Below are positions 1 through 64,000 of a stretch of 64,000 nt of DNA, piece by piece; positions within the stretch are counted from its first letter, which is position 1, and the number at the start of each line of letters is the position of its first letter. Under the pieces are notes generated by a model that saw nothing but the letters and a program-made list of their open reading frames with translations, ran no database searches and was not told the DNA's origin. Origin of the DNA: Octopus bimaculoides (taxonomy: Eukaryota). The stretch is taken from assembly GCF_001194135.2 (NCBI RefSeq), contig NC_068981.1, positions 182,195,697-182,259,696 on the forward strand. The letters are read 5' to 3'. Both the position numbers and the translations under genes were made by a program.

Positions 1-62
<62 letters not shown>
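1..62. repeat. (GT)n microsatellite
   Basis: Pure GT dinucleotide run at the window start. Confidence 0.98.
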
Positions 63-65
<3 letters not shown>

Positions 66-381
66 AGGAAGAGAAAGAGAGTTGCCCAAGGTTTTGCACC
101 CACAAAGCTAAAGCCTTGTGGACAGCTCATCAGACTATATGAATACAAAATTTTAAAATATCTACGTCACAGATATAGAGGACACTTAGTAGAGCTCAAA
201 AGATTCAAATTTAGACTCCGATGTCTTTACAGGGGATCGATTCCACAAAGTAAAGAAAGGCTATAAGAGGGATCAGGTTGAGGAACAGGTATAGAAGCAA
301 TTTTGGGGACAAGCGACATGGGATGAGGTAATAAAGTATGCCCTTCAAACGTTGAGTTCTGTTTTTCTTGTTTGCATCACC

Positions 382-412
<31 letters not shown>

Positions 413-413
<1 letters not shown>

Positions 414-672
414 AGGAGTGTAGTTTAGTGGTTAGGGGTATTTGGCTCTTGGCAGTGTGTTGTGTTCTTGAGCAAGACACTTGATTTCACATTGTCGCAG
501 TCCACTCAGCTAACAAAAATGAGTTGTCATTTTTTTTCAAAGGGCAGTTTTGTCACATTGTGCTTTGTCATATGTCTGTGGAGTGTTCAGCCACTTTCGC
601 GTTAATTTCACAAGAAGCAGGCTGTTCTGTTGACCAGATAATGGAATATTTGTCATCATAACCAACAAAGTG
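413..672 (+). mobile_element. tRNA-head SINE, family A (degenerate)
   Basis: A-box-like tagtttagtggttagg and CORE-like gtgttcttgagcaagacactt; body colinear with the copy at 56118-56425. Confidence 0.75.
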
Positions 673-1184
673 CCTTCTCTATATGTTCTCTTTATGAACA
701 TGATACATATAAGAATACATGTTGTTTATTATATATGATTACACTAATGTCAGTGTATTAGACACTTGAACAATGTTACAGATTTATCCTCAGATCCTGT
801 TCAAAAACTGAATGATATGTTTTGGTAATGACTAAGAAGTCTAATCAGATGTTGATTTACTCCAGGCCAGGTCCTGATTGAGCTGACCTATACTCAGTCA
901 TTCTAGGCATGATCATCCTGCCTTTTATGGCATGCATTATCCAATATGTTCCTCCTTTCTCTTTCACTTTATTTATTTATTTATTTGGTTTTGAAAATCT
1001 ACACAGTGGAATGTGAATCTGAAGAAGTTTTGCTGTTGAGCATTACTTAAAGACTTTATCATTGGCATATAGACCAACCAATCAGTATTTTCAAATGCAG
1101 CATTAGCTTTTATACTAAGGATCAGCTCAAATCCTTTCATCCAGCCCACAATTTCCTTTCATCCCATCTGCTGACTTAATTGAA

Positions 1185-1582
1185 TGTGTGATGTTGCACA
1201 CAAAAACACACTTTTGTGCCACTTATGTGGCATCTTGGGCAAGTGTCTTCTACTATAGCCCCAGGCTGACCAAAGCCTTATGAGTGGATTTGGTTGGCAG
1301 AACCTGAAAGAAGCCCATTATATGTTTGTATGGTGTGGGGGAGGTATTTGTGCCTTCTCATTTTGATATTATGTGATAGTTGTAAATGAATGCCCCTGTC
1401 ATGCAAGCAGTGTTGTTTATTTCCAATATTCTGTGAAAGCATGTCTTGTTATGGAGAAATATGTTACTGGGAAACGGGTGAGTGTTGGTGACAAGAAGGG
1501 CATCTGTTCATAGAAAATCTACCTCAATAAAATCTGTCTGATGCATGTGAGCATGGAAAAGTGGATGTTAAAATGATGATGA
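1185..1582 (+). mobile_element. SINE-B2 (B head with RTE-type 3' tail)
   Basis: Head ...ttgggcaagtgtcttctactatagcc...gagtggatttgg; tail gaagggcatc...gcatggaaaagtggatgttaaaatgatgatg shared with the RTE 3' end. Confidence 0.75.
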
Positions 1583-2689
1583 AATGAATATTGAAATGAA
1601 TTTTTCTTTAACAACCAATAAAATTCAGTATTGAAAAAAAGTTTAATTTTTGCAGAGCCCTTAAAAGAATCAGTGTTTCATATTAATGGAAGAACAGTAA
1701 AAATGAAAATCCTCTCACTTAAAAAAAAAAAAAAAACGATTGTTCTGGTGTGAGACTAAACATTTAAATGACTTCACTTCCCTAAATAAATATAAAAGTG
1801 ACTTACAACATATCATATGCTGTCTTAATCATAGTTTACATGAAAAATCAATCCTTAAAAGTTAAGGAGTGACTAAATATATTTACTTGTCCATCGAGGA
1901 AAACATTTAAATTGGCTCATCACATTTACACTTACTAAAAGTGTTTTAACACTTCATTATATGCTGTACCATACATGGCACATACTGCTATTCAGGTTGT
2001 TAAATGTGTTACAATTCCTTCACAAATGTGTGACAGGTGACATTTTGTTTGTTTGTTTTTTTTCCCTGAATTTATAAAGTGCATTCAATTTGTATTATAC
2101 AACCTTTGTATGAACTGTTGCTGTTTAACTATTTTGATTTTTTTTTTTTTTTATTTTTTTTTTTAATTTGAATAGAAGACAGGCACAGATATGGCTGTGT
2201 GGTTAAGAAGTTCACTTCTCAACCATATGGTTTTGAGTTCAGTCCCCCTCTGCAGTGCCTGAGTTAGGTATCTTTCATAATTGCCCTGAATCAACCCAAA
2301 ACTTTGTGAATAGATTTGGTAGATGAAAACTGAAAAAGCCCTTTGTATGTTTGCAATGTATGTATGTATGCATGCATGCATGTTTGTTTACATTTGCACT
2401 TCCCTGAAAATTGGTCAGTTATGGACATTGGCATTGCTACCATTTTCCTTGTCTCCTATGTCTCGAAGTCCCTAGGACAAAACAACAACAGTAATCAGAA
2501 ATTGATGTTTGAATCTGCCAAAACACATCAAGAATGAATGGGTTAAATATTTTTTCTACTAAGATTGTATGACTTAAACAAGTAAAATAAGTACATAAAA
2601 ATGAACCTGTTTCTTTGAATGCAGGATGTTTGTTTATTTATACATTTTTTTATGCATTTTTTGTGCCTCTTTTTTATAATTCCATATAC

Positions 2690-3057
2690 GTGACAGTGAA
2701 AGCTTTATTACATAAATTAACCTTTACACACCTGCAGCCATGATAAATAACTTCAACCACTTTCCCTGCTGTTTTAAAGAAAATTGAGAAGCAAATTCTC
2801 CATTTTTTTTCAAATTTTTTTTTTTTCAAATTTGCTCAAAATCTCACTCTCAGCCTAAAAGCTACAATTTTCAACAATGTTTTTCAGATTTCATTGAAAA
2901 CGCAAAAGCATTACTAATCTTTCAAAATCCATTTGACTGCATTATCTAGAAGATTCCAACAGATCTTCAACTGAAAGCTGTTAATCTGCAGCCAAATGGC
3001 ATGCTAAAAGACAAGTACGAAAGGGAAAACTTGACTGACTTTCTTAAATACTTCATC
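2690..3057 (+). pseudogene. hAT (Charlie/SPIN/GTF2IRD2-like) transposase relic
   Basis: Frame from 2872 reads QQCFSDFIENAKALLIFQNPFDCII*KIPTDLQLKAVNLQPNGMLKDKYERENLTDF, matching the hAT pattern RFxDF..F.NPF...P..LQ.E.I.LQ....LK; internal stop. Confidence 0.75.
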
Positions 3058-5624
3058 ATTATCACTATTTTTCGTCTGTTTTCCTTATTGGTATGGGTAG
3101 GATTGTTTGCTAGGATTCAATTGGTTAGGAGATTACATTTTGTTCCAGTATCTGATTCTGGTATCGTTTCTACAGCTGGAAGCCTTTCCTTATAAGCAGC
3201 CACATCACAAAGTTCACTGGGTGCATTTTTTATGGCATTTGTACAATAGTCTTGCTGACAATAAAGCACCTGCCTTGCCATCAGCAAGATAAAAAGCTCT
3301 CTTCAGGCCCTGCATTGTTGCAACTTGAATTGATTACCAATCACTTACAGGGAGTATTGGATGCGTTTTTTGTGACACCAGCATATCATCCCAGATGAAA
3401 TATATATGTCTTTAAAATCCATTACTCAGAGATTGATTTCAGCATTTGATACTGCCCAATTTACAGTATTTTAAAGTATATAAGGAACCCCCTAAATTTT
3501 GTGGCTTAAAATTTGGAAAAAAGGTTTTGTAAGGGATTATAATATTATCCATGTATAAGAAACTCATATATTTTTTTAACCTAATTTTTGACAAAAAAGG
3601 ATTCCTTATACATGTTAAAATATAGCATATACAGAAGAAATAAAAACAAAAAGCCTTTTCAAACATGATGTATATTAAGTATGTTTAAATGTCAGTGTTA
3701 AGTGATAACCACTTGATTACAGGATCTAAAATAATTTGAACCAGAATTTGACAATATTTAAGACACCCCTCTTGCCACACATTACCACTATTGCTGTGAA
3801 AAAGGAAAGAATATCATAGTCCTTCTTAGTTGATAGTACATGTTTATGTAAGTACATTTGTAGCACATTTACTCTTTCTTTTTTTTTCTTCTGTTGTTGT
3901 TTAGATAGCATGCAGCTTAGACCTTATTCCTCTCTTTCTCTGTCTCACAAACATATTTTAAATGTTATAATGCTCTGGGTCTATATTCCACATGAACTAC
4001 AAAAACAGCTGCATTTCTTTGGTGTTTGAGTAGGCTTTTTCCACCAGGCTGCTAGGCTACCAAATCATTAGATAAACTAGTGAATGTGTTCAAAACTTTA
4101 GTTTGTATGGCATTTACCTGGCAAACTTTTGTCAGTAGCTATCCTGCCAGTTACATTTATATTTTTCGTGCTGAACACCACAATTTAATCCAAACTGATA
4201 TCTAACTGAAACAAGGTTTCCTAGTGACATTAAATATTGAAACTAAAACATGAACGTTTTGAATGACTTTAAATAACACCAATTGTGACTGTTATTTATT
4301 TATTTTCTCCTATCATGTTGTTCTGTTGTTGTTGTTATAATTCTAGTATTGTGCTATTATCAGTATTCTAATTCATTAACATGCAAGTAACGGTTAGTGA
4401 CAGGAAGGGTATTCAGCTGTAAAAGAATATTTCAATATATTTATCTAACCTATGCTAGCAAGGAAAAATAAGGGTAAAGACAAATGAACAAAACATTACT
4501 CATTGTTGAATTTCTGAGCTTAGCTTAAGAACCACCCTTTTTTTTTTAATGTAATTAATCAATATTATGATGTTTAGAAATGCTTGATCTTTATATTGGT
4601 TTCGGTGGAATTTGAACTCAGAATCTAAGGAGGTTATCTTTTATATTATTACCACTGGAAAACATTTTATTTCACATGAAATGCTTAGAAGGAAAACAAG
4701 TAACAAGCTATGTTCATAGCTGTAGATGATCATAGTTTCAGTTTTTTATTCACCTTGGGGCTCCACAAGACATAGAAACATATCTAATATAGTCTCCTCC
4801 TTTCTCATCTTGTCCATAAGTTTGCCAACCCCTGTTTTAGATTAATCCCTTCTCTTGTTTCAGTTGTTAGACTGTGGCCATACTGGGGCACCACCTTGAA
4901 GACTTTAATTAAACGAATCAACCCCAGAACTTGTTTTTAAGTCGAGTTCTTATTTTGGTTTATTTTTACTGTACTGCTAAGTTTCAGAGACATAAACAAA
5001 CCAACACTAGTTGTCAAGCAGTGGTGGAGACAAACACACACACACACATACAGTGGGCTTCCACACAGTTTCCATCTACCAAATTCACTCACACTTAAAC
5101 AATTGTATACGACATACATAAGAATATGCACACCATGTACAAGCTAAAATACATATATTTCTCATAGTGGAAAGTACAAACACTATATATACACAAGGAG
5201 TATGTCAAGGTAAGGTGGACAAAGTAAGCAGTGCTTACCCAGACCAGCATTCTGGATATAATTAAATACAAAAATTAAATGATTAAAAACAAAAACCAGG
5301 AAGCTGGCAGTGTATTCTCAGTTTTTAGATCGGTGCGCTGAGTCCTTATCTAGTTTAAAAAAAAAAAAAAACTACCTGAAAAATCTTGTCCAACTCATGC
5401 TAGCAAAGAAAAGTAGGTACACAAACATTTATAAATTCAATGTTTTAAACTTTACAAATAATTACATTCAGAATTCTTATCAATGTGCCTCATGTTTTGT
5501 GCAAAATATCTTCAGCTTTGTGCTATTTTCATAGCTCATTGTAGAAATATAATCCTAACTATGTGCTATGAAATAACAAACACATAGCTGGGATTGTATG
5601 CCAGATTCATATCATACTTCTATT

Positions 5625-6035
5625 TTTTATCTTTTACTTGTTTTAGTCATTGGACTGCAGCCATACTGGGACACTGCTTTGAAGAGTTTTAGTTGAACAG
5701 ATTTACCATAAGATTTATGGATTTTTTTTTTGTCTGGTACTTATTCAGTTTCTTTTGTTGAACTGCTAAGTTACAGGGACATAAACCAACACCAGTTGTC
5801 AAGTGGTTGTGAGGGTGTGTGTATGACAAACACAGACACAAAGATACACATTCATAGATATAGATATATATGCCAGGCTTCCATACAGTTTCTGTATACC
5901 AAATTCACTCGCATGTCATTTGGTCAGCTTGGGACTTTAAAAGATGACACTAACTCAAGGTACTGCTCAGTAGGACCAAACCCCAAACCAGGTTGTTACA
6001 AAATGAGCTTATTAACCACACAGCTATACCTACAC
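5625..6035 (-). mobile_element. SINE-B1, near full length, diverged
   Basis: Reverse-complement match along its length to the copies at 20150 and 45344. Confidence 0.8.
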
Positions 6036-6514
6036 TAATGTAATCTCTATTGATTGAACTTCCTTTTGACTCACTCATTATCATCTGTTTGACTTTCCCA
6101 GTTATGTCAATTTTGAGCAAACAGAAATTTCAGGAAATGAAATAGAAAGAACACCTTTTAATCAAATATAGAGCTTTTAATCAAATGTAGAGCTTGTAAA
6201 CTAAGAGTATCATGAAAGGCCTGGTTGGAGGCCCAACCTTCTGAGTTCTTTTACAGGGCTTAAGAAAACTGAAGGACTGCTGCAATAAGTGTGTGAATCT
6301 GAGAGGGGATTATGTTGAATAGAATCATAGTTAACTGATTGTCCTGTATTATCTTTTCCCAAAAGCTAGGACCCCTCTCTTGTGTGTATGTATGTATATG
6401 TGTGTGTATATGTGTATGTATGAGTGTATAGGTCGTTTTGACTACTTCTAGCATGTAAAAACTGCCTGTTGAAGGCAGTTTTCTTTTGTGTTTAAATGTA
6501 CACTATTTTATATT

Positions 6515-6516
<2 letters not shown>

Positions 6517-6591
<75 letters not shown>

Positions 6592-6601
6592 NNNNNNNNN
6601 N
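6517..6601. repeat. (GT)n microsatellite ending in a 10-N gap
   Basis: GT run 6517-6591, N 6592-6601. Confidence 0.95.
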
Positions 6602-7284
6602 TTCTAGAACAAGGAAATCTGCCTATGGTCACTTGACTGAAAGGAATAATTAGGTTCTTTTACAGAGGAAACATAAAACAAATTTTTATTTTGTGTGTGT
6701 GTGTATTTGTAGGTGTGTTATTTTCTGGTATTTGGCTGATAAAGACTCAACAAAAATATGTGGAATTTGTACAGGTGTGTAGAAGAAATGAATAGTTTTT
6801 AAACGGTACTCAAGTATCAATTTCCATTAAAACTGAATGTTTCTGAATTATTTTTATAATGCTAACTAATATTGTGGTAGAGATTTTTTTAGTCCTGTTC
6901 ATATTTTTGTTAGAATCTGTCTCTTACAGAATTGTGCAAATATTTCATTCCAATTATGAAAACTATTGATATGTCTAAGGTGTACATGTAGCTGTCCGTT
7001 AAGAAGTTTGCTTCATGGTTTTGGATTAACTAAAGCCTTTTGAGTGGATTTGGTAGACAGAAACTGAAAGAAGCCTGTTGTGTGTGTGTGTGCCTGTCTG
7101 CATGTGCGCGCGCACGTATGTGTGTTTGTGTATATACTGTGTGATAAGGTTTCAATAAGTATAGCCCTCAATCCACTGAGAGAATCGAGATATTATTTTG
7201 TACTTCACAAGGCTTTATATGTATAATAATATATATGCATGTCCCTTACATCCCTGTCCAGCTGAGTGTCCCTAATTTTGTGAG

Positions 7285-7965
7285 CTCGTGGGTGCTGATG
7301 CCACGTAAAAAAGCACCCATACTGGTGCCACATAAACACACCCATGCCAGTGCTGCATAAAAGCACCCAGTGCACTTTTGTAAGGTGGTTGACATTAGGA
7401 AGGGAGGGCAGGGCACCCAGCCATAGAAACCTTGCCAAAACAGTCATAGAGCCTGGACAGCTCCTGTCAAACTACCCAGTCTATACCAGTATTGAAAACA
7501 GATGTTAAGTGATGTATGTATGTATGTATGTATGTATGTGTGTGTTGTAAAGTGGTTGGCATTAGGAAGGGCATCCAGCCATAGAAACCATGTCAAAACA
7601 GACACATGGAACCTGGTGTACCTTTCTGGTTTGCCATCACCTGTCGAACCATCCAACCCATGCCAGTATGGAAAGCAGACATTAAATGATGATATAAATA
7701 TGTATATATATGTGTGTATATATGTATGTGTGTGTGTGTGTGTATTACTGTCTCCTTACCTTGACATTGTGTGATAGTTATAAGTATCACTGTCATGCAA
7801 GCAGTGACTTGTTTCCAATTTTCCAAGAGTTCATGTCTGGTCATGAAGAAATATTAATTTGCTTGGAATCAGGTGAGGGTTGGTAACCGGACAGGTATCT
7901 GGCTGTAAAGAAACCACCTCAACAATTTCCGTCCAACCCATGCAACTATGGAAAAGTGGACAATA
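7285..7965 (+). mobile_element. Stack of three RTE-type 3' termini separated by microsatellites
   Basis: Three successive copies of the aggaagggcatccagc...ccaacccatgc..catggaaa terminus (about 7285-7515, 7545-7700, 7740-7965). Confidence 0.7.
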
Positions 7966-8346
7966 GTCTAAGTTATATTAATATGAATATTAGATGTTTT
8001 GGCATTTCTTCAAATTAAGCTGTTTTTTGTTTTTCAACTATTTTCCAGGATGTAATTAACATTGTTACAATAGCTTTTGAATATTTATTTAGCTGTGACA
8101 AATTAACCAATTTGCTATTTTTGTTTATATGCTGAATAATATATTTTTCCATGACTTTACAATAAGCTTAATTTAAATTCTTCAGTTAATATATATAATA
8201 GTGGTTTGTAATGAAAGAAAAATTCAGCTGCAGTAACACATTTTCATTTGTCACCCACCTTTTTCATTGTTCAGAACTAAAACAACTATCAGTATGTATC
8301 AACCGTGTAGCACTACTTACTTGTAAATTGTCTATTTTATAGTTTA

Positions 8347-9742
8347 CTAGCAGAAATACCCGGCTTTGCCCGGGTTAAAGAGAATAATGAAATCTAAAAG
8401 CACCGTCTAGACTACGCAACCCTCAACTGTTAGTAGCTACGATACCATATTTCTACATTAATAACTCTCCAATCCATGCCAGCATGGAACATAGACATTA
8501 AGTGGAATGCCAGTCTCTCATCTAGGAGGGCCTTGAAATCAATGTTACCAACTGGGGACTATGTGTGTCGCAGTGATAATAAAAAGACCCAAAGGAGGTC
8601 TGCAACGAAATAATTTTACTCAACACTTTGCAAGTGAATCAGTGGAGGCAAAGATGCGTNNNNNNNNNNNNNNNNNNNNNNNNNNNNNNNNNNNNNNNNN
8701 NNNNNNNNNNNNNNNNNNNNNNNNNNNNNNNNNNNNNNNNNNNNNNNNNNNNNNNNNNNNNNNNNNNNNNNNNNNNNNNNNNNNNNNNNNNNNNNNNNNN
8801 NNNNNNNNNNNNNNNNNNNNNNNNNNNNNNNNNNNNNNNNNNNNNNNNNNNNNNNNNNNNNNNNNNNNNNNNNNNNNNNNNNNNNNNNNNNNNNNNNNNN
8901 NNNNNNNNNNNNNNNNNNNNNNNNNNNNNNNNNNNNNNNNNNNNNNNNNNNNNNNNNNNNNNNNNNNNNNNNNNNNNNNNNNNNNNNNNNNNNNNNNNNN
9001 NNNNNNNNNNNNNNNNNNNNNNNNNNNNNNNNNNNNNNNNNNNNNNNNNNNNNNNNNNNNNNNNNNNNNNNNNNNNNNNNNNNNNNNNNNNNNNNNNNNN
9101 NNNNNNNNNNNNNNNNNNNNNNNNNNNNNNNNNNNNNNNNNNNNNNNNNNNNNNNNNNNNNNNNNNNNNNNNNNNNNNNNNNNNNNNNNNNNNNNNNNNN
9201 NNNNNNNNNNNNNNNNNNNNNNNNNNNNNNNNNNNNNNNNNNNNNNNNNNNNNNNNNNNNNNNNNNNNNNNNNNNNNNNNNNNNNNNNNNNNNNNNNNNN
9301 NNNNNNNNNNNNNNNNNNNNNNNNNNNNNNNNNNNNNNNNNNNNNNNNNNNNNNNNNNNNNNNNNNNNNNNNNNNNNNNNNNNNNNNNNNNNNNNNNNNN
9401 NNNNNNNNNNNNNNNNNNNNNNNNNNNNNNNNNNNNNNNNNNNNNNNNNNNNNNNNNNNNNNNNNNNNNNNNNNNNNNNNNNNNNNNNGTGAAAGTATTT
9501 GACATGAGTGTTTTTGTTTCACTTTTGACACGTAATACTTAAATAGTGGAGGAGATATTATGTTGCCGTGGGCTCGAACTCTGCAAGAAGTTAAAAAATT
9601 TTTTGACTAAAACACAACTGGAACCCTAAGTAAGGCATGTGTAAAATTTGAATGAAATTGGTTGCGTAGTTCTCGAGTTTTAGGGATTCACATAGACAGA
9701 CAGACAGACAGACACACACATTCTCATTTTTATATATATAGA
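8347..9742 (-). mobile_element. Non-autonomous Helitron spanning an assembly gap
   Basis: Minus strand starts A|TCTATATATAT at 9742 and ends with a hairpin (acccgg/ccgggt, 8358-8375) then CTAG|T at 8347; AT target site; (GACA)n near the 5' end. Confidence 0.85.
8660..9488. other. Assembly gap (829 N)
   Basis: N run; the X-filled ORFs across it are artefacts. Confidence 1.
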
Positions 9743-10896
9743 TTTTGGGGGGAAAAAAAGTATAAACAGAAACACTTGTCTTATAGGTGTTTTGTTAGTT
9801 AATTTTTCAGTATAGGAAAACTGATGTATTATTAGTGTAATGATCTATGTAGGCAATGATTCAGTCATTCTTGTGTGTGAGCAATGTAAACCAGCAAACA
9901 ATTTCTGCTTCATCTTTGTTTGGCACTCCATCAAGTTGGCTTCATTCTCTCTCTTCCTTTTGTGCTCTGCAGCTATATAAATGTAGACAAGTGGAGTTCA
10001 ACAAAGCACTAATAACATTATACAAAATGCTTGACTCTTCAGCCAAGAGACCAACATCTACTTAGTTGTGGTGACACATTTAAATAATGGAAATCATGAT
10101 TGCAATATAAACTTATATTAAGATATCTAACATTAATCCATTGTCACTGAATACAAGTTTTTATTATTAAATTTAGACTCTGTTTTAAGTTACTCTTTTC
10201 TGCTCTTTTCTTTATTACTAAGCCATCATTAATTGTTTATGTCTATATTTTTATTTCTTTCACCTCATATTGTTTTTTTTATTACAACTATGCTCCTAGA
10301 ACCCATTCAATTACGCTAATTTTGTTTGCTAGCAACCAAGTATTATTAAATTTCATTGAATATATCTTATTCTACTTCATGTATTTTCCCTTAAAAATCA
10401 ACATCTTATACATATTACAATCAAATTAGCATTACACACCAGCTGTTATAATATCTAGACAGGTGCTGCAAATACCTGGGATGGTAGATCTACTTTAGTC
10501 ACTGCCATTCCAGAAAGAATTCAGAAGAAAGCCACTCAGTTGATTCACAAATCTTCTGCCTCTCATAACCTTTAGATTCTGAATCACTAGATCATGCTGT
10601 GTCTTTCCTGATATTTCTATCATTACTATGCCAAAGTCTGCTATTCCAAACTTGCTAGCTGTGCCAAATATGTTACAGGAAATTATCTACTGCAACCAGT
10701 TTTCTGCATCTCAGTGCCAGTTCTATTCTCTTTTTTTTTTTTTTAACTCCATAGCAAACCCAAAGATTTTGATTATGAGAAGTTCTTAAAATTTTAAATC
10801 CATAACTTTTTTAAAGATTCTTACAAGGCATATGAATGTAAGTTCTTCCTGTCTCCTAATTGACAAGCTGTACATGGGCCTAGGTCAAATATCTTT

Positions 10897-10934
<38 letters not shown>

Positions 10935-11109
10935 ATTTCATCATCATCATTATTAACCCTTTTGTTACCAACCTGGCTGAAACCGGCTCTGGCTCGGAGT
11001 ACAAATGTCTTGTTTTCATAAGTTTTGAATTAAAATCTTCCATCAAACCATAGTCTGTGTGGAACTGTGTGGTTGGGAAGCAAGCTTCTTACCACACAGC
11101 CATGAGAAA

Positions 11110-11345
11110 TTGGTATTATATTCTTTCTACTATAGGCACAAAGCCTGAAAATTCGGAGGAAGGGGCTAGTTGATTACATTGACCTCCCCAGTTTGCAACT
11201 GGTACTTATTTCATCAACCCCAAAATGATGTGAGACAAAGTTGACCTCAGTGATATTTGAGCTCAGAATATAAAGCTGAAAGAAATGTCATGAAGCATTT
11301 TGTCTAGCATGCTAACGATTTTGTCAGCTTGCAACCTTTTTAAAA
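11110..11345 (-). mobile_element. SINE-C copy
   Basis: Reverse complement of the gagctggcagaatcgttagc...aaatttcaggccttgtgcc family. Confidence 0.75.
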
Positions 11346-11754
11346 TTTTGGCACAAAGCCAGCAATTCTAGATATGATATCAAATTTGAAAATGTTGAGC
11401 TTCACAGAAGAGATAACTATGGGAGTAAAACTATGGATGTCATTTTGCAATCCATTGTGGTTTCCCAGCAGAAAAATGGAAGTTTTAGAAATACAATGAT
11501 AATGATGATGACGTAACATGTTAAGTTAATTATGCATTATGTTAATTGTTTAATTAGTCTTAATAATTTCTATTGTTGATATGTACATGTGAAGTTTCTT
11601 AGTCTTTGCACACTGAAAGCTTTTCACTTGAAAAAATAATCCTTATTTTTTTTATATATTTTTTTTAAATGTATTCTTTTGTTCCATTGTTTTTGTAAAT
11701 TTTAGACTTTTCAAATGTAAGCTGTGAAACAACTTTATATCACATTATATGATA

Positions 11755-12130
11755 TATAGGTGCAAACATGGCCATGTGGCTTCTTTTTCCCAATCACATG
11801 GTTTCAGGTTCAGTCCCACTGCATGGCACCTTAAGCAAGTGTCTTCTTCTGTAGCCTCATGGGTGAATTTGGTGGATGGAAACTGAAAGCAATCCATTGT
11901 ACACACGTGTGTGTGTGTGTGTATCTTTGTATGATAGTTGTAAATAAGCATCAACGTTATATAAGCGGTGTCCTTCATTTACAGTCTTCAATGAAAACCT
12001 GTCCTTGATTAGAAACGGGTGAAGGATGGTAACAAGAAGGGCATTTGGCCAAAGAAAATCTGCCTCATCTAATCCTGTCCAACCCATGCAAGCATGAAAA
12101 ACAGATGTTAAGACAATGATAATGATGATA
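11755..12130 (+). mobile_element. SINE-B2
   Basis: B head (catggccatgtgg...gttcagtcccactgcatggcacctt), GT microsatellite, RTE-type tail ending gatgttaagacaatgataatgatg. Confidence 0.8.
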
Positions 12131-12163
12131 TGTATATATGAACTACTTAAGCAAGATATATTT

Positions 12164-12391
12164 TTAATCCTTTAGCATTTAAACTGTCCACCATCGGGCC
12201 CAAATATCCTGTCTGTTTTGTGTTGAAACTGACTGGTTCTAGCTTCTCACACCTACCTACAATGTCATTCTAAATATAAACAGTCACATCATTGAAATCT
12301 TGAATCTGTGATATTTTGAAGGATTAATTCAAAACAATGTAATTAAATAAGCATTACATTTGACAGACTAATCTGAATGCAAGAGATTTAA
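12164..12391. mobile_element. TTAA-flanked (piggyBac-type) MITE
   Basis: TTAA-tcctttagcatt ... aatgcaagagat-TTAA; same family as 17405 and 35812. Confidence 0.75.
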
Positions 12392-12623
12392 AGATATAAA
12401 TAAAGTTTTTTAAATGTTTAGATTTGTAATTATGCTGCATTGTCTTTTGAATCTAGTTATCTGGTGTATAAAATTTTTAGACTATCCTACTTGGTATAGT
12501 TTTCAAACATCACCATTACTTTTGACTAAGGCCCTTCCAATATCAATAAAAAAAATCATAAAAGGAAACGAGGCAGGATTAAAACCCATAGAGGCCCTAA
12601 GCACTTAAAAGATTTTGGTGCCC

Positions 12624-12664
<41 letters not shown>

Positions 12665-13010
12665 NNNNNNNNNNNNNNNGATAATAAGCGAACAAATAAA
12701 TTTTTAATTTTTGTATACTTCCACTTTATTTATATTTGCAATTAGGAGAAAACTTTTCAAAGTTTTTATCCATCCTCAAAATTAATCTTATATAACACAT
12801 CTGCTTCTATACTTAGTAGAGATGAGGCATCCTGAATATTATTTTAGCAAGTTTATAGTGATTTCTTTTGTGCTGTAAAGCATTTACTATTTCTGTGGTG
12901 TTTTGTTTTTTTTTCTTCCTTTGATGCTCTAAGCACATATTTATTTTATTTTGTGGTTAATCCAGTGCTGGAAGGAAGGACAGTAGCCATGATATTTTTG
13001 CATAGCTTTC

Positions 13011-13116
13011 ATGATGAGTGGAAGGAAAAGAACTCGTGAATCATTCCTAGACTGGAGGTCTGCTCTACAGAACAGAGTGGACATTGTCATAGATATCCAA
13101 GGGTCAGATGGTGATG
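13011..13116 (+). CDS. Candidate upstream coding exon of the WIP-like gene (exon 12966-13116): MMSGRKRTRESFLDWRSALQNRVDIVIDIQGSDGD
   Basis: Acceptor ttattttattttgtggttaatccag|, ATG at 13011/13014, donor GATG|GTAAAC in phase 1. Joins in frame to the 28162 acceptor (G|AG TTG CTC ACT GAC ACC ATG). No homology recognised. Confidence 0.4.
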
Positions 13117-16100
13117 GTAAACTAAATGATGGGTTTAGTCTACCTTCTGAGATCATATAGAGTTCATTTAATAATTTCCGCTCAATCTACATCTACCCAG
13201 CTTCACTACCAGGCTTGTGTCAATCCACAGATATGATAAAAGAAACTTGCTGAAGATACTGTCCATTGGGTTTGAACCTCAAATGACATGATTGTGAAAC
13301 AGCTTTCTTGACCTCAAGGTGTACCTTTTAATGTATCATATTAATTGTTCTGATGAAAGTCATTTTGTAAAAAGAAATGCAATAACAATGTTAGCTATCA
13401 TTGCTCTCTCTGGCTAGCCTTTGTTATATCACCACTGTCCCTGCATTAGTTGGCAACATCAGTCAGGAACTGTATATTTTCTTTCCATCTCCACATTTTC
13501 ACCATAATTATAATTCTTATCTCTTTTCAACCTTATATGTAAATGTAGATCTCTTCTGATTTGGAATGTAATTTCTGTGGCCTAGTGAAATTTAGAGGTG
13601 AATATTATATTTACTTTTTAAATCACAAATGGAACAAGATCTGTTTTATTGTGGCACTAATGCAAAATTATCAGTTCACTTGATTATAAACTTGTCATCT
13701 TATAACTTGTTTAGAAGGCTTGGTTTGGAGTAATTATTTCTTCTTTGGCCTCTTCTTTGGTTATCTAATTTTCTGACAGACCTTAAACACAAATGCATCC
13801 TTTATATTATTAAGTTAATAGTTTGGAAAAGTTAGGTTAATGGTTGAAGCTTCACTTGTTAAATGGGACAAATTTAGTTATTGTGAGATTTGCAATGAGT
13901 GATACATTCCAGAACATTCTGGAATTGTTTTTAAGCATAGCTTAACACCTTTTTATGCTATGCTTCCTTTATCCCCTTTCTACTTCCAGCCACTTTTAGT
14001 TGATGCTGTTGTATAAAAATTGACCAGCTTATTTTGAAATGCACCTTTGTTTGCTGCAAAATTCCAAAAGAAAAATGCCATCTCAATTATTTGGCATAAA
14101 TAAAACTAAATAATCAAATGTTGACTTACAAAGATTAAGAATGCCAAGGAATAAAGCCAATAAAATTTGAAGTATACCACCTAGAATATTCAAAATACCA
14201 ACTTTAAAATGAGGTTAGATAAATATGGTAAAAATGTTGATGAACTTTCTATTATGTATTTTAAAAAATAAATTGCATTCAAGTGGTTTGCAATATACTT
14301 ATCGTTCTCTAATTAATAATATTGGTAATAATGATAATAATAATAATAATTTACGTTCTTCACTCCATAAATTTATTATTGCTTTAAAGCTCATATTTGG
14401 CAATTAACTTCCAATTAATCTGATTATATCAGTTATTCTTGAAACTATTTTCTTGATCACCAATTTCTGAGAAATATTCATTTTTTTTTATAGAAATTTA
14501 AATAGAAGGAATAGTAAACATCCAGACAGGAAATGTACAAAGATAGCAAAAAGTACAATGAAAGTACAGTGATTTAATGGGAAAGCATCATTGAAAAGCA
14601 ACAAATATTATTGCATTAGTTAGCATATGATTTTGTTGAATGGAAAAATGAACAGATCAACACAAGACAAGCACAATTTACAAGATAGGTGTTGAGTCAT
14701 TTGGAATAAAGAAAAGAGATAAGAAGTAGCCAGCCACTATGTATAGCTGTTTGCCTCTATGGTAAATCAGATCTGCATGATTTGACAATTTGAATGGGGT
14801 TGATGATCTGAAGACAAAGGATTTAATATTGTGAATGCTTAAATATTAGTCAGTTGATCTGGTAGTCAGAACCTCATATCAGTGAGATGGATAGGGGCTG
14901 TGAAACCATTGAAAGGGAAAGCTCTGAAACAGTGCACATTGTCTCCTGGTGACCTATGAAACCTACTAATGTCTGGGTGTGCAGAGCTTCCAATTAGCAA
15001 GATGTTTGCAAATCTCAGGTTCAACTGAACATACCTGCATTGAATGTTTATATTCAGTCACTGCCAATCCTCTTTCTATGCTTGTCACTGGGACATGGAA
15101 AGGACAGAATGTGGCAGACACCTCTTCCACAATAAACTTATGAATGAAGAGAATGTTAGTCTGTTGTAATCAATGTCTCCAAATGATTCATTCCCAAAAG
15201 CCACAAAATGTTCCCCACTGCCCCACCTCTCACAAATACATAAGAATATCTGCAATGGCTTTGAACTTAGAACTTTAAAGCAAGTACCACAATACTTTAT
15301 ATACACTTAACCAGCTAATTTCTGAAAATCCCAATGTTTTTTTTTTAATAATTAATTCTTTGTATAATACTCACCGATGCTGAAGTAGACTATTTTTCTA
15401 CATTTTTAAATATTCATATGTCACCAATGAGACTGCTTTCCATTGTTATATAATAGGACTAAAACAGGAGATTTCATTTATTCATCTCCAGTACAAATTC
15501 CCTGTAATCTGTAATTTAATTGTTCAAAACTTGTAAAAACTGATCTGCTGTCAATGTAGTCCTTTATTATGGAAATTTAATTTGAGTGTGTCTGGTGGTG
15601 GGGATGGGCTCATATTGGTTTATAGACTTAACTATAATGGCTTAGTATTTTAGAATTTCTCATTGTACCAGATTACACTGTTCCTTTTTATTTTCTCTCT
15701 CTCTCTTTGGCTACTATTGTTTTGCTGGTGTCTGACAAAAAAACTATTTTGCTGTGTGTACTTTACATAGATATTAATTATTACAATTACGCATCATTTC
15801 TTTCGCCATATTGACTAAGTCTCTCCTTTTATATGTTAGCAGTATTTTATTATTGAAAAACAACCTAGAAAATAGCTGTTTTAGAGAGATTTCAAAAATT
15901 TAATTATATAAGTTTGTTTTGTAAAATTGGCTTCCAGTCAAGTTAAAGCACTCAGTTAACATTTATTTATTTATTTATTTAGCTGCTTTTGTGCATGTGA
16001 ATTCTCTTCTGTTATAGACAGGACAGATTTATAGACAAATTATTCTTAATGATGTATCAATGTTTTAATTAGTTACACATCATCTTGTTTCATATGACAA

Positions 16101-16509
16101 AATATGATTAAATAAGAGTGTGTGTGTGTGTGTGTGTGTTACATAATCTGTAAACTTTAAAATATACTTCAATGTGTGAAATAAGATATTATTTTTCTGT
16201 TCGCTCAGTAAAAGTCTGTGGGTTTTTTTACCCTTTTCTATCATGACTTTTTAACTTCATTTTTATTTTCATGGTAAATACTGAATGAATTTCATTTTGA
16301 CCTTCAAAGCTTTCACTGTAATCTTTTCTAATAAGCTTACTTATCATGAGAGCTGCTGTCCTAATGATAATTTTAATACATTGCATAAACTATTATCAGT
16401 CTGAACAGTATTTTTTTAATACATATTTTTTATTGCTACCATTTTATGCAATAGAAAAATAAGACAGTCTCTTCAGGTTTCATCCTAAATAAATATAAGT
16501 AAACACTCA

Positions 16510-16848
16510 ATGTCTCTTTCTCTTGGCACTTGCGCCAGTGGCACGTGAAAAGACATTCGAGTGAGATCGTTGCCAGTGCCGATGGACTGGCTCCTGTGCA
16601 GGTGGCATGTAAAATACACCATTTTGAGCGTAGCCGTTGCCAGTAGCGCCTGACTGGCCTTCATGCCGGTGGCACATAAAAGCACCCACTACACTCTCGG
16701 AGTGGTTGGCATTAGGAAGGGTATCCAGCTGTAGAAACTGTGCCAGATCAGATTGGAGCTTGCTGCAGCCATCCGTCCAACTCAGTCAAACCGTCCAACT
16801 CATGCTAGCATGGAAAGCAGACGTTAAACGACGAAGATGATGATGATA
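16510..16848 (+). mobile_element. RTE LINE 3' UTR fragment (5'-truncated)
   Basis: Matches the 3' UTR of the RTE copy at 38791-39897, including internal ggcacgt repeats and a (GAT)n tail. Confidence 0.85.
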
Positions 16849-17404
16849 GCTTTGATACTTGGACCTGATTGCATATCTTTGCAGTAACCTAAACGGAATT
16901 CTCCAGTAGAGAAACACATGACGTGTTATATTCTATGTTTCCAAGACCATTCTAGTTTCTTTCCACCATTATTATGAAATTCCTGGTCTTCTCTCTATTT
17001 TGATGGACAGAAGAGATGATTTGGTGTGGCTCTTTGAATGCTGAAGATTTAGTATGGCTGACTGGACATTCGTTCTGTTTTGGTAACAGTATGTTTTTGC
17101 TCAGGAGGCAAACACACATGCACACAGAAATATACACCCACAGATTGAGGGAGAGAGACTTTACGATTTATTGTGCCCAACTGACAAATACTTCACCTCC
17201 CTTCATACACATAAACAAAGAAAGAGAGAAAGAGGAGAGAAAGAATGAGAGAAACATTAAAGCAACTAATGTCAAATAAGTCAGCACTGAATCAGCAATG
17301 CCAAATAGGTGGAGCCAAAACTGCTGTGCCAAAGTATCTCATACCCTTTAAAAAAGATAGGACAACTAGTCTTCCTGGTTTGGAAGATTTAAGACTCTTA
17401 GGTT

Positions 17405-17632
17405 TTAAACCTTTTGTATTTAAACTAGCCATATCTGGCCCAAATATTCTACCTATTTTATGTTCAAACTGATCAGATCTGACCTCTCCTACCTACCCTA
17501 CAATGTCATTCTAAAAATAAGCAAATACATCATCAGAATCTCAAAGCTGTGAAATAATAAATGTTTAATTTAAAACAATGTGAATACAGAAGCATTACAT
17601 TTGACAGCATAATCTGAATGCTAAAAGGTTGA
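17405..17632. mobile_element. TTAA-flanked MITE (diverged)
   Basis: Internal sequence colinear with 12164-12391; TIR-like ends ttaaaccttttgtatt / aatgctaaaaggtt. Confidence 0.75.
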
Positions 17633-18439
17633 AAGATAGGACTGCTGGTCTTATTTTGAAAGTTTTAAGACTCTTAAATTTTAAACTCAGACTTCATTTG
17701 AGATGAGACTCCTGCATTATGTTTGTTGCCTGGATGGAAGCTAGAATTCTGATTTCATTCTACCATTCAAGAAATTTCCTAACACCTGAAAGTTTTACTG
17801 TATCTCTACAAGAGCAAGATGCACTCAAAAATAGAGTACTGCTCATGCATTTTGGCAGGGTTTTTTTTTCCAAACATGTACCCTCTGTTCTTGATAGAAT
17901 ACAATTCTGTGCACAAAGATTTTCATTTTCTTTTTCCAGAACAGCTGAATTGTGACATAAACTCTCTCTTTCTATTGTTTTCTTGTATAACATGACCGTG
18001 ATCTCCTTACATTTAGAATTAATACTCAACTTACTTAATGTTGGCAGTTTGCTTCCTTTTGATATTTTTATCACTTCTTTTATTACCATCTCATTTTATT
18101 TCATTTTATTAACACCTTTATTTTCACCTCAGTTACCATACTTTAATGCCATCAGTTCTCTATCATCAGCAACTCATCATATTTCATTCAACTCTTTTAT
18201 GAATAATTTTATTACCATCTTATATTTACTTTCTGGAATATGCAAGAACAATACAGAGATTTTATAACATTAATGCCACACACACACACCCTTCCCCTAA
18301 TGCTTTGCCTAGAAATGGCATATGAATCATGCTTGAGATGATTTCAAGGAAAGACAAATAAATAAAAACAATCCTAAATTTGAGAATTTCTCCTCGTCGT
18401 TTGTCTTCGAAGCCTAGAAAACAATATGGTGTCAACACA

Positions 18440-18655
18440 TACTAGGGTGAGTCAAAAAGTAATGCCATTTTGTTTAGGACAGGTATAATTAACAACACAG
18501 GAATATGTATCATACATCAAAATGAAGCTGGTCCTCCGTGGATCACATCCCTACTTCTTAACATAGTCACTGTTTCTCTCAATAGCAATGTTCCACCTTC
18601 AAATGAGAGCATGTGCTTTTCTTTGGTGGCAAGTTTCCATTTCTCTTCCAACAAA
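18440..18655 (+). mobile_element. Mariner-type terminal fragment
   Basis: TA followed by ctagggtgagtcaaaaagtaatgcc, resembling mariner TIRs; partner TIR not seen. Confidence 0.5.
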
Positions 18656-18807
18656 CACACACACACATAAAATGAAGTCAAACCAAGTAATGATATTTAT
18701 ACATTTAATAATTGTGCAGTAAATTAAAAAGGGAATTTCATGCAATATCTTCCTCAATTAAGACATATCAAAATTCTAGTAATGTGCATTGTTTCTATGC
18801 ATAACAC

Positions 18808-18865
<58 letters not shown>

Positions 18866-18871
18866 CATACA

Positions 18872-19060
18872 CAAGGTGGCCCAAAACTAGGTTTGCAGTT
18901 ATTCAACTATTTCTTTCACATTAACAGTTTAGATCTTAATTATAAAAAAATTAACTAAATTCTAAGCTAATTTACTTAATTGTTAGATAGAAATTTAAAT
19001 GTAATAAAATGTTTTAAAAGAAATTTAAAGTGCCTGCGTGCTAACTTTTGGGCCACCCTG
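18872..19060. mobile_element. Tc1/mariner-type MITE
   Basis: TIRs caaggtggcccaaaactag (from 18872) and ctaacttttgggccaccctg (19041-19060) followed by TA; AT-rich interior; sits next to a (TA)n run. Confidence 0.8.
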
Positions 19061-20149
19061 TACACACACACACACACACACATGCGCGGCTGGCTTCTTT
19101 CAGTTTCCATCTATCAAGTCCACTCAAAGGACTTTGGTCAACTCAGGATTATAGTACTAGACACATGCCCAAGGTGCTGCACTGTAGAACTGAACTGAAG
19201 ACCACATAGTTGGGAAGCAAGCTTCTTAACCACATAGCCACATATGCATCTGTGTGTGTAACAAATTTTCAGTTTTTTTTTGGGGAGGGGGGTTTTGGTG
19301 GGGACGAGACTATTATATGGAACCTTTTAGGTTAGATAGTAGAAATGTATGAAATGTGTGAAGGTGTGGAAAAATTGGACAGATTTTAAGTGCTACCTAA
19401 GTACATCAGACATTTTGTTGTATTGATATGTCAACAAAGATGAGCATTTACTGCTGAGTCATATCAGCATAGAACTAGCAAAGCTCTGACAAGTTAACTG
19501 AATTGAAGTGCCAGAAAGTTCATGGTTCAGCCAGGAAGCTGTTCTGGGGTAGGAAAATGTGAAATATATGTATTGGGCAGTGAATTGTGATAATCGTTTG
19601 TGTGTGTGTGTGTGCGTGTTTCTTTTACCTTTTGACACTTTACATTCCCACACAGTGGCATTTTGCTAAAAAGAGACTGATAGAATAAGTACCATTTTTT
19701 TTTTTAAAGAAAAAGGTACTAGTGTTAATTTAATTCACAAAAAAAAAAAAAAAGATCTGAAAAAGAAATGCTCCAGTATAGCCACAATCTAATGACTGAA
19801 ACAAGTACAAAAATACAGTTATAATTTATATATTATACCTTGAACTCCAAAACTGAAGGCAACCATATTTGGATATCATAAGAATTACTGAAGCTCCTGT
19901 CAGGAAATTTTAAACTTCAGGGGTGGCTATGTACTGCTTGTCATGTAAATGCAATATCTGGGGAGGGGGAGAGAGGGGGGGAATAATGGTTATAACATTC
20001 TATGTAATGAACCTAAGAAAACACCAGGGAATCTTCTAGCAACAATGTTAACTGTTGGAAAATATGTTGGCATTTTTTTTCACTGACTCTTTTGAAGTCT
20101 AACAAAAAGAAGAAAAATATTCCTTATAATTTTTTTTCTTTTTTTTTAT

Positions 20150-20546
20150 GTTCTTTTATTTGTTTCAGTCATTTGACTGCAGCCATGCTGGAGCACCACC
20201 TTTAGTCGAAGATATCGACCGCAGGTCATATTCTTTGTAAGCCTAGTATTTATTCTATCGATCTCTTTTGCCGAACTGCTAAGTTACAGGGACATAAGCA
20301 CACCAACATCGGTTGTCAAGTGATGGTAGGGGGACAAGCACAGACACACAAACATATACATATATATATATATATATATATACACACGATGGGCTTCTTT
20401 CAGTTTCCATCTACCAAATCCACTCGCAAAGCTTTGGTCGGCCCAAGGCTATAGTAGAAGACACTTAACCAAGATGCTACACAGTGGGACTGAACCTGAA
20501 ACCACAAGGTTCAAGCTACTTACCACACAGCCACTCCTTCACCTAT
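20150..20546 (-). mobile_element. SINE-B1, full length
   Basis: Complete head, (TA)n hinge and tail; close match to 45344-45726. Confidence 0.9.
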
Positions 20547-20699
20547 AAGTTTTTTTGTAGTCATTGAGCTAATTGGTAAAATCTTTCTGCAACTACCATT
20601 GTTGTTTTTTGTTGAGAGGTGCTCATCTATTTTAAATGGGCAGAAGCACTAATAACTAATAAAACTCATTAATATTATAAAGACAGTGTTCCAGCGCAC

Positions 20700-20875
20700 A
20701 AGTCCTTGGTTGAGTACCCTCTCTATTCTCCTGATTTGGCCCCAGTTGACTTCCCCAAGGAACTAGTATCACAGTGATGATTTTTGTTTTACCAACAGAA
20801 TGAAAGTTTCTTTACCGATGGAATCCAAGCACTGAAACACTGATGGAAGAAGTGCGTGGGCTGCATGGAAGGTGG
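20700..20875 (+). pseudogene. Mariner transposase C-terminal relic
   Basis: Reads EYPLYSPDLAPVDF (YSPDLAP motif) and, after deletion, FFTDGIQALKH*WKKCV (GI.AL..RW.KCV pattern). Confidence 0.8.
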
Positions 20876-22344
20876 TGGTGGTGGTAGCTGTGTTGAATAA
20901 TAGACCTCGTTTGGTTACATTCCATGAGAATATCTTGGCCAGCCTGTGAACTACTCAGCCAACCTTTGTATCTTTATATCCAACTTAATGTGGATGTCTC
21001 ATTAGAACACTGAAAATTGTGTCTTTAGCTTTGAGAGGTCCCCTTATATAGGTGCTTAAGCTTGAAAAAAAAAAAACAAAGGTTAGGATTAGGAAGGGCA
21101 TATGGCCATAGAAAACTGCCTGAAGAGGCCTGGTCCGACCCATACCAGCGGTGAAAAAGCAGATGTAAAAATGATGATGGTGGTATATTATTTTACTATG
21201 TTGATAGGGACTTCACAGTTTAGTTGCTTTTCTCTGCTGAAATTTCAAAGTCACGGCCTATTTTTACCTTGTAAAAATAAGTTACTCTAGTTAAAGTATT
21301 GACTGATCCTTCAATAAATGTTTGATAGTTTGTTTTATTTTTATACATAAAACCAAATGTCAATGTATACATTTTATATATCGTCATCATCGTATGATGT
21401 CTGTTCTTCCATATACTGATATTGTTATATATAAAACAAGATGAGAAGCAAAACTTGTAGTACCAGACAATTTGATTCTTACAATAAATTCAACTCTTCT
21501 CTCAGAATTGAGTCAGTAAACATTCTGTTCTTAAACCAGTTTTAAAATAATGATGTTTTAATATGTCTTCATCATCATTATCATCATTTAACATCCATTT
21601 TCCATGCTGGCATAGGTTTGACAGAAGCTGTCAAGCTCTCCTGTCAACCTTGGCATAATTTCTATGGCTGGATGCCTTTCCTATTGCCAACTACTTTACA
21701 GAGTGTACTGGGTGCTCTTTTGTGTGTCTGTGTAAAATTAATCAAGTAAATGTTTGAGAACTCTCAACTCACTCATCACACACATATAAGTCATACATTT
21801 CTCCTGTTAACTTAATCCTGTTATTCTTAATCCAATCAGCTTCTTTCTTATGTATGTGTGTGTGTGTGTGTTGGGTATTTTTAATTGTGTTTTTATTATT
21901 CACCCCACCCCTCTTATTTTTGTGCATTTCCGCACTATCCATTTGTTTAATCTTGTATGTATGAGTGCATGATACAGAACAAGAAATTTAGCACTTTATA
22001 GGTATATATTTGTAATTATTAGCGCTTAATGGAAGAGAATTAAAATATAATTCATTGACTGCAAAAAACCCTCATTGAAAGAAATCAACATGTTTTTTAT
22101 AGTTTTATAAACTATACATATAGCGCTAAATATAAAATAAAGTAAAATTATTTAGTATACCGATTCGTACCAATACAAAGAATATTGACTTAAAGTTTAT
22201 CAGAATATTTGAAAAAAGGACAGAAAAAAATTTCACAGAAGGCCAATGGGGTCCAGTTGGACCCCAATGACCATATTTTATACTATAACATCCATGACTG
22301 GAAATTTTTAACTCAAAATTTGTATGTGCATACATAAACTATTG

Positions 22345-22637
22345 ACAATGTTGCCAGTGCCACTGGACTGGCTCCTGTGCAGGTGGCACGTAAAAAACAC
22401 CATTTTGAGCGTGGCCGTTGCCAGTACCGTGTGACTGGCCCTTGTGCTGGTGGCACGTAAAAGCACCCACTACACCCTCGGAGTGATTGGCATTAGGAAG
22501 GGCATCCAGCTGTAGAAACTCTGCCACATCAGATTGGAGCCTGGTGCAGCCATCCGGTTCACCAGTCCTCAGTCAAATCGTCCAACCCCTGCTAGCATGG
22601 AAAGCAGACGTTAAACAATGATGATGATGATGATGAA
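22345..22637 (+). mobile_element. RTE LINE 3' UTR fragment
   Basis: Close match to 16510-16848; (GAT)n tail. Confidence 0.85.
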
Positions 22638-22749
22638 TAAAAGTCATGAGATATAAAATCATTTAAATAAAAAAATGTAAAAGTTGCATAACTTTTAAAA
22701 TTTGCTAGGGTCCCAAGGCAACCCCACCAGCCCATGAAGGGTTAAGACA

Positions 22750-22935
22750 GCAAGCTGGCAGAATCATTAGCACACTGGGTAAAATACTTAGCGGCATTTT
22801 GTTCATCTTTACATTTTGAGTTCACATTCCACTGGGGTCAATTTTACCTTTCATTCTTTCAGAATCAATAAAATAAGAACCAGTTAAAAACTGAGGTTGA
22901 AATTGCTGGCCTTGTGCCAAAATTTGAAATTATCA
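22750..22935 (+). mobile_element. SINE-C copy
   Basis: gcaagctggcagaatcattagcac...gagttcacattcc...ttgctggccttgtgccaaaatttgaa. Confidence 0.8.
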
Positions 22936-24039
22936 TCATCGTCGTCATCATTAATTTTGTTTTATTATACTGTTGAATATGTTTTAAGTTTTGATAATAA
23001 ACCAGTTAATCTTCAAAACTGAAAATAGATTCAATCCCAATTAGCACTTCATTCATCTCAATAAGACTGAGATATAAAACAAGACATCTGAAAATCTTAT
23101 GAGTATCTCCTTGATGTATTTACACTTGTTTTTCCATGTTTCTGTTAATCTATAAAGTTGGATCAAAATACTTTATAGCTTAAAACTTCCACTCATGAAG
23201 CAGGAGAATTCTGTTAATAAAATCTTAAGCTGATTTAAATCCCACTCACCCCACCCCTACCCCATCCCTTTCCACTAGTACTGTTGCTGTCACTTGATTA
23301 CCTTTTACATGTGTGTGATTAATTAAATCTAACGTCAGGTTCTATAAAATTGATCTGTTTCCTTTCATCTTCATCAATGAACTGACTGGTAATAGTTATT
23401 GCAAGAAGAAAAGGTGTTTGTATTATTTAATCTTAAATGTTGAGCCTGTTCATCGGGAAACAAACATCATACAAAGATTTGTAGTCTTTATCCCAAAGCA
23501 AGCATAAATGCTTCAGCTATATAAAAGCTGACAAGGTGTGAATATTCAGGTGCTTGATGCATAAAAATGGCCCATAACTTATTGATTGTTAGGACATCAA
23601 CGTACTGACTGTGCAAGTCAATATGGTAAAGTCTTATCTCCACAAACTATAGTCAACAGCTGGAATTTTCACATGCAATGAGTAAATGAAGTGAAATGCT
23701 TAACTTGGAGTCAAACCCACTTTTCAGAATCATGTTATTGGTAGTTACTCCCAATCTTTTCTTTCCTAGAACTTCAATTGTATGTAAATTTGTCTTTGCT
23801 TTTGTTTAGCTTACAGGCGTCGACCTCAATTATCTGGAAAGGATGTGCAACTGCTATAAAAACTGCCCATCTTCTATAGATCAAATATTTAAAGAAAATA
23901 ACCATACAGATTTCTCTTTGATTTTCTCACTAAAATCCTTTCACAGTACTTCTAAATCAGCATCATTTTGTATCTGCTTTCCATGCTGGCATGGGTTAGA
24001 TGCATCATCATAGTCGAAGCCATTTACATAGTAAACCCC

Positions 24040-24079
<40 letters not shown>

Positions 24080-24144
24080 ATCTATCTCTCTCTCTCTCTC
24101 TCTCTGAAATGTTATATGTATATAAAATTTTGTTTCCATATAGG

Positions 24145-24510
24145 TATAGCAATGTGGAAAGAAGGTTGCTTCCCAACCACATGATTCCAGGCTCAGTCCT
24201 ACTGTATGGCATTTTGGGCAATTGTCTTCTATAGCCCTGGACCAACCAAAGCTTTATGAGGTAATTTGGTAGATGGAAACTGTGTGGAAGCCCCCTTGTG
24301 TATATGATGTGTGTTTGTTTTCGTCTCCCACCACTGCTTGAAAACTTGTGCTGGTTTGTTTACATCCTCTGTAACTTAGCAGTTTGACAAAAGTGAATGA
24401 TAAAATAAGTACCAAACTTTAAAAAAGAAGCACTGGAATTGATTTATTCAACTAAACTCTTTAGGGTGGTGCCCCAATATGACCAAAACAAATAAAAGAT
24501 AAAAGAAATG
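24145..24510 (+). mobile_element. SINE-B1 (diverged)
   Basis: Head, microsatellite hinge and gtaacttagcagt...ggtggtgcccca tail. Confidence 0.75.
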
Positions 24511-25527
24511 CCTACAAAGGATTTTGCTTGCTTATTGAGCACACTCTTTATAATTTTCCTAATTTCTGACTCACCACCACCACCACCACCACCAAGTTGC
24601 TTCTTTCTTCACATTGCAGTGATCTCAATACTGAACTAACATAAAGGGGAAAAAATGTCTGAAATAAATTAAATGTTGCAGCTGTTATGCTTCGTTAGTT
24701 TTAACTAACTTACATTACTCAACTTGTTTCCATTCAGTTCTACTGAACTAGAAAACAGGTCTCTCTGTAAAGTAATTACCATTGTTACTTCATGGTTAAT
24801 TGGTCACCAGGAGGATGTATAACCAACTGTTAAGATTTTACTTCCAAATTGTACAAATTTTTAAAGATTGCCAACCCCTTATCAACCTTCCGAGCATAGA
24901 AAATTGAATGTGAAGCAACTAAAGAGAAATTAGTTAGTCATATTGCTGGTACATTTCTTGATAAAATTCACTGAGCATAAAAATTCTTACCAATGCTTTT
25001 GCATATTAAATAATTTTAGCTGATTTTTTTTTTCTCTCTCTCTCTCTCTAGCTTCAAGATCATATTTCTGAATAAAAAATTTAATGCTTAAATTCTTTGT
25101 GTTTAAAGACTGGTTCTGCTAAAATTCCTGATAGCAAAAACTGTATGTCAGTGAGTTGTAAAACATGTCACTGTTTTCAGTGTTTATAGTCATGCCAAAA
25201 GTTTGTTGACTAAATTAAATAATTAGCTAGCTTTATCTTGAAGATTTTAAATGTACCATTTATTGCATTAATTTCAGCACTAATTGCCTGGAAATAAGTA
25301 TTTTATTGTTTCAAAATTGGATTAGCAGAATTGGTAGAGCATCTAGCAGTATTTAGCTTCAATACTTTACATTCCAGCTTCAAATCACATTTTACCTTTG
25401 TTCCTCTGGGATTGATAAAATAAAGTACCAGTCTAATATTGGATTTGAGGGTATCAACTAATACCCACCTCTTGTGCCAAAATTTGAAAGCTTTATTATT
25501 ACTATTATTATTATCATTATTATTATA

Positions 25528-25755
25528 AAGGCGGTGAGCTGGCAGAACCGTTAACACATCAAGCAAAATGCTTAGTGGTATTTCATCAGTCTTTACATTA
25601 TGAGTTCAAATTCCACCAAGGTTGACTTCACCTTTCATCCTTTCAGGGTTGATAAATTATGTACCAGTTGTGTACCGGGGTTGATCTAATCAACTGGTCC
25701 CCTCCCTGAAAATTTTAGGTCTTGTGCCTATAGCAGAAAGGATTATTATTATTAA
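25528..25755 (+). mobile_element. SINE-C copy with (ATT)n tail
   Basis: ggcggtgagctggcagaaccgttaac...gaaaggattattattatt; flanked by further C fragments. Confidence 0.85.
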
Positions 25756-26934
25756 GGTGGCAAGCTGGCAGAATCGTTAGTACAGTAATCATTAGTACAG
25801 AATCATTAGTACAGAATCATTAGTACAGTAAGCTAAATGCTTAGCAGCTCTAACTTGAAAGCTTTTAGTCAAACAATTGTATCAGTACTTGAGTAGGGGG
25901 TGAGTTGGGTACTTCTTCTAGCAGTCTCTTTTGCAGAGCCATAAACAAACCAACACTGGGTATCAAGCAGTGGGTAGGGGTGACAAACACAGAACAGACA
26001 CACACACGTGCACGCACATGGCAGGCTTCTACACAGTTTTCATTTACCTAATTCACTCACAAGGCATTGCTTGCCCTGGGGCAATAAGAGACACCCAAAG
26101 TGTCATGCAATGGGACTGAACCTGAAACTACATAGTTGTAAAGCAAGCTTCTTAACCGCACAGCCATGCTTGTGCCTATACAGCAGTATTGTCAACACCT
26201 TTCATATCCAATCAGAATTCTCTGTTCATTTGTGCCACACAGATCATCCAATAGACTCTACTTAACTCATTCTTCTTGAATCAAGATGGATTATCAGCTT
26301 CATTTCCCCAGGTTTTATTGAAAACCATAACTTGAGAAAGAGAGGAGTTCATTTACTTTAGGCTTTATTTTATTTAAATATTTACTGTCTTCTTTATGCA
26401 ACATCAATGAATCGTTGAATTTGTTTATCAATAATAAAGCAGTAAACTACTTTCCACTGTTTGCAAAATTGTGTAATATCAAATGTGTTTTCATTCAATT
26501 TTAAAGTTGGAACATACAAGTCTCATGATCACACCTTTGAAGTATCTATGACCATAAAACTAAGACAATAATGAACTTTATAAAGATAGCATTGTTGAAA
26601 GGCCAAGTTTGTCAATAATAATGAAATTAATTTGAAGAAAACTGGAATAGAAAATTTACTATTAATTACCTTTTTTTATTTTGAGTCAATACAATGTGAT
26701 GGTGAGGCATTTCTATCCCTGCACTAAATTTCATTAGATACGTGATGTTAACGAAGTAGTGAATTGTCAGTTTATTGTTAATGTACTCAAAACCACACCA
26801 AAGCATTTCTCTGGATGGCACACTATATTCTATTAGGTTGGGAAGTGAGTCCTACTGTATTCCAAGATGGGAAAGAAACAAAATTCTTCTTTGATCTTAA
26901 TTGAAATATTCAATCAAGATATTTCCACTCATTA

Positions 26935-27140
26935 AAGCAGCAAACTGGCAGAATTGTTAGCATGCTGGGTAAAATACATTTTGTCCGTCTTTATGTTCTG
27001 AGTTCAAATTCTGTCAAAATCGACTTTGCCTTTCATCCTTTTGGGACTGATAAAATAAATGCCAGTTAAACACGAGCAAATATAATCGACTTACCCTGCC
27101 CCCAAGATTGCTGGCATTGTGCCTAAAATTGAAATCAGTA
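26935..27140 (+). mobile_element. SINE-C copy
   Basis: Family motifs ttctgagttcaaattc and gactttgcctttcatcctttt present. Confidence 0.8.
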
Positions 27141-27255
27141 TTTCCTCTCACTATTGATAACATAATCCCCTCTTTTTGACAAATTGTTGATCTCTCGGGT
27201 GTAACATTTTTCAGGTTTCAAAAGCTAAGAAATGCTCAGTATCGTTTTTGACCTC

Positions 27256-27256
<1 letters not shown>

Positions 27257-27305
<49 letters not shown>

Positions 27306-27510
27306 TGTTTAATGTCCATTTCCCATGTTGGCATGAGTTGGACGATTTGACTGATGTCTGAAGAGCCAGTGGCTGCACCAGGCTCCAATCTGATCTGGCA
27401 ATGTTTCTACAGCTGGATTCCCTTCCTGACACCAACCACTCCAAGAGTGTAGTGGGTGCTTTTTACATGCCACTGGCACAGGGGCCAGTCAGGCATGCCT
27501 GGCATCGATC
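27257..27510 (-). mobile_element. RTE LINE 3' UTR fragment with long (ATC)n tail
   Basis: Reverse complement of the RTE terminus; (ATC)n at 27257-27306. Confidence 0.85.
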
Positions 27511-28178
27511 ACGTTCGGATAGTGCAATAATGTTGCAATAATCTAAAAAGATGATAATCAGATGGAGTAAAGTTAAGAGAGTGGCAGGGGAGGCAAAACT
27601 TCCATATTTGGTGCTGTAATCTTTTCCTGAGTCACTTGCATTATTATGTAAGAGCAACATCCTTTTACAGTTAACCAATGATGGACACATTTTCTGTGAA
27701 TTTCTGTGCAAGTCTTACAGTTCACAACAATACTTTTTTGTATCAGCTATTTCGTTTTTGTGTAACACTTTGTGATAGACAAACAACATTTTTCATATCC
27801 CACCAAACACAAAGCATAATATTTTTTATCATCATCATGTAACGCACGTTTTCCATGCTGGCATGGGTTGGACAACTGTATATTCTTGGTAATATATTCT
27901 GTTAATTATTAGTGCTTAGACATTCATTTAATTGTGATTAGCCTTTTTACAGAGTAAAGAGGCTTCATTTGTTGGTGTTTTTTTTTAATGTTATTTTTCA
28001 TGTAAGAATAGGAAAAAGGTATTGCAAATGAGAAATGACAATTGTTTCATTTGAGTATCGAAAAAAAAAATTTTTTTAAATTTAATGTTTTGTATAAAAT
28101 TTCATCTCTATGTTGCTAATAATAATGTTTTTGTTTTTTTTTCTTTCTTTTTTAATTACAGAGTTGCTCACTGACACC

Positions 28179-28356
28179 ATGTCAGCTCCACCACCACCTC
28201 CACCGCCATGTGCGCCCCCGCCTATGAAGTTGGGTTCCAAAAAACAAGCCAGTAATACTTCCAAGCCTGTTGATAGAAATGTTTTCCTCGGAGAGATTCA
28301 TAAAGGTACTAGACTCCGAAAAGCAGTTACCAATGACCGTAGTGCACCAGCAGTTG
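28179..28356 (+). CDS. WIPF: WIP/verprolin (WAS/WASL-interacting protein family) polyPro + WH2 exon (exon 28162-28356)
   Basis: MSAPPPPPPPPCAPPP...DRNVFLGEIHKGTRLRKAVTNDRSAPAV carries the WIP-family WH2 signature LKKxVTNDRSAP. Acceptor ttttaattacag|, donor G|GTGAGT (phase 1). The vertebrate paralogue cannot be assigned. Confidence 0.93.
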
Positions 28357-28551
28357 GTGAGTACAAGTTATTTCTTTATGTGTTTGTGTGTATTATTGAA
28401 AAAAATGCATAGAAATGGTTTTTCTGATAATTTTTCCACTTTATAAACATTTAATTATTAAAGTGGCAAAATTATCAGAAAAGCCATTTCTATTCATTTT
28501 TCATTTTTTCAAATATATATTACTGTACCAAAGACTTTCTATTTCTTATTT

Positions 28552-28587
<36 letters not shown>

Positions 28588-28690
28588 AATCCTCAAAAAA
28601 AGATGAACAAACACCAAAAAAACAACAATGCAAGGACATGGTTCATGTAATGTATTAGCAGACATTCAGGGAAGGAAAGAGCTCACACAT

Positions 28691-28859
28691 AAATGACAAA
28701 CATCTTAAATTCATTAGGCTTTGAATTGCTATAAAATGTTTTAACTTTAGGTGCTATAACACACACACACACACACATATATGTGTGTGTGTTATAGCAA
28801 CTAAAATTAAACATTTTATAGCAATTCAAAGCCTAGTGAATTTAAGACATTTGTCATTT
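28691..28859. repeat. Long near-perfect inverted repeat centred on a CA/TG microsatellite
   Basis: Left arm aaatgacaaacatcttaaattcattaggctttgaattgctataaaatg...; right arm is its reverse complement with few mismatches; centre catatatg. Confidence 0.9.
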
Positions 28860-29299
28860 GTTTTGTCTAAAATTGTTACAGACTTGATTGAAAATTTGAA
28901 TATCTAATTTATACATATTGTCTCTGATGCACTTCTTTATTGCCATTAACACCACACATTAAAGACAGTCAAGACAATTATATATTACTGTTACTTCTAC
29001 ACATATTTTCACAGCCAACACAACTGTATGTTCCAGTCATGTGAATCAGTCTCCAGTGTTTATGTGACCAGTGACCTGCTAGAAAAAGCAGTCAAAGTCC
29101 CATCAAGCAAATACTTATTGTCTAAACTTATCTAAAGAAAACGGTGCTGTTAGCCCTTTTTCTTTAGATAAGTGGCTAGTGTAATATACTCTCAGATACA
29201 CTCATTGAAATTAGAATTGGATGTTCATGTTTGGAAGGCTTTGATCATAGGTTTGCTTCATCAGAAACAAACTGTGATTAAACATCCCCTTCTGTTCAC

Positions 29300-29650
29300 A
29301 TTATCACAGCCAACAACTGTGTTACCATCATACATACTCACACTCCCACAAACAACACAACTATCCATTACTTTTGTGTACTCTCATTCTTGCAGTCTAC
29401 ACAACTATATATTTTCATCATATGTTTTTGTATTATCCCAGCTAATAATGACTGTATTACATTATCATTACGAATATTTGCATAATACCAGCCAATACAA
29501 GTGTGTCACTGTCTTGTGTACTTACATTATTCCAGCCGACACAGCTGTGTATTATTTCAACTGGTACACATATTATCTCCCTCAACAAAATTATGTGTTA
29601 CTCTCATGTATCTGTACTCAAATAAAACAAGCTCGCACAACTGTGGTATG
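29300..29650. repeat. Highly degenerate tandem array, unit about 45-50 bp
   Basis: Motif cagccracacaactgtgt recurs at roughly 45-50 bp spacing about eight times. Confidence 0.55.
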
Positions 29651-29902
29651 CAAATTAAGTTGCTCCAACTCTCTGAAACTACCTGATTTGCCATGTATAT
29701 AAACTGATTGGCTATTTGTTTCTCTGGGATTGATTCAAGAAGCGTAGACACCTGATGAGAATCCGAAAAAGTTTCAAAATCATTTAAGGATATTCATCAT
29801 TTTTGCAATCTATGGAGAATTAGTTTAATTTGCCATGTTTTTATGTCTATTGTGTAGCTTATGTATATTATATCATATTTTGATGCCGTGTGGATTGATA
29901 TT

Positions 29903-30272
29903 AAATAAGAGCACTCAGAGAGCACAAACCTTTGCCAAAGCAACACCAGCGTCCTCTCAACGATTAGCCAGAAATGATTTTTAAAATCATGAAATAAACT
30001 CAACTGCTCTTACAAACAAGAATACTAAAAGTGAACCCAACTGCTCTCAAAAATTAAGTAAAAAAAAACAGAAAAATAAACCAGAATCCTTGTCTGGTAC
30101 TGGATCAATCCCAAAATCTAATTGGTTTGTGCCAGTCATGAGGCCAAACATTCCAGAAAGTTTCATCCGAATCCATCTGGTGGTTCTTGAAATATTTTGT
30201 CCATGGAAAAGAAACAAATAAACAAACGCAACTAAAAACTATACCTCCGCCTTAACAAAGGCGGAGGTAATA
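29903..30272 (+). mobile_element. Helentron-associated non-autonomous element (HINE/DINE-1-like)
   Basis: 5' sub-TIR acctttgcc (29928-29936); 3' perfect 12-bp stem tacctccgcctt/aaggcggaggta (30242-30269) overlapping the partner sub-TIR; aagtttcat..aatcc core with aaac repeats. Confidence 0.75.
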
Positions 30273-32257
30273 AAGTGTTAAATACTTATAGTAAGCAAAT
30301 TAGTAGCTCCAGTTCTTGGTAGCAACTGGATTTGTTGAGCGTAAACAGATTAGTTGCTTACTTCTCTGACATTGGTCAAGTGATGTAGACACTTCTTATG
30401 AGAACCCAATGAGGTTCAAAAATCAATTTAAAGGTGTTCATCATTTTCCCAATCTACAGAAAAATAGTTGCCCTATTTGTATGTCTACTACATAGATTAT
30501 ATATATTGCTATCATATGTGTACTAACATATATCAATCATCTCTAGTTTATATTACCATTCTGTATTCTAACATTATCCCCAGCTGTGTATTCTTTCAAC
30601 TGCACACATGTTATCTTAGTCAACATAACTCTATACTGCAAATCAGGTCTCCTATACCATTATCACATTCTGCAACCACTAATCTCTAATTAAAACTCTA
30701 TCACCAAAAAAAATAACCATTTCTGTATCCACTTGTAGTTTTAAAGCAGGTCATTTGTTAATGTGTTTTGTTGGTCTAAAACTAACTTCACATTCTTTAT
30801 TCATTTAAGAGTGTATTTATGTTTACTTATATCTTTGCTGTTAACTAACTTTGCAGTGAGGCTAAAACAAAAACTGTTATGATGCATGTACTTTATCCCT
30901 ACTTTTGCTTCTAAATCTTTAGTGATTTGGTTGTTGACTATTAAATGGGGTCACATTTTTTTTGTACTGGATTCCAACTAAATATGACAATTTGGTTAGA
31001 AATTGTAAAGTGTTTTTCATTTTTTTTTTTTACTTAATCTAATGAGTGCTTATATCTAATTTAATCATCTCTTAAGCAAGTAGTGGGGTTAACTAACTGG
31101 ATATGATTAGTACAGTTTAATCTTCATTTTATATTCCTTCAGGTTAATCATTGTAAGGAAACAAGGAAACATAGACAGGGTACATGGTAAAATTTGTGTA
31201 GCCTTTCATTTGAGGGGAAAGTATCATTAATGGTTCAGTACTGGTGCTATCAGACATGCATCAAATATATGAACTGGCCAAAGTGTGTCAGCAATGTTTT
31301 GGTGTGAGACATTAAGCTATTGAAAGTATGGGAAATATTGATTTAATTATGTATTTTTAAATAATTACTCTCAAACAGCTATTTGTGTGTATATACATAG
31401 ATATGCGTATGTGTATTTTGTATTTAAAAAATATTTAGTACTATATGATAAGTCATTGACTTATTAAATGTTTCTGCCAATAATCAGAATCAAATATGTA
31501 TGTATGGATTGTTAAGCAGGAACTAATAAAAATGATCACAGAGTCTCTGCCTTTATTTGGATTCTCTGGTAAAGCGAATGCAATAGCAGAATAAGAATAG
31601 TATAAAAGATGTTAGGTTTACATTGTTGCTAGTTATTGATTAGATGGAAACACTGGTAATTAGGTACTGAGTTCCAGAGTGATACAGTTTTGAAGAAGAA
31701 AAATTTGACCTTGGTTTTAATAAGACATGTTGGGAAATATAGTTGGAGTGGTATTGTGAGAAACGAGTACAATGAGTGGGCTTAGGCAGACTGTACAAAA
31801 TCACATAAAGAAAAGAATGTAGAAGCCATTGTCATAGTACTTTGTTGAGGAGTGACACATAGCACCAGAGTTGGGTTTAGGGAATACTAGCATGTATTTA
31901 CACAGCAAGCTGACAGCCTTTTGGTTTCAAAATTCAGCCTGTTGTGTTTGTGTAAATGGTGAGTGCACTATCACAGGTGAGCGACCAATATTTGTGCACA
32001 TTAGGCCCTGTTCAGAGCTGTGACATGTTTTGGCCCCAATGAAGAAAATGCTTTAAAACAAATCTTTCAATACAATTCTAGCTTAGAAGAATTTCTATAA
32101 GAGATTGCCTAATGTTGTTTATATGTAGTGCTTTTTGCTGTGAAATGTTTGTATACTTTCCAAACTAATCCTTCATATTCCCAACTATGATTCTTTTTTG
32201 TTTCTTTGTTTTAACTCTGAATTTACATGTTTGAATTAATTTATATGAATTAATATG

Positions 32258-32334
<77 letters not shown>

Positions 32335-32402
32335 GTTTCACTGGCCTTTTAATTGCTGAATGTGTGTGTGCAGTTTGGACTTAACCTTATTTTTTTCTAT
32401 AG

Positions 32403-32513
32403 GAAATAAAAAGGCTTCACCGGCTTCAAAATACAATACAATAGGTGTACATACACATCGACAACAACATCAAGTGAAGGATAACGCATTATGGAGAAGA
32501 GGAAGCCAAGATG
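32403..32513 (+). CDS. WIPF: WIP-like gene cassette exon 2 (111 nt, phase 1/1): GNKKASPASKYNTIGVHTHRQQHQVKDNALWRRGSQD
   Basis: Acceptor cttaaccttatttttttctatag|, open in the phase left by exon 1, donor GATG|GTAGTT. Confidence 0.75.
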
Positions 32514-32859
32514 GTAGTTGACTGCTACATTAGTCCTGCACTGTGCATGTCTGATTAATTTTTTTGCTTAGTTTTTCATAGTTACGTGATATCATTGATT
32601 GCCATATTGTGCATGTTTTTTGCTCTTCTAACCTGACAAATGCTTTGTTTTTTTTTTGTTTTTGACTTTTTAGTTTGTCTCTGAGATGTTGTTATTAGGG
32701 TTCTTCATTAAGTTATTATCGTTTTATCCCTAAATTCAAAAATAGTATTTTTAATGATATGAATAATATCAATGGTACTGCAATTCTGAAGATAATAATC
32801 TTTAATGATAACAATAATGATGATGGACTCTCCTAACATATAACATGAGCATTCAACTT

Positions 32860-33115
32860 TTGCTGAATGACCTGCGCAAAAGATTTGTTTATTGTGATCA
32901 AATGTTTGTGCCACACATTTGCTCACTCTTTCCATCAAATCAACGTTATTTGAAGAGGTGCACTGTATACCACTTGTTACGTGCTGAGATGTTTGCAGAA
33001 CAACATGAGATGAAGTGTTTTGCTCAAGAACACAATACGCCACCTGGTTTAGGAACTGAAATCATGATCGCTAGTTTGTGAGTGCAACACCCTAACCACC
33101 AGGCAATGTTTCCTC
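32860..33115 (-). mobile_element. tRNA-head SINE (A-related)
   Basis: Reverse complement reads gcctggtggttagggtgttgcactcac...ttgtgttcttgagcaaaacactt; related copy at 49020-49320. Confidence 0.7.
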
Positions 33116-33149
33116 ACATAATAATAATAGTAATAATAATAATAATAAT

Positions 33150-33545
33150 AATAATCTTTTCTACTCTAGGCACAAGGCCTGAAATTTTTTGGTTGGGGTG
33201 CAATCGATTAGACCGACTCCAGTACAAAACTGGTACTTAATTCATTGACCCCGAAAGGATGAAAGGCAAAGTCGACCTCAACGAAATTTGAACTCAGAAC
33301 ATAAAGACAGACGAAATACTGCTAAGCATTTAGACCAGTGTGCTAACATTTCTGTTAGCTCGCCCTTCACATAATAATAATAATGATTTCAAATTTTGGC
33401 ACAAGGCCAGCAACTTCAGGGGAGGGTATAAGTCAATTACATTGACCCCCAGTATTCAGCTGATTCTTATTTTATTGACCCCGAAAGGATGAAAGGCATA
33501 ATCGAGCTTGTCAGAATTTGAACTCAGAACCTAAGGTCAGACAAA
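33150..33545 (-). mobile_element. Two tandem SINE-C copies
   Basis: Two successive reverse-complement copies, each preceded on + by (AAT)n. Confidence 0.85.
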
Positions 33546-33684
33546 AGGTCACTATAACAGTAATTAATTAATGATAATCAGCTTTTTACACTGCTTGAAG
33601 TACAACGACTTGGAGCACTATTTATTGAAAGTAGAATGGTGAATAAGTGTAATTATGTAATTTTGGGGGATAACTAAATTTATT

Positions 33685-34043
33685 TAGGTGCAGGCTTGGC
33701 TGTGTGGTGGTTTGTTTCCAAACCACATGGTTTCAGTTTTTGTCCCACTTGGACAAGTGTCTTCTGCTATAGCTTTGGGCTGACCAAAGGTTTGGGAGTG
33801 GACTTGATTGACAGAAACTGAGAGAAGCCTGTCGTGTGTGTGTGTGTGTTTTCTCCCACCAGCACTTGACAATTAGTTTTGGTTTGTTTATGTTCCTGTA
33901 ACTTAGCAGTTCAGCAAAATAGACCAATAGAACTGGCACTACACTTAAAACAAATAAGTATTGGCGTTGATTTGTTTGACTAAGTCCTTCAAGGTGGTGC
34001 TCCAACATGGCTGCAGTCCAATGACTGAAACAAGTAAAAGATT
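33685..34043 (+). mobile_element. SINE-B1
   Basis: Head, GT hinge and tail ending gactgaaacaagtaaaaga. Confidence 0.85.
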
Positions 34044-34260
34044 AAATTTTTTTATCCAGTGTTCTCTTGGTTCCAGTACCCATCAGTGATGATGGTATAA
34101 AAGTAATAATTTAACTCTCTACATTCTGAGTTCAAATCCAGCCAAAGGATTTGAATTTAGATTGTAAAGAGCCAGAACGCATACCTCAAAACATTTTCCC
34201 CTGGCATTTTCATGATTCTGCCACCTCATCATCATGATAATAATTATTGTTAATAATTAT

Positions 34261-34476
34261 GCAGTGAACTGGCAGAATCATTAATACATCACACAAACTG
34301 CTTAATGACATTTCATCTGGCTCTTTATGTTCTGAGCTCAAATTCCTCTGAGGATGATTTTGTCCTTCATCCTTTCAGAGTTGATGAAATAATGTACAAG
34401 TTAAGCACAGGGATTGATGTAATTGACTAGCTCCCTGTCCCCAAAATTTCAGGCCTTGTGCATATAGTTGAAAGGA
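34261..34476 (+). mobile_element. SINE-C copy whose (ATT)n tail abuts the R4/Dong element
   Basis: gcagtgaactggcagaatca...aaatttcaggccttgtgc..gaaaggatt. Confidence 0.8.
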
Positions 34477-35234
34477 TTATTATTGTTATTATTATTATTA
34501 TTGTTATTATTATTATTATTATTATTATATGAAAACTCACAGTTTATTTTGCTGGATATGATGGAAAGTGTCAGCTGTCCACAGCCAGTTGACTAAGGTG
34601 ACACTTGTTTACTGGTCATGCTTCAAGAATCTTGTGAAGAATTCTTGTAGTACCAAGCAATGCTGATTTTTGTAGGTGTTCTATCTTTACATGTGTACCA
34701 GTCTTTTGGAGCCATTTTGGTAGTTGAATGCTGTTACTTCCAAGTGTGCCAATTACTATTGGTATCATGTCTACTCTTCTCATTGATCACAACCTTCATA
34801 TTTCCCACTTCAAATCATTGTAGTTGTTTATTTTTTCTTCTTCGGTCTTTTTGATCCTGTTGTCATTGGGACATGCTATGTCAATTACCATGCATGTTCT
34901 TTTTTATTCACCACAACAATGTCCAGTTTCCGATGTCTGCTCTGGTGATCACACTGAATCATTGCATCTCACAGGATTTTGCAATTCTCATTCTCGGTGA
35001 CTCCTTCTAGAGTTTTCTCATACCACGTTTTTGCTCTTTGTAGGCTATGATTTCCACAGATTCCCAATGGATCATTCTTGCCACATTGTCACGTCGTCTT
35101 TTGTATTCATGCTATGCCAATTTGAGGCTTTTGCTAATGATGTGCTGTACCATTCACATGCATTTGTTGCTATTGGTAGTGTTGTCTATTCTGCACTTCA
35201 CACAGTTGGTCCTTAATGCTTGTTCTTGAGCTGT
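34476..35234 (-). mobile_element. R4/Dong-clade non-LTR retrotransposon 3' fragment (RLE endonuclease), degenerate
   Basis: Minus strand with stops and frameshifts reads AQEQALRTN...EYKRRRDNVARMIHWE..WYEK...ENENCKIL*D..RKLDIVV...VIDIACPND..EEEKINNYNDL..IPIVIGTLG..LQKSALLGTTRIL; stop at 34616-34618; (TAA)n tail. Confidence 0.85.
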
Positions 35235-35236
35235 AC

Positions 35237-35480
35237 AGGTGAGCTGGCAGAATCATTAGCACACCAGGCAAGATGCTTTGTGGTATTTCACCCATTACTA
35301 TGTTCTGAGTTCAAATTCCGCCGAAGTTGACTTTGTATTTCACCCTTTTGGGGTCAATAAATTAAGTAGCAGTGAAACACTGGGGTCAGTGTAATCAACT
35401 AGTCCCCTCCCACAAAATTTCAAGCCTTGTGCCTTCAGTAGAAAGGATTTTTATTATTATTATTATTATTATTATTACAT
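35237..35480 (+). mobile_element. SINE-C copy with (ATT)n tail
   Basis: aggtgagctggcagaatcattagcac...gaaaggatttttattattat. Confidence 0.85.
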
Positions 35481-35811
35481 TTGTTTGTTTTTAATGTCTT
35501 TTACACCTATATAATTTAGCAATAAATTTTACATGATAAAGCAACATATACACAGGTGTATGAATAATTGTGTCCACAACAGTAGTATAGCTGTGACAGT
35601 GGTGGTGGGTCAGCCCCGGACATCACTTTTATGGAGGTGGCACTTTTGTGTCTGCTGTATAAGGTCGTATAGGTTGGGGTTGGGAGTGGGGTGCAAACTT
35701 AAGCACTCTCCCAGGAGGCACATTCTAGGTTTGCCACTGATCCCACCATCACATTTACTATGACATTAGTTGTTTTTTAGTTGTTTTCCTACGTTCTTTG
35801 AGTTCTTTACA

Positions 35812-36032
35812 TTAACCCTTTAGCATTCAGATTACTCTGTCAAATGTTATGCCTATTTATTTCAGTTAATCATACATTATCTCACAGCTTCAAGATTACA
35901 ATGATGTGATCGCTTATTTTTTTTAGAAAGACATTGTAAGGTAGGCATGAGAAGTCAGATCTGGTCAATTTGAACATGATACAGCTACAATATTTAGGCC
36001 AGACAAAGCCAATTTAAATGCTAAACGATTAA
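35812..36032. mobile_element. TTAA-flanked (piggyBac-type) MITE
   Basis: TTAA-ccctttagcatt ... aatgctaaacga-TTAA; opposite orientation to 12164 and 17405. Confidence 0.85.
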
Positions 36033-36204
36033 TTTTAATTGGAATAATTTTGTTTTACTAAATGGGTAGTTTTATGCAAGATCAGTTACTATTTCACTTG
36101 TATATTTTCTCAGTATAATAACAAGTATATTAATGTATATTATGCAAACAATAAAATACATATTAGTAAGATCAGTTTCGTTCAGCTCTCTAACTTCACT
36201 AATA

Positions 36205-36309
36205 TTACTAATAGCTACTTTTATAAGCAGTTTTCATTTATTACTAATAGCTACTTTTATAAGCAGTTTTCATTTATTACTAATAGCTACTTTTATAAAC
36301 GGTTTTCAT
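36205..36309. repeat. 36-bp tandem repeat, about 2.9 copies
   Basis: Unit ttactaatagctacttttataagcagttttcattta starts at 36205, 36241 and 36277. Confidence 0.95.
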
Positions 36310-37418
36310 AAAATTTTACTATAAGCAACTCAAAATGGAAATGCTTCAATAACGATAGACATTTTAATAGAACTTTCATGTTAACATTTTTTTCTTCTAT
36401 CTTGCTAAATTGAAAGCAGCTTCAATAACAACAAGTACACCGAATTGAATTTGCCATCTGCTAATGAGCTTCTTATATCATTAACACTTGCTGCTCTAGT
36501 TAGTTTGCTCTTGTTGACTAAACTAAGTTGCTGCAGACAACAGAGATAATTAATTTTATTCTTTATTGTTCCAGCATTGATTTATCAACTTTGTATTTCA
36601 AATGATCATAATTGGTAAAAATTTTAATGAATGGGAAAAAACAGTTTCTCATTCTTTTGTCACTTTACTTTATTTCCGTGTGCATTTGTTAGTAATCTTC
36701 ACAAACAGCTAAAAAGAATTTTTCCCCCTTTCGTTTTTTAAAATATTAGTTCCAAGTTAAATATGTGTATATTTGCACTTTTTTTTTTTTTGCACTTGTA
36801 TTGTATATATTTCCTTGAAATGCTAAAATGAATTTTTTGTCTGTGTGTGTGTATGTATACACTTGTAGTTATTCTTTCTGTTTTTATAAATTTTGTAAGG
36901 AAAATATTTTAATAGAATATTTATGTTTTTACATATAATCTTTTACAGCTGAAACTACTTTTATGAAATGATTTAAATTAGTTTTGTAATAAAATACTTA
37001 TGTATCTCTAATTCAGTAGACATAGCTTGTGTATATGCCTGCATGCTCATGTGCATGTATGTGTACACAATGTAGTCTTATTTTTATTTTTAATATCTTT
37101 TATGGTAATGCAGTTTCTAAAATACTTTGCCTAAGTCATTTTCTTCAGAAAGCATTAAATTCTAATGAACATAATTTTTTTACTGTATATTCTCTATTAT
37201 GCATTTACAGTGTATTTTCTAAACTATATTTCTTATCTAATATTTAAAATGTGTATTTTGATACTGAAACCTGGTGTGATCTTTGTATAGTACTTGTTTT
37301 GAGATTTTATTTTTCTTTCTACCACCAAAACAAATTAATTTTGTTATGAAATATCCATTTAATGCTAACATAATATATATATGTATACACTTTGAAATTT
37401 CTGTTTTTCACTTTGCAG

Positions 37419-37760
37419 ACTGTTCAGCTATATTAATTCAAAGGAAGAAAATCCTTGAGAAAAAACAAAAAAATGTGATATCCAATCACAAAATAAACCC
37501 AATCAATAATAATGCTAAGTCAAGTTATTCACTTACAGCTGCCACCAAGAACACTGGTCTCCAAAATAATTTGCCTGTTTTATCAAAAACTCTTCCAGCT
37601 AATATTTCTCATAGCAATGATCTTAGTCATGGTCTTAACTACAATCAAACTAACAGTGATTCTGTAAACAATAATGAGTTTAACAAACCAATAGACTGGT
37701 ATATAAAACGGGGCCTTAATGAGTCTAACACACGTTGGATTTCAAATCTGAAGAAAAAGG
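37419..37760 (+). CDS. WIPF: WIP-like gene cassette exon 3 (342 nt, phase 1/1), N/S/K-rich
   Basis: Acceptor ctgtttttcactttgcag|, 114 open codons (DCSAILIQ...RWISNLKKK), donor AAGG|GTATAA. Confidence 0.75.
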
Positions 37761-37964
37761 GTATAATTATTATTGTTGTTTATAGCTTAGTTAACCCTTG
37801 CCTTTTGCCTATTCAGTGAGTCTTTTGTCAGCCTTGCACTAAAATGGTTTTTATCCTCTTCACCTGTTTTAAATTAAAACCTTTTTTTTTTTTTGTTTCT
37901 TTCTAGCTTTTCCCTATATATTGTTGGTATTTTCCCTAGTGCAAGTTACAGTTATTTTATAGAC

Positions 37965-38420
37965 ACTGGTGTGGCTGTATGATAAGAAGTTTGCTTCCCA
38001 ACCACACGGTTTCCGGTTCAGTCCCACTGCATAGCTACTCAGGAAAGTGTCTGCTATTATAGCTCGAGGTTAACCAAATCCTTGAGAGGATTTGGTAGAC
38101 AGAAACTGAAAGAAACCTGACAAATGTGTATGTGTATGTATGAAAGTATGTATGTATGTGTATAAATGTGTGTGAGTGTTACTGTTCTCTTGTCTTGATA
38201 TTGTATGACAGTTGTAAATGAGTTTCACTGTCATATAAGCGGCACCTTTCATTTCCAAGTTTCCATGAAAACAGTCTTATAGTGGGGAAATATTACCTTA
38301 CTTGGAAATAAATGAGGGTTGGCAAGAGGAAGAGCACTTGGTTGTAGAAAATCTGCTTCAACAGATTTTGCCCAACCCATGTAAGCAGGGATAAGTGGAT
38401 GTTAAAATGAGGATAACAAG
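37965..38420 (+). mobile_element. SINE-B2
   Basis: B head, microsatellite and RTE-type tail. Confidence 0.75.
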
Positions 38421-38790
38421 GATTTTTTAGCTCTGGGCTTTTCATTTTTTTTTTTTTTTACATTAAGCTGTTTTCTGTGGTTTCTTTCAATCTGTTTGTT
38501 TCATGAATATCATGGAACTTATATAATTATCATGGATGTCAGGAAAAAATATAGAAAATTATGCAGGTCCCTCTTAGACGAATAATTTTAGAATACACAG
38601 GTCTGGCTGTGTGGCTAAAAAGCTTGCTTTCCAATTATGTAGTTTGGGATTGAGGTACACTGAACAGCACTTCAGGCAAGTGCCTTCTTTGATAACATAG
38701 GGCCAACCAATGCTCTGTGAGTGGATTTGGTAGGCAGAAAAGGAAAGAAACCTATTGTATATATATGTATGTATATATGTGTGTGTATAT

Positions 38791-39897
38791 ATCATCATCA
38801 TCGTTGTTTAATGTCTGCTTTCCATGCTGGCATGGGTTGGACAGTTTGACTGAGGGCTGGCAAGCCAGAAGGCTGTACCAGGCTCCAATCCGATCTGGCA
38901 AAGTTTCTACAGTTGGATGCCCTTCCTAATGCCAACCACTCCAGAAGTGTAGTAGTGGGTGCTTTTTACATGCCACCAGCACAAGAGCCAGTCAGGCGGT
39001 ACTGGCATTGATCACACTTGAATGGTGCTTTTCACATGCCACTGGCATGGAAGCCAGTCAGGCGGTACTGGCAATGACCACGCTCAAATAATGCTTTTTA
39101 CGTGCCAATCAAGCAGTATTGTCATCAGCCACAACGATTTTGCTTGCCTCAACAGGTCTTTGCAAGCACAGTTTATTGCCCAATGATTGAAGGGTACTCT
39201 TAAATGGGCCTGTTATGCTGCACTGGCATAGGCCACACTTATGGTCTCACTTGGCTTGCCAGGTCTTCTCAAGCACAGCATATCTCCAAAGGTCTCAGTC
39301 ACTTGTCATCGCCTCAGTGAGGCCTAAAGTTCGAAGGTCATGTTTCACCACCTCATTCCAGGTCTTCATGGGTCTACCTCTTCCACAGGTTCCCTCTACT
39401 GTTAGGGTGTGACACTTTTTCACACAGTTGTCCTCATCCATACGCAACACATGACCATACCTGCGCGGTTGTCTCTCTTGCACACCACATCTGATGCTTT
39501 TCTCTCAGGGCGCTTACACTCTTTCATGTATGCACACTGACATTACAGATCCAGCAGAGCATACTGGCTTCATTCCTTGCAAGCTCACGCATATCCTCAG
39601 CAGTGCCATGTTTCATTGCGATGTAGCATGGCTGTTTGCACACATGTCATACAGTCTACCTTTTACTCTGAGCGAGAGGCTCTTTGTCGCCAGCAGAGGT
39701 AGGAGCTCTCTGAACTTTGCCCAGGCTATTCTTATTCTAGCAGTTACACTTTCAGAGCATCCACCGCCGCTACTGACTTGGTCAGCTAGGTAACAGAAGG
39801 TATCAACTACTTGTAGTTTTCCTCCTTGGAATGTGGCGGAAGCTGTTTTCTGCACATTTTCAGTGTTTATTGCCCCTGAGCATTTTCCACACACATA
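38791..39897 (-). mobile_element. RTE-clade LINE, 5'-truncated, frameshifted
   Basis: CGKCSG..VDTFCYL.D..S.GGG.SESVTARIRIAWAKFRELLP and YGHVLRM...GRGRPMKTW are typical RTE C-terminal motifs; 3' UTR and (GAT)n tail at 38791. Confidence 0.92.
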
Positions 39898-39959
39898 TAT
39901 ATAGTGTGCTATGCCTGAGAGGACCCATTAAGTCAAGTGCACCCATGCTGGTGACACGT

Positions 39960-40345
39960 AGAGAATACTTTCTGAGCATTGGGCCTCACAGAGGCAAAGT
40001 GGCTGAGTTCTTTGTGATTGTTGGGCCTCACAGAGGCAATGACAAAGACCACTGGCATTTTGTTGTGTTTGAGAAGAAATCCCATCAACCAAGCAAAATC
40101 GCAGATACCGGTGTCATGCAAATTGCCACATAAACACACCCCAATATCATGCAAATGGCATCCGTGCCGGTGGCACGTAAAAGCACCCATTATACTCTGA
40201 GTGGTTGGCATTAGGAAGGGCATCCAGCCATAGAAAACCATGCCAAATCAGACTGCAGTCTGGTGCAGCCCTCGAGCGTGCCAGTTTGGTCAAACCATCC
40301 AACCCATGCCAGCATGGACAACAGACGTTAAATGATGATGATGAT
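39960..40345 (+). mobile_element. Second RTE 3' fragment, different 3' UTR variant
   Basis: LGLTEAMTK ORF end, then a different UTR and the shared terminus with (GAT)n tail. Confidence 0.8.
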
Positions 40346-40773
40346 AACATCTCACTTTTCATGTAGTCACTAATGATCATATAGAACCAATTGTGTCACT
40401 TAATCTTTCCATCTGGGCCACAAGCATTTGAGATTTCCCAGATTTCTGCTCTGCAAAAGTAGAAACAAATTCAGGAAACTTGTTAGATATATTGTTTTCT
40501 CTATCAGTTTTTTACAGCTCGAGTTACAAGTTCATTGGGATCGTCTCTCAAGTGGACATGTATGTTTTGAGTGTGGATAAGTTTAACATACAAAGGATAG
40601 CATTTAGATAGCCCTCATTTTGTAATTAAGTAGATATAAGAGCAAGTACTTTGAGTGTTTACGTTCCTTAGTACTGAAGTCAATGTGACACAAGTTTACA
40701 AATTAAGTTTTTATACCCCAGCACATTTTTAGATACTAGCATTCCTCTTCCTGATCATCTCCTCACTCTTACA

Positions 40774-40815
<42 letters not shown>

Positions 40816-41226
40816 GTAGTAATAATAACAGTTGTATAAATATCAAATCTTGTTCACTGTGTGAATCAGATAATAATAGAGATAATTATGTAATTAGTAC
40901 TATTTGTTCTAATGGCAATTCTCCCCATGTTCCTTTTACTTTATCATTTCTAAATAAGAAGCATTTTCTTGTAAGAAGTCTAATTTCTTAGAGAAATTAT
41001 TATTGTTGTCTTTTGAATCTTTTCTTTACTCATTTAATTTACTATATTCATTTTCTTTTGTAATTAAAAGTAAATCATTTATTTTGCATTTGTTTTAATT
41101 ATAGAAATATCTAACATAATTAACATATTTGTTTTCAACCCAGATTAGTTTTATTTTCTTAACTAATTAATGTCTTTTTCTTTTATTTTCTGAACTGCCT
41201 ATAACTTAACAATTTACCAATTTCAG

Positions 41227-41910
41227 TTCGTCGGCTATCGGCGTTTTCCTTTCCTGTGATGACATCTTCCAAGTCCAGCTTTGAAATCTCACCAAATATA
41301 CAATATTCTTCTCAAACATCTTCAGTGCCTCAGCATTCTCCTAACCAATTTGTAGCCCACTTAAAAACAACAAAAGCAGAATCATCATCATCATCGTCTC
41401 ATTATGCATCACCAGTGTCTCATCAGAATAAGAGCTCTGTTATTATTAACAAAACTGAAAAGACTCAGCAGATGGAATCAGAAATTATCACTACTCCATC
41501 TTCTAGAACTAATCAAGATACCTCTAATGATATAAGTAATACTAGCTTTACTAGCTCTGATAATTATCTGTCTCCCTATCAGTATTCTAAACCATATTCT
41601 TCTCAGAGTGTTGAGAATAATGTCAATGTTCCCTCAACAGTACCAGTACCACCATTGATTGAGCAGATCCAATCCAATTTCAAAAAGCTAAAACATAGTT
41701 CTCCTAAAATGGCCAAAGCTAGGACTAGCAGTGGAAATAAATCCAACTTGAAAATTATTCAAGGTTCTCCTTACCATACATCATCGAAAGCTGCCAAAAC
41801 ACTAGAACAGCAGCTTCATTCTCTGCGCAAGACCTCAATCAACCGTAAGACTACATCTTTCGAACCTTCGGCACCAGTATCAGAATGGAGACAGAAGTTG
41901 AAAGTGGATG
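41227..41910 (+). CDS. WIPF: WIP-like gene cassette exon 4 (684 nt, phase 1/1), S/T-rich with WH2-like motifs
   Basis: Acceptor ttaccaatttcag|, 228 open codons (VRRLSAFSFP...EWRQKLKVD), donor GATG|GTATAC. Confidence 0.8.
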
Positions 41911-42074
41911 GTATACAATGCACAGTTATTAGTTTTAGAGTTTTGTTGTTGGCACTTTGCATAAGCATATAATTAATTATAGAATTTCCCATCTTCTTGA
42001 ACACTCACACAAACATGTTACTGCCTTGCAAAAATACTATTCAGTAAGAACTAGCTAACTTTTCATAGCTGTGT

Positions 42075-42122
<48 letters not shown>

Positions 42123-43730
42123 NNNNNNNNNNNNNNNNNNNNNNNNNNNNNNNNGACAGTAACTTCAAAGTCACTATCAACAATATCCTTGCTTAAGAAT
42201 AATAAACTCTACAAAAGTATAGAGTAACCTCTGAGATTAATGTAAAATTGTTTTTATTATAAGTGAACATAAAAACAAACTATTTTGGGCATGGCTACAT
42301 GTCTGAAGCTGGTGTCATGAGAAATGCTTCCAGTACACTAGGTAAAGTGGATGGTGCTAAGAAGGACATCTAGCCATAGAAACCAAGCCAAAAAGGAAAC
42401 CTGAGTGAGAGGAGGTCTTCCAACCCTCTAGGCAAGCAGTACTCCTTAGTATATGCTGACTCAGACCATGTGATCCATCTACCCCATGCTAGCCTGAAAA
42501 GCAGACATGATATGGTGACATATATGTATATAAATATATATATTATATAATAATCAGCTGCATGAAAACAAACAGCAAAGTTGGTGCTAATGTACCCAGC
42601 GTAGTGAGTCAATTAATTTTAATTAGTTAGAAATTTCTTTGCTCACTACATTATATATGTATGTATTGGTGCCTTCTTTACTATTTTTGTTATTTCTGTT
42701 GACTAAGAAAAGGCTTTTTGATCAGACTTCTGGTAAATTTTATGCTATGAACTGATTGGTGTATGTTTTTCTTTCAAATGCCTTTAAAATAATTTATCCA
42801 TATGAATATGAATATTTTCCTGTGTCACTCTCTGTGTGATCTACAATGTGTTGGTTTATAAACCTCAAGAGACATCATTGATAAATCTCAAGTGTGTTGG
42901 ATTGGCAGAATCGGACAAAATGCCTTTGTGCTGTTTAGTTACATACAACTCTTAATGTTGCCAGTCCAAATCTTGCTGAGATCAACTTTGCCTTTCTATC
43001 AAGGTGAATTAATTAAAATACCAATTGTGTACTGGCGTTAATAGTATTGACTAAACCCATCCCCTCATAATTGCTGTCCTTTTGCCTTCAGTAGAAATAA
43101 TTATTTATATGCTTAAAAAACCTTGTGAACAATGTGTTCATAATGCTAACCAACAAGATTCATGTTTACCCTTTTAATTTCAGTATCAGTTTATCTTAAT
43201 TAGAAATAATTTAAGCTACAAGTAATAAAGATTTTAATATTATTTTATTTTAAGGATAGTGGGTGACTAAAACAAAAGAGAGAGAGAGAATGATGGATTA
43301 AATATTTTGTAGTATTTAGTTACGCAGTTTTATATTTGAGTTCAAATCTTTCCTAAGCCTTTTCACCCTCCTAGGGTTAAAATAATATTTACCAGTAGAT
43401 ACTGTTGTCAGTTTAGTCATTTCTACCTTCTACCAAAATCTGTGACACTGAGCTTGTCAGAAATCAACATAAATTTATTATTGATGTTTTTTTAATTAGT
43501 ATGTGTATATAATTTTTTTACTTGATACATCATTATAGAAACTTTGGAAGCTGTATAGACTTTCAAAGTGTGACTGATTTCTTTGGCTGTGTTAGTGGAC
43601 GCTAACACATGCCCACAATATTGACATGTCAACATTGCAGCAAAAAATTTAATGCCAGCTTTAAAGACTTAATAACTACAGATTCCCATAAAGTTTTACA
43701 CTAAGAAATTGTTCAACCTATTAACTGTAT

Positions 43731-43978
43731 CAGTGGTTCTCAATCATTTTTTGCCTATAGACCCCTTTCACTTTACTGAACCTCCATCACCATTCAATAT
43801 GTATTAAAAAAATCCTTCTGTATTTTTATAATTAAATGTTATTATGAACTACATAAAAAAAAGTAAAACATTTTGTATACTGTAGAAGTGTAACCAACTT
43901 ATTGCTCATAAATTCTAACAACAAAAAAAATCTTATATGGACTCCCAAGGGTCATATAGACCCAATTGAGAACTATTG
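43731..43978. mobile_element. hAT-type MITE
   Basis: TIRs cagtggttctcaa / ttgagaactattg (Charlie-like); 8-bp TSD not preserved; ends 119 bp before the exon 5 start. Confidence 0.65.
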
Positions 43979-44096
43979 TGGGCTTTTTTTTTTTGAAACA
44001 GTAGTAATTTAAAGCTTATAGAATTGAGAATTTGTTTTTATAATCTACCTCTCTGTTCTCTTTTTAATTATAATTTGAATAATTTAAAATTTTCAG

Positions 44097-44903
44097 CTCC
44101 CAGTTTCCATAGATTTTCTGCTTCTCGTTTGAATATTCGCCAGCCTGGAACTCCCCGGCATCGATCTGCAGCTATGTCTCATTTTAGACCAGTAGCTACA
44201 ACAAACACTCCGAACTCTTACAATTTGACTAAACCTTCTTCAGATATCGTTGCAACTAACTCCACTAATGTTTTAACTGTTGCTGCTAAATTTTCTAACT
44301 TTGACCAACAGCAAGCATATCCAAAAGAGACTAAAAAAGAATGTATCATCTATGAAAAACCTCAACTGCCCTCCCAAAAGTATAAAAGTCCAGTAACTAG
44401 TATTTATGAATCTGCAGCTATTTTTGAACAACCCCAAAATTCAGCATACAAACTACCTAAACAGTTTTCACAACCATCAACAGTATCACAAACAACTTCT
44501 GAGGAAAAACCAGCAGAATTTCTGGAAGTTACTCTGAAATCAACAAAGTTTTCGACTTTATTTTATGGTGCTAAAAAAGATCCCAAAAAGGATTTCACAC
44601 CGTTTGGAAATTACAACCGATCACCTTACGGGAACCCGTCTTTATTTAAGAGTAATAATAATAATCTAAACCCTTATGTAAGATCTGTTTCCTACCACGG
44701 GCCACTTTCAGAAGCTTCCTACTCAAAGTCTCCACAAAACTCAGGCAGTTATTTCCGACCAATTGGTTGTTCATTCTTCCAGCCTTCATTTATGTCCAAT
44801 TCTGAGAGAGGATATTCTGAAAATACCTATCAAATGTCAGCTTCAGCACCATCACTGGTTCAAAATCGTATCAAATGGGCACTGAACATGTCTTCATCTG
44901 ATG
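44097..44903 (+). CDS. WIPF: WIP-like gene cassette exon 5 (807 nt, phase 1/1), S/P/N-rich
   Basis: Acceptor tttaaaattttcag|, 269 open codons (APSFHRFS...VQNRIKWALNMSSSD), donor GATG|GTATTG. Confidence 0.8.
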
Positions 44904-45289
44904 GTATTGTTCCTGTTGTATTCCTTCTCCTTATGCACATAGTTTCCTTCTGCTATACAGCTCATTTCTACCCACTGTTTTGCATACAATCTCAAGGTTT
45001 AGTGGCAAAGCTTCAAACTCTGGCACCAAAAGAGAAAAAAAAAACACAAAAAAGATCACATAAACAAACCCAAGGTTGAATTCATGTTTTCACTCATAAA
45101 AAGTAATTTATAATTAATTATATCATTATTGAGGTTGATAACAACGTTGGAGTATCATTATTAAAAGCACACCAAATAAAAATTGAGGTTATTTAATTGC
45201 ATTCTTTTCTAATCTGAGCAAAAATCATGTTTAAATCAACTTACCCTTGAGTTGATTAAATAATTACTTATAACATAGTAAAATACTCG

Positions 45290-45880
45290 GACTTGGCAGA
45301 ATTGCTAGCATGCTGGGAAAAATGCTTAGTGGCACTTCATTAATTCTTTTATTCTTTTACTTTTGTTTCAGTCATTTGACTGCGGCCATGCTGGGGCACC
45401 GCGTTTTAGTTGAGCAAATCGACTCCAGGACTTATTCTTTGTAAGCCCAGTACTTATTCTATCGGTCTCTTTTGCCGAACCACTAAGTTACTGGGATGTA
45501 AGCACACTAGCATCAGTTGTCAAGCGATGTTGGGAGACAAATACAGACACACAGGCACACACACATATATTCGACGGGCTTCTTTCAGTTTCCGTCTGCC
45601 AAATCCACTCACAAGGCTTTGGGCGGCCCAAGGCTATAGTAGAAGACACTTGCTCAAGGAACTAATGGAACTGGAACCATGTGGTTGGTAAGCAAGCTAC
45701 TTACCACACAACCACTCCTGCACCTATATTTAAATATAGTTTAAATTTTTATATGATTGACTTTACCTTTCATCCTTTTGAAGTCAATAAAAATAAGTCC
45801 TAGTTAAGTACTGGGGGTTGATGCAGCTGACTTTCTTCCCCCAAAATTGCTGGCCTTGTGCCAAAATTTGAAACCAGCAT
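45290..45880 (+). mobile_element. SINE-C interrupted by a SINE-B1 insertion
   Basis: C head at 45290-45340; C 3' half resumes at about 45755. Confidence 0.75.
45344..45726 (-). mobile_element. SINE-B1, full length, apparently young
   Basis: Many CpGs retained; colinear with 20150-20546. Confidence 0.9.
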
Positions 45881-46429
45881 ATTAGAAGTTGAGTTGATTG
45901 TACCACCAACCCTAAATTGTATGGCCTTATGTCAATGTTAAATTTATTATTGACGCTAATAAATAGTTCGTTATTTGAACTTTGAGACTCAGGATGATTT
46001 TTTTTTAATGGTAATGAAAAAGAGGTCTCCAGTCAGTGTTGAGTTTCTGAAATTTTCTATAAATCTTATAAAACTCTTTTTAATCAAAGTGGTGTTAATC
46101 AAATACTACTTTTGTTGAGCTCAACAATTCTTGGTTCATTAAGTACTACGTGATTATTAAACTAATTAGGTGCCAAAAATAAACCTTCTATTAGTTTCCC
46201 TATTGCTGGTGAGACCATAAAAATATCTTGTACTTCATTTGAAAACACAGAGAGGCAGCAATATAATTAGTTAAATAACAATGTAATTGAGTTGCAAACT
46301 TGGCTAACATCATGTTCATAAACAGACATATATATTTGTTAATTTGACCGGTATGTAAAATTTAGAAAGTTCCATCCTCTTGAATATTGGCCTTTCAATA
46401 TATCTTCTTACTAATAGTTACTGTGGTGT

Positions 46430-46855
46430 CATCATCATCACCATCGTTATTATTTTAACATCCACTTTTCCACGCTTACATGAGTCAGGTGGAATTTGTT
46501 GAGGCAGATTTTCTATGATTGTATGCCTTTCCTAGCATAAATCCTTATATGTTTCCAAGCAAAATAATATTTCCCCACAGCCAGACATGTTTTCACAGAA
46601 GATTGAAAACAAAAGACACCTCCTGTGGCACTAATTTACTTATGTCCTGCAATGTCAAGATAAGGAGATGCAAACACACTAATACATATACAACAGGCTT
46701 CTTTCAGTTTCTGTCTACCAAATCCACTCACAAGGTTTTGATCAACCCAGGACTAAGAAGACACTTACTACCCATGGTGCCACACAATAGGACTGAACCT
46801 GCAACCATACTGTTGGGAAACAAAGTCCTTAACCACTCATCCATGTCTGCTCCTC
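46430..46855 (-). mobile_element. SINE-B2 (diverged)
   Basis: Reverse complement of B head plus RTE-type tail. Confidence 0.7.
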
Positions 46856-46974
46856 ATAGCCATAGAGTAAAAACGATTATATTCTTGAAGTGTAAACAAG
46901 GAAAGGAAGTAGGTATGTTGACATTTTACTGGCTAATGAGCATGAGGCAGACAAGGACATATGTACTTTAAAAA

Positions 46975-47283
46975 ATATTTCTGGTTGTATGGTAAGAACA
47001 GCATGGTTCAGAGTTCAGTCCCACTGTGTGGGACCTTGTGCAATTATCTTCTACTTTAGCCTAGAAGCAACTAAAGCATTGTGAGTGGATTTGGTTGACT
47101 GAAACTGAAAGAAGCCCATTGTGTGTGTGTGTGTGTTTGTGTTTGTGTCTGTGTGTACGTCCCCCGTAACCTAGCAGTTCAGTAAAAGAGACCAATAAAA
47201 TTAGTACCAGGGTTTAAAAAAATAAAGGTGGTGCTCCAGTGTGGCCACTGTCTAATTACTGAAACTAAGTAAAAGATAAAAGG
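46975..47283 (+). mobile_element. SINE-B1 (internally deleted)
   Basis: Head, GT hinge, tail ending gaaactaagtaaaagataaa. Confidence 0.75.
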
Positions 47284-49019
47284 CATCGAAGTAAAATGTG
47301 GCTTATGCATTGGTGTCATTTTCCAAGCTGCTTAGTTTTAGGAATGTAAACAAACCAACACTGGCTGTCAAGTGGGGAAGGGAATAGCAAGCAAGACACA
47401 CACACACACACGTGTGTGTGTGAGTATATCTATCTATCTATCTATATATATATATATATATATATATAGATTCAAGGTGAATAAGGTGATTAAAGTCAAA
47501 ATAAGCAACAAGAATATCCAAAGATATTGCGGTACGATCGTTTCATGCAACTCCATTTATTTAAGCAATGTAAACATTACATCAAATATAAAATGCAGAG
47601 CAATCCTCAGCTGCACAAAGATATAGAAATTTACTGAAATTTCATTTCAACAGAAGGACATATTTGTTTCAGTCATTCGACTGTGGCCATACTGGAGCAC
47701 CACCTTTATTAATATATATGTGTGTGTGTGTGTGTGCAATGGAATTCCATACAGTTTCTGTCTACCACTCACAAGGCATTGGTCAGTCTAAGGCTATAGT
47801 AGAAAGTACTTGCTCATGATGCTGCACTGTGGAACTGAACTAAAAACCACATAGTTGCAAAGTAAGCTTCTTAACCACATAGCCATGCCTATTGATAAAA
47901 TATCTGTAATGCTGCTATGGTAACTCTCTCTCTAGATATCAGAGATATTGTGTAATAATTAACACGTCCTCCTCTCAGAGGTAATAGCAGACTTAGTGGT
48001 TATGACTGAATCATAACCATGCTTTGGGCTTCACTTGCTGTCACTCTACAATTATTGATTGGTCCTGTTTAATATTACTGGCTGTCTCAACTGATTGATA
48101 AGTGTAACTGTTAGTCTGTGTCTTTCTGTATACAGTGAGGTAAAATGAACTGGCAAGAGTTAAGTGCTCTTGCATGAGTGATGTTTAAGTGCTAATGACA
48201 CACTATGAGCCATCAATTGCTTGTGCCCATTTGACTTCTTCATTTGCTTCTCTCACTTTAATTGATACACAAGAACAACCAATTGTATTAGATTTGTGAT
48301 TCACCGCTGATAGTTTATCTGATTAGTTCTAAGCCAAAATTAATCGACATGTTTAACCAGCCAATTGCCAATTGATTAAAAAAACATTAGTTGGGGAATG
48401 AGAATATAAAAATAAAGTAGTTAAGTAAAGATATCTGAAAATTATGTTTATATCAAGTAGTTTGTTGGTGGTCACTAAGGAGCAAGGAATAAATTCCCAC
48501 CTTGCTTCTCCTAGGACATAGTTTCAATTCCATGTAGAAGCTAATTTATTCATGTGTGTGTAATAGACAATAAGCAAAATAAGAGATGACAAGAGTGGGA
48601 CAAGTTTTAACAAATGTATTCATTTGACATTTAAAAGGAAGAGAAAGAATCTCGATGTTTCAGACATTAATCCATCTTTAAAAAATATAAAAAGAGCAGG
48701 AAATATGTGTGTTCGTGTGTGCATATGTTTTGATCCACATGTATTTTCATTGACACTATTTAGCTAGTAGTGATGACGTTTAATTCCAACATAAGTAAGC
48801 AAAAATATGTCACCTTAACTGTTCATGTGAAGTTGTGGAATAGTTGGCTTCATTTGTAAAAATAAGTTAGGGTCAATATTAGAAAGAGCTTCTAATCATA
48901 AAATGCTGCCTCTACAAGTCTTGTCTAACTTAAACCAACATGGAAAAATTAGACATAAAAACGATGGTGATGACTGATTGTTAGATAACAAGAGTGAAGA
49001 GGGAAAAACCTACATACAT

Positions 49020-49320
49020 GATCACGTGATTGACCAGACTATTGAATGTTGTACATTGCTGGTCACAATGCACTTTGCATTGTTTTAGCTTTCAAATAAT
49101 GCCTCCTCACTGGCTAGGTGAGCAGGCCAATATTCCTTCTGATCAGGTGACTAATCTATCACAGGGTTACTCATTTACATCTTACATCTGAGTAGATTGG
49201 TGTGTTGTGAAATTATGTGTTTTGCTCAAGAACACAATATGCCACCTGGTTCAGGAATCAAACCCACAATCCAGCAATCATGAGTGCAATGCTCTAACCA
49301 CTAGGCCATGTGCCTTTATT
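49020..49320 (-). mobile_element. tRNA-head SINE (A-related)
   Basis: Reverse complement ggcacatggcctagtggttagagcattgcactcatg...; head shared with 32860-33115. Confidence 0.7.
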
Positions 49321-51081
49321 CATATGTAAATAACAATCAGATTCAATAATAGTAGTATTAGTGAGCTACAATGTAGACAAAATTGAATTCAACTTATTAA
49401 CTTCATTAATTTAACAAAATTAATCAAACAATACCCACTGTCCAAACTCTTATTGCCATGTAGTGTTAGATTTACTAGATTTAGTAAATTCACTTCAGTG
49501 TTTTCTAAATTCTCTGATGAAATGTGTTGCCATATTTGACTGGAATCTAACACTTCCCTTTCACTTCTTTGCAGACCCCCTGTTTCAGGGAAAACACTGT
49601 TGTATAGATCAATGGAAATATTTTTGATTTACTTATGCACTTTAGACCTCTTTATTTGATTCTGATTTCTCTGTTTTATAATAACTTTTTATTGTTAGTG
49701 ATGTGTGAGTATTAATTACTGATAAAATGATTTTAATTAAAAAATTTTTTTTTTTTTAAACTTACATTGTTTTGTCTGTAATTTTCGTATTTATATCTGG
49801 TAATTAATATTAAATGACATATTTCTGGTATTTGAAGTATTGTATTTAGTGAAAGATATCTCTGTCCTTCAGAACTGTTTTGATTTTAAATTGTCTTATC
49901 GATTTTTGTTTTATTTATTTATTTCTAATTTCTTAATCATTAGTATTGTTATTTGTACTCTAAATAATTTTTTTAATTGAAAATTCTTTTTATAGCAAAA
50001 ATGTACATTATTTATAATTATATTTTACTTCTTGTCATGAAATAGTATATAAAGTTACCTCCCTTGTGACAGATTTGCTTCCCTTTTAAACTGTCAGCCA
50101 TGTTACCATTCCACTTTTGTAAATGGATCATTCCAAAATACAAAATATATACAGCTTGTAGTATCTGAAATTCAGAAATGATTTGTGTTTAATATTTACA
50201 GCCACTTACTATACCACAAAATAATGCAGACTGAGGAAATGGTATAAAGTGCCGTGAGCTAAACTGTATAAATTATCGTATCTAGATCAATGATAATTTT
50301 CTGAGTTCTCCACAAGACTTCTTCAGGTTTCATTGCCAAATACACACCTCCAATTATTTCTAATGCCTAATAGAATAGGAATTATTAATTGGTGCCTTGT
50401 AGTGGGCAATACTGTATGATAGTAATTATTTTGGCTGGGAATAAAGTTTGCGATCTCATTTATAATCTCTAAATAGAAACATTCTTTTATGTCTCCAAAT
50501 TGGATGAGGCATGAATGTTACAAATTTCCCTTTCTGTATCAAGCTAAAGTTTGTTTTGTTTTTGTTTTTTTTAATATATTTCTATTTAATTGTTGCCTGA
50601 AGTCAATCGCTCCATCTGCAAACAGAGAGGTTGTGACTTGCAGGGAATCGATATGGTTAATTTTAGTTTTAAGATGTTGGAGATTATTTTGTTGAGAAAT
50701 AGTTATTGGTTTGAAATACTATGCGTAAACGTTTGACGTTGCATGTAATGAAAAAGGGGACAAGAAACAGTCTTGATGATCTGAGTGTTTTAAGAAGCAG
50801 AAGAGGAAGCAAATATTTGAGCGTAATGACACATTAAAGATTGGTTTTCAATGATGTTGGTGTGGAGCTAGTCAAATATGATTTCTGAATATGTAATATT
50901 TTGCCTTCTAACTTTGACTTTCTTCTACAATTTTATCTTTGATTTTAATATTTACATGACAATATTTTATATTTTAAGATATGTTTTGACTCACTGTACA
51001 TGGCGTTTTCTATAAAATATAGATTTTCTTCTAAATTTTCTTTTTCCCTATCAGTATCTTTGGACCATTTCTTCATTGCAG

Positions 51082-51171
51082 CTAATCAAAGTACAGATAC
51101 AAAAGATGATACAGTCCGATCTTTGGTCAAAGACCGTATCAACTCTTGGGGAGGACATTATAAAGATGAGG
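51082..51171 (+). CDS. WIPF: WIP-like gene cassette exon 6 (90 nt, phase 1/1): ANQSTDTKDDTVRSLVKDRINSWGGHYKDE
   Basis: Acceptor catttcttcattgcag|, donor GAGG|GTATAA; ends in a motif similar to the end of exon 5. Confidence 0.75.
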
Positions 51172-51984
51172 GTATAACTGACTTTATCTTCTAAAGTTTC
51201 GATGTATTGGTAGCAATGGTCACAACAGTTAGTTAGTTGCACCTGCATGTATATGTTCAGTCAAATATGTTTGTCACTGAATATTGCCATAGTTTTCTCC
51301 CACAATTTAGTTCTACAGCCTTTTAAGTTAATTATGTAATCACCTGCTTATTAATGAGGTTTCTTTCCTGAACATCTCACATATATATATACTATAGCAC
51401 TTAAAAAACCTTGGCTCAGTATTTAGTATAGAACTAAATATTCTAAATAACTACTGCTTAAATGAAATACTTAATGGAAAACTATTAATAAATGTAATCG
51501 ATATTATTCAGTGTTAAATGACCTGAAGATGAGTTGCCAATATTGTATGTTAGTGTACTGCACAATATCAGATATTTGAGAAAATAACTAGAAACCTATA
51601 TATCTTACAAATTGTTCTGGGTGAAAGTTAGTTATTTAAAAGTTAATACTGTGATAGTTAAGTTCAATAGAAATTGTTAGTCATTACTTTAGATTTCTAA
51701 AAAGTACTCATAGGATTGTAATGAATATATGTAAATGTAACTTAATCAGAACTTGTTAATATTATTTAAAATGTTTCAACAAAAAAGTAAATGAACACTG
51801 TAGAAAAACAGTGTGGCTATAGAAAAGAAGTGTGCCTAACGATGTTAAATTTTGATTAGAAAATTTTAGGCATTTGAAAATTATAACTAAAAAAAATTTT
51901 TTTTATCAGTTTATAATATTTAAGTCTAAATCTTTTCTTCAATTAGTCATGAATTATTAGTCACGAATTATTCAATTTATAGAT

Positions 51985-52016
<32 letters not shown>

Positions 52017-52157
52017 CTTCAGATTTTCTCTTTCATAATACCTTAAACAACACACATTAACATAAGAAATAATAGCTATTTTTCTATTTTATAAACAGTT
52101 TATGAAATTCCACCAACTTAGAATCCTTATAAAAATACTAACAAATTTTTCTGGCTA

Positions 52158-52188
<31 letters not shown>

Positions 52189-54220
52189 AGGTGCATTATA
52201 GAAGTCAAGGCATGACAGGGATCTGGTGATAGTAAAAGATTACAGAAAACAAGCACAATATCAGGGAAGCTATTTTTATGCCTAATTCCTGTCCTGTTCC
52301 CCTTTTCTGTTGTCATGATTTTTTTTTGTTCACTTTCATTTCTTGTCTTATACCATTGATGTATACACTGTTTTATTTTTATTTGCTTTATCATAGTAAT
52401 GATATTGAGCATCATTTAGTTATATACACCATATTTACTTGTGTATAAGTTGCACTATTTTACACTTGATTTTAACTGGAAAAACTGCAGCAGCTTACAC
52501 ACAAGTCTGACTTATGCACATGTAAATATGCTGTGTTTATATATATATATATATCTATCTATATATATATATATATTTAATTTTTTCCTTTATTTTGCTG
52601 CTGTGATATATTTCTTTTTTTCTCCCTATTTTAGTAATTAATTTTATTTCGTTATTTTTCAGTAATTTGCATGATCATATATGAATTCTAATAATGTTGA
52701 TTCTTATCTTCATTGTATGTCCAGAAAAGAAAAAAAAAATGCATTTTCATTCAGTTTTGATATACATACGTACGTGTGTGTGTGTGTTGTGAATTATTGT
52801 TAAGTGGTGAACTATTGTTTTACTGAGAGAATGAACTATAATCTAGTCAAAAAGTAATTTGTGACTTTGTTTCAATTTTCAGTGTTTTTTTTTTTTTAAT
52901 ACCTATTCAGAATTGCAAGACTACTGTAGCATCTTTATTCTTCTATATATACAAAGAGAAATCACATCATCATTATCATTTCCAACATCATTATTTCAGC
53001 TATCATACTTTTTTTTTTTATTACTGCATAATTGTGTTTCTATGTAAGCCTTGGATTCACTCAGTCTTCTTTTTATCTTCATCTATTGAAAATACTCTGT
53101 GCAACATGTGGGGAGTGTCTTTTACATCAGTGTTATTTTCTCTCCATACATTGTGTCAACATTACCACCATCATCATCATCATCTGTGTATGATTGTGAA
53201 TATGCTGTATCATTTGTCCCCAATTGTTTTTTTTTTTCCCGTGTTATTGATCAATAATTGAGTCATTATGATTTGAGAAATCATTAAGCAGGCATTGGTT
53301 ACCTTTATGTAACATCTATCAGATATGTTAAACTATTGACTGTGCGTTAAACTGTTGACTTAGTTCTGTATTTAGCAGATTAACTGGATCACATATTGAT
53401 GTTACTACTTAATGTGATTTACTATTACCTGAAGATTAATTTAGTGTATTCATAAACTGCTTTCAGTTGACAGAAAGATAGTTAGCTACATAGGTATCCA
53501 GATACATAGATAAATAACAACTAAGAATTGTATCTATACTAATTTCATTCAATGTTTTGATGTATGTTCGGTCATTTTCCAGAAAGTTGTTGCTGACAAG
53601 GGATCAGGATTCTCCTGTGTTTGTTATTGTTTGGCCCCAGGTCAATAGCAGCCAAGTAAACCTATGATAAAAAGGCTCACATAGGGGCTCCCTTGTTGGG
53701 ATGTGTCCTTAGTTTGTTGTGTATAGATATTTCCAACAGAACTAATTGTTTCTGATATTAGTTCACATATGGCTGTGTAGTTAAGAAGCTTAAGCTTGAA
53801 GTTCAGTCCTACTGCATTCCCCTTTGAGTAAATGTTTCCTACTATAATTTGAGTCAACCAACACTTGATAAGTGTTTCTAATAAACAGAAACTATATAAA
53901 ATATATACAGATGGTGAACACTCTGTAGGATGAAAAACAAAACCTGTCGAAGGATGAACTCAGTAGAGTCCATGGCTGTTCAACATCTGGGTGTGAGAGA
54001 CCCCCTAGTCTTCATTTAAACATCTTTCTAGATGAAGGAAAATTCAGGTGTAAAACCTGTGGTTTTGTTTGCATCCAATGGTGTAGATTAGTTCTTCTTT
54101 TTGGGGAAATGCACACATTGTTCACAAAGTGGGGGTTGGTCCTGTGCAAAACCTTTCCTCACTTTAAAAAGCTTCAGGCATAGGCATCCTTTGATTGTTA
54201 ACATATCTAGTAACCTCCCT

Positions 54221-54480
54221 GAAGGCACATGGCTCAGTGGTTAGAACATCACTCACAATCATGAGGTAGTGAGTTCGATTCCTGGACCAGGCTGTGTGTT
54301 GTGTTCTTGAGCAAGTCACTTTATTTCACATTACTCCAGTTAACTCAGCTGTAGAAATGAGTTGCAACAACACTGGTGCCAAGCTGTATCAGCCTTTGCC
54401 TTTCCCTTGGATAACATCAGTGATATGGGTGACTACTGGTTTTCCATAAACAACTTTGCCCAGACTTGTGCTTTGGAGTT
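54221..54480 (+). mobile_element. tRNA-head SINE (A-related)
   Basis: A-box tggctcagtggtt, B-box gagttcgattcc, CORE-like gttcttgagcaagtcactt. Confidence 0.8.
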
Positions 54481-56046
54481 GAAAATTCTAGGTGCAGTCC
54501 CTTGGTCATTCATGACCAGGTGGGGAGGGGGTCTTTAATAACCTCCCTATTATGTGTTGCATACTATGGCTAGCCATGCCAAAAGTGGCGAAACATTCAT
54601 TGGCCTAAACTTACTGTTTTAAAGTTATGTAAAAATCTGCCCTCAAAATTCCATGTTAATTTATATTCTAAGAAGCTTAATAATGATAAGATTATTTTGC
54701 TAAATTCTTCATTTATTTACAAAATTAATTAAAAGTTAGTGTATTTCAATAGAAATTGGTAACGATAGTGAAGCATCAAATTGTTTGTATTACTTGAATT
54801 TTTTGTCATCAATGTGTGAATTCGTTGTGTTAGCTTCAGGTATGACTGTTGTGATTTTCATGCCTTTCTGAATGATTCAGTAACAGAAAACACATCCAGC
54901 TATATAAATATCACACACCAGCAATATGCAAATATTGAAATTTGCAGTAACCATGTTAGTATGAAATAATACATAAGTAACATGAGGAAACAAATTACAA
55001 AAAAGATTGTTTTACTTGTTTCAGTCATTGGACTGTGGCTGACACTTTATTTCATGTTGCTCCAGTTCACTCAGCTGTAGAAATGAGTTATGATGTCACT
55101 GGTACCAAGCTGTATCAGCCTTTGCCATTCCCTTGTATAACATCAGTGGCATGGGTGACTACTGGTCTTCCATAAACAACCTTGAAGGGTGTTGGTTGAA
55201 TGAATCAATCCAAGCACTTTATTTTTTAAGCTTTGTACTTATTTTATTGGGCTCTTTTGTTGGACTTCTAAGTTGTAGGGATGTAAACAAACAAACATCT
55301 GTTGCCAAGTGGTGGTTGGAAACAAACACACACACTGTTGTTTAAGGGGTTATTTTCACTCCTTCAAATTACGCTCTAACGGCATCTTAAAGAAGGATTC
55401 ATTGGATAATGTAGTCCTAAAAAACTCTAAAAAGTTAGGACAGTCATGGCTGGAATGACTTAAGTTCTACTTGATTCAGGTTGACTAAGGGCTACACATC
55501 AAAAAAGTATAGTCTACCAACAAGCACAGCCATTGCTTTGCGCGCACACACACACACACACACACTCACAACAGGCTTCTTTCAGTTTCCATCTCCTAAA
55601 TCCACTCACAAAGCTTTGGGTGGCATGGAGCTATAGTGGAAGACACTTGTCCAAGGTGTTGTGCATTGGGACTGAACCCAGAACCATATGGTTGGGAATC
55701 AAACTCCTAACCACACAGCCACACCTAAAATTCTGTTACAAAAGTAGAAATTTAAATATCAAGGTTACTAACATTTATTGGTGATTTAACCTTTTTAAAA
55801 AAGGTTTGTTAAAATTCCTCATAATAATTTGGCTGTCTAGTAGTAGTGGTAGTAGCAGAAGCAGCAGCTGCTGTAACTAAGGCTGCTTTCCAACCAATTC
55901 TTATATGCTCTTGCAAATGAGAAATCAATAATATTTTGTTTTCTGTAGATTGCTAGAATTCTGATCGACAACACAGGACCCAAGGGTGTTGTGTGTGTGC
56001 GTGTGCGCGCATGTGTTGTGTGTGTGTGTGCATGTATGTATATATA

Positions 56047-56110
<64 letters not shown>

Positions 56111-56117
56111 TACATAT

Positions 56118-56425
56118 GAAGGCGTGTGGCTTAGTGGTTAGGGCATTTGGTTCATGATCATAAGGTCATGAATTCAATTCCCGGTGACCTGTTGTGTCCT
56201 TGGGCAAGGCATTTTATTTCACATTGCTCCAGTTCACTCAGCTGGCAAATATGAGTAGTACCTGTATTTCAAAGGGCCAGCCTTGTCACACTGAATCTCC
56301 CTAAGAACTATGTTAAGGGTACACATGCCTGTGGAGAGTGCTCACCTACTTGAACATTTATTTCACGAGCAAGCTGTTCCATTGATTGTATCAGCTGGAA
56401 CCTTCATCGCCATAACAAATGGAGT
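56118..56425 (+). mobile_element. tRNA-head SINE, family A
   Basis: tggcttagtggttagg, gaattcaattccc, gtgtccttgggcaaggcatt; body colinear with 413-672. Confidence 0.85.
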
Positions 56426-56438
56426 GTATATGTGTGTG

Positions 56439-56476
<38 letters not shown>

Positions 56477-56604
56477 ACCCATGCTAGCATGGAAGGTGGT
56501 TGTCAAATGACGACAACGACGATGATGGTGAATATATAGATATACGCATATGTGTGTGTATTAATGCTTGTTTTTATGTCAAATCATAATAAAAACGATT
56601 TAAT

Positions 56605-57040
56605 ATTCTTTTCTACTCTAGGCACAAGGCCCGAAATTTGGGGTAGGGTGGGAGCCTATTGATTAGATCGACCCCAGTACGCAACTGGTATTTAATCTAT
56701 CGACCCCAAAAGGATGAAAGTCAAAGTCGACCTTTGCGGAATTTGAACTCAAAACAAAGTTACGTGAAATACTGCTAAACATTTCATCTGGTGTGCTAAC
56801 ATTTCTTATTTCTTTACTACCCGCAAGGGGCTACACACAGAAGGGACAAACAAGGACAGACAAATGGATTAAGTCGATTATACCGACCCCAGTGTATAAC
56901 TGGTACTTATTTTATCGACCCTGAAAGGATGAAAGGCAAAGTCGACCTCAGTGGAATTTGAACTCAGAACGTAGCGGCAGATGAAATACCGCTAAGCATT
57001 TCGCCTGGTGTGCTAACATTTCTGCCTGCTCACCACCTTA
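56605..57040 (-). mobile_element. Two tandem SINE-C copies with different 3' tails
   Basis: Copies at about 56605-56810 and 56812-57040; the second ends in a distinct ttgtctgtccttgtttgtccc...gtagtaaagaaataag tail. Confidence 0.8.
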
Positions 57041-57659
57041 AAAACAACTTAATATTAAACTGATGAATTGCTCAATACTTTTTTTCTGGGGCACATATTT
57101 TTTAAACTTTTACTAGAAGAGGTGTAACAGCTACTTTGATGTTTTGGCCTTCAAGTCTTCATCAGACTTGTAAAAGTCTAGTATTTGTATGTACACACTC
57201 ACACATGTTTTTGTGTAACAGTCAGGAGAAGTACTCAATGCAAATGTGGAGTGCAACGGTTTATACAGACCTGTCTACGACCTTGTTACTTAGGAGTTTC
57301 TGCAGAGTGTAGACTTCTCTGTAGAACTGACTACATACTGCAGAAACTCCAGAATTACACAACCTCCCCACCCCCACCCGTTGGATTGGCCTAAATAAGC
57401 AAAAGCAACAATGACTGCGTTGATTGGGGTGATAGTATAGTTATGGTTTCCTAATGAAGTTTTTAGTTCCTGCTACTGTTGCGTTGTTCTGTTAATGAAA
57501 TATCACTTGTCACCTGACTGCCCATCTGTTGACAGCAGGTGTCAATTGACAATTATAGTGACATAGTTACTACCGTTGGGCTATAGCTGTCGCTGTGTGT
57601 ATGAGCATGCACATACACCTTTGTTGTATGAAACAGTGTTTAGATCATAGTCACAATTA

Positions 57660-58620
57660 TATTGGGTCATCCCATAAATAATGTGGGTTTTTTTATACTT
57701 CTTTTATTTTTCAAAATTAAGATAGACAAAGTTCTTTTTTAATCTAAAATATACTCTCCTTCATTTTTACAATGCTCTTCCATCTATCTGGTAGACTTTC
57801 AAAATTCACTTATCCATGACGAAAAATACTCTTCAAGTACTGTTCTGACCACATCTACAAAATTCATATTTTTTCCGTCCAAATGATTTTGAAGACTGCA
57901 GAATAAATGATTNNNNNNNNNNNNNNNNNNNNNNNNNNNNNNNNNNNNNNNNNNNNNNNNNNNNNNNNNNNNNNNNNNNNNNNNNNNNNNNNNNNNNNNN
58001 NNNNNNNNNNNNNNNNNNNNNNNNNNNNNNNNNNNNNNNNNNNNNNNNNNNNNNNNNNNNNNNNNNNNNNNNNNNNNNNNNNNNNNNNNNNNNNNNNNNN
58101 NNNNNNNNNNNNNNNNNNNNTTATATTGGGTCATCCCATAAATAATGTGGGTTTTTTTATACTTCTTTTATTTTTCAAAATTAAGATAGACAAAGTTCTT
58201 TTTTAATCTAAAATATACTCTCCTTCATTTTTACAATGCTCTTCCATCTATCTGGTAGACTTTCAAAATTCACTTATCCATGACGAAAAATACTCTTCAA
58301 GTACTGTTCTGACCACATCTACAAAATTCATATTTTTTCCGTCCAAATGATTTTGAAGACTGCAGAATAAATGATTATCGGATGGGGCAACATTCGACAA
58401 ATATGGTGGATGGGGCATCATTTCTCATTCAAACTGCTCCATCCTTTGGAATGTCATCCTTGCTGTATGTGGCCAAGCATCATCCTGATGGAAGAACACC
58501 TTTCATCTTGAAACCAAAGATGGTCGTTTTCCTTGTAGCACTGACTTAAACCACACAAGCTACTTGCAGTAGATCTCCTTTGTTATCATTTGGTTCTGGG
58601 GAGGAAGAATTGTACACAGT
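57660..58620 (-). mobile_element. Mariner (DD34D-type) transposon 3' relic; terminal 256 bp present twice around a gap
   Basis: Minus strand reads HQDDAWPHTAR...MPHPPYLSNVAPSDNHLFCSLQNHLDGK..EGEY; TIR ttgggtcatcccataaataatgtggg next to TA. Confidence 0.9.
57913..58120. other. Assembly gap (208 N) flanked by identical sequence
   Basis: 57657-57912 is identical to 58121-58376. Confidence 0.95.
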
Positions 58621-58761
58621 GGTTTGTGTGAGGCTTGGGAAAGTGTTCACAAAATCTCACCCAAAATTTCTGACCTTGTGCCTATATTAGATAATTTTTA
58701 TTATCCTCTTCCTCCTCCTCCTCCTCCTCCTCCTCCTCCTAAAATTGCTAGACTTGTTCCA

Positions 58762-58980
58762 GAGCTGGCAGAATCATTAGCATGCCAGATAAATTACTTT
58801 GCAGCATTTCTTCCAACTTTGTTCTGAGTTCAAATTCTGCTGAGGTTGATTTTGCCTTTCATCCTTTTGTGGGGGTGAATAAAATAAGTATCACTCAAGA
58901 ACTGGAGTTGATGAAATCGTCTCTTCTCTTTCCCCCAAATTTTGTGCCTTGTGCATATAGTAGAAAGGATTATTATGGAT
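58762..58980 (+). mobile_element. SINE-C copy, preceded by (CCT)n at 58711-58740
   Basis: gagctggcagaatcattagc...gaaaggattatt. Confidence 0.8.
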
Positions 58981-59499
58981 GCTTTGGATCTTCAGTTGGA
59001 GATCATCTAAATTGGATCTAAATGGTGAGGTCAATATTCCTGGAAATAAAGAGAAGCAAAGCCAGTCAACTGGACTTCAGGTTTCTAGAAACATTCTTGG
59101 AAACATCCTGCTCATTCATGTTAGTGGATAGTTGGAATAGCTGACAGGTTAAGCCTAGATTTTCCAAATGTACTGAGGTGGACTTAGACCCAGTACTTTA
59201 GGCCATCCAAATCATATTTAGAAACAGTTTTTGTTTTATTAGTGGACAAGAACACTGTTAACATACACAGATTCCAAGTTATTGGGCTTTACAGACCAAT
59301 TTAGATAAAACTCAAATGAATGTCCAGTTTCTGGAAACTAAACGTTTTCTTCCAGACACAGAAAACTTACAGGACCTGATTATTACTATAGATTTTAATT
59401 AACATTAATAATCGCTGTTGTTTAGCCCCAGACCAACTTGATAAAGTAGACCTATGAGCAAAAACATTCCAACTATGACTACCCCATCTGTTTTCCAGG

Positions 59500-60499
59500 T
59501 ACCGTGCCGTAAGGGAAATTTAGCTTCTGTTTCTTGTTGGTCGAACTAATTCACTTTGCAAGCGGTGTTTTCTAGATTAAAAAAAATAATTAAATGTAAA
59601 AGTGAGAAATCTTTTTTTTAAAGAATCGTCATTTCACCCTGAATCGTGTATCAAGTTTCTTGAGATTCTTGTGACAAAACACAATTATATTCAAGTAGTG
59701 AACGTTTTCTTCTTCCCCCACCCTCACCGCCACTAGTTCCTGTTCACATAACCATCCAACTTTTACTTCTACTTCTACGTGTATGTGTGTGTGTATTTAT
59801 CTACCTACTTAGTGAGCGGTGTTATTTCAAGTGGTTATGTATTTTCCGTCCACGCACTGTTGTAATACCGTAATCATGTTTTCATCCTCCTCTTTAACTT
59901 CACAAAACTACTGCCAGCAGTTCATAGTTTGTTTTATGAAAGTATCTCGTGTTAGAGAGAGAGAGAGAGCCAGTCAAGTCAGTCAGTGAAAAAGAGAGAG
60001 AAGCTATTCAAATTATCCAAGCAAGCAATGTTTAGTCTTGCTCCTAGTATTGCTTTCGTTTTCGAAGAAGGAAACTCACTAAGTTAATTAGACAATAAAG
60101 GTGTTCTTTCATTTCTCTTTCTTTCTCTCATTTTTTTTCTTTTTTCTCACTAGCAGTCGCTGTACTTATTTTCCCTCTTCATCATCAGGTTATATGCATC
60201 GCATCTTTTTCATCGTCTGTGCATTACACCATATCTCGCTAGCTTTCAGTCTTTTGTACCTCTCTTTGCTAGTTGTGCACCTTTTTCATCGAATGTGCGC
60301 GCACACACACACCGCAATCTCTCTCCCATATACACGCGGATTTACTCTCAAGACTGCTTGTTACTATTAAATAAGAGACGTGCTTACTATTAAATAAATA
60401 ACACACAATAACAGGAAGCTGACTTCCAACAGTAATAACTTAAAGTTGGCTTATTACCACCGACTATCATTGATCGATACATGTACCCACCTTTCCCAT

Positions 60500-60541
<42 letters not shown>

Positions 60542-62250
60542 TCTTCTACCTTAATGATAGTAGTCGTAGTAGTAGTTTCTTTTACAATATCGTTGATACA
60601 CGCTTACATGCTGCTGCTGTATAATATAAATCGTACTGGACACATGAGCTCAGCTGAGTTACTATCAACACCACCACTATTATAACAAATTAACAACTTG
60701 TCTGCTACTGCTGTCTACCGTCCGTTCGTTTACCCGAAAACTTGAGATCTTCACATAAACACTGCTGGATGAGTGAGTGATAAATTACTTCTATTTCATT
60801 CATTCGTTGTTGATATTTCACCCAACCCCTGGTCGAGCAGGTCTGGGATCACAAGCTTTTCACTCTGTCGCTTCAGACTAAGCGTATCTAGTAGTATCAC
60901 TTATCCGATGTCCTACTGTATTTATTTATTTATTTATTTATTTATTCAGATGGCAGGGTGTGGTTTGAGTGATATTGGTTGTCATTTCTAGCAGATCTAA
61001 CGATCATGTAAATAACCCTTGGTGGTTTATTTTCTGTTCATATTTTTATCATTCTAATCTCCGTATTTTTTTTATTTTGCAGCTCACCCTTTTTGGCGAT
61101 ATCATCTTTTACTTTATAACTACATAACTCTAGATGATCCTCTATGCATGCCTGCATACGTAAATGTATGGATGCATGCATGCATGTAGTATGCATATGT
61201 GCATGGTTTCATACATGTATATTGTATTTATATATGCATCTATGTATGTTCTACGTATGCATGTTTGCATACGTGTATGTGATATGTGTAAACGTATCCG
61301 TGAATGTGTGTACACGAATGTAGTCTATATGTGTACATGCATTTATGTGTATACGCATACATAGATGTGTGTTGCTTTTTAGCTGCAGGTCATCCCCGAT
61401 CAAGTAAACTTATGGCCAAAGATACTCGATTATCCTTGACCGACCTGTTTTTTATTCAGACACACAATACTTTTTACAACATTATCCAACGTGTCTTTTA
61501 TATGTATATATACATTTAAAAAAAATAAAAGGCTGTGATTTGAGAAGATTTAGCTGTTATTTCTATTGTCAAACAGTCTTGTAAAGGCTTCTTTGTTGGT
61601 TTCGTGTATATTGGGTGTGTATATATCTATGTATCTGGGGAGATGTAGAACCCTTTTAACTATATGTGCCGTGTTGTGTTACTCACCGTATCCATAGTTA
61701 TGTGTGTGCGTGCGTGCATATTATGCCGTTATGTATTTGTCTACCAATTTCTACTCGTGTCTGTGTCGTCTTATCTTCAATACCGCCTCTCTTATTCTTT
61801 CAAATGTAAACTATTTCATTTATTTATAGTTCGGCTATTATTACCGTTCCCTTTTCATTTTCTTTTTTTCTCGCAGAAAAGCCATATATTATATTACTAT
61901 ATAATTTAGGCGCGAGCGAACCTCTTAGATTTGGCATAGATAATTTGTCTTTGTGCCCTAACTGTAGAAGTGTTGATGACTACATTCCAGTAGTCGCTCA
62001 CACAATTCCTTAACTCAACCCTAACAATCCTCCACATCCAAGTAACTCATCTATTGTGGTTGATATTATTGTGCATGTGCGTATGTATATATATATATAT
62101 ATATATGGTAATATTTTGACAATTGTGCTATATAAAAATTTTTCACATTGTCAAACTACTGAACCTGCCAGCAACTCTATCTTGAGGTGGCAACTGAATC
62201 TGTTACTAAATTTATGTAAGCATTTATTTTGCTACTACCGCATGTCTCTT
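59500..62250. promoter_or_regulatory. CpG-retaining domain, probable unmethylated promoter region
   Basis: Hand count: about 28 CG in 60001-61000 versus about 2-7 per kb in unique intronic DNA sampled at 14-15, 31-32 and 51-52 kb. Confidence 0.7.
60625..60772 (+). promoter_or_regulatory. Candidate TATA + Inr core promoter and first exon (about 60657-60772) ending ATG-A|GTGAGT
   Basis: TATAAA at 60625-60630, Inr-like TGAGTT with A at 60657 (32 nt later), sole ATG at 60769-60771, consensus donor at 60773. Confidence 0.55.
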
Positions 62251-62341
62251 ATCCCTCCCCTCTATCATACATGTAAATATGTATGTGTGTGTGTGTGTTT
62301 ATATATGTATACACACACACACACAGCAGTCCTTTAAGAGT

Positions 62342-62394
<53 letters not shown>

Positions 62395-62863
62395 AATCTA
62401 AATTCCAATTCTTCAAGATTCTTGTCAACAGTACAGCTGGCAATTAAAAATTGATATTGTAATTAAAGAGTGTAGTAATTATAATGGAAAGAGAAATGTA
62501 GTTGTTGTGATTGTGGGATTTGTGGTGGGAAGAAGGTCTCCAACTTTATTTTACATTTAAACTTTCTTCAGAGACAAAATATCTACAAGAAAACCAAATT
62601 TGCATCTGAAATTTATAAATTTCCTCACCAGATTTTGGGACTTGTCCAAAAAAACAAGTTGGAAAGTGTGTGTGTATGTATGTTGAGTAGGAAGACATCT
62701 TCAATATAATACATGGCATATTCAATATTTCTGGCTGAATATTCCTCAGCAAATTCTCTGATATTTACAAAGAGAATTGGACAAGGTGGTGCAAAATCAC
62801 GTTTTTAAGGCATCTGAATTTTACAGTGTTCAACTAAATTATTCAGAGACGTGAATCTATGTA

Positions 62864-62910
<47 letters not shown>
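62864..62910. repeat. (ATT)n microsatellite
   Basis: Pure trinucleotide run. Confidence 0.95.
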
Positions 62911-62913
<3 letters not shown>

Positions 62914-63800
62914 CCATAACCTATGTTGCTTTGTGTAGTACTCAATTATTTTTTGGCTGTTAGCCTTGTACTATTATATAGATATGTTTGCACTGAAACA
63001 TGCTTGTTTTACTTTTTAATAAGTAGCTTTCAGTAACCATCATCTGGCAGTTTGCAAAAGAGAGGTAAGCAAATGATGATGAATTATTAATCAACAATCA
63101 AACTGGTTGGTTCCAAAAAGATCCCTCGTGGGTCTAATTTCACAGCCAGTTTAAATGCATAAGGGATGTGGGAAGGGGTTTTTTAATCCACTCTCTCCCA
63201 CCTCTGGGACAAAGACATTTTTGACTCCCTATGAAAGGTGAGAGGAATTCTTATGACCCTTCACATTTGCAACTGGTGATGGTGAGCAACTGTTCCCCAC
63301 TCCTCTCTTGCTATGCATGCCTCAGAATATGTTTATTTGTAATAAATATACTTGGATGGCCACACTTGGGTTTTTTCCTTCATTTCTTTCATTCAAGTCA
63401 TTGATCTTCTATAACTGGTTGAGACGTAATTACAAATAACTGAACCTAAAAGCCTACAATGTTTGAACATGAACATTGGACTTGCTAGTAATAGCAGCTA
63501 AATCTCCCTGAAATTTCAAAGAGCCTGCTTATAAAAAGAGAGGTCGGGGACCTGTCACATTGAGAAATGTAACTGTAGATACACTAATTCGAATAAAACC
63601 TGAAACTGTGTGGTTGGGAAGCCAGCTTCTTTCCACGCAATCATGCCTGCATCATTTCATCAGACACAATAACATTTTTTTTCTTCTCTTGTCAACAGCT
63701 TTGGTGACAACATGAAAGGGAACTTCAACACGCTTGCCAGACCTGCTAGAAATAACAGCTAAATCTTCCTCAAATCACACCCCACAATCTTAAATAAAAA

Positions 63801-64000
63801 AGCCTTGTGAGTGGATTTGGTAGACAGAAACTGAAAAGAAGCTGGTCGTATATATATATATATATATATATNNNNNNNNNNNNNNNNNNNNNNNNNNNNN
63901 NNNNTATATATGTGGGTGTGTGTATGTTTGTGTGTCTGTGTTTGCCCTCCCAACATCGCTTGACAACCGATGCTGGTGTGTTTACGCCCCCGTAACTTAG
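63801..64000 (+). mobile_element. SINE-B1, partial, cut by the window end
   Basis: gccttgtgagtggatttggtagacagaaactg, (TA)n hinge with a 33-N gap, tail ccaacatcgcttgacaaccgatgctgg. Confidence 0.85.

Follow-up and report, generated by a model that had tools for sequence, protein, structure and literature searches.

A series of phase-1 symmetric exons behind a WIP-type WH2 exon in Octopus bimaculoides

The most plausible interpretation of the stretch of Octopus bimaculoides DNA analysed here (the window: 64,000 nt of contig NC_068981.1, forward strand, 182,195,697 to 182,259,696) is that it carries a single coleoid-cephalopod gene, which starts with WIP-type polyproline and WH2 sequence, continues with a long disordered region encoded in symmetric phase-1 exons, and probably specifies a tether for actin monomers. 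Positions below are those of the window, and all exons lie on its + strand.

The WH2 exon and the family of the gene

The first coding exon (28179..28356) opens with an ATG at 28179 and is followed, after 28356, by a phase-1 donor, GTGAGT. Its product contains polyproline and a long WH2 motif (MSAPPPPPPPCAPPP…RNVFLGEIHKGTRLRKAVTNDRSAPAVG), and is identical to residues 1-59 of UniRef100_A0A0L8H5D3. The motif is recognised by the Pfam family WH2 (PF02205; E=1.7e-7; 31.1 bits, the gathering cut-off being 23.1), and the closest PDB match in a phmmer search is the WH2 of WIP (2A41_C, E=2.3e-5), in an alignment that includes the residues 'vtndrsap'. The N-terminal signature of the WIP/verprolin proteins, i.e. 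polyproline, a long LKK(T/V)-type WH2 and the trailing …NDRSAP, is thus present in this exon. The known members of the family (WIPF1-3, yeast Vrp1 and Drosophila Vrp1/Sltr) share with it the N-terminal polyproline and the subsequent long WH2 with …L(K/R)K.VTNDRSAP.

The original prediction had assigned the gene to the WIP/verprolin family. The WIP-like long WH2 agrees with this, but the further hallmarks of the family do not appear in the window. No second WH2 was detected in the 737-aa model containing all exons (Pfam, E<=1), which holds a single WH2 stretch; a conserved block of exon 4, 'EVTLKSTKF', is not scored as a WH2 by Pfam either. Neither the proline-rich core nor the WASP-binding domain is seen within the 64,000 nt, beyond which the gene extends. 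No proline-rich open frame is found in 51172-64000, though a proline-rich domain may lie in the part past the window. Since these other WIP domains are missing from the window, it is the WH2 exon that carries the assignment.

In human WIP the first WH2 is followed by a glycine-rich stretch, a second, short WH2, a proline-rich core of 320 residues and a C-terminal WASP-binding domain, with the glycine-rich stretch lying between both WH2s (PMC7407642). In contrast, the 677 aa that follow the WH2 in octopus lack a second WH2 and are rich in S, N, K and T (16.5% S, 9.2% N, 9.0% K, 6.6% P, 2.5% Gly; net charge about +41), the C-terminus of the protein lying outside the window. The insert therefore does differ, as had been proposed, from the Gly-rich/Pro-rich region behind the first WH2 of vertebrate WIP. 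WIP-like …TNDRSAP WH2 motifs on a long S/T/K-rich sequence are likewise found in MIM/MTSS1 and in P0001, an ORF with four WH2s from the filarial-nematode run SRR10898805. In both, the number and position of the WH2s differ from the octopus gene and there is no sign of orthology; P0001 was rejected as an orthologue in view of its nematode origin and because its similarity is confined to the WH2.

The exon series and its conservation

Downstream of the WH2 exon, the five predicted exons were recovered at their proposed positions: exon 1 (32403..32513, 111 nt, donor GTAGTT; ending in …DNALWRRGSQD), exon 2 (37419..37760, 342 nt, donor GTATAA; ending in …NTRWISNLKKK), exon 3 (41227..41910, 684 nt, donor GTATAC; starting with VRRLSAFSFP and ending in …SAPVSEWRQKLKVD), exon 4 (44097..44903, 807 nt, donor GTATTG) and exon 5 (51082..51171, 90 nt, donor GTATAA; encoding …TVRSLVKDRINSWGGHYKDE). 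Each is preceded by a pyrimidine-rich tract and AG, followed by GT, a multiple of three in length, in phase 1 at both ends, and stop-free in the frame of the WH2 exon. All 32 combinations of the five can be translated without a stop (59-737 aa), in line with the earlier claim; because each exon ends in G, the junction codon is never a stop.

An assembly gap of 32 N (42123..42154) interrupts the intron that separates exon 3 from exon 4. It immediately follows a (CT)n(TA)n microsatellite, and its distances to the exon 3 donor and the exon 4 acceptor are 213 nt and 1,942 nt, respectively. As the gap is intronic, no reading frame crosses it, but the order of these two exons depends on scaffolding across it, and a small exon may hide in it. 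No downstream exon was detected in 51172-64000, nor when 6.4 kb of decapodiform sequence was used for comparison. Given this, and the lack of an in-frame stop at the exon 5 donor, the gene continues past position 64000.

Exons 2-4 could be compared with contigs of a related octopus. Exon 2 is 91.5% identical at the nucleotide level to its counterpart on contig L018, with zero indels against 43 and 17 gap columns in the flanking introns; dN/dS is 0.22 in the proposed frame and 3.3 and 1.1 in the others, and AG and GTAT are kept. For exon 3 (contig L014, whose alignment ends at 42098, just short of the assembly gap) the identity is 90.7%, the sole indels are two of 3 nt, the splice sites are kept, and dN/dS is 0.31 in frame and 0.88 and 1.38 out of frame. 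Exon 4 gives a similar picture (contig L011; 91.3% identity, all indels of 3 nt, dN/dS 0.23 in frame and 0.89 and 1.45 out of frame). The coding nature of exons 2-4 is borne out by purifying selection confined to the proposed frame, by indels of 3 nt and by retained splice sites.

Homologues of exon 4 measure 810 nt in Acanthosepion esculentum (contig L001) and 813 nt in a decapodiform contig, L020, with the same acceptor, donor and phase. The link to A. esculentum runs through ERR12945500, a run named as A. esculentum reads, and traces one decapodiform set. On L020 the homologue of exon 4 is followed, 3.7 kb further downstream, by one of exon 5 (8156-8266 of that contig, 111 nt, phase 1-1, …TVRSLVRDRINSWGNNLKDD; tblastn E=5e-9), so that the octopus order and phase are kept. 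Across the coleoids, exon 4 consists of short invariant blocks (RLN(I/V)RQPGTPRHRSAAMSH; EVTLK.TKFS…YG.KKD..K.(F/L)TPF; SYFRP.GCSFF.PSF; SASAPSLVQ.RI.WALNMS) with variable spacers between them. Outside the cephalopods no homologues of the exons were found, and a scan of JGI metagenomes gave no further ones. The insert had been called lineage-specific. This agrees with the lack of matches outside the cephalopods, but the insert is not specific to octopus, since the same-phase homologues in the decapodiform contigs make exons 4 and 5 at least coleoid-wide. Judged by these homologues, exons 4 and 5 date at least to the common ancestor of octopus and cuttlefish.

The chance level of open stretches was determined in 30 Markov simulations. 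The longest simulated stretch averaged 145 codons and reached 207 at most; only the open stretches around exons 3 and 4 (255 and 360 codons) are longer. Between 28357 and 64000 there are 922 chance intervals of the type AG..GT that are stop-free, phase 1-1 and at least 60 nt long, 453 of which measure 60-119 nt; exons 1, 2 and 5 therefore require outside support. Exon 2 has it in its dN/dS and exon 5 in its decapodiform homologue. The length of exon 1 in itself is not above chance, and its sole outside support is the UniProt gene model A0A0L8H5D3; its GC content is 0.39, against 0.25 in its flanks. Other phase 1-1 candidates, e.g. 29173-29694 and 49193-49309, were discarded as chance intervals, since they lack support and translate into hydrophobic or Cys-rich sequence. 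Pfam gave no matches for the transposon-like ORFs of the introns.

The encoded region and its Trp motif

No relatives of the insert were found in Pfam or the PDB. The AlphaFold2 model of exons 4 and 5 has a mean pLDDT of 44 and no fold; its helices comprise residues 254-263 and 279-289, which correspond to the exon-terminal Trp motifs, and a stretch of four residues (151-154). The terminal Trp motifs of these two exons, the only ones modelled, are thus weakly predicted to be helical. In five of the five octopus exons a Trp is located 7-9 residues before the 3' end (permutation P=4e-5; 4e-4 for exons 2-4 alone), and in decapodiform exons 4 and 5 it is found at -8. The repetition of this motif hints at an origin by internal duplication. 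Compared pairwise, the five exons show no significant similarity other than a low-complexity match of exon 2 to exon 3. Homology among the exons is therefore not claimed, and the case for duplication depends on the post-hoc Trp pattern.

Genes for disordered proteins are known to contain symmetric exons, and such symmetry does not imply skipping (Schad, Kalmar and Tompa 2013, PMC3632108). The octopus gene has in common with that class the run of symmetric exons, the predicted disorder and the short motifs. The class is a statistical one within the human genome and not a homologous family. Among themselves, the octopus exons show no significant similarity beyond the position of the motif.

These features suggest how the protein may be organised. 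Its start would be a WIP-type polyproline segment with a long WH2 that binds an actin monomer, followed by a long, basic, intrinsically disordered region rich in Ser, Asn, Lys and Thr, in which each exon forms a variable spacer closing with a short Trp-containing motif. Since the phase-1 introns follow each other without a break and the Trp recurs at a regular position, we infer that this region was built by exon duplication or accretion, symmetric exons being typical of such regions. The protein probably tethers the WH2-bound monomer to partners that read the conserved short motifs and the phospho-site-like sequences; the latter include the basophilic RRLS and RHRS, and the functions of these motifs are putative.

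Exon use and the extent of the gene

We take as the default reading that most of the exons are constitutive, or that only some are regulated. The original prediction went further and saw five independently regulated cassette exons, the up to 32 forms of which would tune, by tissue, the length of the linker and the valency of motifs behind the WH2. This we consider unlikely. The open frame of all 32 combinations, with junction codons that all start with G, is necessary for such a system but insufficient, and with all introns in phase 1 the symmetry of the exons is automatic. The donors of four of the five exons are non-consensus, GTAT(A/T)N without a +5G, next to GTGAGT at the WH2 exon, and the GTAT type is shared by the related octopus and the decapodiform contigs, as one might expect of regulated exons; their weakness is relative to the consensus rather than to an octopus baseline of donor strength. 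Cassette use would also fit the modular layout, in which a Trp motif closes every self-contained exon, and the absence of exons 2-5 from the sole annotated model. On the other hand, identity in the flanking introns, in bins of 50 nt, lies between 0.46 and 0.98 and does not rise consistently near the exons, the strong conservation seen in exons 4 and 5 is equally compatible with constitutive use, and full 32-way independence is rare in any gene. On present evidence the octopus series is an ordinary disordered region of symmetric exons, and its role as an isoform generator is hypothetical. Introns of the U12 type, suggested by a GTATCC donor in the decapodiform contigs, were considered but set aside, since neither the donors nor the branch regions in octopus appear to match the U12 consensus.

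The sole annotated model, A0A0L8H5D3 of O. bimaculoides (98 aa), joins the WH2 exon to exon 1, in independent support of that predicted junction, and then reads through the donor (…QDGS*). It is quite unlikely, but conceivable, that the model reflects a short gene of its own, made of the WH2 exon and exon 1, with exons 2-5 forming part of a second gene downstream, the first exon of which went unrecognised. The model indeed ends two codons into the intron past exon 1, a link between exons 1 and 2 is absent from every model and contig, and the decapodiform contigs carry exons 4 and 5 with no WH2 exon in view. However, the read-through of a good donor is typical of a truncated prediction, and the decapodiform locus covers just 3.7 kb upstream of the exon-4 homologue. 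Moreover, exon 2 starts in phase 1 and must therefore be preceded by a coding exon whose donor is also phase 1, as the WH2 exon and exon 1 provide; exons 2-5 fit their phase series, and no evident ATG-bearing exon is seen in 32514-37418.

We give little credence to a more specific proposal, namely that every phase-1 exon of a coleoid-specific actin regulator contributes one Trp-helix motif, and that tissues, by including different subsets of exons, set the number of motifs behind the WIP-type WH2; if true, such a gene would tune valency combinatorially for the binding of actin or partners, e.g. in muscle, suckers or neurons. Finally, it is very improbable that some of the short exons (exon 1, and formerly exon 5) are unused open AG…GT intervals picked by eye from the many comparable ones in the region: exon 1 does lack cross-species support, but it is used by an independent gene model, is exon-like in GC and has a Trp at -7, while exon 5 has a significant decapodiform homologue in the same phase.

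If the reading as a single coleoid gene is correct, the public 98-aa model of O. bimaculoides is badly truncated and lacks the selected coding sequence of exons 2-5, which amounts to at least about 640 aa. The gene would then be a cephalopod-restricted relative of the WH2/verprolin-type actin regulators, and its conserved disordered region, with invariant motifs that are as yet unexplained, would be a candidate for lineage-specific regulation of the cytoskeleton.

Exon structure and coding potential downstream of the WH2 exon

The WH2 exon (28179-28356, + strand), which ends in a phase-1 donor, was predicted to be followed by an array of five symmetric exons, and their positions, lengths, phases and open frames were all confirmed: exon 1 at 32403-32513 (111 nt, donor GTAGTT), exon 2 at 37419-37760 (342 nt, GTATAA), exon 3 at 41227-41910 (684 nt, GTATAC), exon 4 at 44097-44903 (807 nt, GTATTG) and exon 5 at 51082-51171 (90 nt, GTATAA). 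All five have a pyrimidine-rich tract and AG upstream and GT downstream, are divisible by three, phase 1 at both ends and stop-free in the frame set by the WH2 exon, and occur as a single copy inside the window. The introns from the WH2 exon through to exon 5 measure 4.0, 4.9, 3.5, 2.2 and 6.2 kb. Since the last base of every exon is G (5/5), the split codon is never a stop; all 32 exon combinations are open, with products of 59-737 aa.

Only the open stretches at exons 3 and 4 (255 and 360 codons) surpass composition-matched sequence, where the longest run had a mean of 145 codons and did not exceed 207 over 30 simulations. By chance, AG..GT intervals that are phase 1-1, stop-free and at least 60 nt long occur 922 times in the 35.6 kb beyond the WH2 exon, and the short exons therefore require independent evidence. 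For exons 2, 3 and 4, Logan contigs from runs SRR118693xx, of a related octopus, show 90.7-91.5% nucleotide identity, against 82.5-92.0% (mostly 83-88%) for the flanking introns. Indels, all of 3 nt, number zero, two and two in exons 2, 3 and 4, and each flanking intron has 2 to 131 gap columns. The dN/dS comparison suggested with the original prediction gave, for these three exons, 0.22, 0.31 and 0.23 in the proposed frame versus 0.9-3.3 in the two alternative frames; their acceptor AG and donor GTAT are kept as well. Exon 1 is present in UniRef100_A0A0L8H5D3 ("WH2 domain-containing protein, Octopus bimaculoides", 98 aa), retrieved by an exhaustive phmmer search. Residues 1-59 of this gene model are the translation of 28179-28356, the next 37 comprise 36 identical to exon 1 and then the Gly opening the donor read-through, and the model ends with a two-codon read-through of the exon 1 donor (…QDGS*). 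We conclude that exons 1-5 are real and mostly unannotated.

An assembly gap of 32 N (42123-42154) directly follows a (CT)n(TA)n microsatellite, 213 nt downstream of the donor of exon 3 and 1.9 kb short of the acceptor of exon 4. The gap is intronic and no reading frame relies on it. The alignment of the related-species contig stops just short of it, at 42098, and the order of exon 3 then exon 4 depends on scaffolding; a small exon might possibly be concealed in the gap, the exon 3-4 intron length being that of the assembly. Another N gap (57913-58120) is flanked by two 100% identical 256-nt copies (57657-57912 and 58121-58376), almost certainly a gap-closure or scaffolding artefact and not biology.

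The window also holds at least seven copies of an interspersed element of ~300 nt (16401-16900, 22350-22634, 27289-27510, 38791-39107, 40156-40345, 7343-7692 and 3150-3228; 74-88% identity, both strands), some of them in introns of the WH2 gene. These fit the SINE expansion reported for octopuses, and the 3' flank of a related-species contig (L011) matches more dispersed repeats. In the exon 2-3 intron an open frame (39616-39927, - strand) ending in …FCYLADQVSSGGGCSESVTARIRIAWAKFRELLPLL has no Pfam match; it may correspond to the C-terminal part of a reverse transcriptase from a non-LTR retrotransposon, which it resembles.

Conservation of exons 4 and 5 in decapodiforms

A 248-aa ORF (P0005) with 39% identity to exon 4 was found on the genomic contigs L001-L010, one of which derives from run ERR12945500, short reads of Acanthosepion esculentum (bioRxiv 10.1101/2025.04.22.649952). 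The exon-4 homologue on these contigs is 810 nt, phase 1-1, with the same acceptor position and donor G|GTATCC; on a second decapodiform-like contig, L020 (ENA ERZ21867824), it is 813 nt. On L020 a further exon, of 111 nt and also phase 1-1, follows 3.7 kb downstream; it encodes …ETVRSLVRDRINSWGNNLKDD, and its counterpart in octopus is exon 5 (tblastn E=5e-9). Within exon 4, four blocks are invariant and the spacers between them diverge freely. The 3.7 kb that precede the exon-4 homologue on L020 contain no homologue of exon 3, and neither the 6.4 kb beyond the exon-5 homologue nor window 51172-64000 shows any further conserved sequence.

The homologues in decapodiform contigs place exons 4 and 5 before the split of the octopus and cuttlefish lineages. 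The two exons are ancient within the coleoids, and for them the proposed lineage specificity does not hold at the level of octopuses. Outside cephalopods, no relatives turned up among 1.84 billion representatives, which were searched exhaustively. L020 (ctg105078l) is an AT-rich eukaryotic contig, whose deposited "proteins" extend into introns because TGA was taken as Trp; P0014, for instance, passes through an in-frame TGA right after the exon-4 donor.

Specificity of the WH2 domain and naming of the gene

The product of the WH2 exon (MSAPPPPPPPCAPPP…RNVFLGEIHKGTRLRKAVTNDRSAPAVG) exceeds the Pfam gathering score for WH2 (E=1.7e-7), and its top solved-structure match is the actin-bound WIP WH2 (2A41_C, E=2.3e-5); the WH2 domains of MIM and N-WASP come next. 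The defining features of human WIP are two WH2 domains with a glycine-rich stretch between them, a proline-rich domain in the centre and a WASP-binding domain at the C-terminus (PMC7407642). Of these, the octopus gene shows the first WH2, without a second one or a glycine-rich stretch after it; no such proline-rich domain was seen within the window, and any WASP-binding domain would lie past its end, beyond which the gene extends. The original assignment to WIP/verprolin therefore stands for the first WH2 only, and the defensible name is "WH2-domain protein with a WIP-like WH2". A0A0L8H5D3 starts at the ATG at 28179, and between the acceptor (…acag|ag|TTGCTC…) and this ATG (28162-28178) an in-frame stop is absent; by sequence alone, a coding exon may precede the WH2 exon.

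A predicted disordered insert with exon-terminal Trp motifs

The 677-aa insert is rich in Ser (16.5%), Asn (9.2%), Lys (9.0%) and Thr (7.1%), with 6.6% Pro, 2.5% Gly and a net charge of ~ +41, and matched no Pfam family or PDB sequence. Five of its six Trp residues lie 7, 8, 8, 9 and 8 residues from the 3' ends of exons 1-5 (about 32493, 37737, 41887, 44876 and 51148), a pattern spotted post hoc with a permutation P=4e-5 given the per-exon Trp counts (4e-4 for exons 2-4 alone). In decapodiform exons 4 and 5 (L001, L020) the Trp is at -8. Apart from Trp placement, no significant similarity was found among the five exons. AlphaFold2, run on exons 4 and 5 with the available homologues, gave no fold (mean pLDDT 44), with helices confined to the exon-terminal motifs LVQNRIKWAL and VRSLVKDRINS and to four residues at 151-154; the Trp motif is thus weakly predicted to sit in a helix in these two exons, the only ones modelled. 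The starts of exon 3 (41227-41260, VRRLSAFSF) and exon 4 (44097-44200, FHRFSASRLNIRQPGTPRHRSAAMSH; HRFSAS … RHRSAA) are basophilic, and the exon 4 block hardly differs between octopus and the decapodiform sequences. These openings resemble phospho-sites, kinase or 14-3-3-like, a function that we only infer.

Genes for disordered proteins tend to consist of symmetric exons, often tandem duplicates, and alternative symmetric exons form the most disordered class (PMC3632108). The six consecutive phase-1 introns of the octopus gene, an unlikely run were phases independent, fit this tendency, and against such a background alternative use of the exons is plausible. Conservation of the flanking introns is not raised around the exons and the GTAT donors are non-consensus, with a comparison baseline for donors absent, so that these markers of alternative splicing give no clear signal; the 32-isoform generator of the original prediction is at most a candidate reading. 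The best-supported reading is that of a single coleoid gene, in which a WIP-type WH2 would be followed by a long disordered region built of phase-1 symmetric exons, each of them contributing a spacer and a terminal Trp motif.

Follow-up and report, generated by a model that had tools for sequence, protein, structure and literature searches.

Results

The 5′ part of a WIPF gene

The window, a stretch of 64,000 nucleotides of Octopus bimaculoides (NC_068981.1, positions 182,195,697 to 182,259,696, forward strand), holds, as judged from its sequence matches, the 5′ part of the octopus gene for WIPF, an actin regulator of the WIP/verprolin type. Coding exon 1 (28179..28356, + strand) begins with the Met, continues with poly-Pro and a WH2 motif (..VFLGEIHKGTRLRKAVTNDRSAPAV), and ends in phase 1 at the junction GTTG|GTGAGT. 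The WH2 motif matched Pfam PF02205 (E = 2.7e-9) and the exon is 99% identical to the UniRef entry A0A0L8H5D3 from the same species. An exhaustive phmmer search recovered proteins of the WIPF/verprolin family, among them the UniRef entry from octopus itself and a cuttlefish WIPF; word-index protein searches added nothing further. The family includes WIP/WIPF1, WIRE/WIPF2 and CR16/WIPF3 in vertebrates, Vrp1/Sltr in Drosophila and the verprolin Vrp1p in yeast, and the octopus gene resembles these proteins in its N-terminal poly-Pro and in the WH2 motif after it, which is of the LRKAVTNDRSAP type. The canonical downstream parts, namely the Gly-Leu-Phe motif (GGLFxGGxPxL), the Pro-rich region and the WASP-binding domain, were not found within the window.

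Five consecutive exons in phase 1

The five “cassettes” of the earlier note, here c1 to c5, are consecutive in-frame coding exons of octopus WIPF, with c5 as a candidate. With exon starts set by the best polypyrimidine-AG acceptors, they measure 111, 342, 684, 807 and 90 nt, all multiples of three, and each has phase 1 at both ends on the + strand. All four coding-region introns at the WIPF locus of the bivalve Solemya velum are likewise in phase 1, and intron phase and position in octopus agree with Solemya WIPF. Since the introns are in phase 1 throughout, the internal exons are self-contained in-frame modules, each ending on a split codon that usually starts with G, and any subset of c1–c5 could be included with the frame intact. 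Because the downstream WIPF parts lie outside the window, c2–c5 are assigned to the gene by their strand, their order and the agreement in phase. An assembly gap (N, 42123-42154) interrupts a (CT)n(TA)n microsatellite in the c3-c4 intron, 213 nt past the c3 donor and 1.9 kb ahead of the c4 acceptor, where it touches no exon or reading frame; the orthologous contig of a near species (L011) ends at window position 42098, short of the gap.

The first of these exons, c1 (32403..32513, + strand, 37 codons), ends in ..ALWRRGSQD (WRRGSQD, 32492-32512; Trp codon 32492-32494) at the donor GATG|GTAGTT. It is joined to exon 1 in the octopus protein P0006 and in the cuttlefish WIPF (P0007), and an equivalent exon is present in Solemya velum (P0011) and in a Logan protein (P0023), the only full-length WIPF relatives seen. 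The second exon of Solemya ends in ..NAWRGSRDD at GATG|GTATTG, and c1 of a decapodiform-like cephalopod (contig L014) ends in ..LWRKGSQD at GATG|GTAGTC. The octopus exon has the pattern K-Y-N-T-I-G .. W-R-R-G-S-x-D in common with molluscan WIPF proteins. By comparison of these sequences, c1 represents the second coding exon of ancestral WIPF, and its Trp motif (W-R-x-G-S-x-D) and GATG|GTA donor were already in place before cephalopods and bivalves diverged.

Farther downstream, c2 (37419..37760, + strand, 114 codons, Asn/Ser-rich) ends in ..NTRWISNLKKK (WISNLKKK, 37736-37759; Trp codon 37736-37738) at the donor AAGG|GTATAA, and carries a second Trp at 37697-37699 (DWYIKRGLNE), 21 codons from the exon end. 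The Ser-rich exon c3 (41227..41910, + strand, 228 codons) starts with VRRLSAFS and ends in ..SAPVSEWRQKLKVD (WRQKLKVD, 41886-41909; Trp codon 41886-41888) at GATG|GTATAC. The longest exon, c4 (44097..44903, + strand, 269 codons), starts with APSFHRFSASRLNIRQPGTPRHRSAAMSHFRP and ends in ..SASAPSLVQNRIKWALNMSSSD (WALNMSSSD, 44876-44902; Trp codon 44876-44878) at GATG|GTATTG. In near-species contigs, c2 shows no indels, substitutions of 4/7/18 by codon position, a dN/dS of 0.22 and identical splice sites (L012); c3 shows two indels of 3 nt each, substitutions of 21/11/32, a dN/dS of 0.32 and a retained donor (L011); and c4 shows two indels of 3 nt each and a dN/dS of 0.24 (L008). Pooled over c2–c4, the substitutions are 42/29/92 by codon position (P = 1.4e-9), dN/dS is 0.26 (Fisher P = 1e-15) and 4/4 exon indels are 3 nt long, whereas most intron indels have lengths not divisible by three. 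The splice sites of all three exons are also retained in a near species. These patterns identify c2–c4 as real coding exons; among the named proteins of the searched databases, none contains any of them. For c2 and c3, with orthologues from one close relative that is identical at about 90% of nucleotides, the coding constraint applies to each exon as a whole, not separately to its Trp end.

The exon c4 could be followed farther, to a distant cephalopod (contigs L002-L007), with 39% identity over 242 residues, the acceptor position and phase unchanged, and the open frame, donor position and Trp motif retained (donor AATG|GTATCC). In the near species the frame is lost to a frameshift beyond the donor, and in the distant cephalopod a stop follows after five codons. 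Conservation is concentrated in short islands, which in c4 include both exon ends; in c3 and c4 the 5′ island is a basic site of the R-R-x-S type. When octopus is compared with the distant cephalopod, synonymous codon changes outnumber amino-acid-changing ones by 22 to 6 in the N-terminal island of c4 and by 10 to 4 in the C-terminal one. Within the latter, the Trp motif SASAPSLVQNRIKWALNMS (44837..44893, + strand) is identical at 17/19 residues, while 10/20 codons carry synonymous changes. Since synonymous sites changed freely while the peptide was kept, the comparison indicates that the c4 Trp motif has been maintained by selection on the peptide.

The last exon, c5 (51082..51171, + strand, 30 codons, ANQSTDTKDDTVRSLVKDRINSWGGHYKDE), is preceded by the acceptor ttcttcattgcag| and ends in WGGHYKDE (51147-51170; Trp codon 51147-51149) at the donor GAGG|GTATAA. 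It is probably an exon, a candidate known from octopus alone. A single-sequence, low-confidence AlphaFold model of c4 and c5 together had a mean pLDDT of 44.5, consistent with disorder, and its sole helix was DDTVRSLVKDRINSW.

A Trp near the end of every exon

The earlier note had described a Trp 7-9 codons ahead of an off-consensus G|GTA donor as a feature common to all five cassettes. The exon ends, Trp positions and donors were correct as first noted, and c3 and c4, despite their 228 and 269 codons, do contain one Trp each. In a 737-residue model, 5/6 Trp residues sit 7-9 codons ahead of a donor. Under random placement of Trp within each exon, the product of the probabilities is 6e-8, a naive value that rises to about 2e-6 when the post-hoc choice of window is allowed for, and to 8e-6 for c2–c4 alone. 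The pattern of TGG, 6-8 open codons and G|GTA occurs nine times on the + strand of the window and at four sites on the − strand; the occurrences with at least 44 open codons upstream are exactly the five cassettes, and the other four on the + strand have at most 17. The cassette donors match CAG|GTAAGT at 4-5/9 positions, against 6/9 for exon 1, and none of the five has G at +5. Both the position of the Trp and the type of donor, whose loss in orthologues would have spoken against the pattern, were conserved wherever they could be checked, that is, for c1 in the decapodiform-like cephalopod and the bivalve, for c2–c4 in the near octopus, and for c4 also in the distant cephalopod. The signature is real and non-random, yet fairly ordinary, and its G|GTA part follows largely from phase 1, G at −1 and A at +3. 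The weakness of the donors at positions +4 to +6 suggests that inclusion needs enhancer help, for which c1, and perhaps c5, shows evidence.

Discussion

The reading that we favor, with a probability of roughly 55%, is that the window carries the 5′ part of a WIPF gene built from phase-1 modules, in which the ancestral c1 is followed by the extra exons c2–c4, and probably c5, and the Trp-centred exon ends may act in docking.

We also considered an origin by serial exon duplication, as the earlier note had suggested, but find it doubtful. The exons c2–c5 would then be copies of a c1-like exon, or of the 3′ end of c1 with its donor, and the disordered interior would have diverged until nothing was left in common but the Trp, an acidic residue at the end and the GATG|GTA junction. 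This would suit the common phase, the greater age of the c1 signature and the D or E before G|GTA in 4/5 exons. When the ten residues ahead of the Trp in c5 are compared with the 601 ten-residue windows of c2–c4, the corresponding segment of c4 matches best (SLVKDRINS versus SLVQNRIK, P ~0.003). By eye, c3 and c4 have in common an R-x-S-A near the 5′ end and SAP ahead of the Trp, and the inner Trp of c2 (WYIKRGLNE) resembles the c1 end. However, the similarity of the flanks around the Trp across all five exons is not significant (P = 0.26), no whole-exon alignment exceeded shuffled controls except c2-c3, where the excess looks compositional, and no DNA-level repeat was found among the cassettes. 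The VKD common to octopus c1 and c5 is missing in decapodiform c1, and the lengths differ nine-fold. Besides the Trp, only c4 and c5 appear alike in sequence, and that match lends duplication weak support.

A signal at the RNA level is an unlikely source of the pattern. On this view TGG, with the purine-rich stretch that follows, would belong to an exonic splicing enhancer for weak G|GTA donors, with the Trp as a by-product. The poor match of the donors to the consensus and their lack of G at +5 would suit it. GA-rich runs follow the TGG in c1, c2, c3 and c5, and the end of c1 is nucleotide-frozen: together with GTAGT it is identical between octopus and L014 at 32/33 nt, and its last ten codons show no synonymous change across cephalopods, against 6/13 in the upstream island. 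As Trp has one codon, TGG itself cannot separate the peptide and RNA readings, but c4 has no purine-rich run, and 3/5 codons after its Trp show synonymous differences from the distant cephalopod with the peptide unchanged.

As to shared regulation of the cassettes, another proposal of the earlier note, marks of regulated splicing were seen at c1, in its frozen exon end and in the intron after it. This intron carries two TGCATG (Rbfox-type) hexamers, at +31 and +97 relative to the donor (32544-32549 and 32610-32615, + strand; +31 and +117 in L014), against a window-wide rate of 0.48 per kb, and a single copy lies at +73 from the c5 donor (51244-51249, + strand), whereas none was found downstream of c2–c4. 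Such marks would place regulated splicing at c1 only, and perhaps at c5.

Equally improbable is a separate, unannotated gene nested on the same strand within a WIPF intron and made up of c2–c5. No annotated protein in the databases searched connects c2–c5 with one another or with exon 1 and c1, the deposited octopus model lacks all four, and the octopus and cuttlefish WIPF models end by read-through at the c1 donor. Nor was any c2–c5-like sequence seen in non-cephalopod WIPF relatives or in the Solemya intron. Yet the c2 acceptor is clean with no start context of its own, the phase of c2–c5 exactly fits the donors of exon 1 and c1, and neither a Pfam domain nor a promoter-like first exon was found.

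Mutually exclusive use, in which each transcript would include one cassette, so that a Trp always falls equally far from the constant exon that comes next, has very little to commend it. Members of mutually exclusive clusters are near-equal in length. The octopus exons lie next to one another, agree in phase and in their weak type of donor, and carry a Trp at a similar distance from one end, but they range from 30 to 269 codons and their sequences are unrelated, with homology detectable only at the 3′ ends of c4 and c5. The conserved c1 occurs in both full-length relatives seen, which, with the lengths and the non-homology, leaves mutual exclusivity unsupported, and the constant exon was not found within the window. 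Tandem clusters of this kind, which have been reviewed, are made up of homologous exons that can replace each other (PMC9741552; see also PMC9013439).

The least credible reading is a coincidence helped by the way in which the earlier note selected its donor sites: GT dinucleotides are frequent, the donors were picked after the Trp was seen and the pattern recurs four times on the + strand, but the placement probability is low even so, the c1–c4 donors hold their position in other species and the four recurrences lack long open frames.

We return to WIPF with additional exons and putative docking ends, which can be compared with several known systems. The RVxF-type PP1 docking motif follows the pattern [RK]-x(0,1)-[VI]-{P}-[FW], which is common by chance. 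The best conserved island of c4 fits it around RIKW (N-R-I-K-W in octopus, S-R-I-K-W in the near octopus, C-R-I-Q-W in the distant cephalopod), a candidate by pattern only; the Trp ends of c1, c2, c3 and c5 depart from it. The PEVK exons of titin are short, similar, same-phase repeats that can be skipped in many combinations, with documented differential splicing; the octopus exons are likewise low in complexity and phase-symmetric, with predicted disorder in c4 and c5, but are dissimilar to one another. A short helical F-actin-binding motif with an aromatic anchor, SFM (VxxLxxxFE), occurs in actin-associated proteins, and Phe and Tyr are interchangeable in its scoring, while Trp is not named (PMC13364712). 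The c5 helix of the low-confidence model ends at the Trp in a similar manner, but with Trp set at P8, positions P4 and P9 fit in none of the cassettes and P1 only in c2, c4 and c5.

In this reading, exon 1 supplies the G-actin-binding head, with its poly-Pro and WH2 motif, and c2–c4, and probably c5, are additional exons 3′ of c1, so far found only in cephalopods. They would extend the protein, unlike other members of the WIPF family, by about 640 Ser/Asn-rich residues. With a Trp 7-9 residues from the 3′ end of every exon from c1 to c5, the Trp-centred ends may be docking motifs, set one after another along the linker C-terminal to the WH2 motif.

Results

Structure and coding potential of the five exons

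The five Trp-ended peptides and their G|GTA donors are present as the earlier note described them, on the plus strand at 32492-32512, 37736-37759, 41886-41909, 44876-44902 and 51147-51170. With their starts set by the nearest polypyrimidine-AG acceptors, the corresponding exons, here called c1 to c5, span 32403-32513 (111 nt), 37419-37760 (342 nt), 41227-41910 (684 nt), 44097-44903 (807 nt) and 51082-51171 (90 nt), all on the plus strand, and lie downstream of an exon encoding a poly-Pro stretch and a WH2 domain (exon 1, 28179-28356), which ends GTTG|GTGAGT in phase 1. All five exons are in phase 1 at both ends and have lengths divisible by three. The spliced model, consisting of exon 1 and c1-c5, encodes 737 residues with six Trp, five of which sit 7, 8, 8, 9 and 8 codons from the exon end. 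There is a single Trp in each of c3 and c4, and a second one in c2, 21 codons before its end (37697-37720) and 13 residues before the terminal Trp. Its context, DWYIKRGLNE, is like the c1 end LWRRGSQD, and judging by this resemblance the Trp motif may be present twice in c2.

Under random placement of Trp within each exon, the joint probability of these positions is 6e-8, or about 2e-6 when the post-hoc choice of window is accounted for. The pattern of TGG followed by six to eight open codons and G|GTA occurs at nine sites on the plus strand and four on the minus strand of the whole window, and the five matches with at least 44 upstream open codons are exactly c1-c5. The donors (GTAGTT, GTATAA, GTATAC, GTATTG and GTATAA) share 4-5 of 9 positions with CAG|GTAAGT and all lack G at +5; because G|GTA alone is the commonest donor class, their unusual part is confined to +4 to +6. 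A run of N at 42123-42154, in a (CT)n(TA)n microsatellite 213 nt past the c3 donor and 1.9 kb before the c4 acceptor, is crossed by no exon or frame, and c3 and c4 are each wholly covered by separate orthologous contigs; the run does not matter for the Trp signature.

A close octopus relative is represented by genomic contigs (Logan runs SRR118693xx) that span c2, c3 and c4 with their flanks (L012, L011 and L008, respectively), with nucleotide identities of 0.91 in the exons and 0.87-0.92 in the introns. Substitutions at codon positions 1/2/3 numbered 4/7/18 in c2 (no indels, dN/dS 0.22), 21/11/32 in c3 (indels of 3 and 3 nt, dN/dS 0.32) and 17/11/42 in c4 (indels of 3 and 3 nt, dN/dS 0.24). 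Pooled, they amount to 42/29/92 (chi-square P = 1.4e-9), with four of four indels in frame and a dN/dS of 0.26 (Fisher P = 1e-15), whereas intron indels are mostly not multiples of three. As read from these alignments, the pattern of change in c2-c4 is that of coding sequence. The three donors are identical in the close relative, and the acceptor AG and the last seven intron bases are kept in all three cases, the two substitutions in the c3 acceptor region lying upstream of these bases.

Contigs from six runs of a more distant cephalopod (L002-L007) carry c4 with 39% identity over 242 residues (E = 1.8e-25), and with the acceptor position and phase of the octopus exon. Their donor is AATG|GTATCC, with a stop five codons further on, and past the same donor the close relative shows a frameshift against the octopus sequence; coding therefore ends where the earlier note had placed it. 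The distant-species donor, G|GTATCCTA (L002 1779-1790), has seven of eight matches to the U12-type 5' splice site GTATCCTT, and the octopus c4 donor GTATTGTT is not a match. U12-type donors of the form /RTATCCTT were rejected for octopus, as none of its five donors match. For c5, a good acceptor and symmetric phase indicate that it is probably a coding exon.

A Pfam scan of all cassettes identified no domain, the only matches being weak, sub-threshold ones for c2, and scanning of intronic open reading frames near 29.2, 32.7 and 39.6-40.2 kb yielded no matches. The intron between c2 and c3 contains a block (38000-40400) with a G+C content of 0.435 vs about 0.34, open reading frames of approximately 100 codons on either strand, and a tandem duplication of 66 nt (38958-39089). 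This block is probably a transposon remnant; two minus-strand reading frames tested had no Pfam match. Interspersed, SINE-like repeat families, often ending in CA/TG microsatellites, were also seen in the introns (33748-33870, 38671-38792, 47035-47156 and others), with further copies elsewhere in the window on both strands.

Assignment to WIPF

The product of the gene begins MSAPPPPPPPCAPPP, and exon 1 encodes a WH2 domain (Pfam PF02205, E = 2.7e-9) at residues 30-56, after the poly-Pro stretch. An exhaustive phmmer search matched 109 proteins to the spliced model, and matches to the WIPF/verprolin actin regulators include WIPF of Acanthosepion pharaonis, verprolin 1 of Lycorma and a full-length protein of the bivalve Solemya velum (P0011). 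Word-index protein searches gave almost no matches and missed proteins found by phmmer, and are thus uninformative on absence.

The octopus itself is represented by a 98-residue "WH2 domain-containing protein" (P0006, UniRef A0A0L8H5D3, Octopus bimaculoides) that is 99% identical and consists of exon 1 and c1, followed by read-through of the c1 donor (..WRRGSQDGS*). The model for cuttlefish WIPF (P0007, Acanthosepion pharaonis, CAE1290480.1) likewise reads through the c1 donor (..SQDGSLILAHY..), and the gene range in this species is 124 kb. Both models, whose counterpart in the window is 28179-32520, are probably truncated. The full-length WIPF-type proteins P0011 (444 residues) and P0023 (463 residues) contain a c1 equivalent after the WH2 domain (..KFNTVAARP..NAWRGSRDD), and continue with GGLFGGGIPTLPK, a Pro-rich centre and a WASP-binding end (..YKFHDINELPVPEPY..YPSK). 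Thus, c1 belongs to the conserved exons of the gene and is not a lineage-specific cassette.

Neither the WASP-binding region (..F-x-F-H..PPPEP..YPSK) nor the Pro-rich centre was found in the 64-kb window by tblastn and pattern searches, and both are presumably located past position 64000. A (CCT)n microsatellite at 58705-58740 reads as poly-Pro in one frame and caused false tblastn matches to the Pro-rich portion of WIPF; it is not an exon. Nearby, identical 256-nt copies (57657-57912 and 58121-58376) stand on either side of a gap (57913-58120), an arrangement that looks like an unmerged assembly overlap and not like biology.

Mapping P0011 onto the Solemya locus (L013) showed that all four WIPF introns are in phase 1, and the positions of those after exon 1 and c1 are the same in octopus and Solemya. 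In Solemya, exon 1 ends in GCAG|GTAAGT and the large exon in GATG|GTAAAT. The second exon closes with AAT GCC TGG AGG GGC TCT CGG GAT GAT G|GTATTG, with Trp seven codons before the donor, which is the signature first noticed in octopus. The phase-1, G-ending junction is therefore characteristic of the gene as such, and the Trp and donor type of c1 are ancient. In Solemya, the 17.5-kb intron that follows the second exon contains nothing resembling c2-c5, and the searched collections yielded no transcript joining c2-c5 to each other or to exon 1 and c1.

Candidate motifs and conservation of the exon ends

The possibility that the cassette ends are degenerate WH2 motifs, which was prompted by c3 (..LEQQLHSLRKTSINRK..SAP), was rejected with a custom profile of 110 WIPF WH2 segments, whose best match was LRKTSIN in c3 at -0.7 bits (LRRTSIN in the close relative); the Pfam scan likewise revealed no WH2 in any cassette. 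The SFM F-actin-binding motif has V/L/I at P1, L at P4, F/Y at P8 and E at P9 (PMC13364712). With Trp placed at P8, c1-c5 have D, S, P, N and R at P4 and R, I, R, A and G at P9, and this candidate was also rejected. The RVxF pattern for PP1 docking, [RK]-x(0,1)-[VI]-{P}-[FW], is matched by c4 in three species (RIKW, RIKW and RIQW), and it is a pattern that is frequent by chance; c1, c2, c3 and c5 do not match it. An AlphaFold prediction for c4 and c5, made with no alignment, had a mean pLDDT of 44.5 and a single helix, DDTVRSLVKDRINSW of c5, which is consistent, at low confidence, with disorder and one short helical motif.

The Trp of c1 is retained as LWRRGSQD in octopus, as LWRKGSQD with donor GATG|GTAGTC in a decapodiform-like cephalopod (L014) and as AWRGSRDD in Solemya; P0023 has Tyr at this position. 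In the close relative, the surroundings of Trp are unchanged in c2 and c3, with no indel between Trp and donor. The c4 end is SASAPSLVQNRIKWALNMSSSD in octopus; the distant cephalopod has SASAPSLVQCRIQWALNMSDN there, with Trp eight codons from the end. Between these two species, this island has synonymous differences in 10 of 20 codons and four amino-acid changes, and the N-terminal island of c4 (F-x-R-F-S-A-x-RLNIRQPGTPRHRSAAMSH) has 22 synonymous vs six amino-acid differences. To judge from these counts, selection on the c4 islands is acting on the peptide and not on an RNA element.

For c1, 32 of 33 nucleotides covering the last 28 exon bases and GTAGT are identical in octopus (32486-32518) and the decapodiform-like contig L014. 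The last ten codons contain no synonymous change; in the upstream KYNTIGVHTHRQQ island, 6 of 13 codons have one. TGCATG, the Rbfox site, which promotes inclusion from a downstream position, follows c1 at +31 and +97 in octopus (32544-32615) and at +31 and +117 in the decapodiform-like contig, where the exon end and these sites lie within 397-560; its rate in the window is 0.48 per kb. These features are candidates for the marks usual for a regulated exon, namely a purine-rich enhancer and downstream Rbfox-type sites. Taken together, they point to a putative constraint on c1 at the RNA level. This would be either an enhancer of splicing accompanied by Rbfox-type sites or a structure serving A-to-I editing, a frequent process in coleoids.

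Relationships among the exon ends and their use

The earlier note had suggested an origin by exon duplication or shared regulation. An ungapped comparison of c1-c5 anchored on Trp (eight residues before, six after) gave P = 0.26 against random anchors, and P = 0.045 for the downstream part alone. Pairwise whole-exon local alignments showed no excess over shuffles, except for a compositional match between c2 and c3, and no DNA repeats other than interspersed repeats and microsatellites are shared among the cassettes. However, SLVQNRIK-W of c4 and SLVKDRINS-W of c5 are mutual best matches among 601 ten-residue windows (P about 0.003). By eye, and without statistical support, c3 and c4 have R-x-S-A close to their 5' ends and S-A-P ahead of Trp in common, and a likeness to c1 is seen at the inner Trp of c2 (WYIKRGLNE). 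Duplication is plausible for c4 and c5, whose 3' ends match, and unproven for c1-c3. That all donors are weak suggests shared regulation, but positive evidence comes only from c1 and perhaps c5, which has TGCATG at +73, and none from c2-c4, which have no such site within 300 nt downstream.

Mutually exclusive use, in which exactly one exon of the group would enter each transcript and, in the original proposal, place a Trp at a fixed distance from the next constant exon, is unsupported: tandem-duplicated exons of this kind are homologous, of near-equal length and in the same phase, whereas c1-c5 match in phase (1-1) only, being non-homologous and 111, 342, 684, 807 and 90 nt long, with c1 present in the only full-length relatives seen (P0011 and P0023) and no constant partner exon identified in the window.

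We also observed two Logan proteins of 947 and 1040 residues (P0001, L001 1163-4006, and P0031) with four poly-Pro and WH2 units followed by a Ser/Lys-rich tail. The tails contain DRIK[ML]FGG and KF[RK]ERFE, and in P0001 only SRIKKRFGG; the first of these is similar to DRINSWGG of c5 (tblastn E = 0.16).

Discussion

The most likely explanation for our findings is that c1-c5 follow one another as phase 1-1 coding exons of octopus WIPF. Exon c1 would be ancestral, and c2-c4, and probably c5, would be additions found so far only in cephalopods. The added exons would encode a linker, predicted to be disordered where modelled (c4 and c5), in which the conserved parts would be short motifs: a Trp-centred motif close to each 3' end and, where c3 and c4 begin, sites of the R-R-x-S type. 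The phase-1 design of the gene would largely account for the G|GTA part of the signature, and the Trp part would reflect selection at the peptide level, which the comparison documents for c4 and which we infer for the others.

A speculative and, in our estimation, improbable elaboration is that the cephalopod WIPF gene has acquired a series of phase 1-1 exons that can be skipped independently of one another. Every exon would have one Trp-anchored docking motif, R-I-[KQ]-W of c4 being an RVxF-type PP1 site, along with phosphorylation sites of the R-R-x-S form. The number of docking sites on this actin regulator would then be set per tissue by regulated splicing, with c1, and possibly c5, carrying Rbfox-type elements.

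The region is a known gene family with lineage-specific unannotated exons and a repeated Trp-ended module, and is otherwise ordinary. It illustrates that an odd exon-end signature can stem from two ordinary causes, a uniform phase-1 architecture and selected short peptide motifs. We consider the findings moderately interesting for those who annotate cephalopod genomes and for researchers working on WIP and WASP. The deposited octopus (98 residues) and cuttlefish WIPF models miss at least three conserved downstream coding exons. If c2-c5 belong to WIPF, a core regulator of WASP/Arp2/3 actin assembly would contain, in cephalopods, a large disordered insert that is specific to the lineage and in which motifs for docking and phosphorylation are conserved.

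Follow-up and report, generated by a model that had tools for sequence, protein, structure and literature searches.

Classical vertebrate CpG islands, as defined by Gardiner-Garden and Frommer, span at least 200 bp with a G+C content of at least 50% and an observed/expected (o/e) CpG ratio of at least 0.6. In the genome of Octopus bimaculoides, gene bodies carry most of the methylation, and in 8,972 genes a methylated body is combined with a promoter and start site that are unmethylated (PMC9476566). Similarly, the promoter and first exon are hypomethylated in Nautilus (PMC12532940). Orphan or intragenic islands are also found in vertebrate genomes, where they may give rise to alternative host-gene transcripts or to RNAs of their own (PMC2944787; PMC5378174; PMC5927659; PMC8873577). 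A large share of these vertebrate intragenic islands do not act as stable promoters (reviewed in PMC8873577).

In the window (the whole 64-kb stretch of O. bimaculoides DNA that was analysed), a block of 2.55 kb at positions 59,440-61,990, which is not assigned to a strand, has retained its CpGs in otherwise CpG-depleted surroundings. The best explanation, to which we give a probability of roughly 0.55, is a long-standing germline-unmethylated island that most likely serves as an internal transcription start region. It would be located in a long intron of a WIPF-like gene, behind exon 2 and a series of cassette exons. From the sequence alone we infer that the island is hypomethylated and acts as a promoter, in which direction it is transcribed and to what its transcript is spliced, as well as the historical germline methylation of the depleted surroundings.

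The island comprises 71 CpGs in 2,551 bp (2.78 per 100 bp; o/e 0.84), compared to 0.72 CpG per 100 bp and an o/e of 0.25 for the remainder of the window. The several-fold jump in CpG density against a depleted gene body, the starting point of the initial annotation, is thus borne out at 3.9-fold. Since the G+C content is near-identical (0.366 in the island vs. 0.343 in the rest of the window) and the GpC o/e is ~1.0 both inside and outside, the enrichment is specific for CpG. After masking of dinucleotide microsatellites, the CpG o/e amounts to 0.89 in the island against 0.25 elsewhere, while the TpG and CpA o/e values are lower inside (1.19 and 1.18) than outside (1.31 and 1.33). The richest 2,551-bp interval anywhere in the window starts at 59,466 and holds 72 CpGs, with a median of 17 for all such intervals (Poisson P 1e-20). 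The top interval clear of the island reaches 42 CpGs, which it owes to SINE-like repeats at 56.4-57.0 kb. Both edges are sharp: the left flank has CpGs at 58,918, 59,343 and 59,413 before a dense series sets in at 59,503; on the right, this dense series ends at 61,917 and only scattered CpGs follow (61,995, 62,080 and 62,239). An o/e well over that of the methylated surroundings across at least several hundred bp, as expected of an unmethylated promoter-type island in the functional sense, is seen in the block (0.84-0.89 vs. 0.25 over 2,551 bp). Base composition as such cannot tell a long-unmethylated region from a recent insertion. Under the Gardiner-Garden and Frommer definition it passes on o/e and length and fails on G+C content (36.6%).

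The host gene is encoded on the plus strand. Its WH2 exon (28,162-28,356; splice sites read directly from the sequence) starts translation at the ATG at 28,179, ends in a phase-1 donor and matches the Pfam WH2 profile with an E-value of 2.5e-9. The best match in the PDB is human WIP (2A41 chain C), and the exon is identical to the UniRef entry A0A0L8H5D3_OCTBM. As in the N-terminus of WIP and verprolin proteins, a poly-Pro stretch precedes a WH2 motif ending in KKxVTNDRSAP. A total of 183 relatives were found, and those carrying a name are WIPF or verprolin / WAS-WASL-interacting protein. A conserved exon 2 (32,403-32,513; phase 1-1) corresponds to amino acids 61-96 of the WIP-like protein of Solemya velum and to the WIPF model of Sepia pharaonis. 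It is followed by two large Ser-rich exons, both phase 1-1. The first (41,227-41,910) is a putative cassette with a 684-nt open frame, AG/GT boundaries and no Pfam match. The second cassette (44,097-44,903) is conserved in a related Octopus, with 86% nucleotide identity to three Logan contigs (L001-L003). In this comparison, all indels within 44,030-44,990 are exactly 3 nt long; outside this range, indels of 7 and 25 nt occur upstream, one of 1 nt at 44,993, and others of 9, 3 and 6 nt, once more all divisible by three, farther downstream. A putative 90-nt cassette exon (51,082-51,171; sequence read directly) is likewise phase 1-1, with two of its three frames open. The WIP donors upstream of the island (28,356, 32,513, 41,910, 44,903 and 51,171) are all phase 1, as had been claimed.

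Neither the second actin-binding motif (GLGGLF) nor the Pro-rich centre or the C-terminal WASP-binding region is found in the 64-kb window by tblastn and motif scanning, and these remaining parts of WIP are expected downstream of position 64,000. Because the rest of WIP lies outside the window and the intron phases are shared with the bivalve orthologue, the island, which follows the first coding exon at a distance of 31 kb or more, is most likely intronic and located within the WIP transcription unit. Neither an ORF of the window nor the gene model, each looked up by exact match, led to an O. bimaculoides contig or transcript. The gene range in Sepia pharaonis is 124 kb, and the octopus and cuttlefish models of the WIP gene are visibly truncated. 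A literature search for WIP isoforms made from alternative promoters yielded nothing relevant.

How could such an island arise and persist? The WIP gene body would be methylated, as in about half of the octopus genes, and its methylated CpGs would decay to TpG and CpA until an o/e near 0.25 is left. The island would be shielded from methylation in the way start sites are, and would keep a near-equilibrium CpG content at unchanged G+C. The cephalopod pattern of methylated bodies and unmethylated start sites fits an internal promoter at this position. The simplest product would be a transcript that starts in the island and is joined by splicing to WIP exons farther downstream. Of these, exon 3 lies beyond the window and would bear the second actin-binding GLGGLF motif, and the resulting WIP isoform would lack the N-terminal exon with poly-Pro and WH2.

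The initial annotation proposed that such a transcript could start at a specific promoter anatomy on the plus strand. Its letters are present as described: a TATAAA at 60,625-60,630 (read directly), 85 nt downstream of a (CA)n microsatellite (60,501-60,540, plus strand), and a candidate first exon of 116 nt (60,657-60,772) with one ATG (60,769-60,771), a single A and the donor GTGAGT (60,773-60,778), resulting in phase 1. However, as evidence for a promoter these motifs do not exceed chance: they occur at background frequency, and the ATG context is weak. The TATAAA is the sole one on the plus strand of the island and is not enriched, as 59 occur on this strand of the window and ~2.4 would be expected in the island. 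For GTRAGT on the plus strand, 20 occurrences in the window lead to an expectation of ~0.8 in the island, again with one observed. Counting both strands, the window contains ten cases of the composite arrangement (TATAAA followed within 300 nt by a GTRAGT donor after an open ATG). Two of them fall in the island, on opposite strands, where about 0.4 would be expected. In a TATA/Inr core promoter, the TATA box is placed about 25-31 nt ahead of the initiator. The site said to resemble an initiator 32 nt after the TATAAA, at 60,657 (cTGAGTTa), matches the consensus YYANWYY poorly. A TCAGCT at 60,650 comes nearer to this consensus and would set the first T of the TATA at -27. No DPE is seen at +28 when the sequence is read directly. 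The ATG context of the candidate is poor (tggATGa, with T at -3), compared to accATGt at the authentic WH2 start. The donor (TGA/GTGAGT, the slash marking the exon end) follows the consensus on its intron side only. It scores about 1.3 (a rough value computed by hand) against 4.9 for the WH2 donor, but the matrix is non-discriminating because the conserved donors of exon 2 and the cassettes score below zero. Phase 1 is compatible with the upstream WIP donors and with the acceptor of Solemya exon 3, a match with a prior of 1/3. We consider the stretch 60,657-60,772, encoding Met plus one nucleotide, an unlikely candidate among the possible first exons of the island. For the internal-promoter reading as a whole, the island, the WIPF-like host on the plus strand, the published methylome pattern and a parallel in Solemya velum remain in its favor; the TATAAA, initiator and 116-nt exon, being at chance level, do not.

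Less likely, the island drives not a WIP isoform but a transcription unit of its own within the WIP intron, which may be a non-coding RNA (antisense or bidirectional) or a gene that has escaped annotation. The initial annotation, too, had left room for a separate gene. The minus strand offers a first-exon candidate (61,681-61,828) that is at least equal to the one on the plus strand. It consists of a TATAAA at 61,828-61,823 and an ATG at 61,719 that opens 11 codons up to ACG/GTGAGT, with the donor at 61,686. With the same matrix, this donor scores 7.1, the highest value in the island. Moreover, 4 of the 16 strongest minus-strand donor-like sites of the window fall within the island, which could indicate antisense transcription, and the plus strand of the island is rich in C and T (GC skew -0.115). 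However, the excess of minus-strand donors may only reflect G-richness and CpG content, and AATAAA hexamers are numerous on the minus strand downstream of the minus-strand candidate. Nor do the ORFs of the island speak for an additional gene. The six-frame scan of 59,000-62,345 gives no Pfam domain, and the concatenated ORFs of at least 40 amino acids have no match among the 8,000 candidates listed from a set of 5.8 billion proteins. The latter is a weak test, as 8,000 is probably the upper limit of the candidate list. The same protein index also overlooked human WIP and an Octopus ORF of 85% identity, both of which turned up later in PDB or full HMMER searches. An LGGLF string at 61,018 was discarded as a chance match, as it is preceded by a stop and has no acceptor. 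A cluster of small RNA genes (tRNA, snRNA, miRNA) was rejected too: the island has no Rfam match at the gathering score and no tRNA according to ARAGORN, and the sub-threshold Rfam matches are microsatellite-type miRNA families only. The asymmetry of AATAAA and donors inside the island was set aside as an indicator of direction, being ambiguous. Across the window, T exceeds A, GTRAGT occurs 20 times on the plus and 38 times on the minus strand, and AATAAA 74 and 127 times, respectively. These asymmetries fit plus-strand transcription over the window, including the part to the right of the island.

Rather unlikely, though supported by the identical CpG evidence, is an unmethylated element other than a promoter, for instance an enhancer within the intron, an insulator, or a silencer or Polycomb target, which bound factors would protect without a productive start. 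The core-promoter signal that is not above chance is in line with such an element, and so are the vertebrate intragenic CpG islands that are not stable promoters (PMC8873577). On the other hand, a length of 2.5 kb, a near-equilibrium CpG content and sharp edges are more typical of start-site-type protection. In cephalopod methylomes, start sites and first exons are the places described as hypomethylated (PMC9476566, PMC12532940), and the island of Solemya lies directly upstream of an exon.

We hold it to be unlikely that the block is a recent insertion or transposon-derived DNA, of which the CpGs have not yet been lost and which would now be methylated like the gene body. The two smaller CpG peaks of the window (16.5-16.85 kb and 56.6-57.02 kb) do coincide with young SINE-like repeats, the Solemya island partly consists of a MITE-like element, and an imperfect 17-nt direct repeat (15/17 identical; 59,381-59,397 and 61,892-61,908) brackets the octopus block. 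Against this, three CpGs (61,911-61,917) lie beyond the putative target duplication. No second copy of the island is found within the 64-kb window, it has no terminal repeats other than microsatellites, and the six-frame Pfam scan contains no transposase or reverse transcriptase. Of the usual marks of a transposable element (terminal repeats or a target-site duplication, remnants of TE proteins, multiple copies), the window shows just the imperfect 17-mer as the sole flanking repeat, around a single-copy sequence devoid of Pfam domains. Several different microsatellites and short, diverged pieces of other repeats give the block the appearance of old, unique DNA. Fragments of SINEs within the island were also considered as a clock for CpG retention, yet they are too short for use. 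Finally, an assembly artefact that joined unmethylated DNA from elsewhere into the scaffold is hardly credible. The draft assembly is interrupted by runs of N (8.6-9.5 kb, about 57.9-58.1 kb and 63,873-63,905), but a single contig without gaps (about 58,130-63,872) extends beyond the island by more than 1.2 kb on either side, and neither edge falls at a repeat.

The internal start region favored here has a counterpart in the WIP-like gene of Solemya velum (KAL5007626.1), of which exons 1-3 are separated by matching phase-1 introns. The intron between its exons 2 and 3 harbors an island of 3.2 kb (27.6-30.8 kb of L004) with an o/e of 0.99, flanked by gene body at 0.46 and 0.37, and a second island is present at the 5' end of the gene. 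As in the octopus, the island resides in the long intron between exons 2 and 3, with a similar size (3.2 vs. 2.55 kb), an o/e of about 1 and unchanged G+C. The Solemya island ends about 0.95 kb upstream of exon 3, whereas exon 3 of the octopus gene is more than 2 kb away, beyond the window. Both islands comprise a candidate for a phase-1 micro first exon, being ATG plus one nucleotide in the octopus and ATG plus four nucleotides in Solemya. The latter (ATG AGA T/GTGAGA; L004 29,704-29,710) is the only phase-1 ATG-donor candidate of its island and has an A at -3 and a TATAAT about 98 nt upstream. One could go further and propose that the internal promoter is an ancient feature of WIP genes in molluscs, common to a cephalopod and a protobranch bivalve, and drives a WH2-less isoform in which a phase-1 micro-exon, coding for Met plus 1-4 nt, comes first and is spliced to the GLGGLF exon. 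We regard this as a long shot. The octopus and Solemya islands have no sequence similarity above a control, and comparable islands are absent from the WIP loci of a chiton, a limpet and a mayfly, which leaves a parallel in one of four other loci. The predicted short isoforms of Solemya (MRS-NIGGG... and MGLGGLF...) are not in the protein collection, which is a weak test.

Should the island prove to be an active internal promoter, WIP would exist in the octopus in at least two forms, with and without the N-terminal WH2 module and the large Ser-rich cassettes, and this would alter how the protein couples WASP/N-WASP to actin. In case the proposed ancient promoter is real as well, promoter choice would switch the actin-monomer-binding N-terminus on or off. 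The locus would also be a worked example of cephalopod intragenic CpG-retaining islands that are legible from sequence as unannotated start sites. Reading start sites in this manner would help, given that the models of the WIP gene in octopus and cuttlefish are truncated. The island itself is an expected kind of feature, with a predicted function.

Among the described systems, the octopus block resembles the hypomethylated start sites and first exons of cephalopod genes with methylated bodies (class 'MP2' of Macchi et al. 2022, PMC9476566; Nautilus PMC12532940) in being a kb-scale interruption of a gene body in which G+C is not raised. Methylation in this class was measured in the same species, whereas the octopus block is recognized by CpG depletion and retention. 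Furthermore, the 'MP2' regions are annotated 5' ends of genes, while the block is intronic and has no annotated start. With the vertebrate orphan or intragenic islands that act as alternative promoters (Illingworth et al. 2010, PMC2944787; PMC5378174; PMC5927659; PMC8873577), it shares a putatively unmethylated state inside a methylated unit. It differs from them by its G+C content of 37%, its setting in an invertebrate genome with mosaic methylation, and its identification here from the letters of the DNA. The young SINE-like insertions of the window also display a local CpG o/e of about 0.6-1.2 against a depleted background. Yet, they measure 0.2-0.4 kb, have a raised G+C content and are present in many copies in the window, in contrast to the 2.55-kb island, which is single-copy in the window and has no repeat termini. 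Overall, the octopus block is plausibly an ordinary intragenic promoter island.

Between 59,440 and 61,990 lies a 2,551-bp block with 71 CpGs and an observed/expected ratio (o/e) of 0.84, against 0.25 for the remainder of the window. The CpG jump reported in the initial annotation is thus large and real, amounting to a 3.9-fold difference in density. In a sliding window of 2,551 bp, the maximum count is 72 CpGs (at 59,466), while the best window outside the island holds 42 and the median is 17 (Poisson P 1e-20). Masking microsatellites gives an o/e of 0.89 inside versus 0.25 outside. G+C content is unchanged (0.366 inside versus 0.343 outside) and both regions have a GpC o/e of about 1, so the difference is CpG-specific, as predicted by methylation-driven decay. 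The TpG/CpA excess is also smaller in the island (1.19/1.18) than outside (1.31/1.33). The island has abrupt boundaries on both sides, each more than 1.2 kb away from the ends of the gap-free contig that contains it. On the + strand, GC skew falls as low as -0.375 between roughly 60.0 and 60.8 kb, a strongly negative stretch, and is close to 0 again from approximately 60.9 kb onward.

The surrounding gene is WIPF-like and runs on the + strand. Its WH2-coding exon (28,179-28,356) is identical to UniRef entry A0A0L8H5D3_OCTBM, which identifies the window as Octopus bimaculoides; it also matches Pfam WH2 (E 2.5e-9) and has the human WIP WH2 peptide (2A41 chain C) as its top solved-structure match. 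A full HMMER search yielded 183 relatives, of which the named ones are 'WIPF' of Sepia (Acanthosepion) pharaonis, 'WAS/WASL-interacting protein family member 1-like' of the chiton Liolophura sinensis, a WH2 protein of Lottia gigantea and a full-length WIP-like protein of 444 aa from the bivalve Solemya velum (KAL5007626.1). The complete WH2 exon spans 28,162-28,356; its acceptor lies 17 nt 5' of the ATG, which places a 5' UTR exon further upstream. Exon 2 (32,403-32,513) is homologous to Solemya aa 61-96. In two cephalopod gene models, octopus A0A0L8H5D3 (98 aa) and the 167-aa WIPF of Sepia pharaonis, the reading frame runs on into the intron after this exon and stops there; as Solemya WIP conserves exon 2, both models are truncated. 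Candidate cassette exons follow on the + strand at 41,227-41,910 (Ser-rich, 228 codons), 44,097-44,903 (Ser-rich, 269 codons) and 51,082-51,171, and phase 1 is kept at all donors and acceptors of the listed exons. Neither Ser-rich exon matches a Pfam family. A related Octopus species shares the second at 86% nucleotide identity (Logan SRR11869394/84/91), and all indels within 44,030-44,990 are exactly 3 nt. Beyond this stretch there are indels of 7 and 25 nt on the upstream side, a 1-nt indel at 44,993 and, further downstream, others of 9, 3 and 6 nt (multiples of three). Both large Ser-rich exons give the impression of lineage-specific insertions in the WIP gene.

The GLGGLF motif, the Pro-rich centre and the C-terminal WASP-binding region of WIP are not detectable anywhere in the window. 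The gene therefore extends past 64,000, which most likely makes 59.4-62.0 kb part of one of its introns. A set of weak strand biases is in line with + strand transcription throughout the window, also beyond the right edge of the island: + strand T outnumbers A in nearly every 4-kb bin, GTRAGT is found 20 times on the + strand versus 38 on the - strand, and AATAAA 74 versus 127 times. These biases fit selective or mutational pressure acting along a single long + strand transcription unit.

In O. bimaculoides, methylation falls mainly on the bodies of some of the genes; intergenic DNA and transposons are comparatively unmethylated (PMC9476566). Given this distribution, the o/e of 0.25 over 64 kb would place the window within a methylated transcription unit. 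One class of O. bimaculoides genes (MP2, 8,972 genes) combines a methylated body with an unmethylated start site and promoter (PMC9476566), and in Nautilus the promoter and first exon are hypomethylated (PMC12532940). A protected start region, shielded from gene-body methylation, would keep its CpGs and would be expected to resemble this 2.5-kb block with its near-equilibrium CpG. The feature is an intragenic CpG-retaining island, probably unmethylated, which is a known kind of element, and we put the probability that some transcription starts within it at roughly 0.55.

On composition alone, the block could also be a young insertion that has not yet decayed. This does occur in the window: two smaller CpG peaks (16.5-16.85 kb and 56.6-57.02 kb, the latter a tandem pair at 56.6-57.0 kb) consist of SINE-like repeats with many diverged copies in the window, i.e., young insertions still holding CpGs within the methylated gene body. 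Moreover, a 17-nt imperfect direct repeat, TATTACTATAGATTTTA (59,381-59,397) and TATTACTATATAATTTA (61,892-61,908), flanks the island and could be a target-site duplication, but three CpGs fall outside it and the match may be due to chance in AT-rich DNA. The block occurs only once in the window, lacks the interspersed repeat families present there and has no terminal repeats apart from microsatellites. Neither Pfam domains (six frames) nor an Rfam family or tRNA occur in it. A word-indexed protein search found no homologues of its ORFs; this null result carries little weight, as the same search missed human WIP and an 85%-identical Octopus ORF that full HMMER did find.

The island itself is confirmed and its interpretation is partly supported, but the promoter anatomy assigned to it does not exceed chance. 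The proposed Met-plus-1-nt first exon (60,657-60,772, +) does have its TATAAA (60,625), ATG and donor in place, yet the island contains one + strand TATAAA (about 2.4 expected) and one GTRAGT (about 0.8 expected), and the window as a whole has ten instances of the composite pattern. A second island instance, on the - strand, has TATAAA at 61,828, ATG at 61,719, 11 codons and a better donor (ACG/GTGAGT, 61,686). The Inr fits its consensus poorly, the donor has TGA on its exon side, a T stands at -3 of the ATG (the authentic start reads accATGt), and a lone ATG in 116 nt of such composition is unremarkable (estimated P ~0.4). The phase-1 match with the host gene is present, but has a one-in-three chance of arising randomly. 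The cumulative GC-skew minimum lies near this exon; (CA)n and CT-rich tracts account for part of the skew. Of the 16 strongest - strand donor-like sites in the window, four (61686, 59727, 60490 and 61087) fall in the island, against an expectation of about 0.6. This excess may reflect how rich in G and CpG the - strand is there, or it may point to antisense transcription. This exact exon is improbable, and a WIP isoform starting from the island is a tentative proposal, rather unlikely but less so.

A comparable arrangement is found in the WIP-like gene of Solemya velum (JBHNWI010000647.1), where the introns between exons 1, 2 and 3 are phase 1 and match those of octopus in position. Its gene-body CpG o/e is 0.46 and 0.37. 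A first island (o/e 0.84) marks the gene's 5' end, and a second of 3.2 kb (27.6-30.8 kb of the locus; o/e 0.99, G+C unchanged) lies within the 17.5-kb intron between exons 2 and 3, ending about 0.95 kb upstream of exon 3. It occupies the same intron as the octopus island, although the two have no sequence in common. Its only phase-1 ATG-to-donor candidate is a micro-exon, ATG AGA T/GTGAGA (29,704-29,710), with A at -3 and TATAAT about 98 nt upstream. Chance alone would give about one candidate of this kind, and the predicted short isoform was not found in the protein collection. The Solemya island also contains a MITE-like element with 38-nt inverted repeats (28424-28461 and 29410-29447) and related copies at 12.7-13.4 kb. 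No internal island was seen in the WIP orthologues of chiton, limpet and mayfly. Short of establishing an internal WIP promoter, the comparison makes one more plausible.
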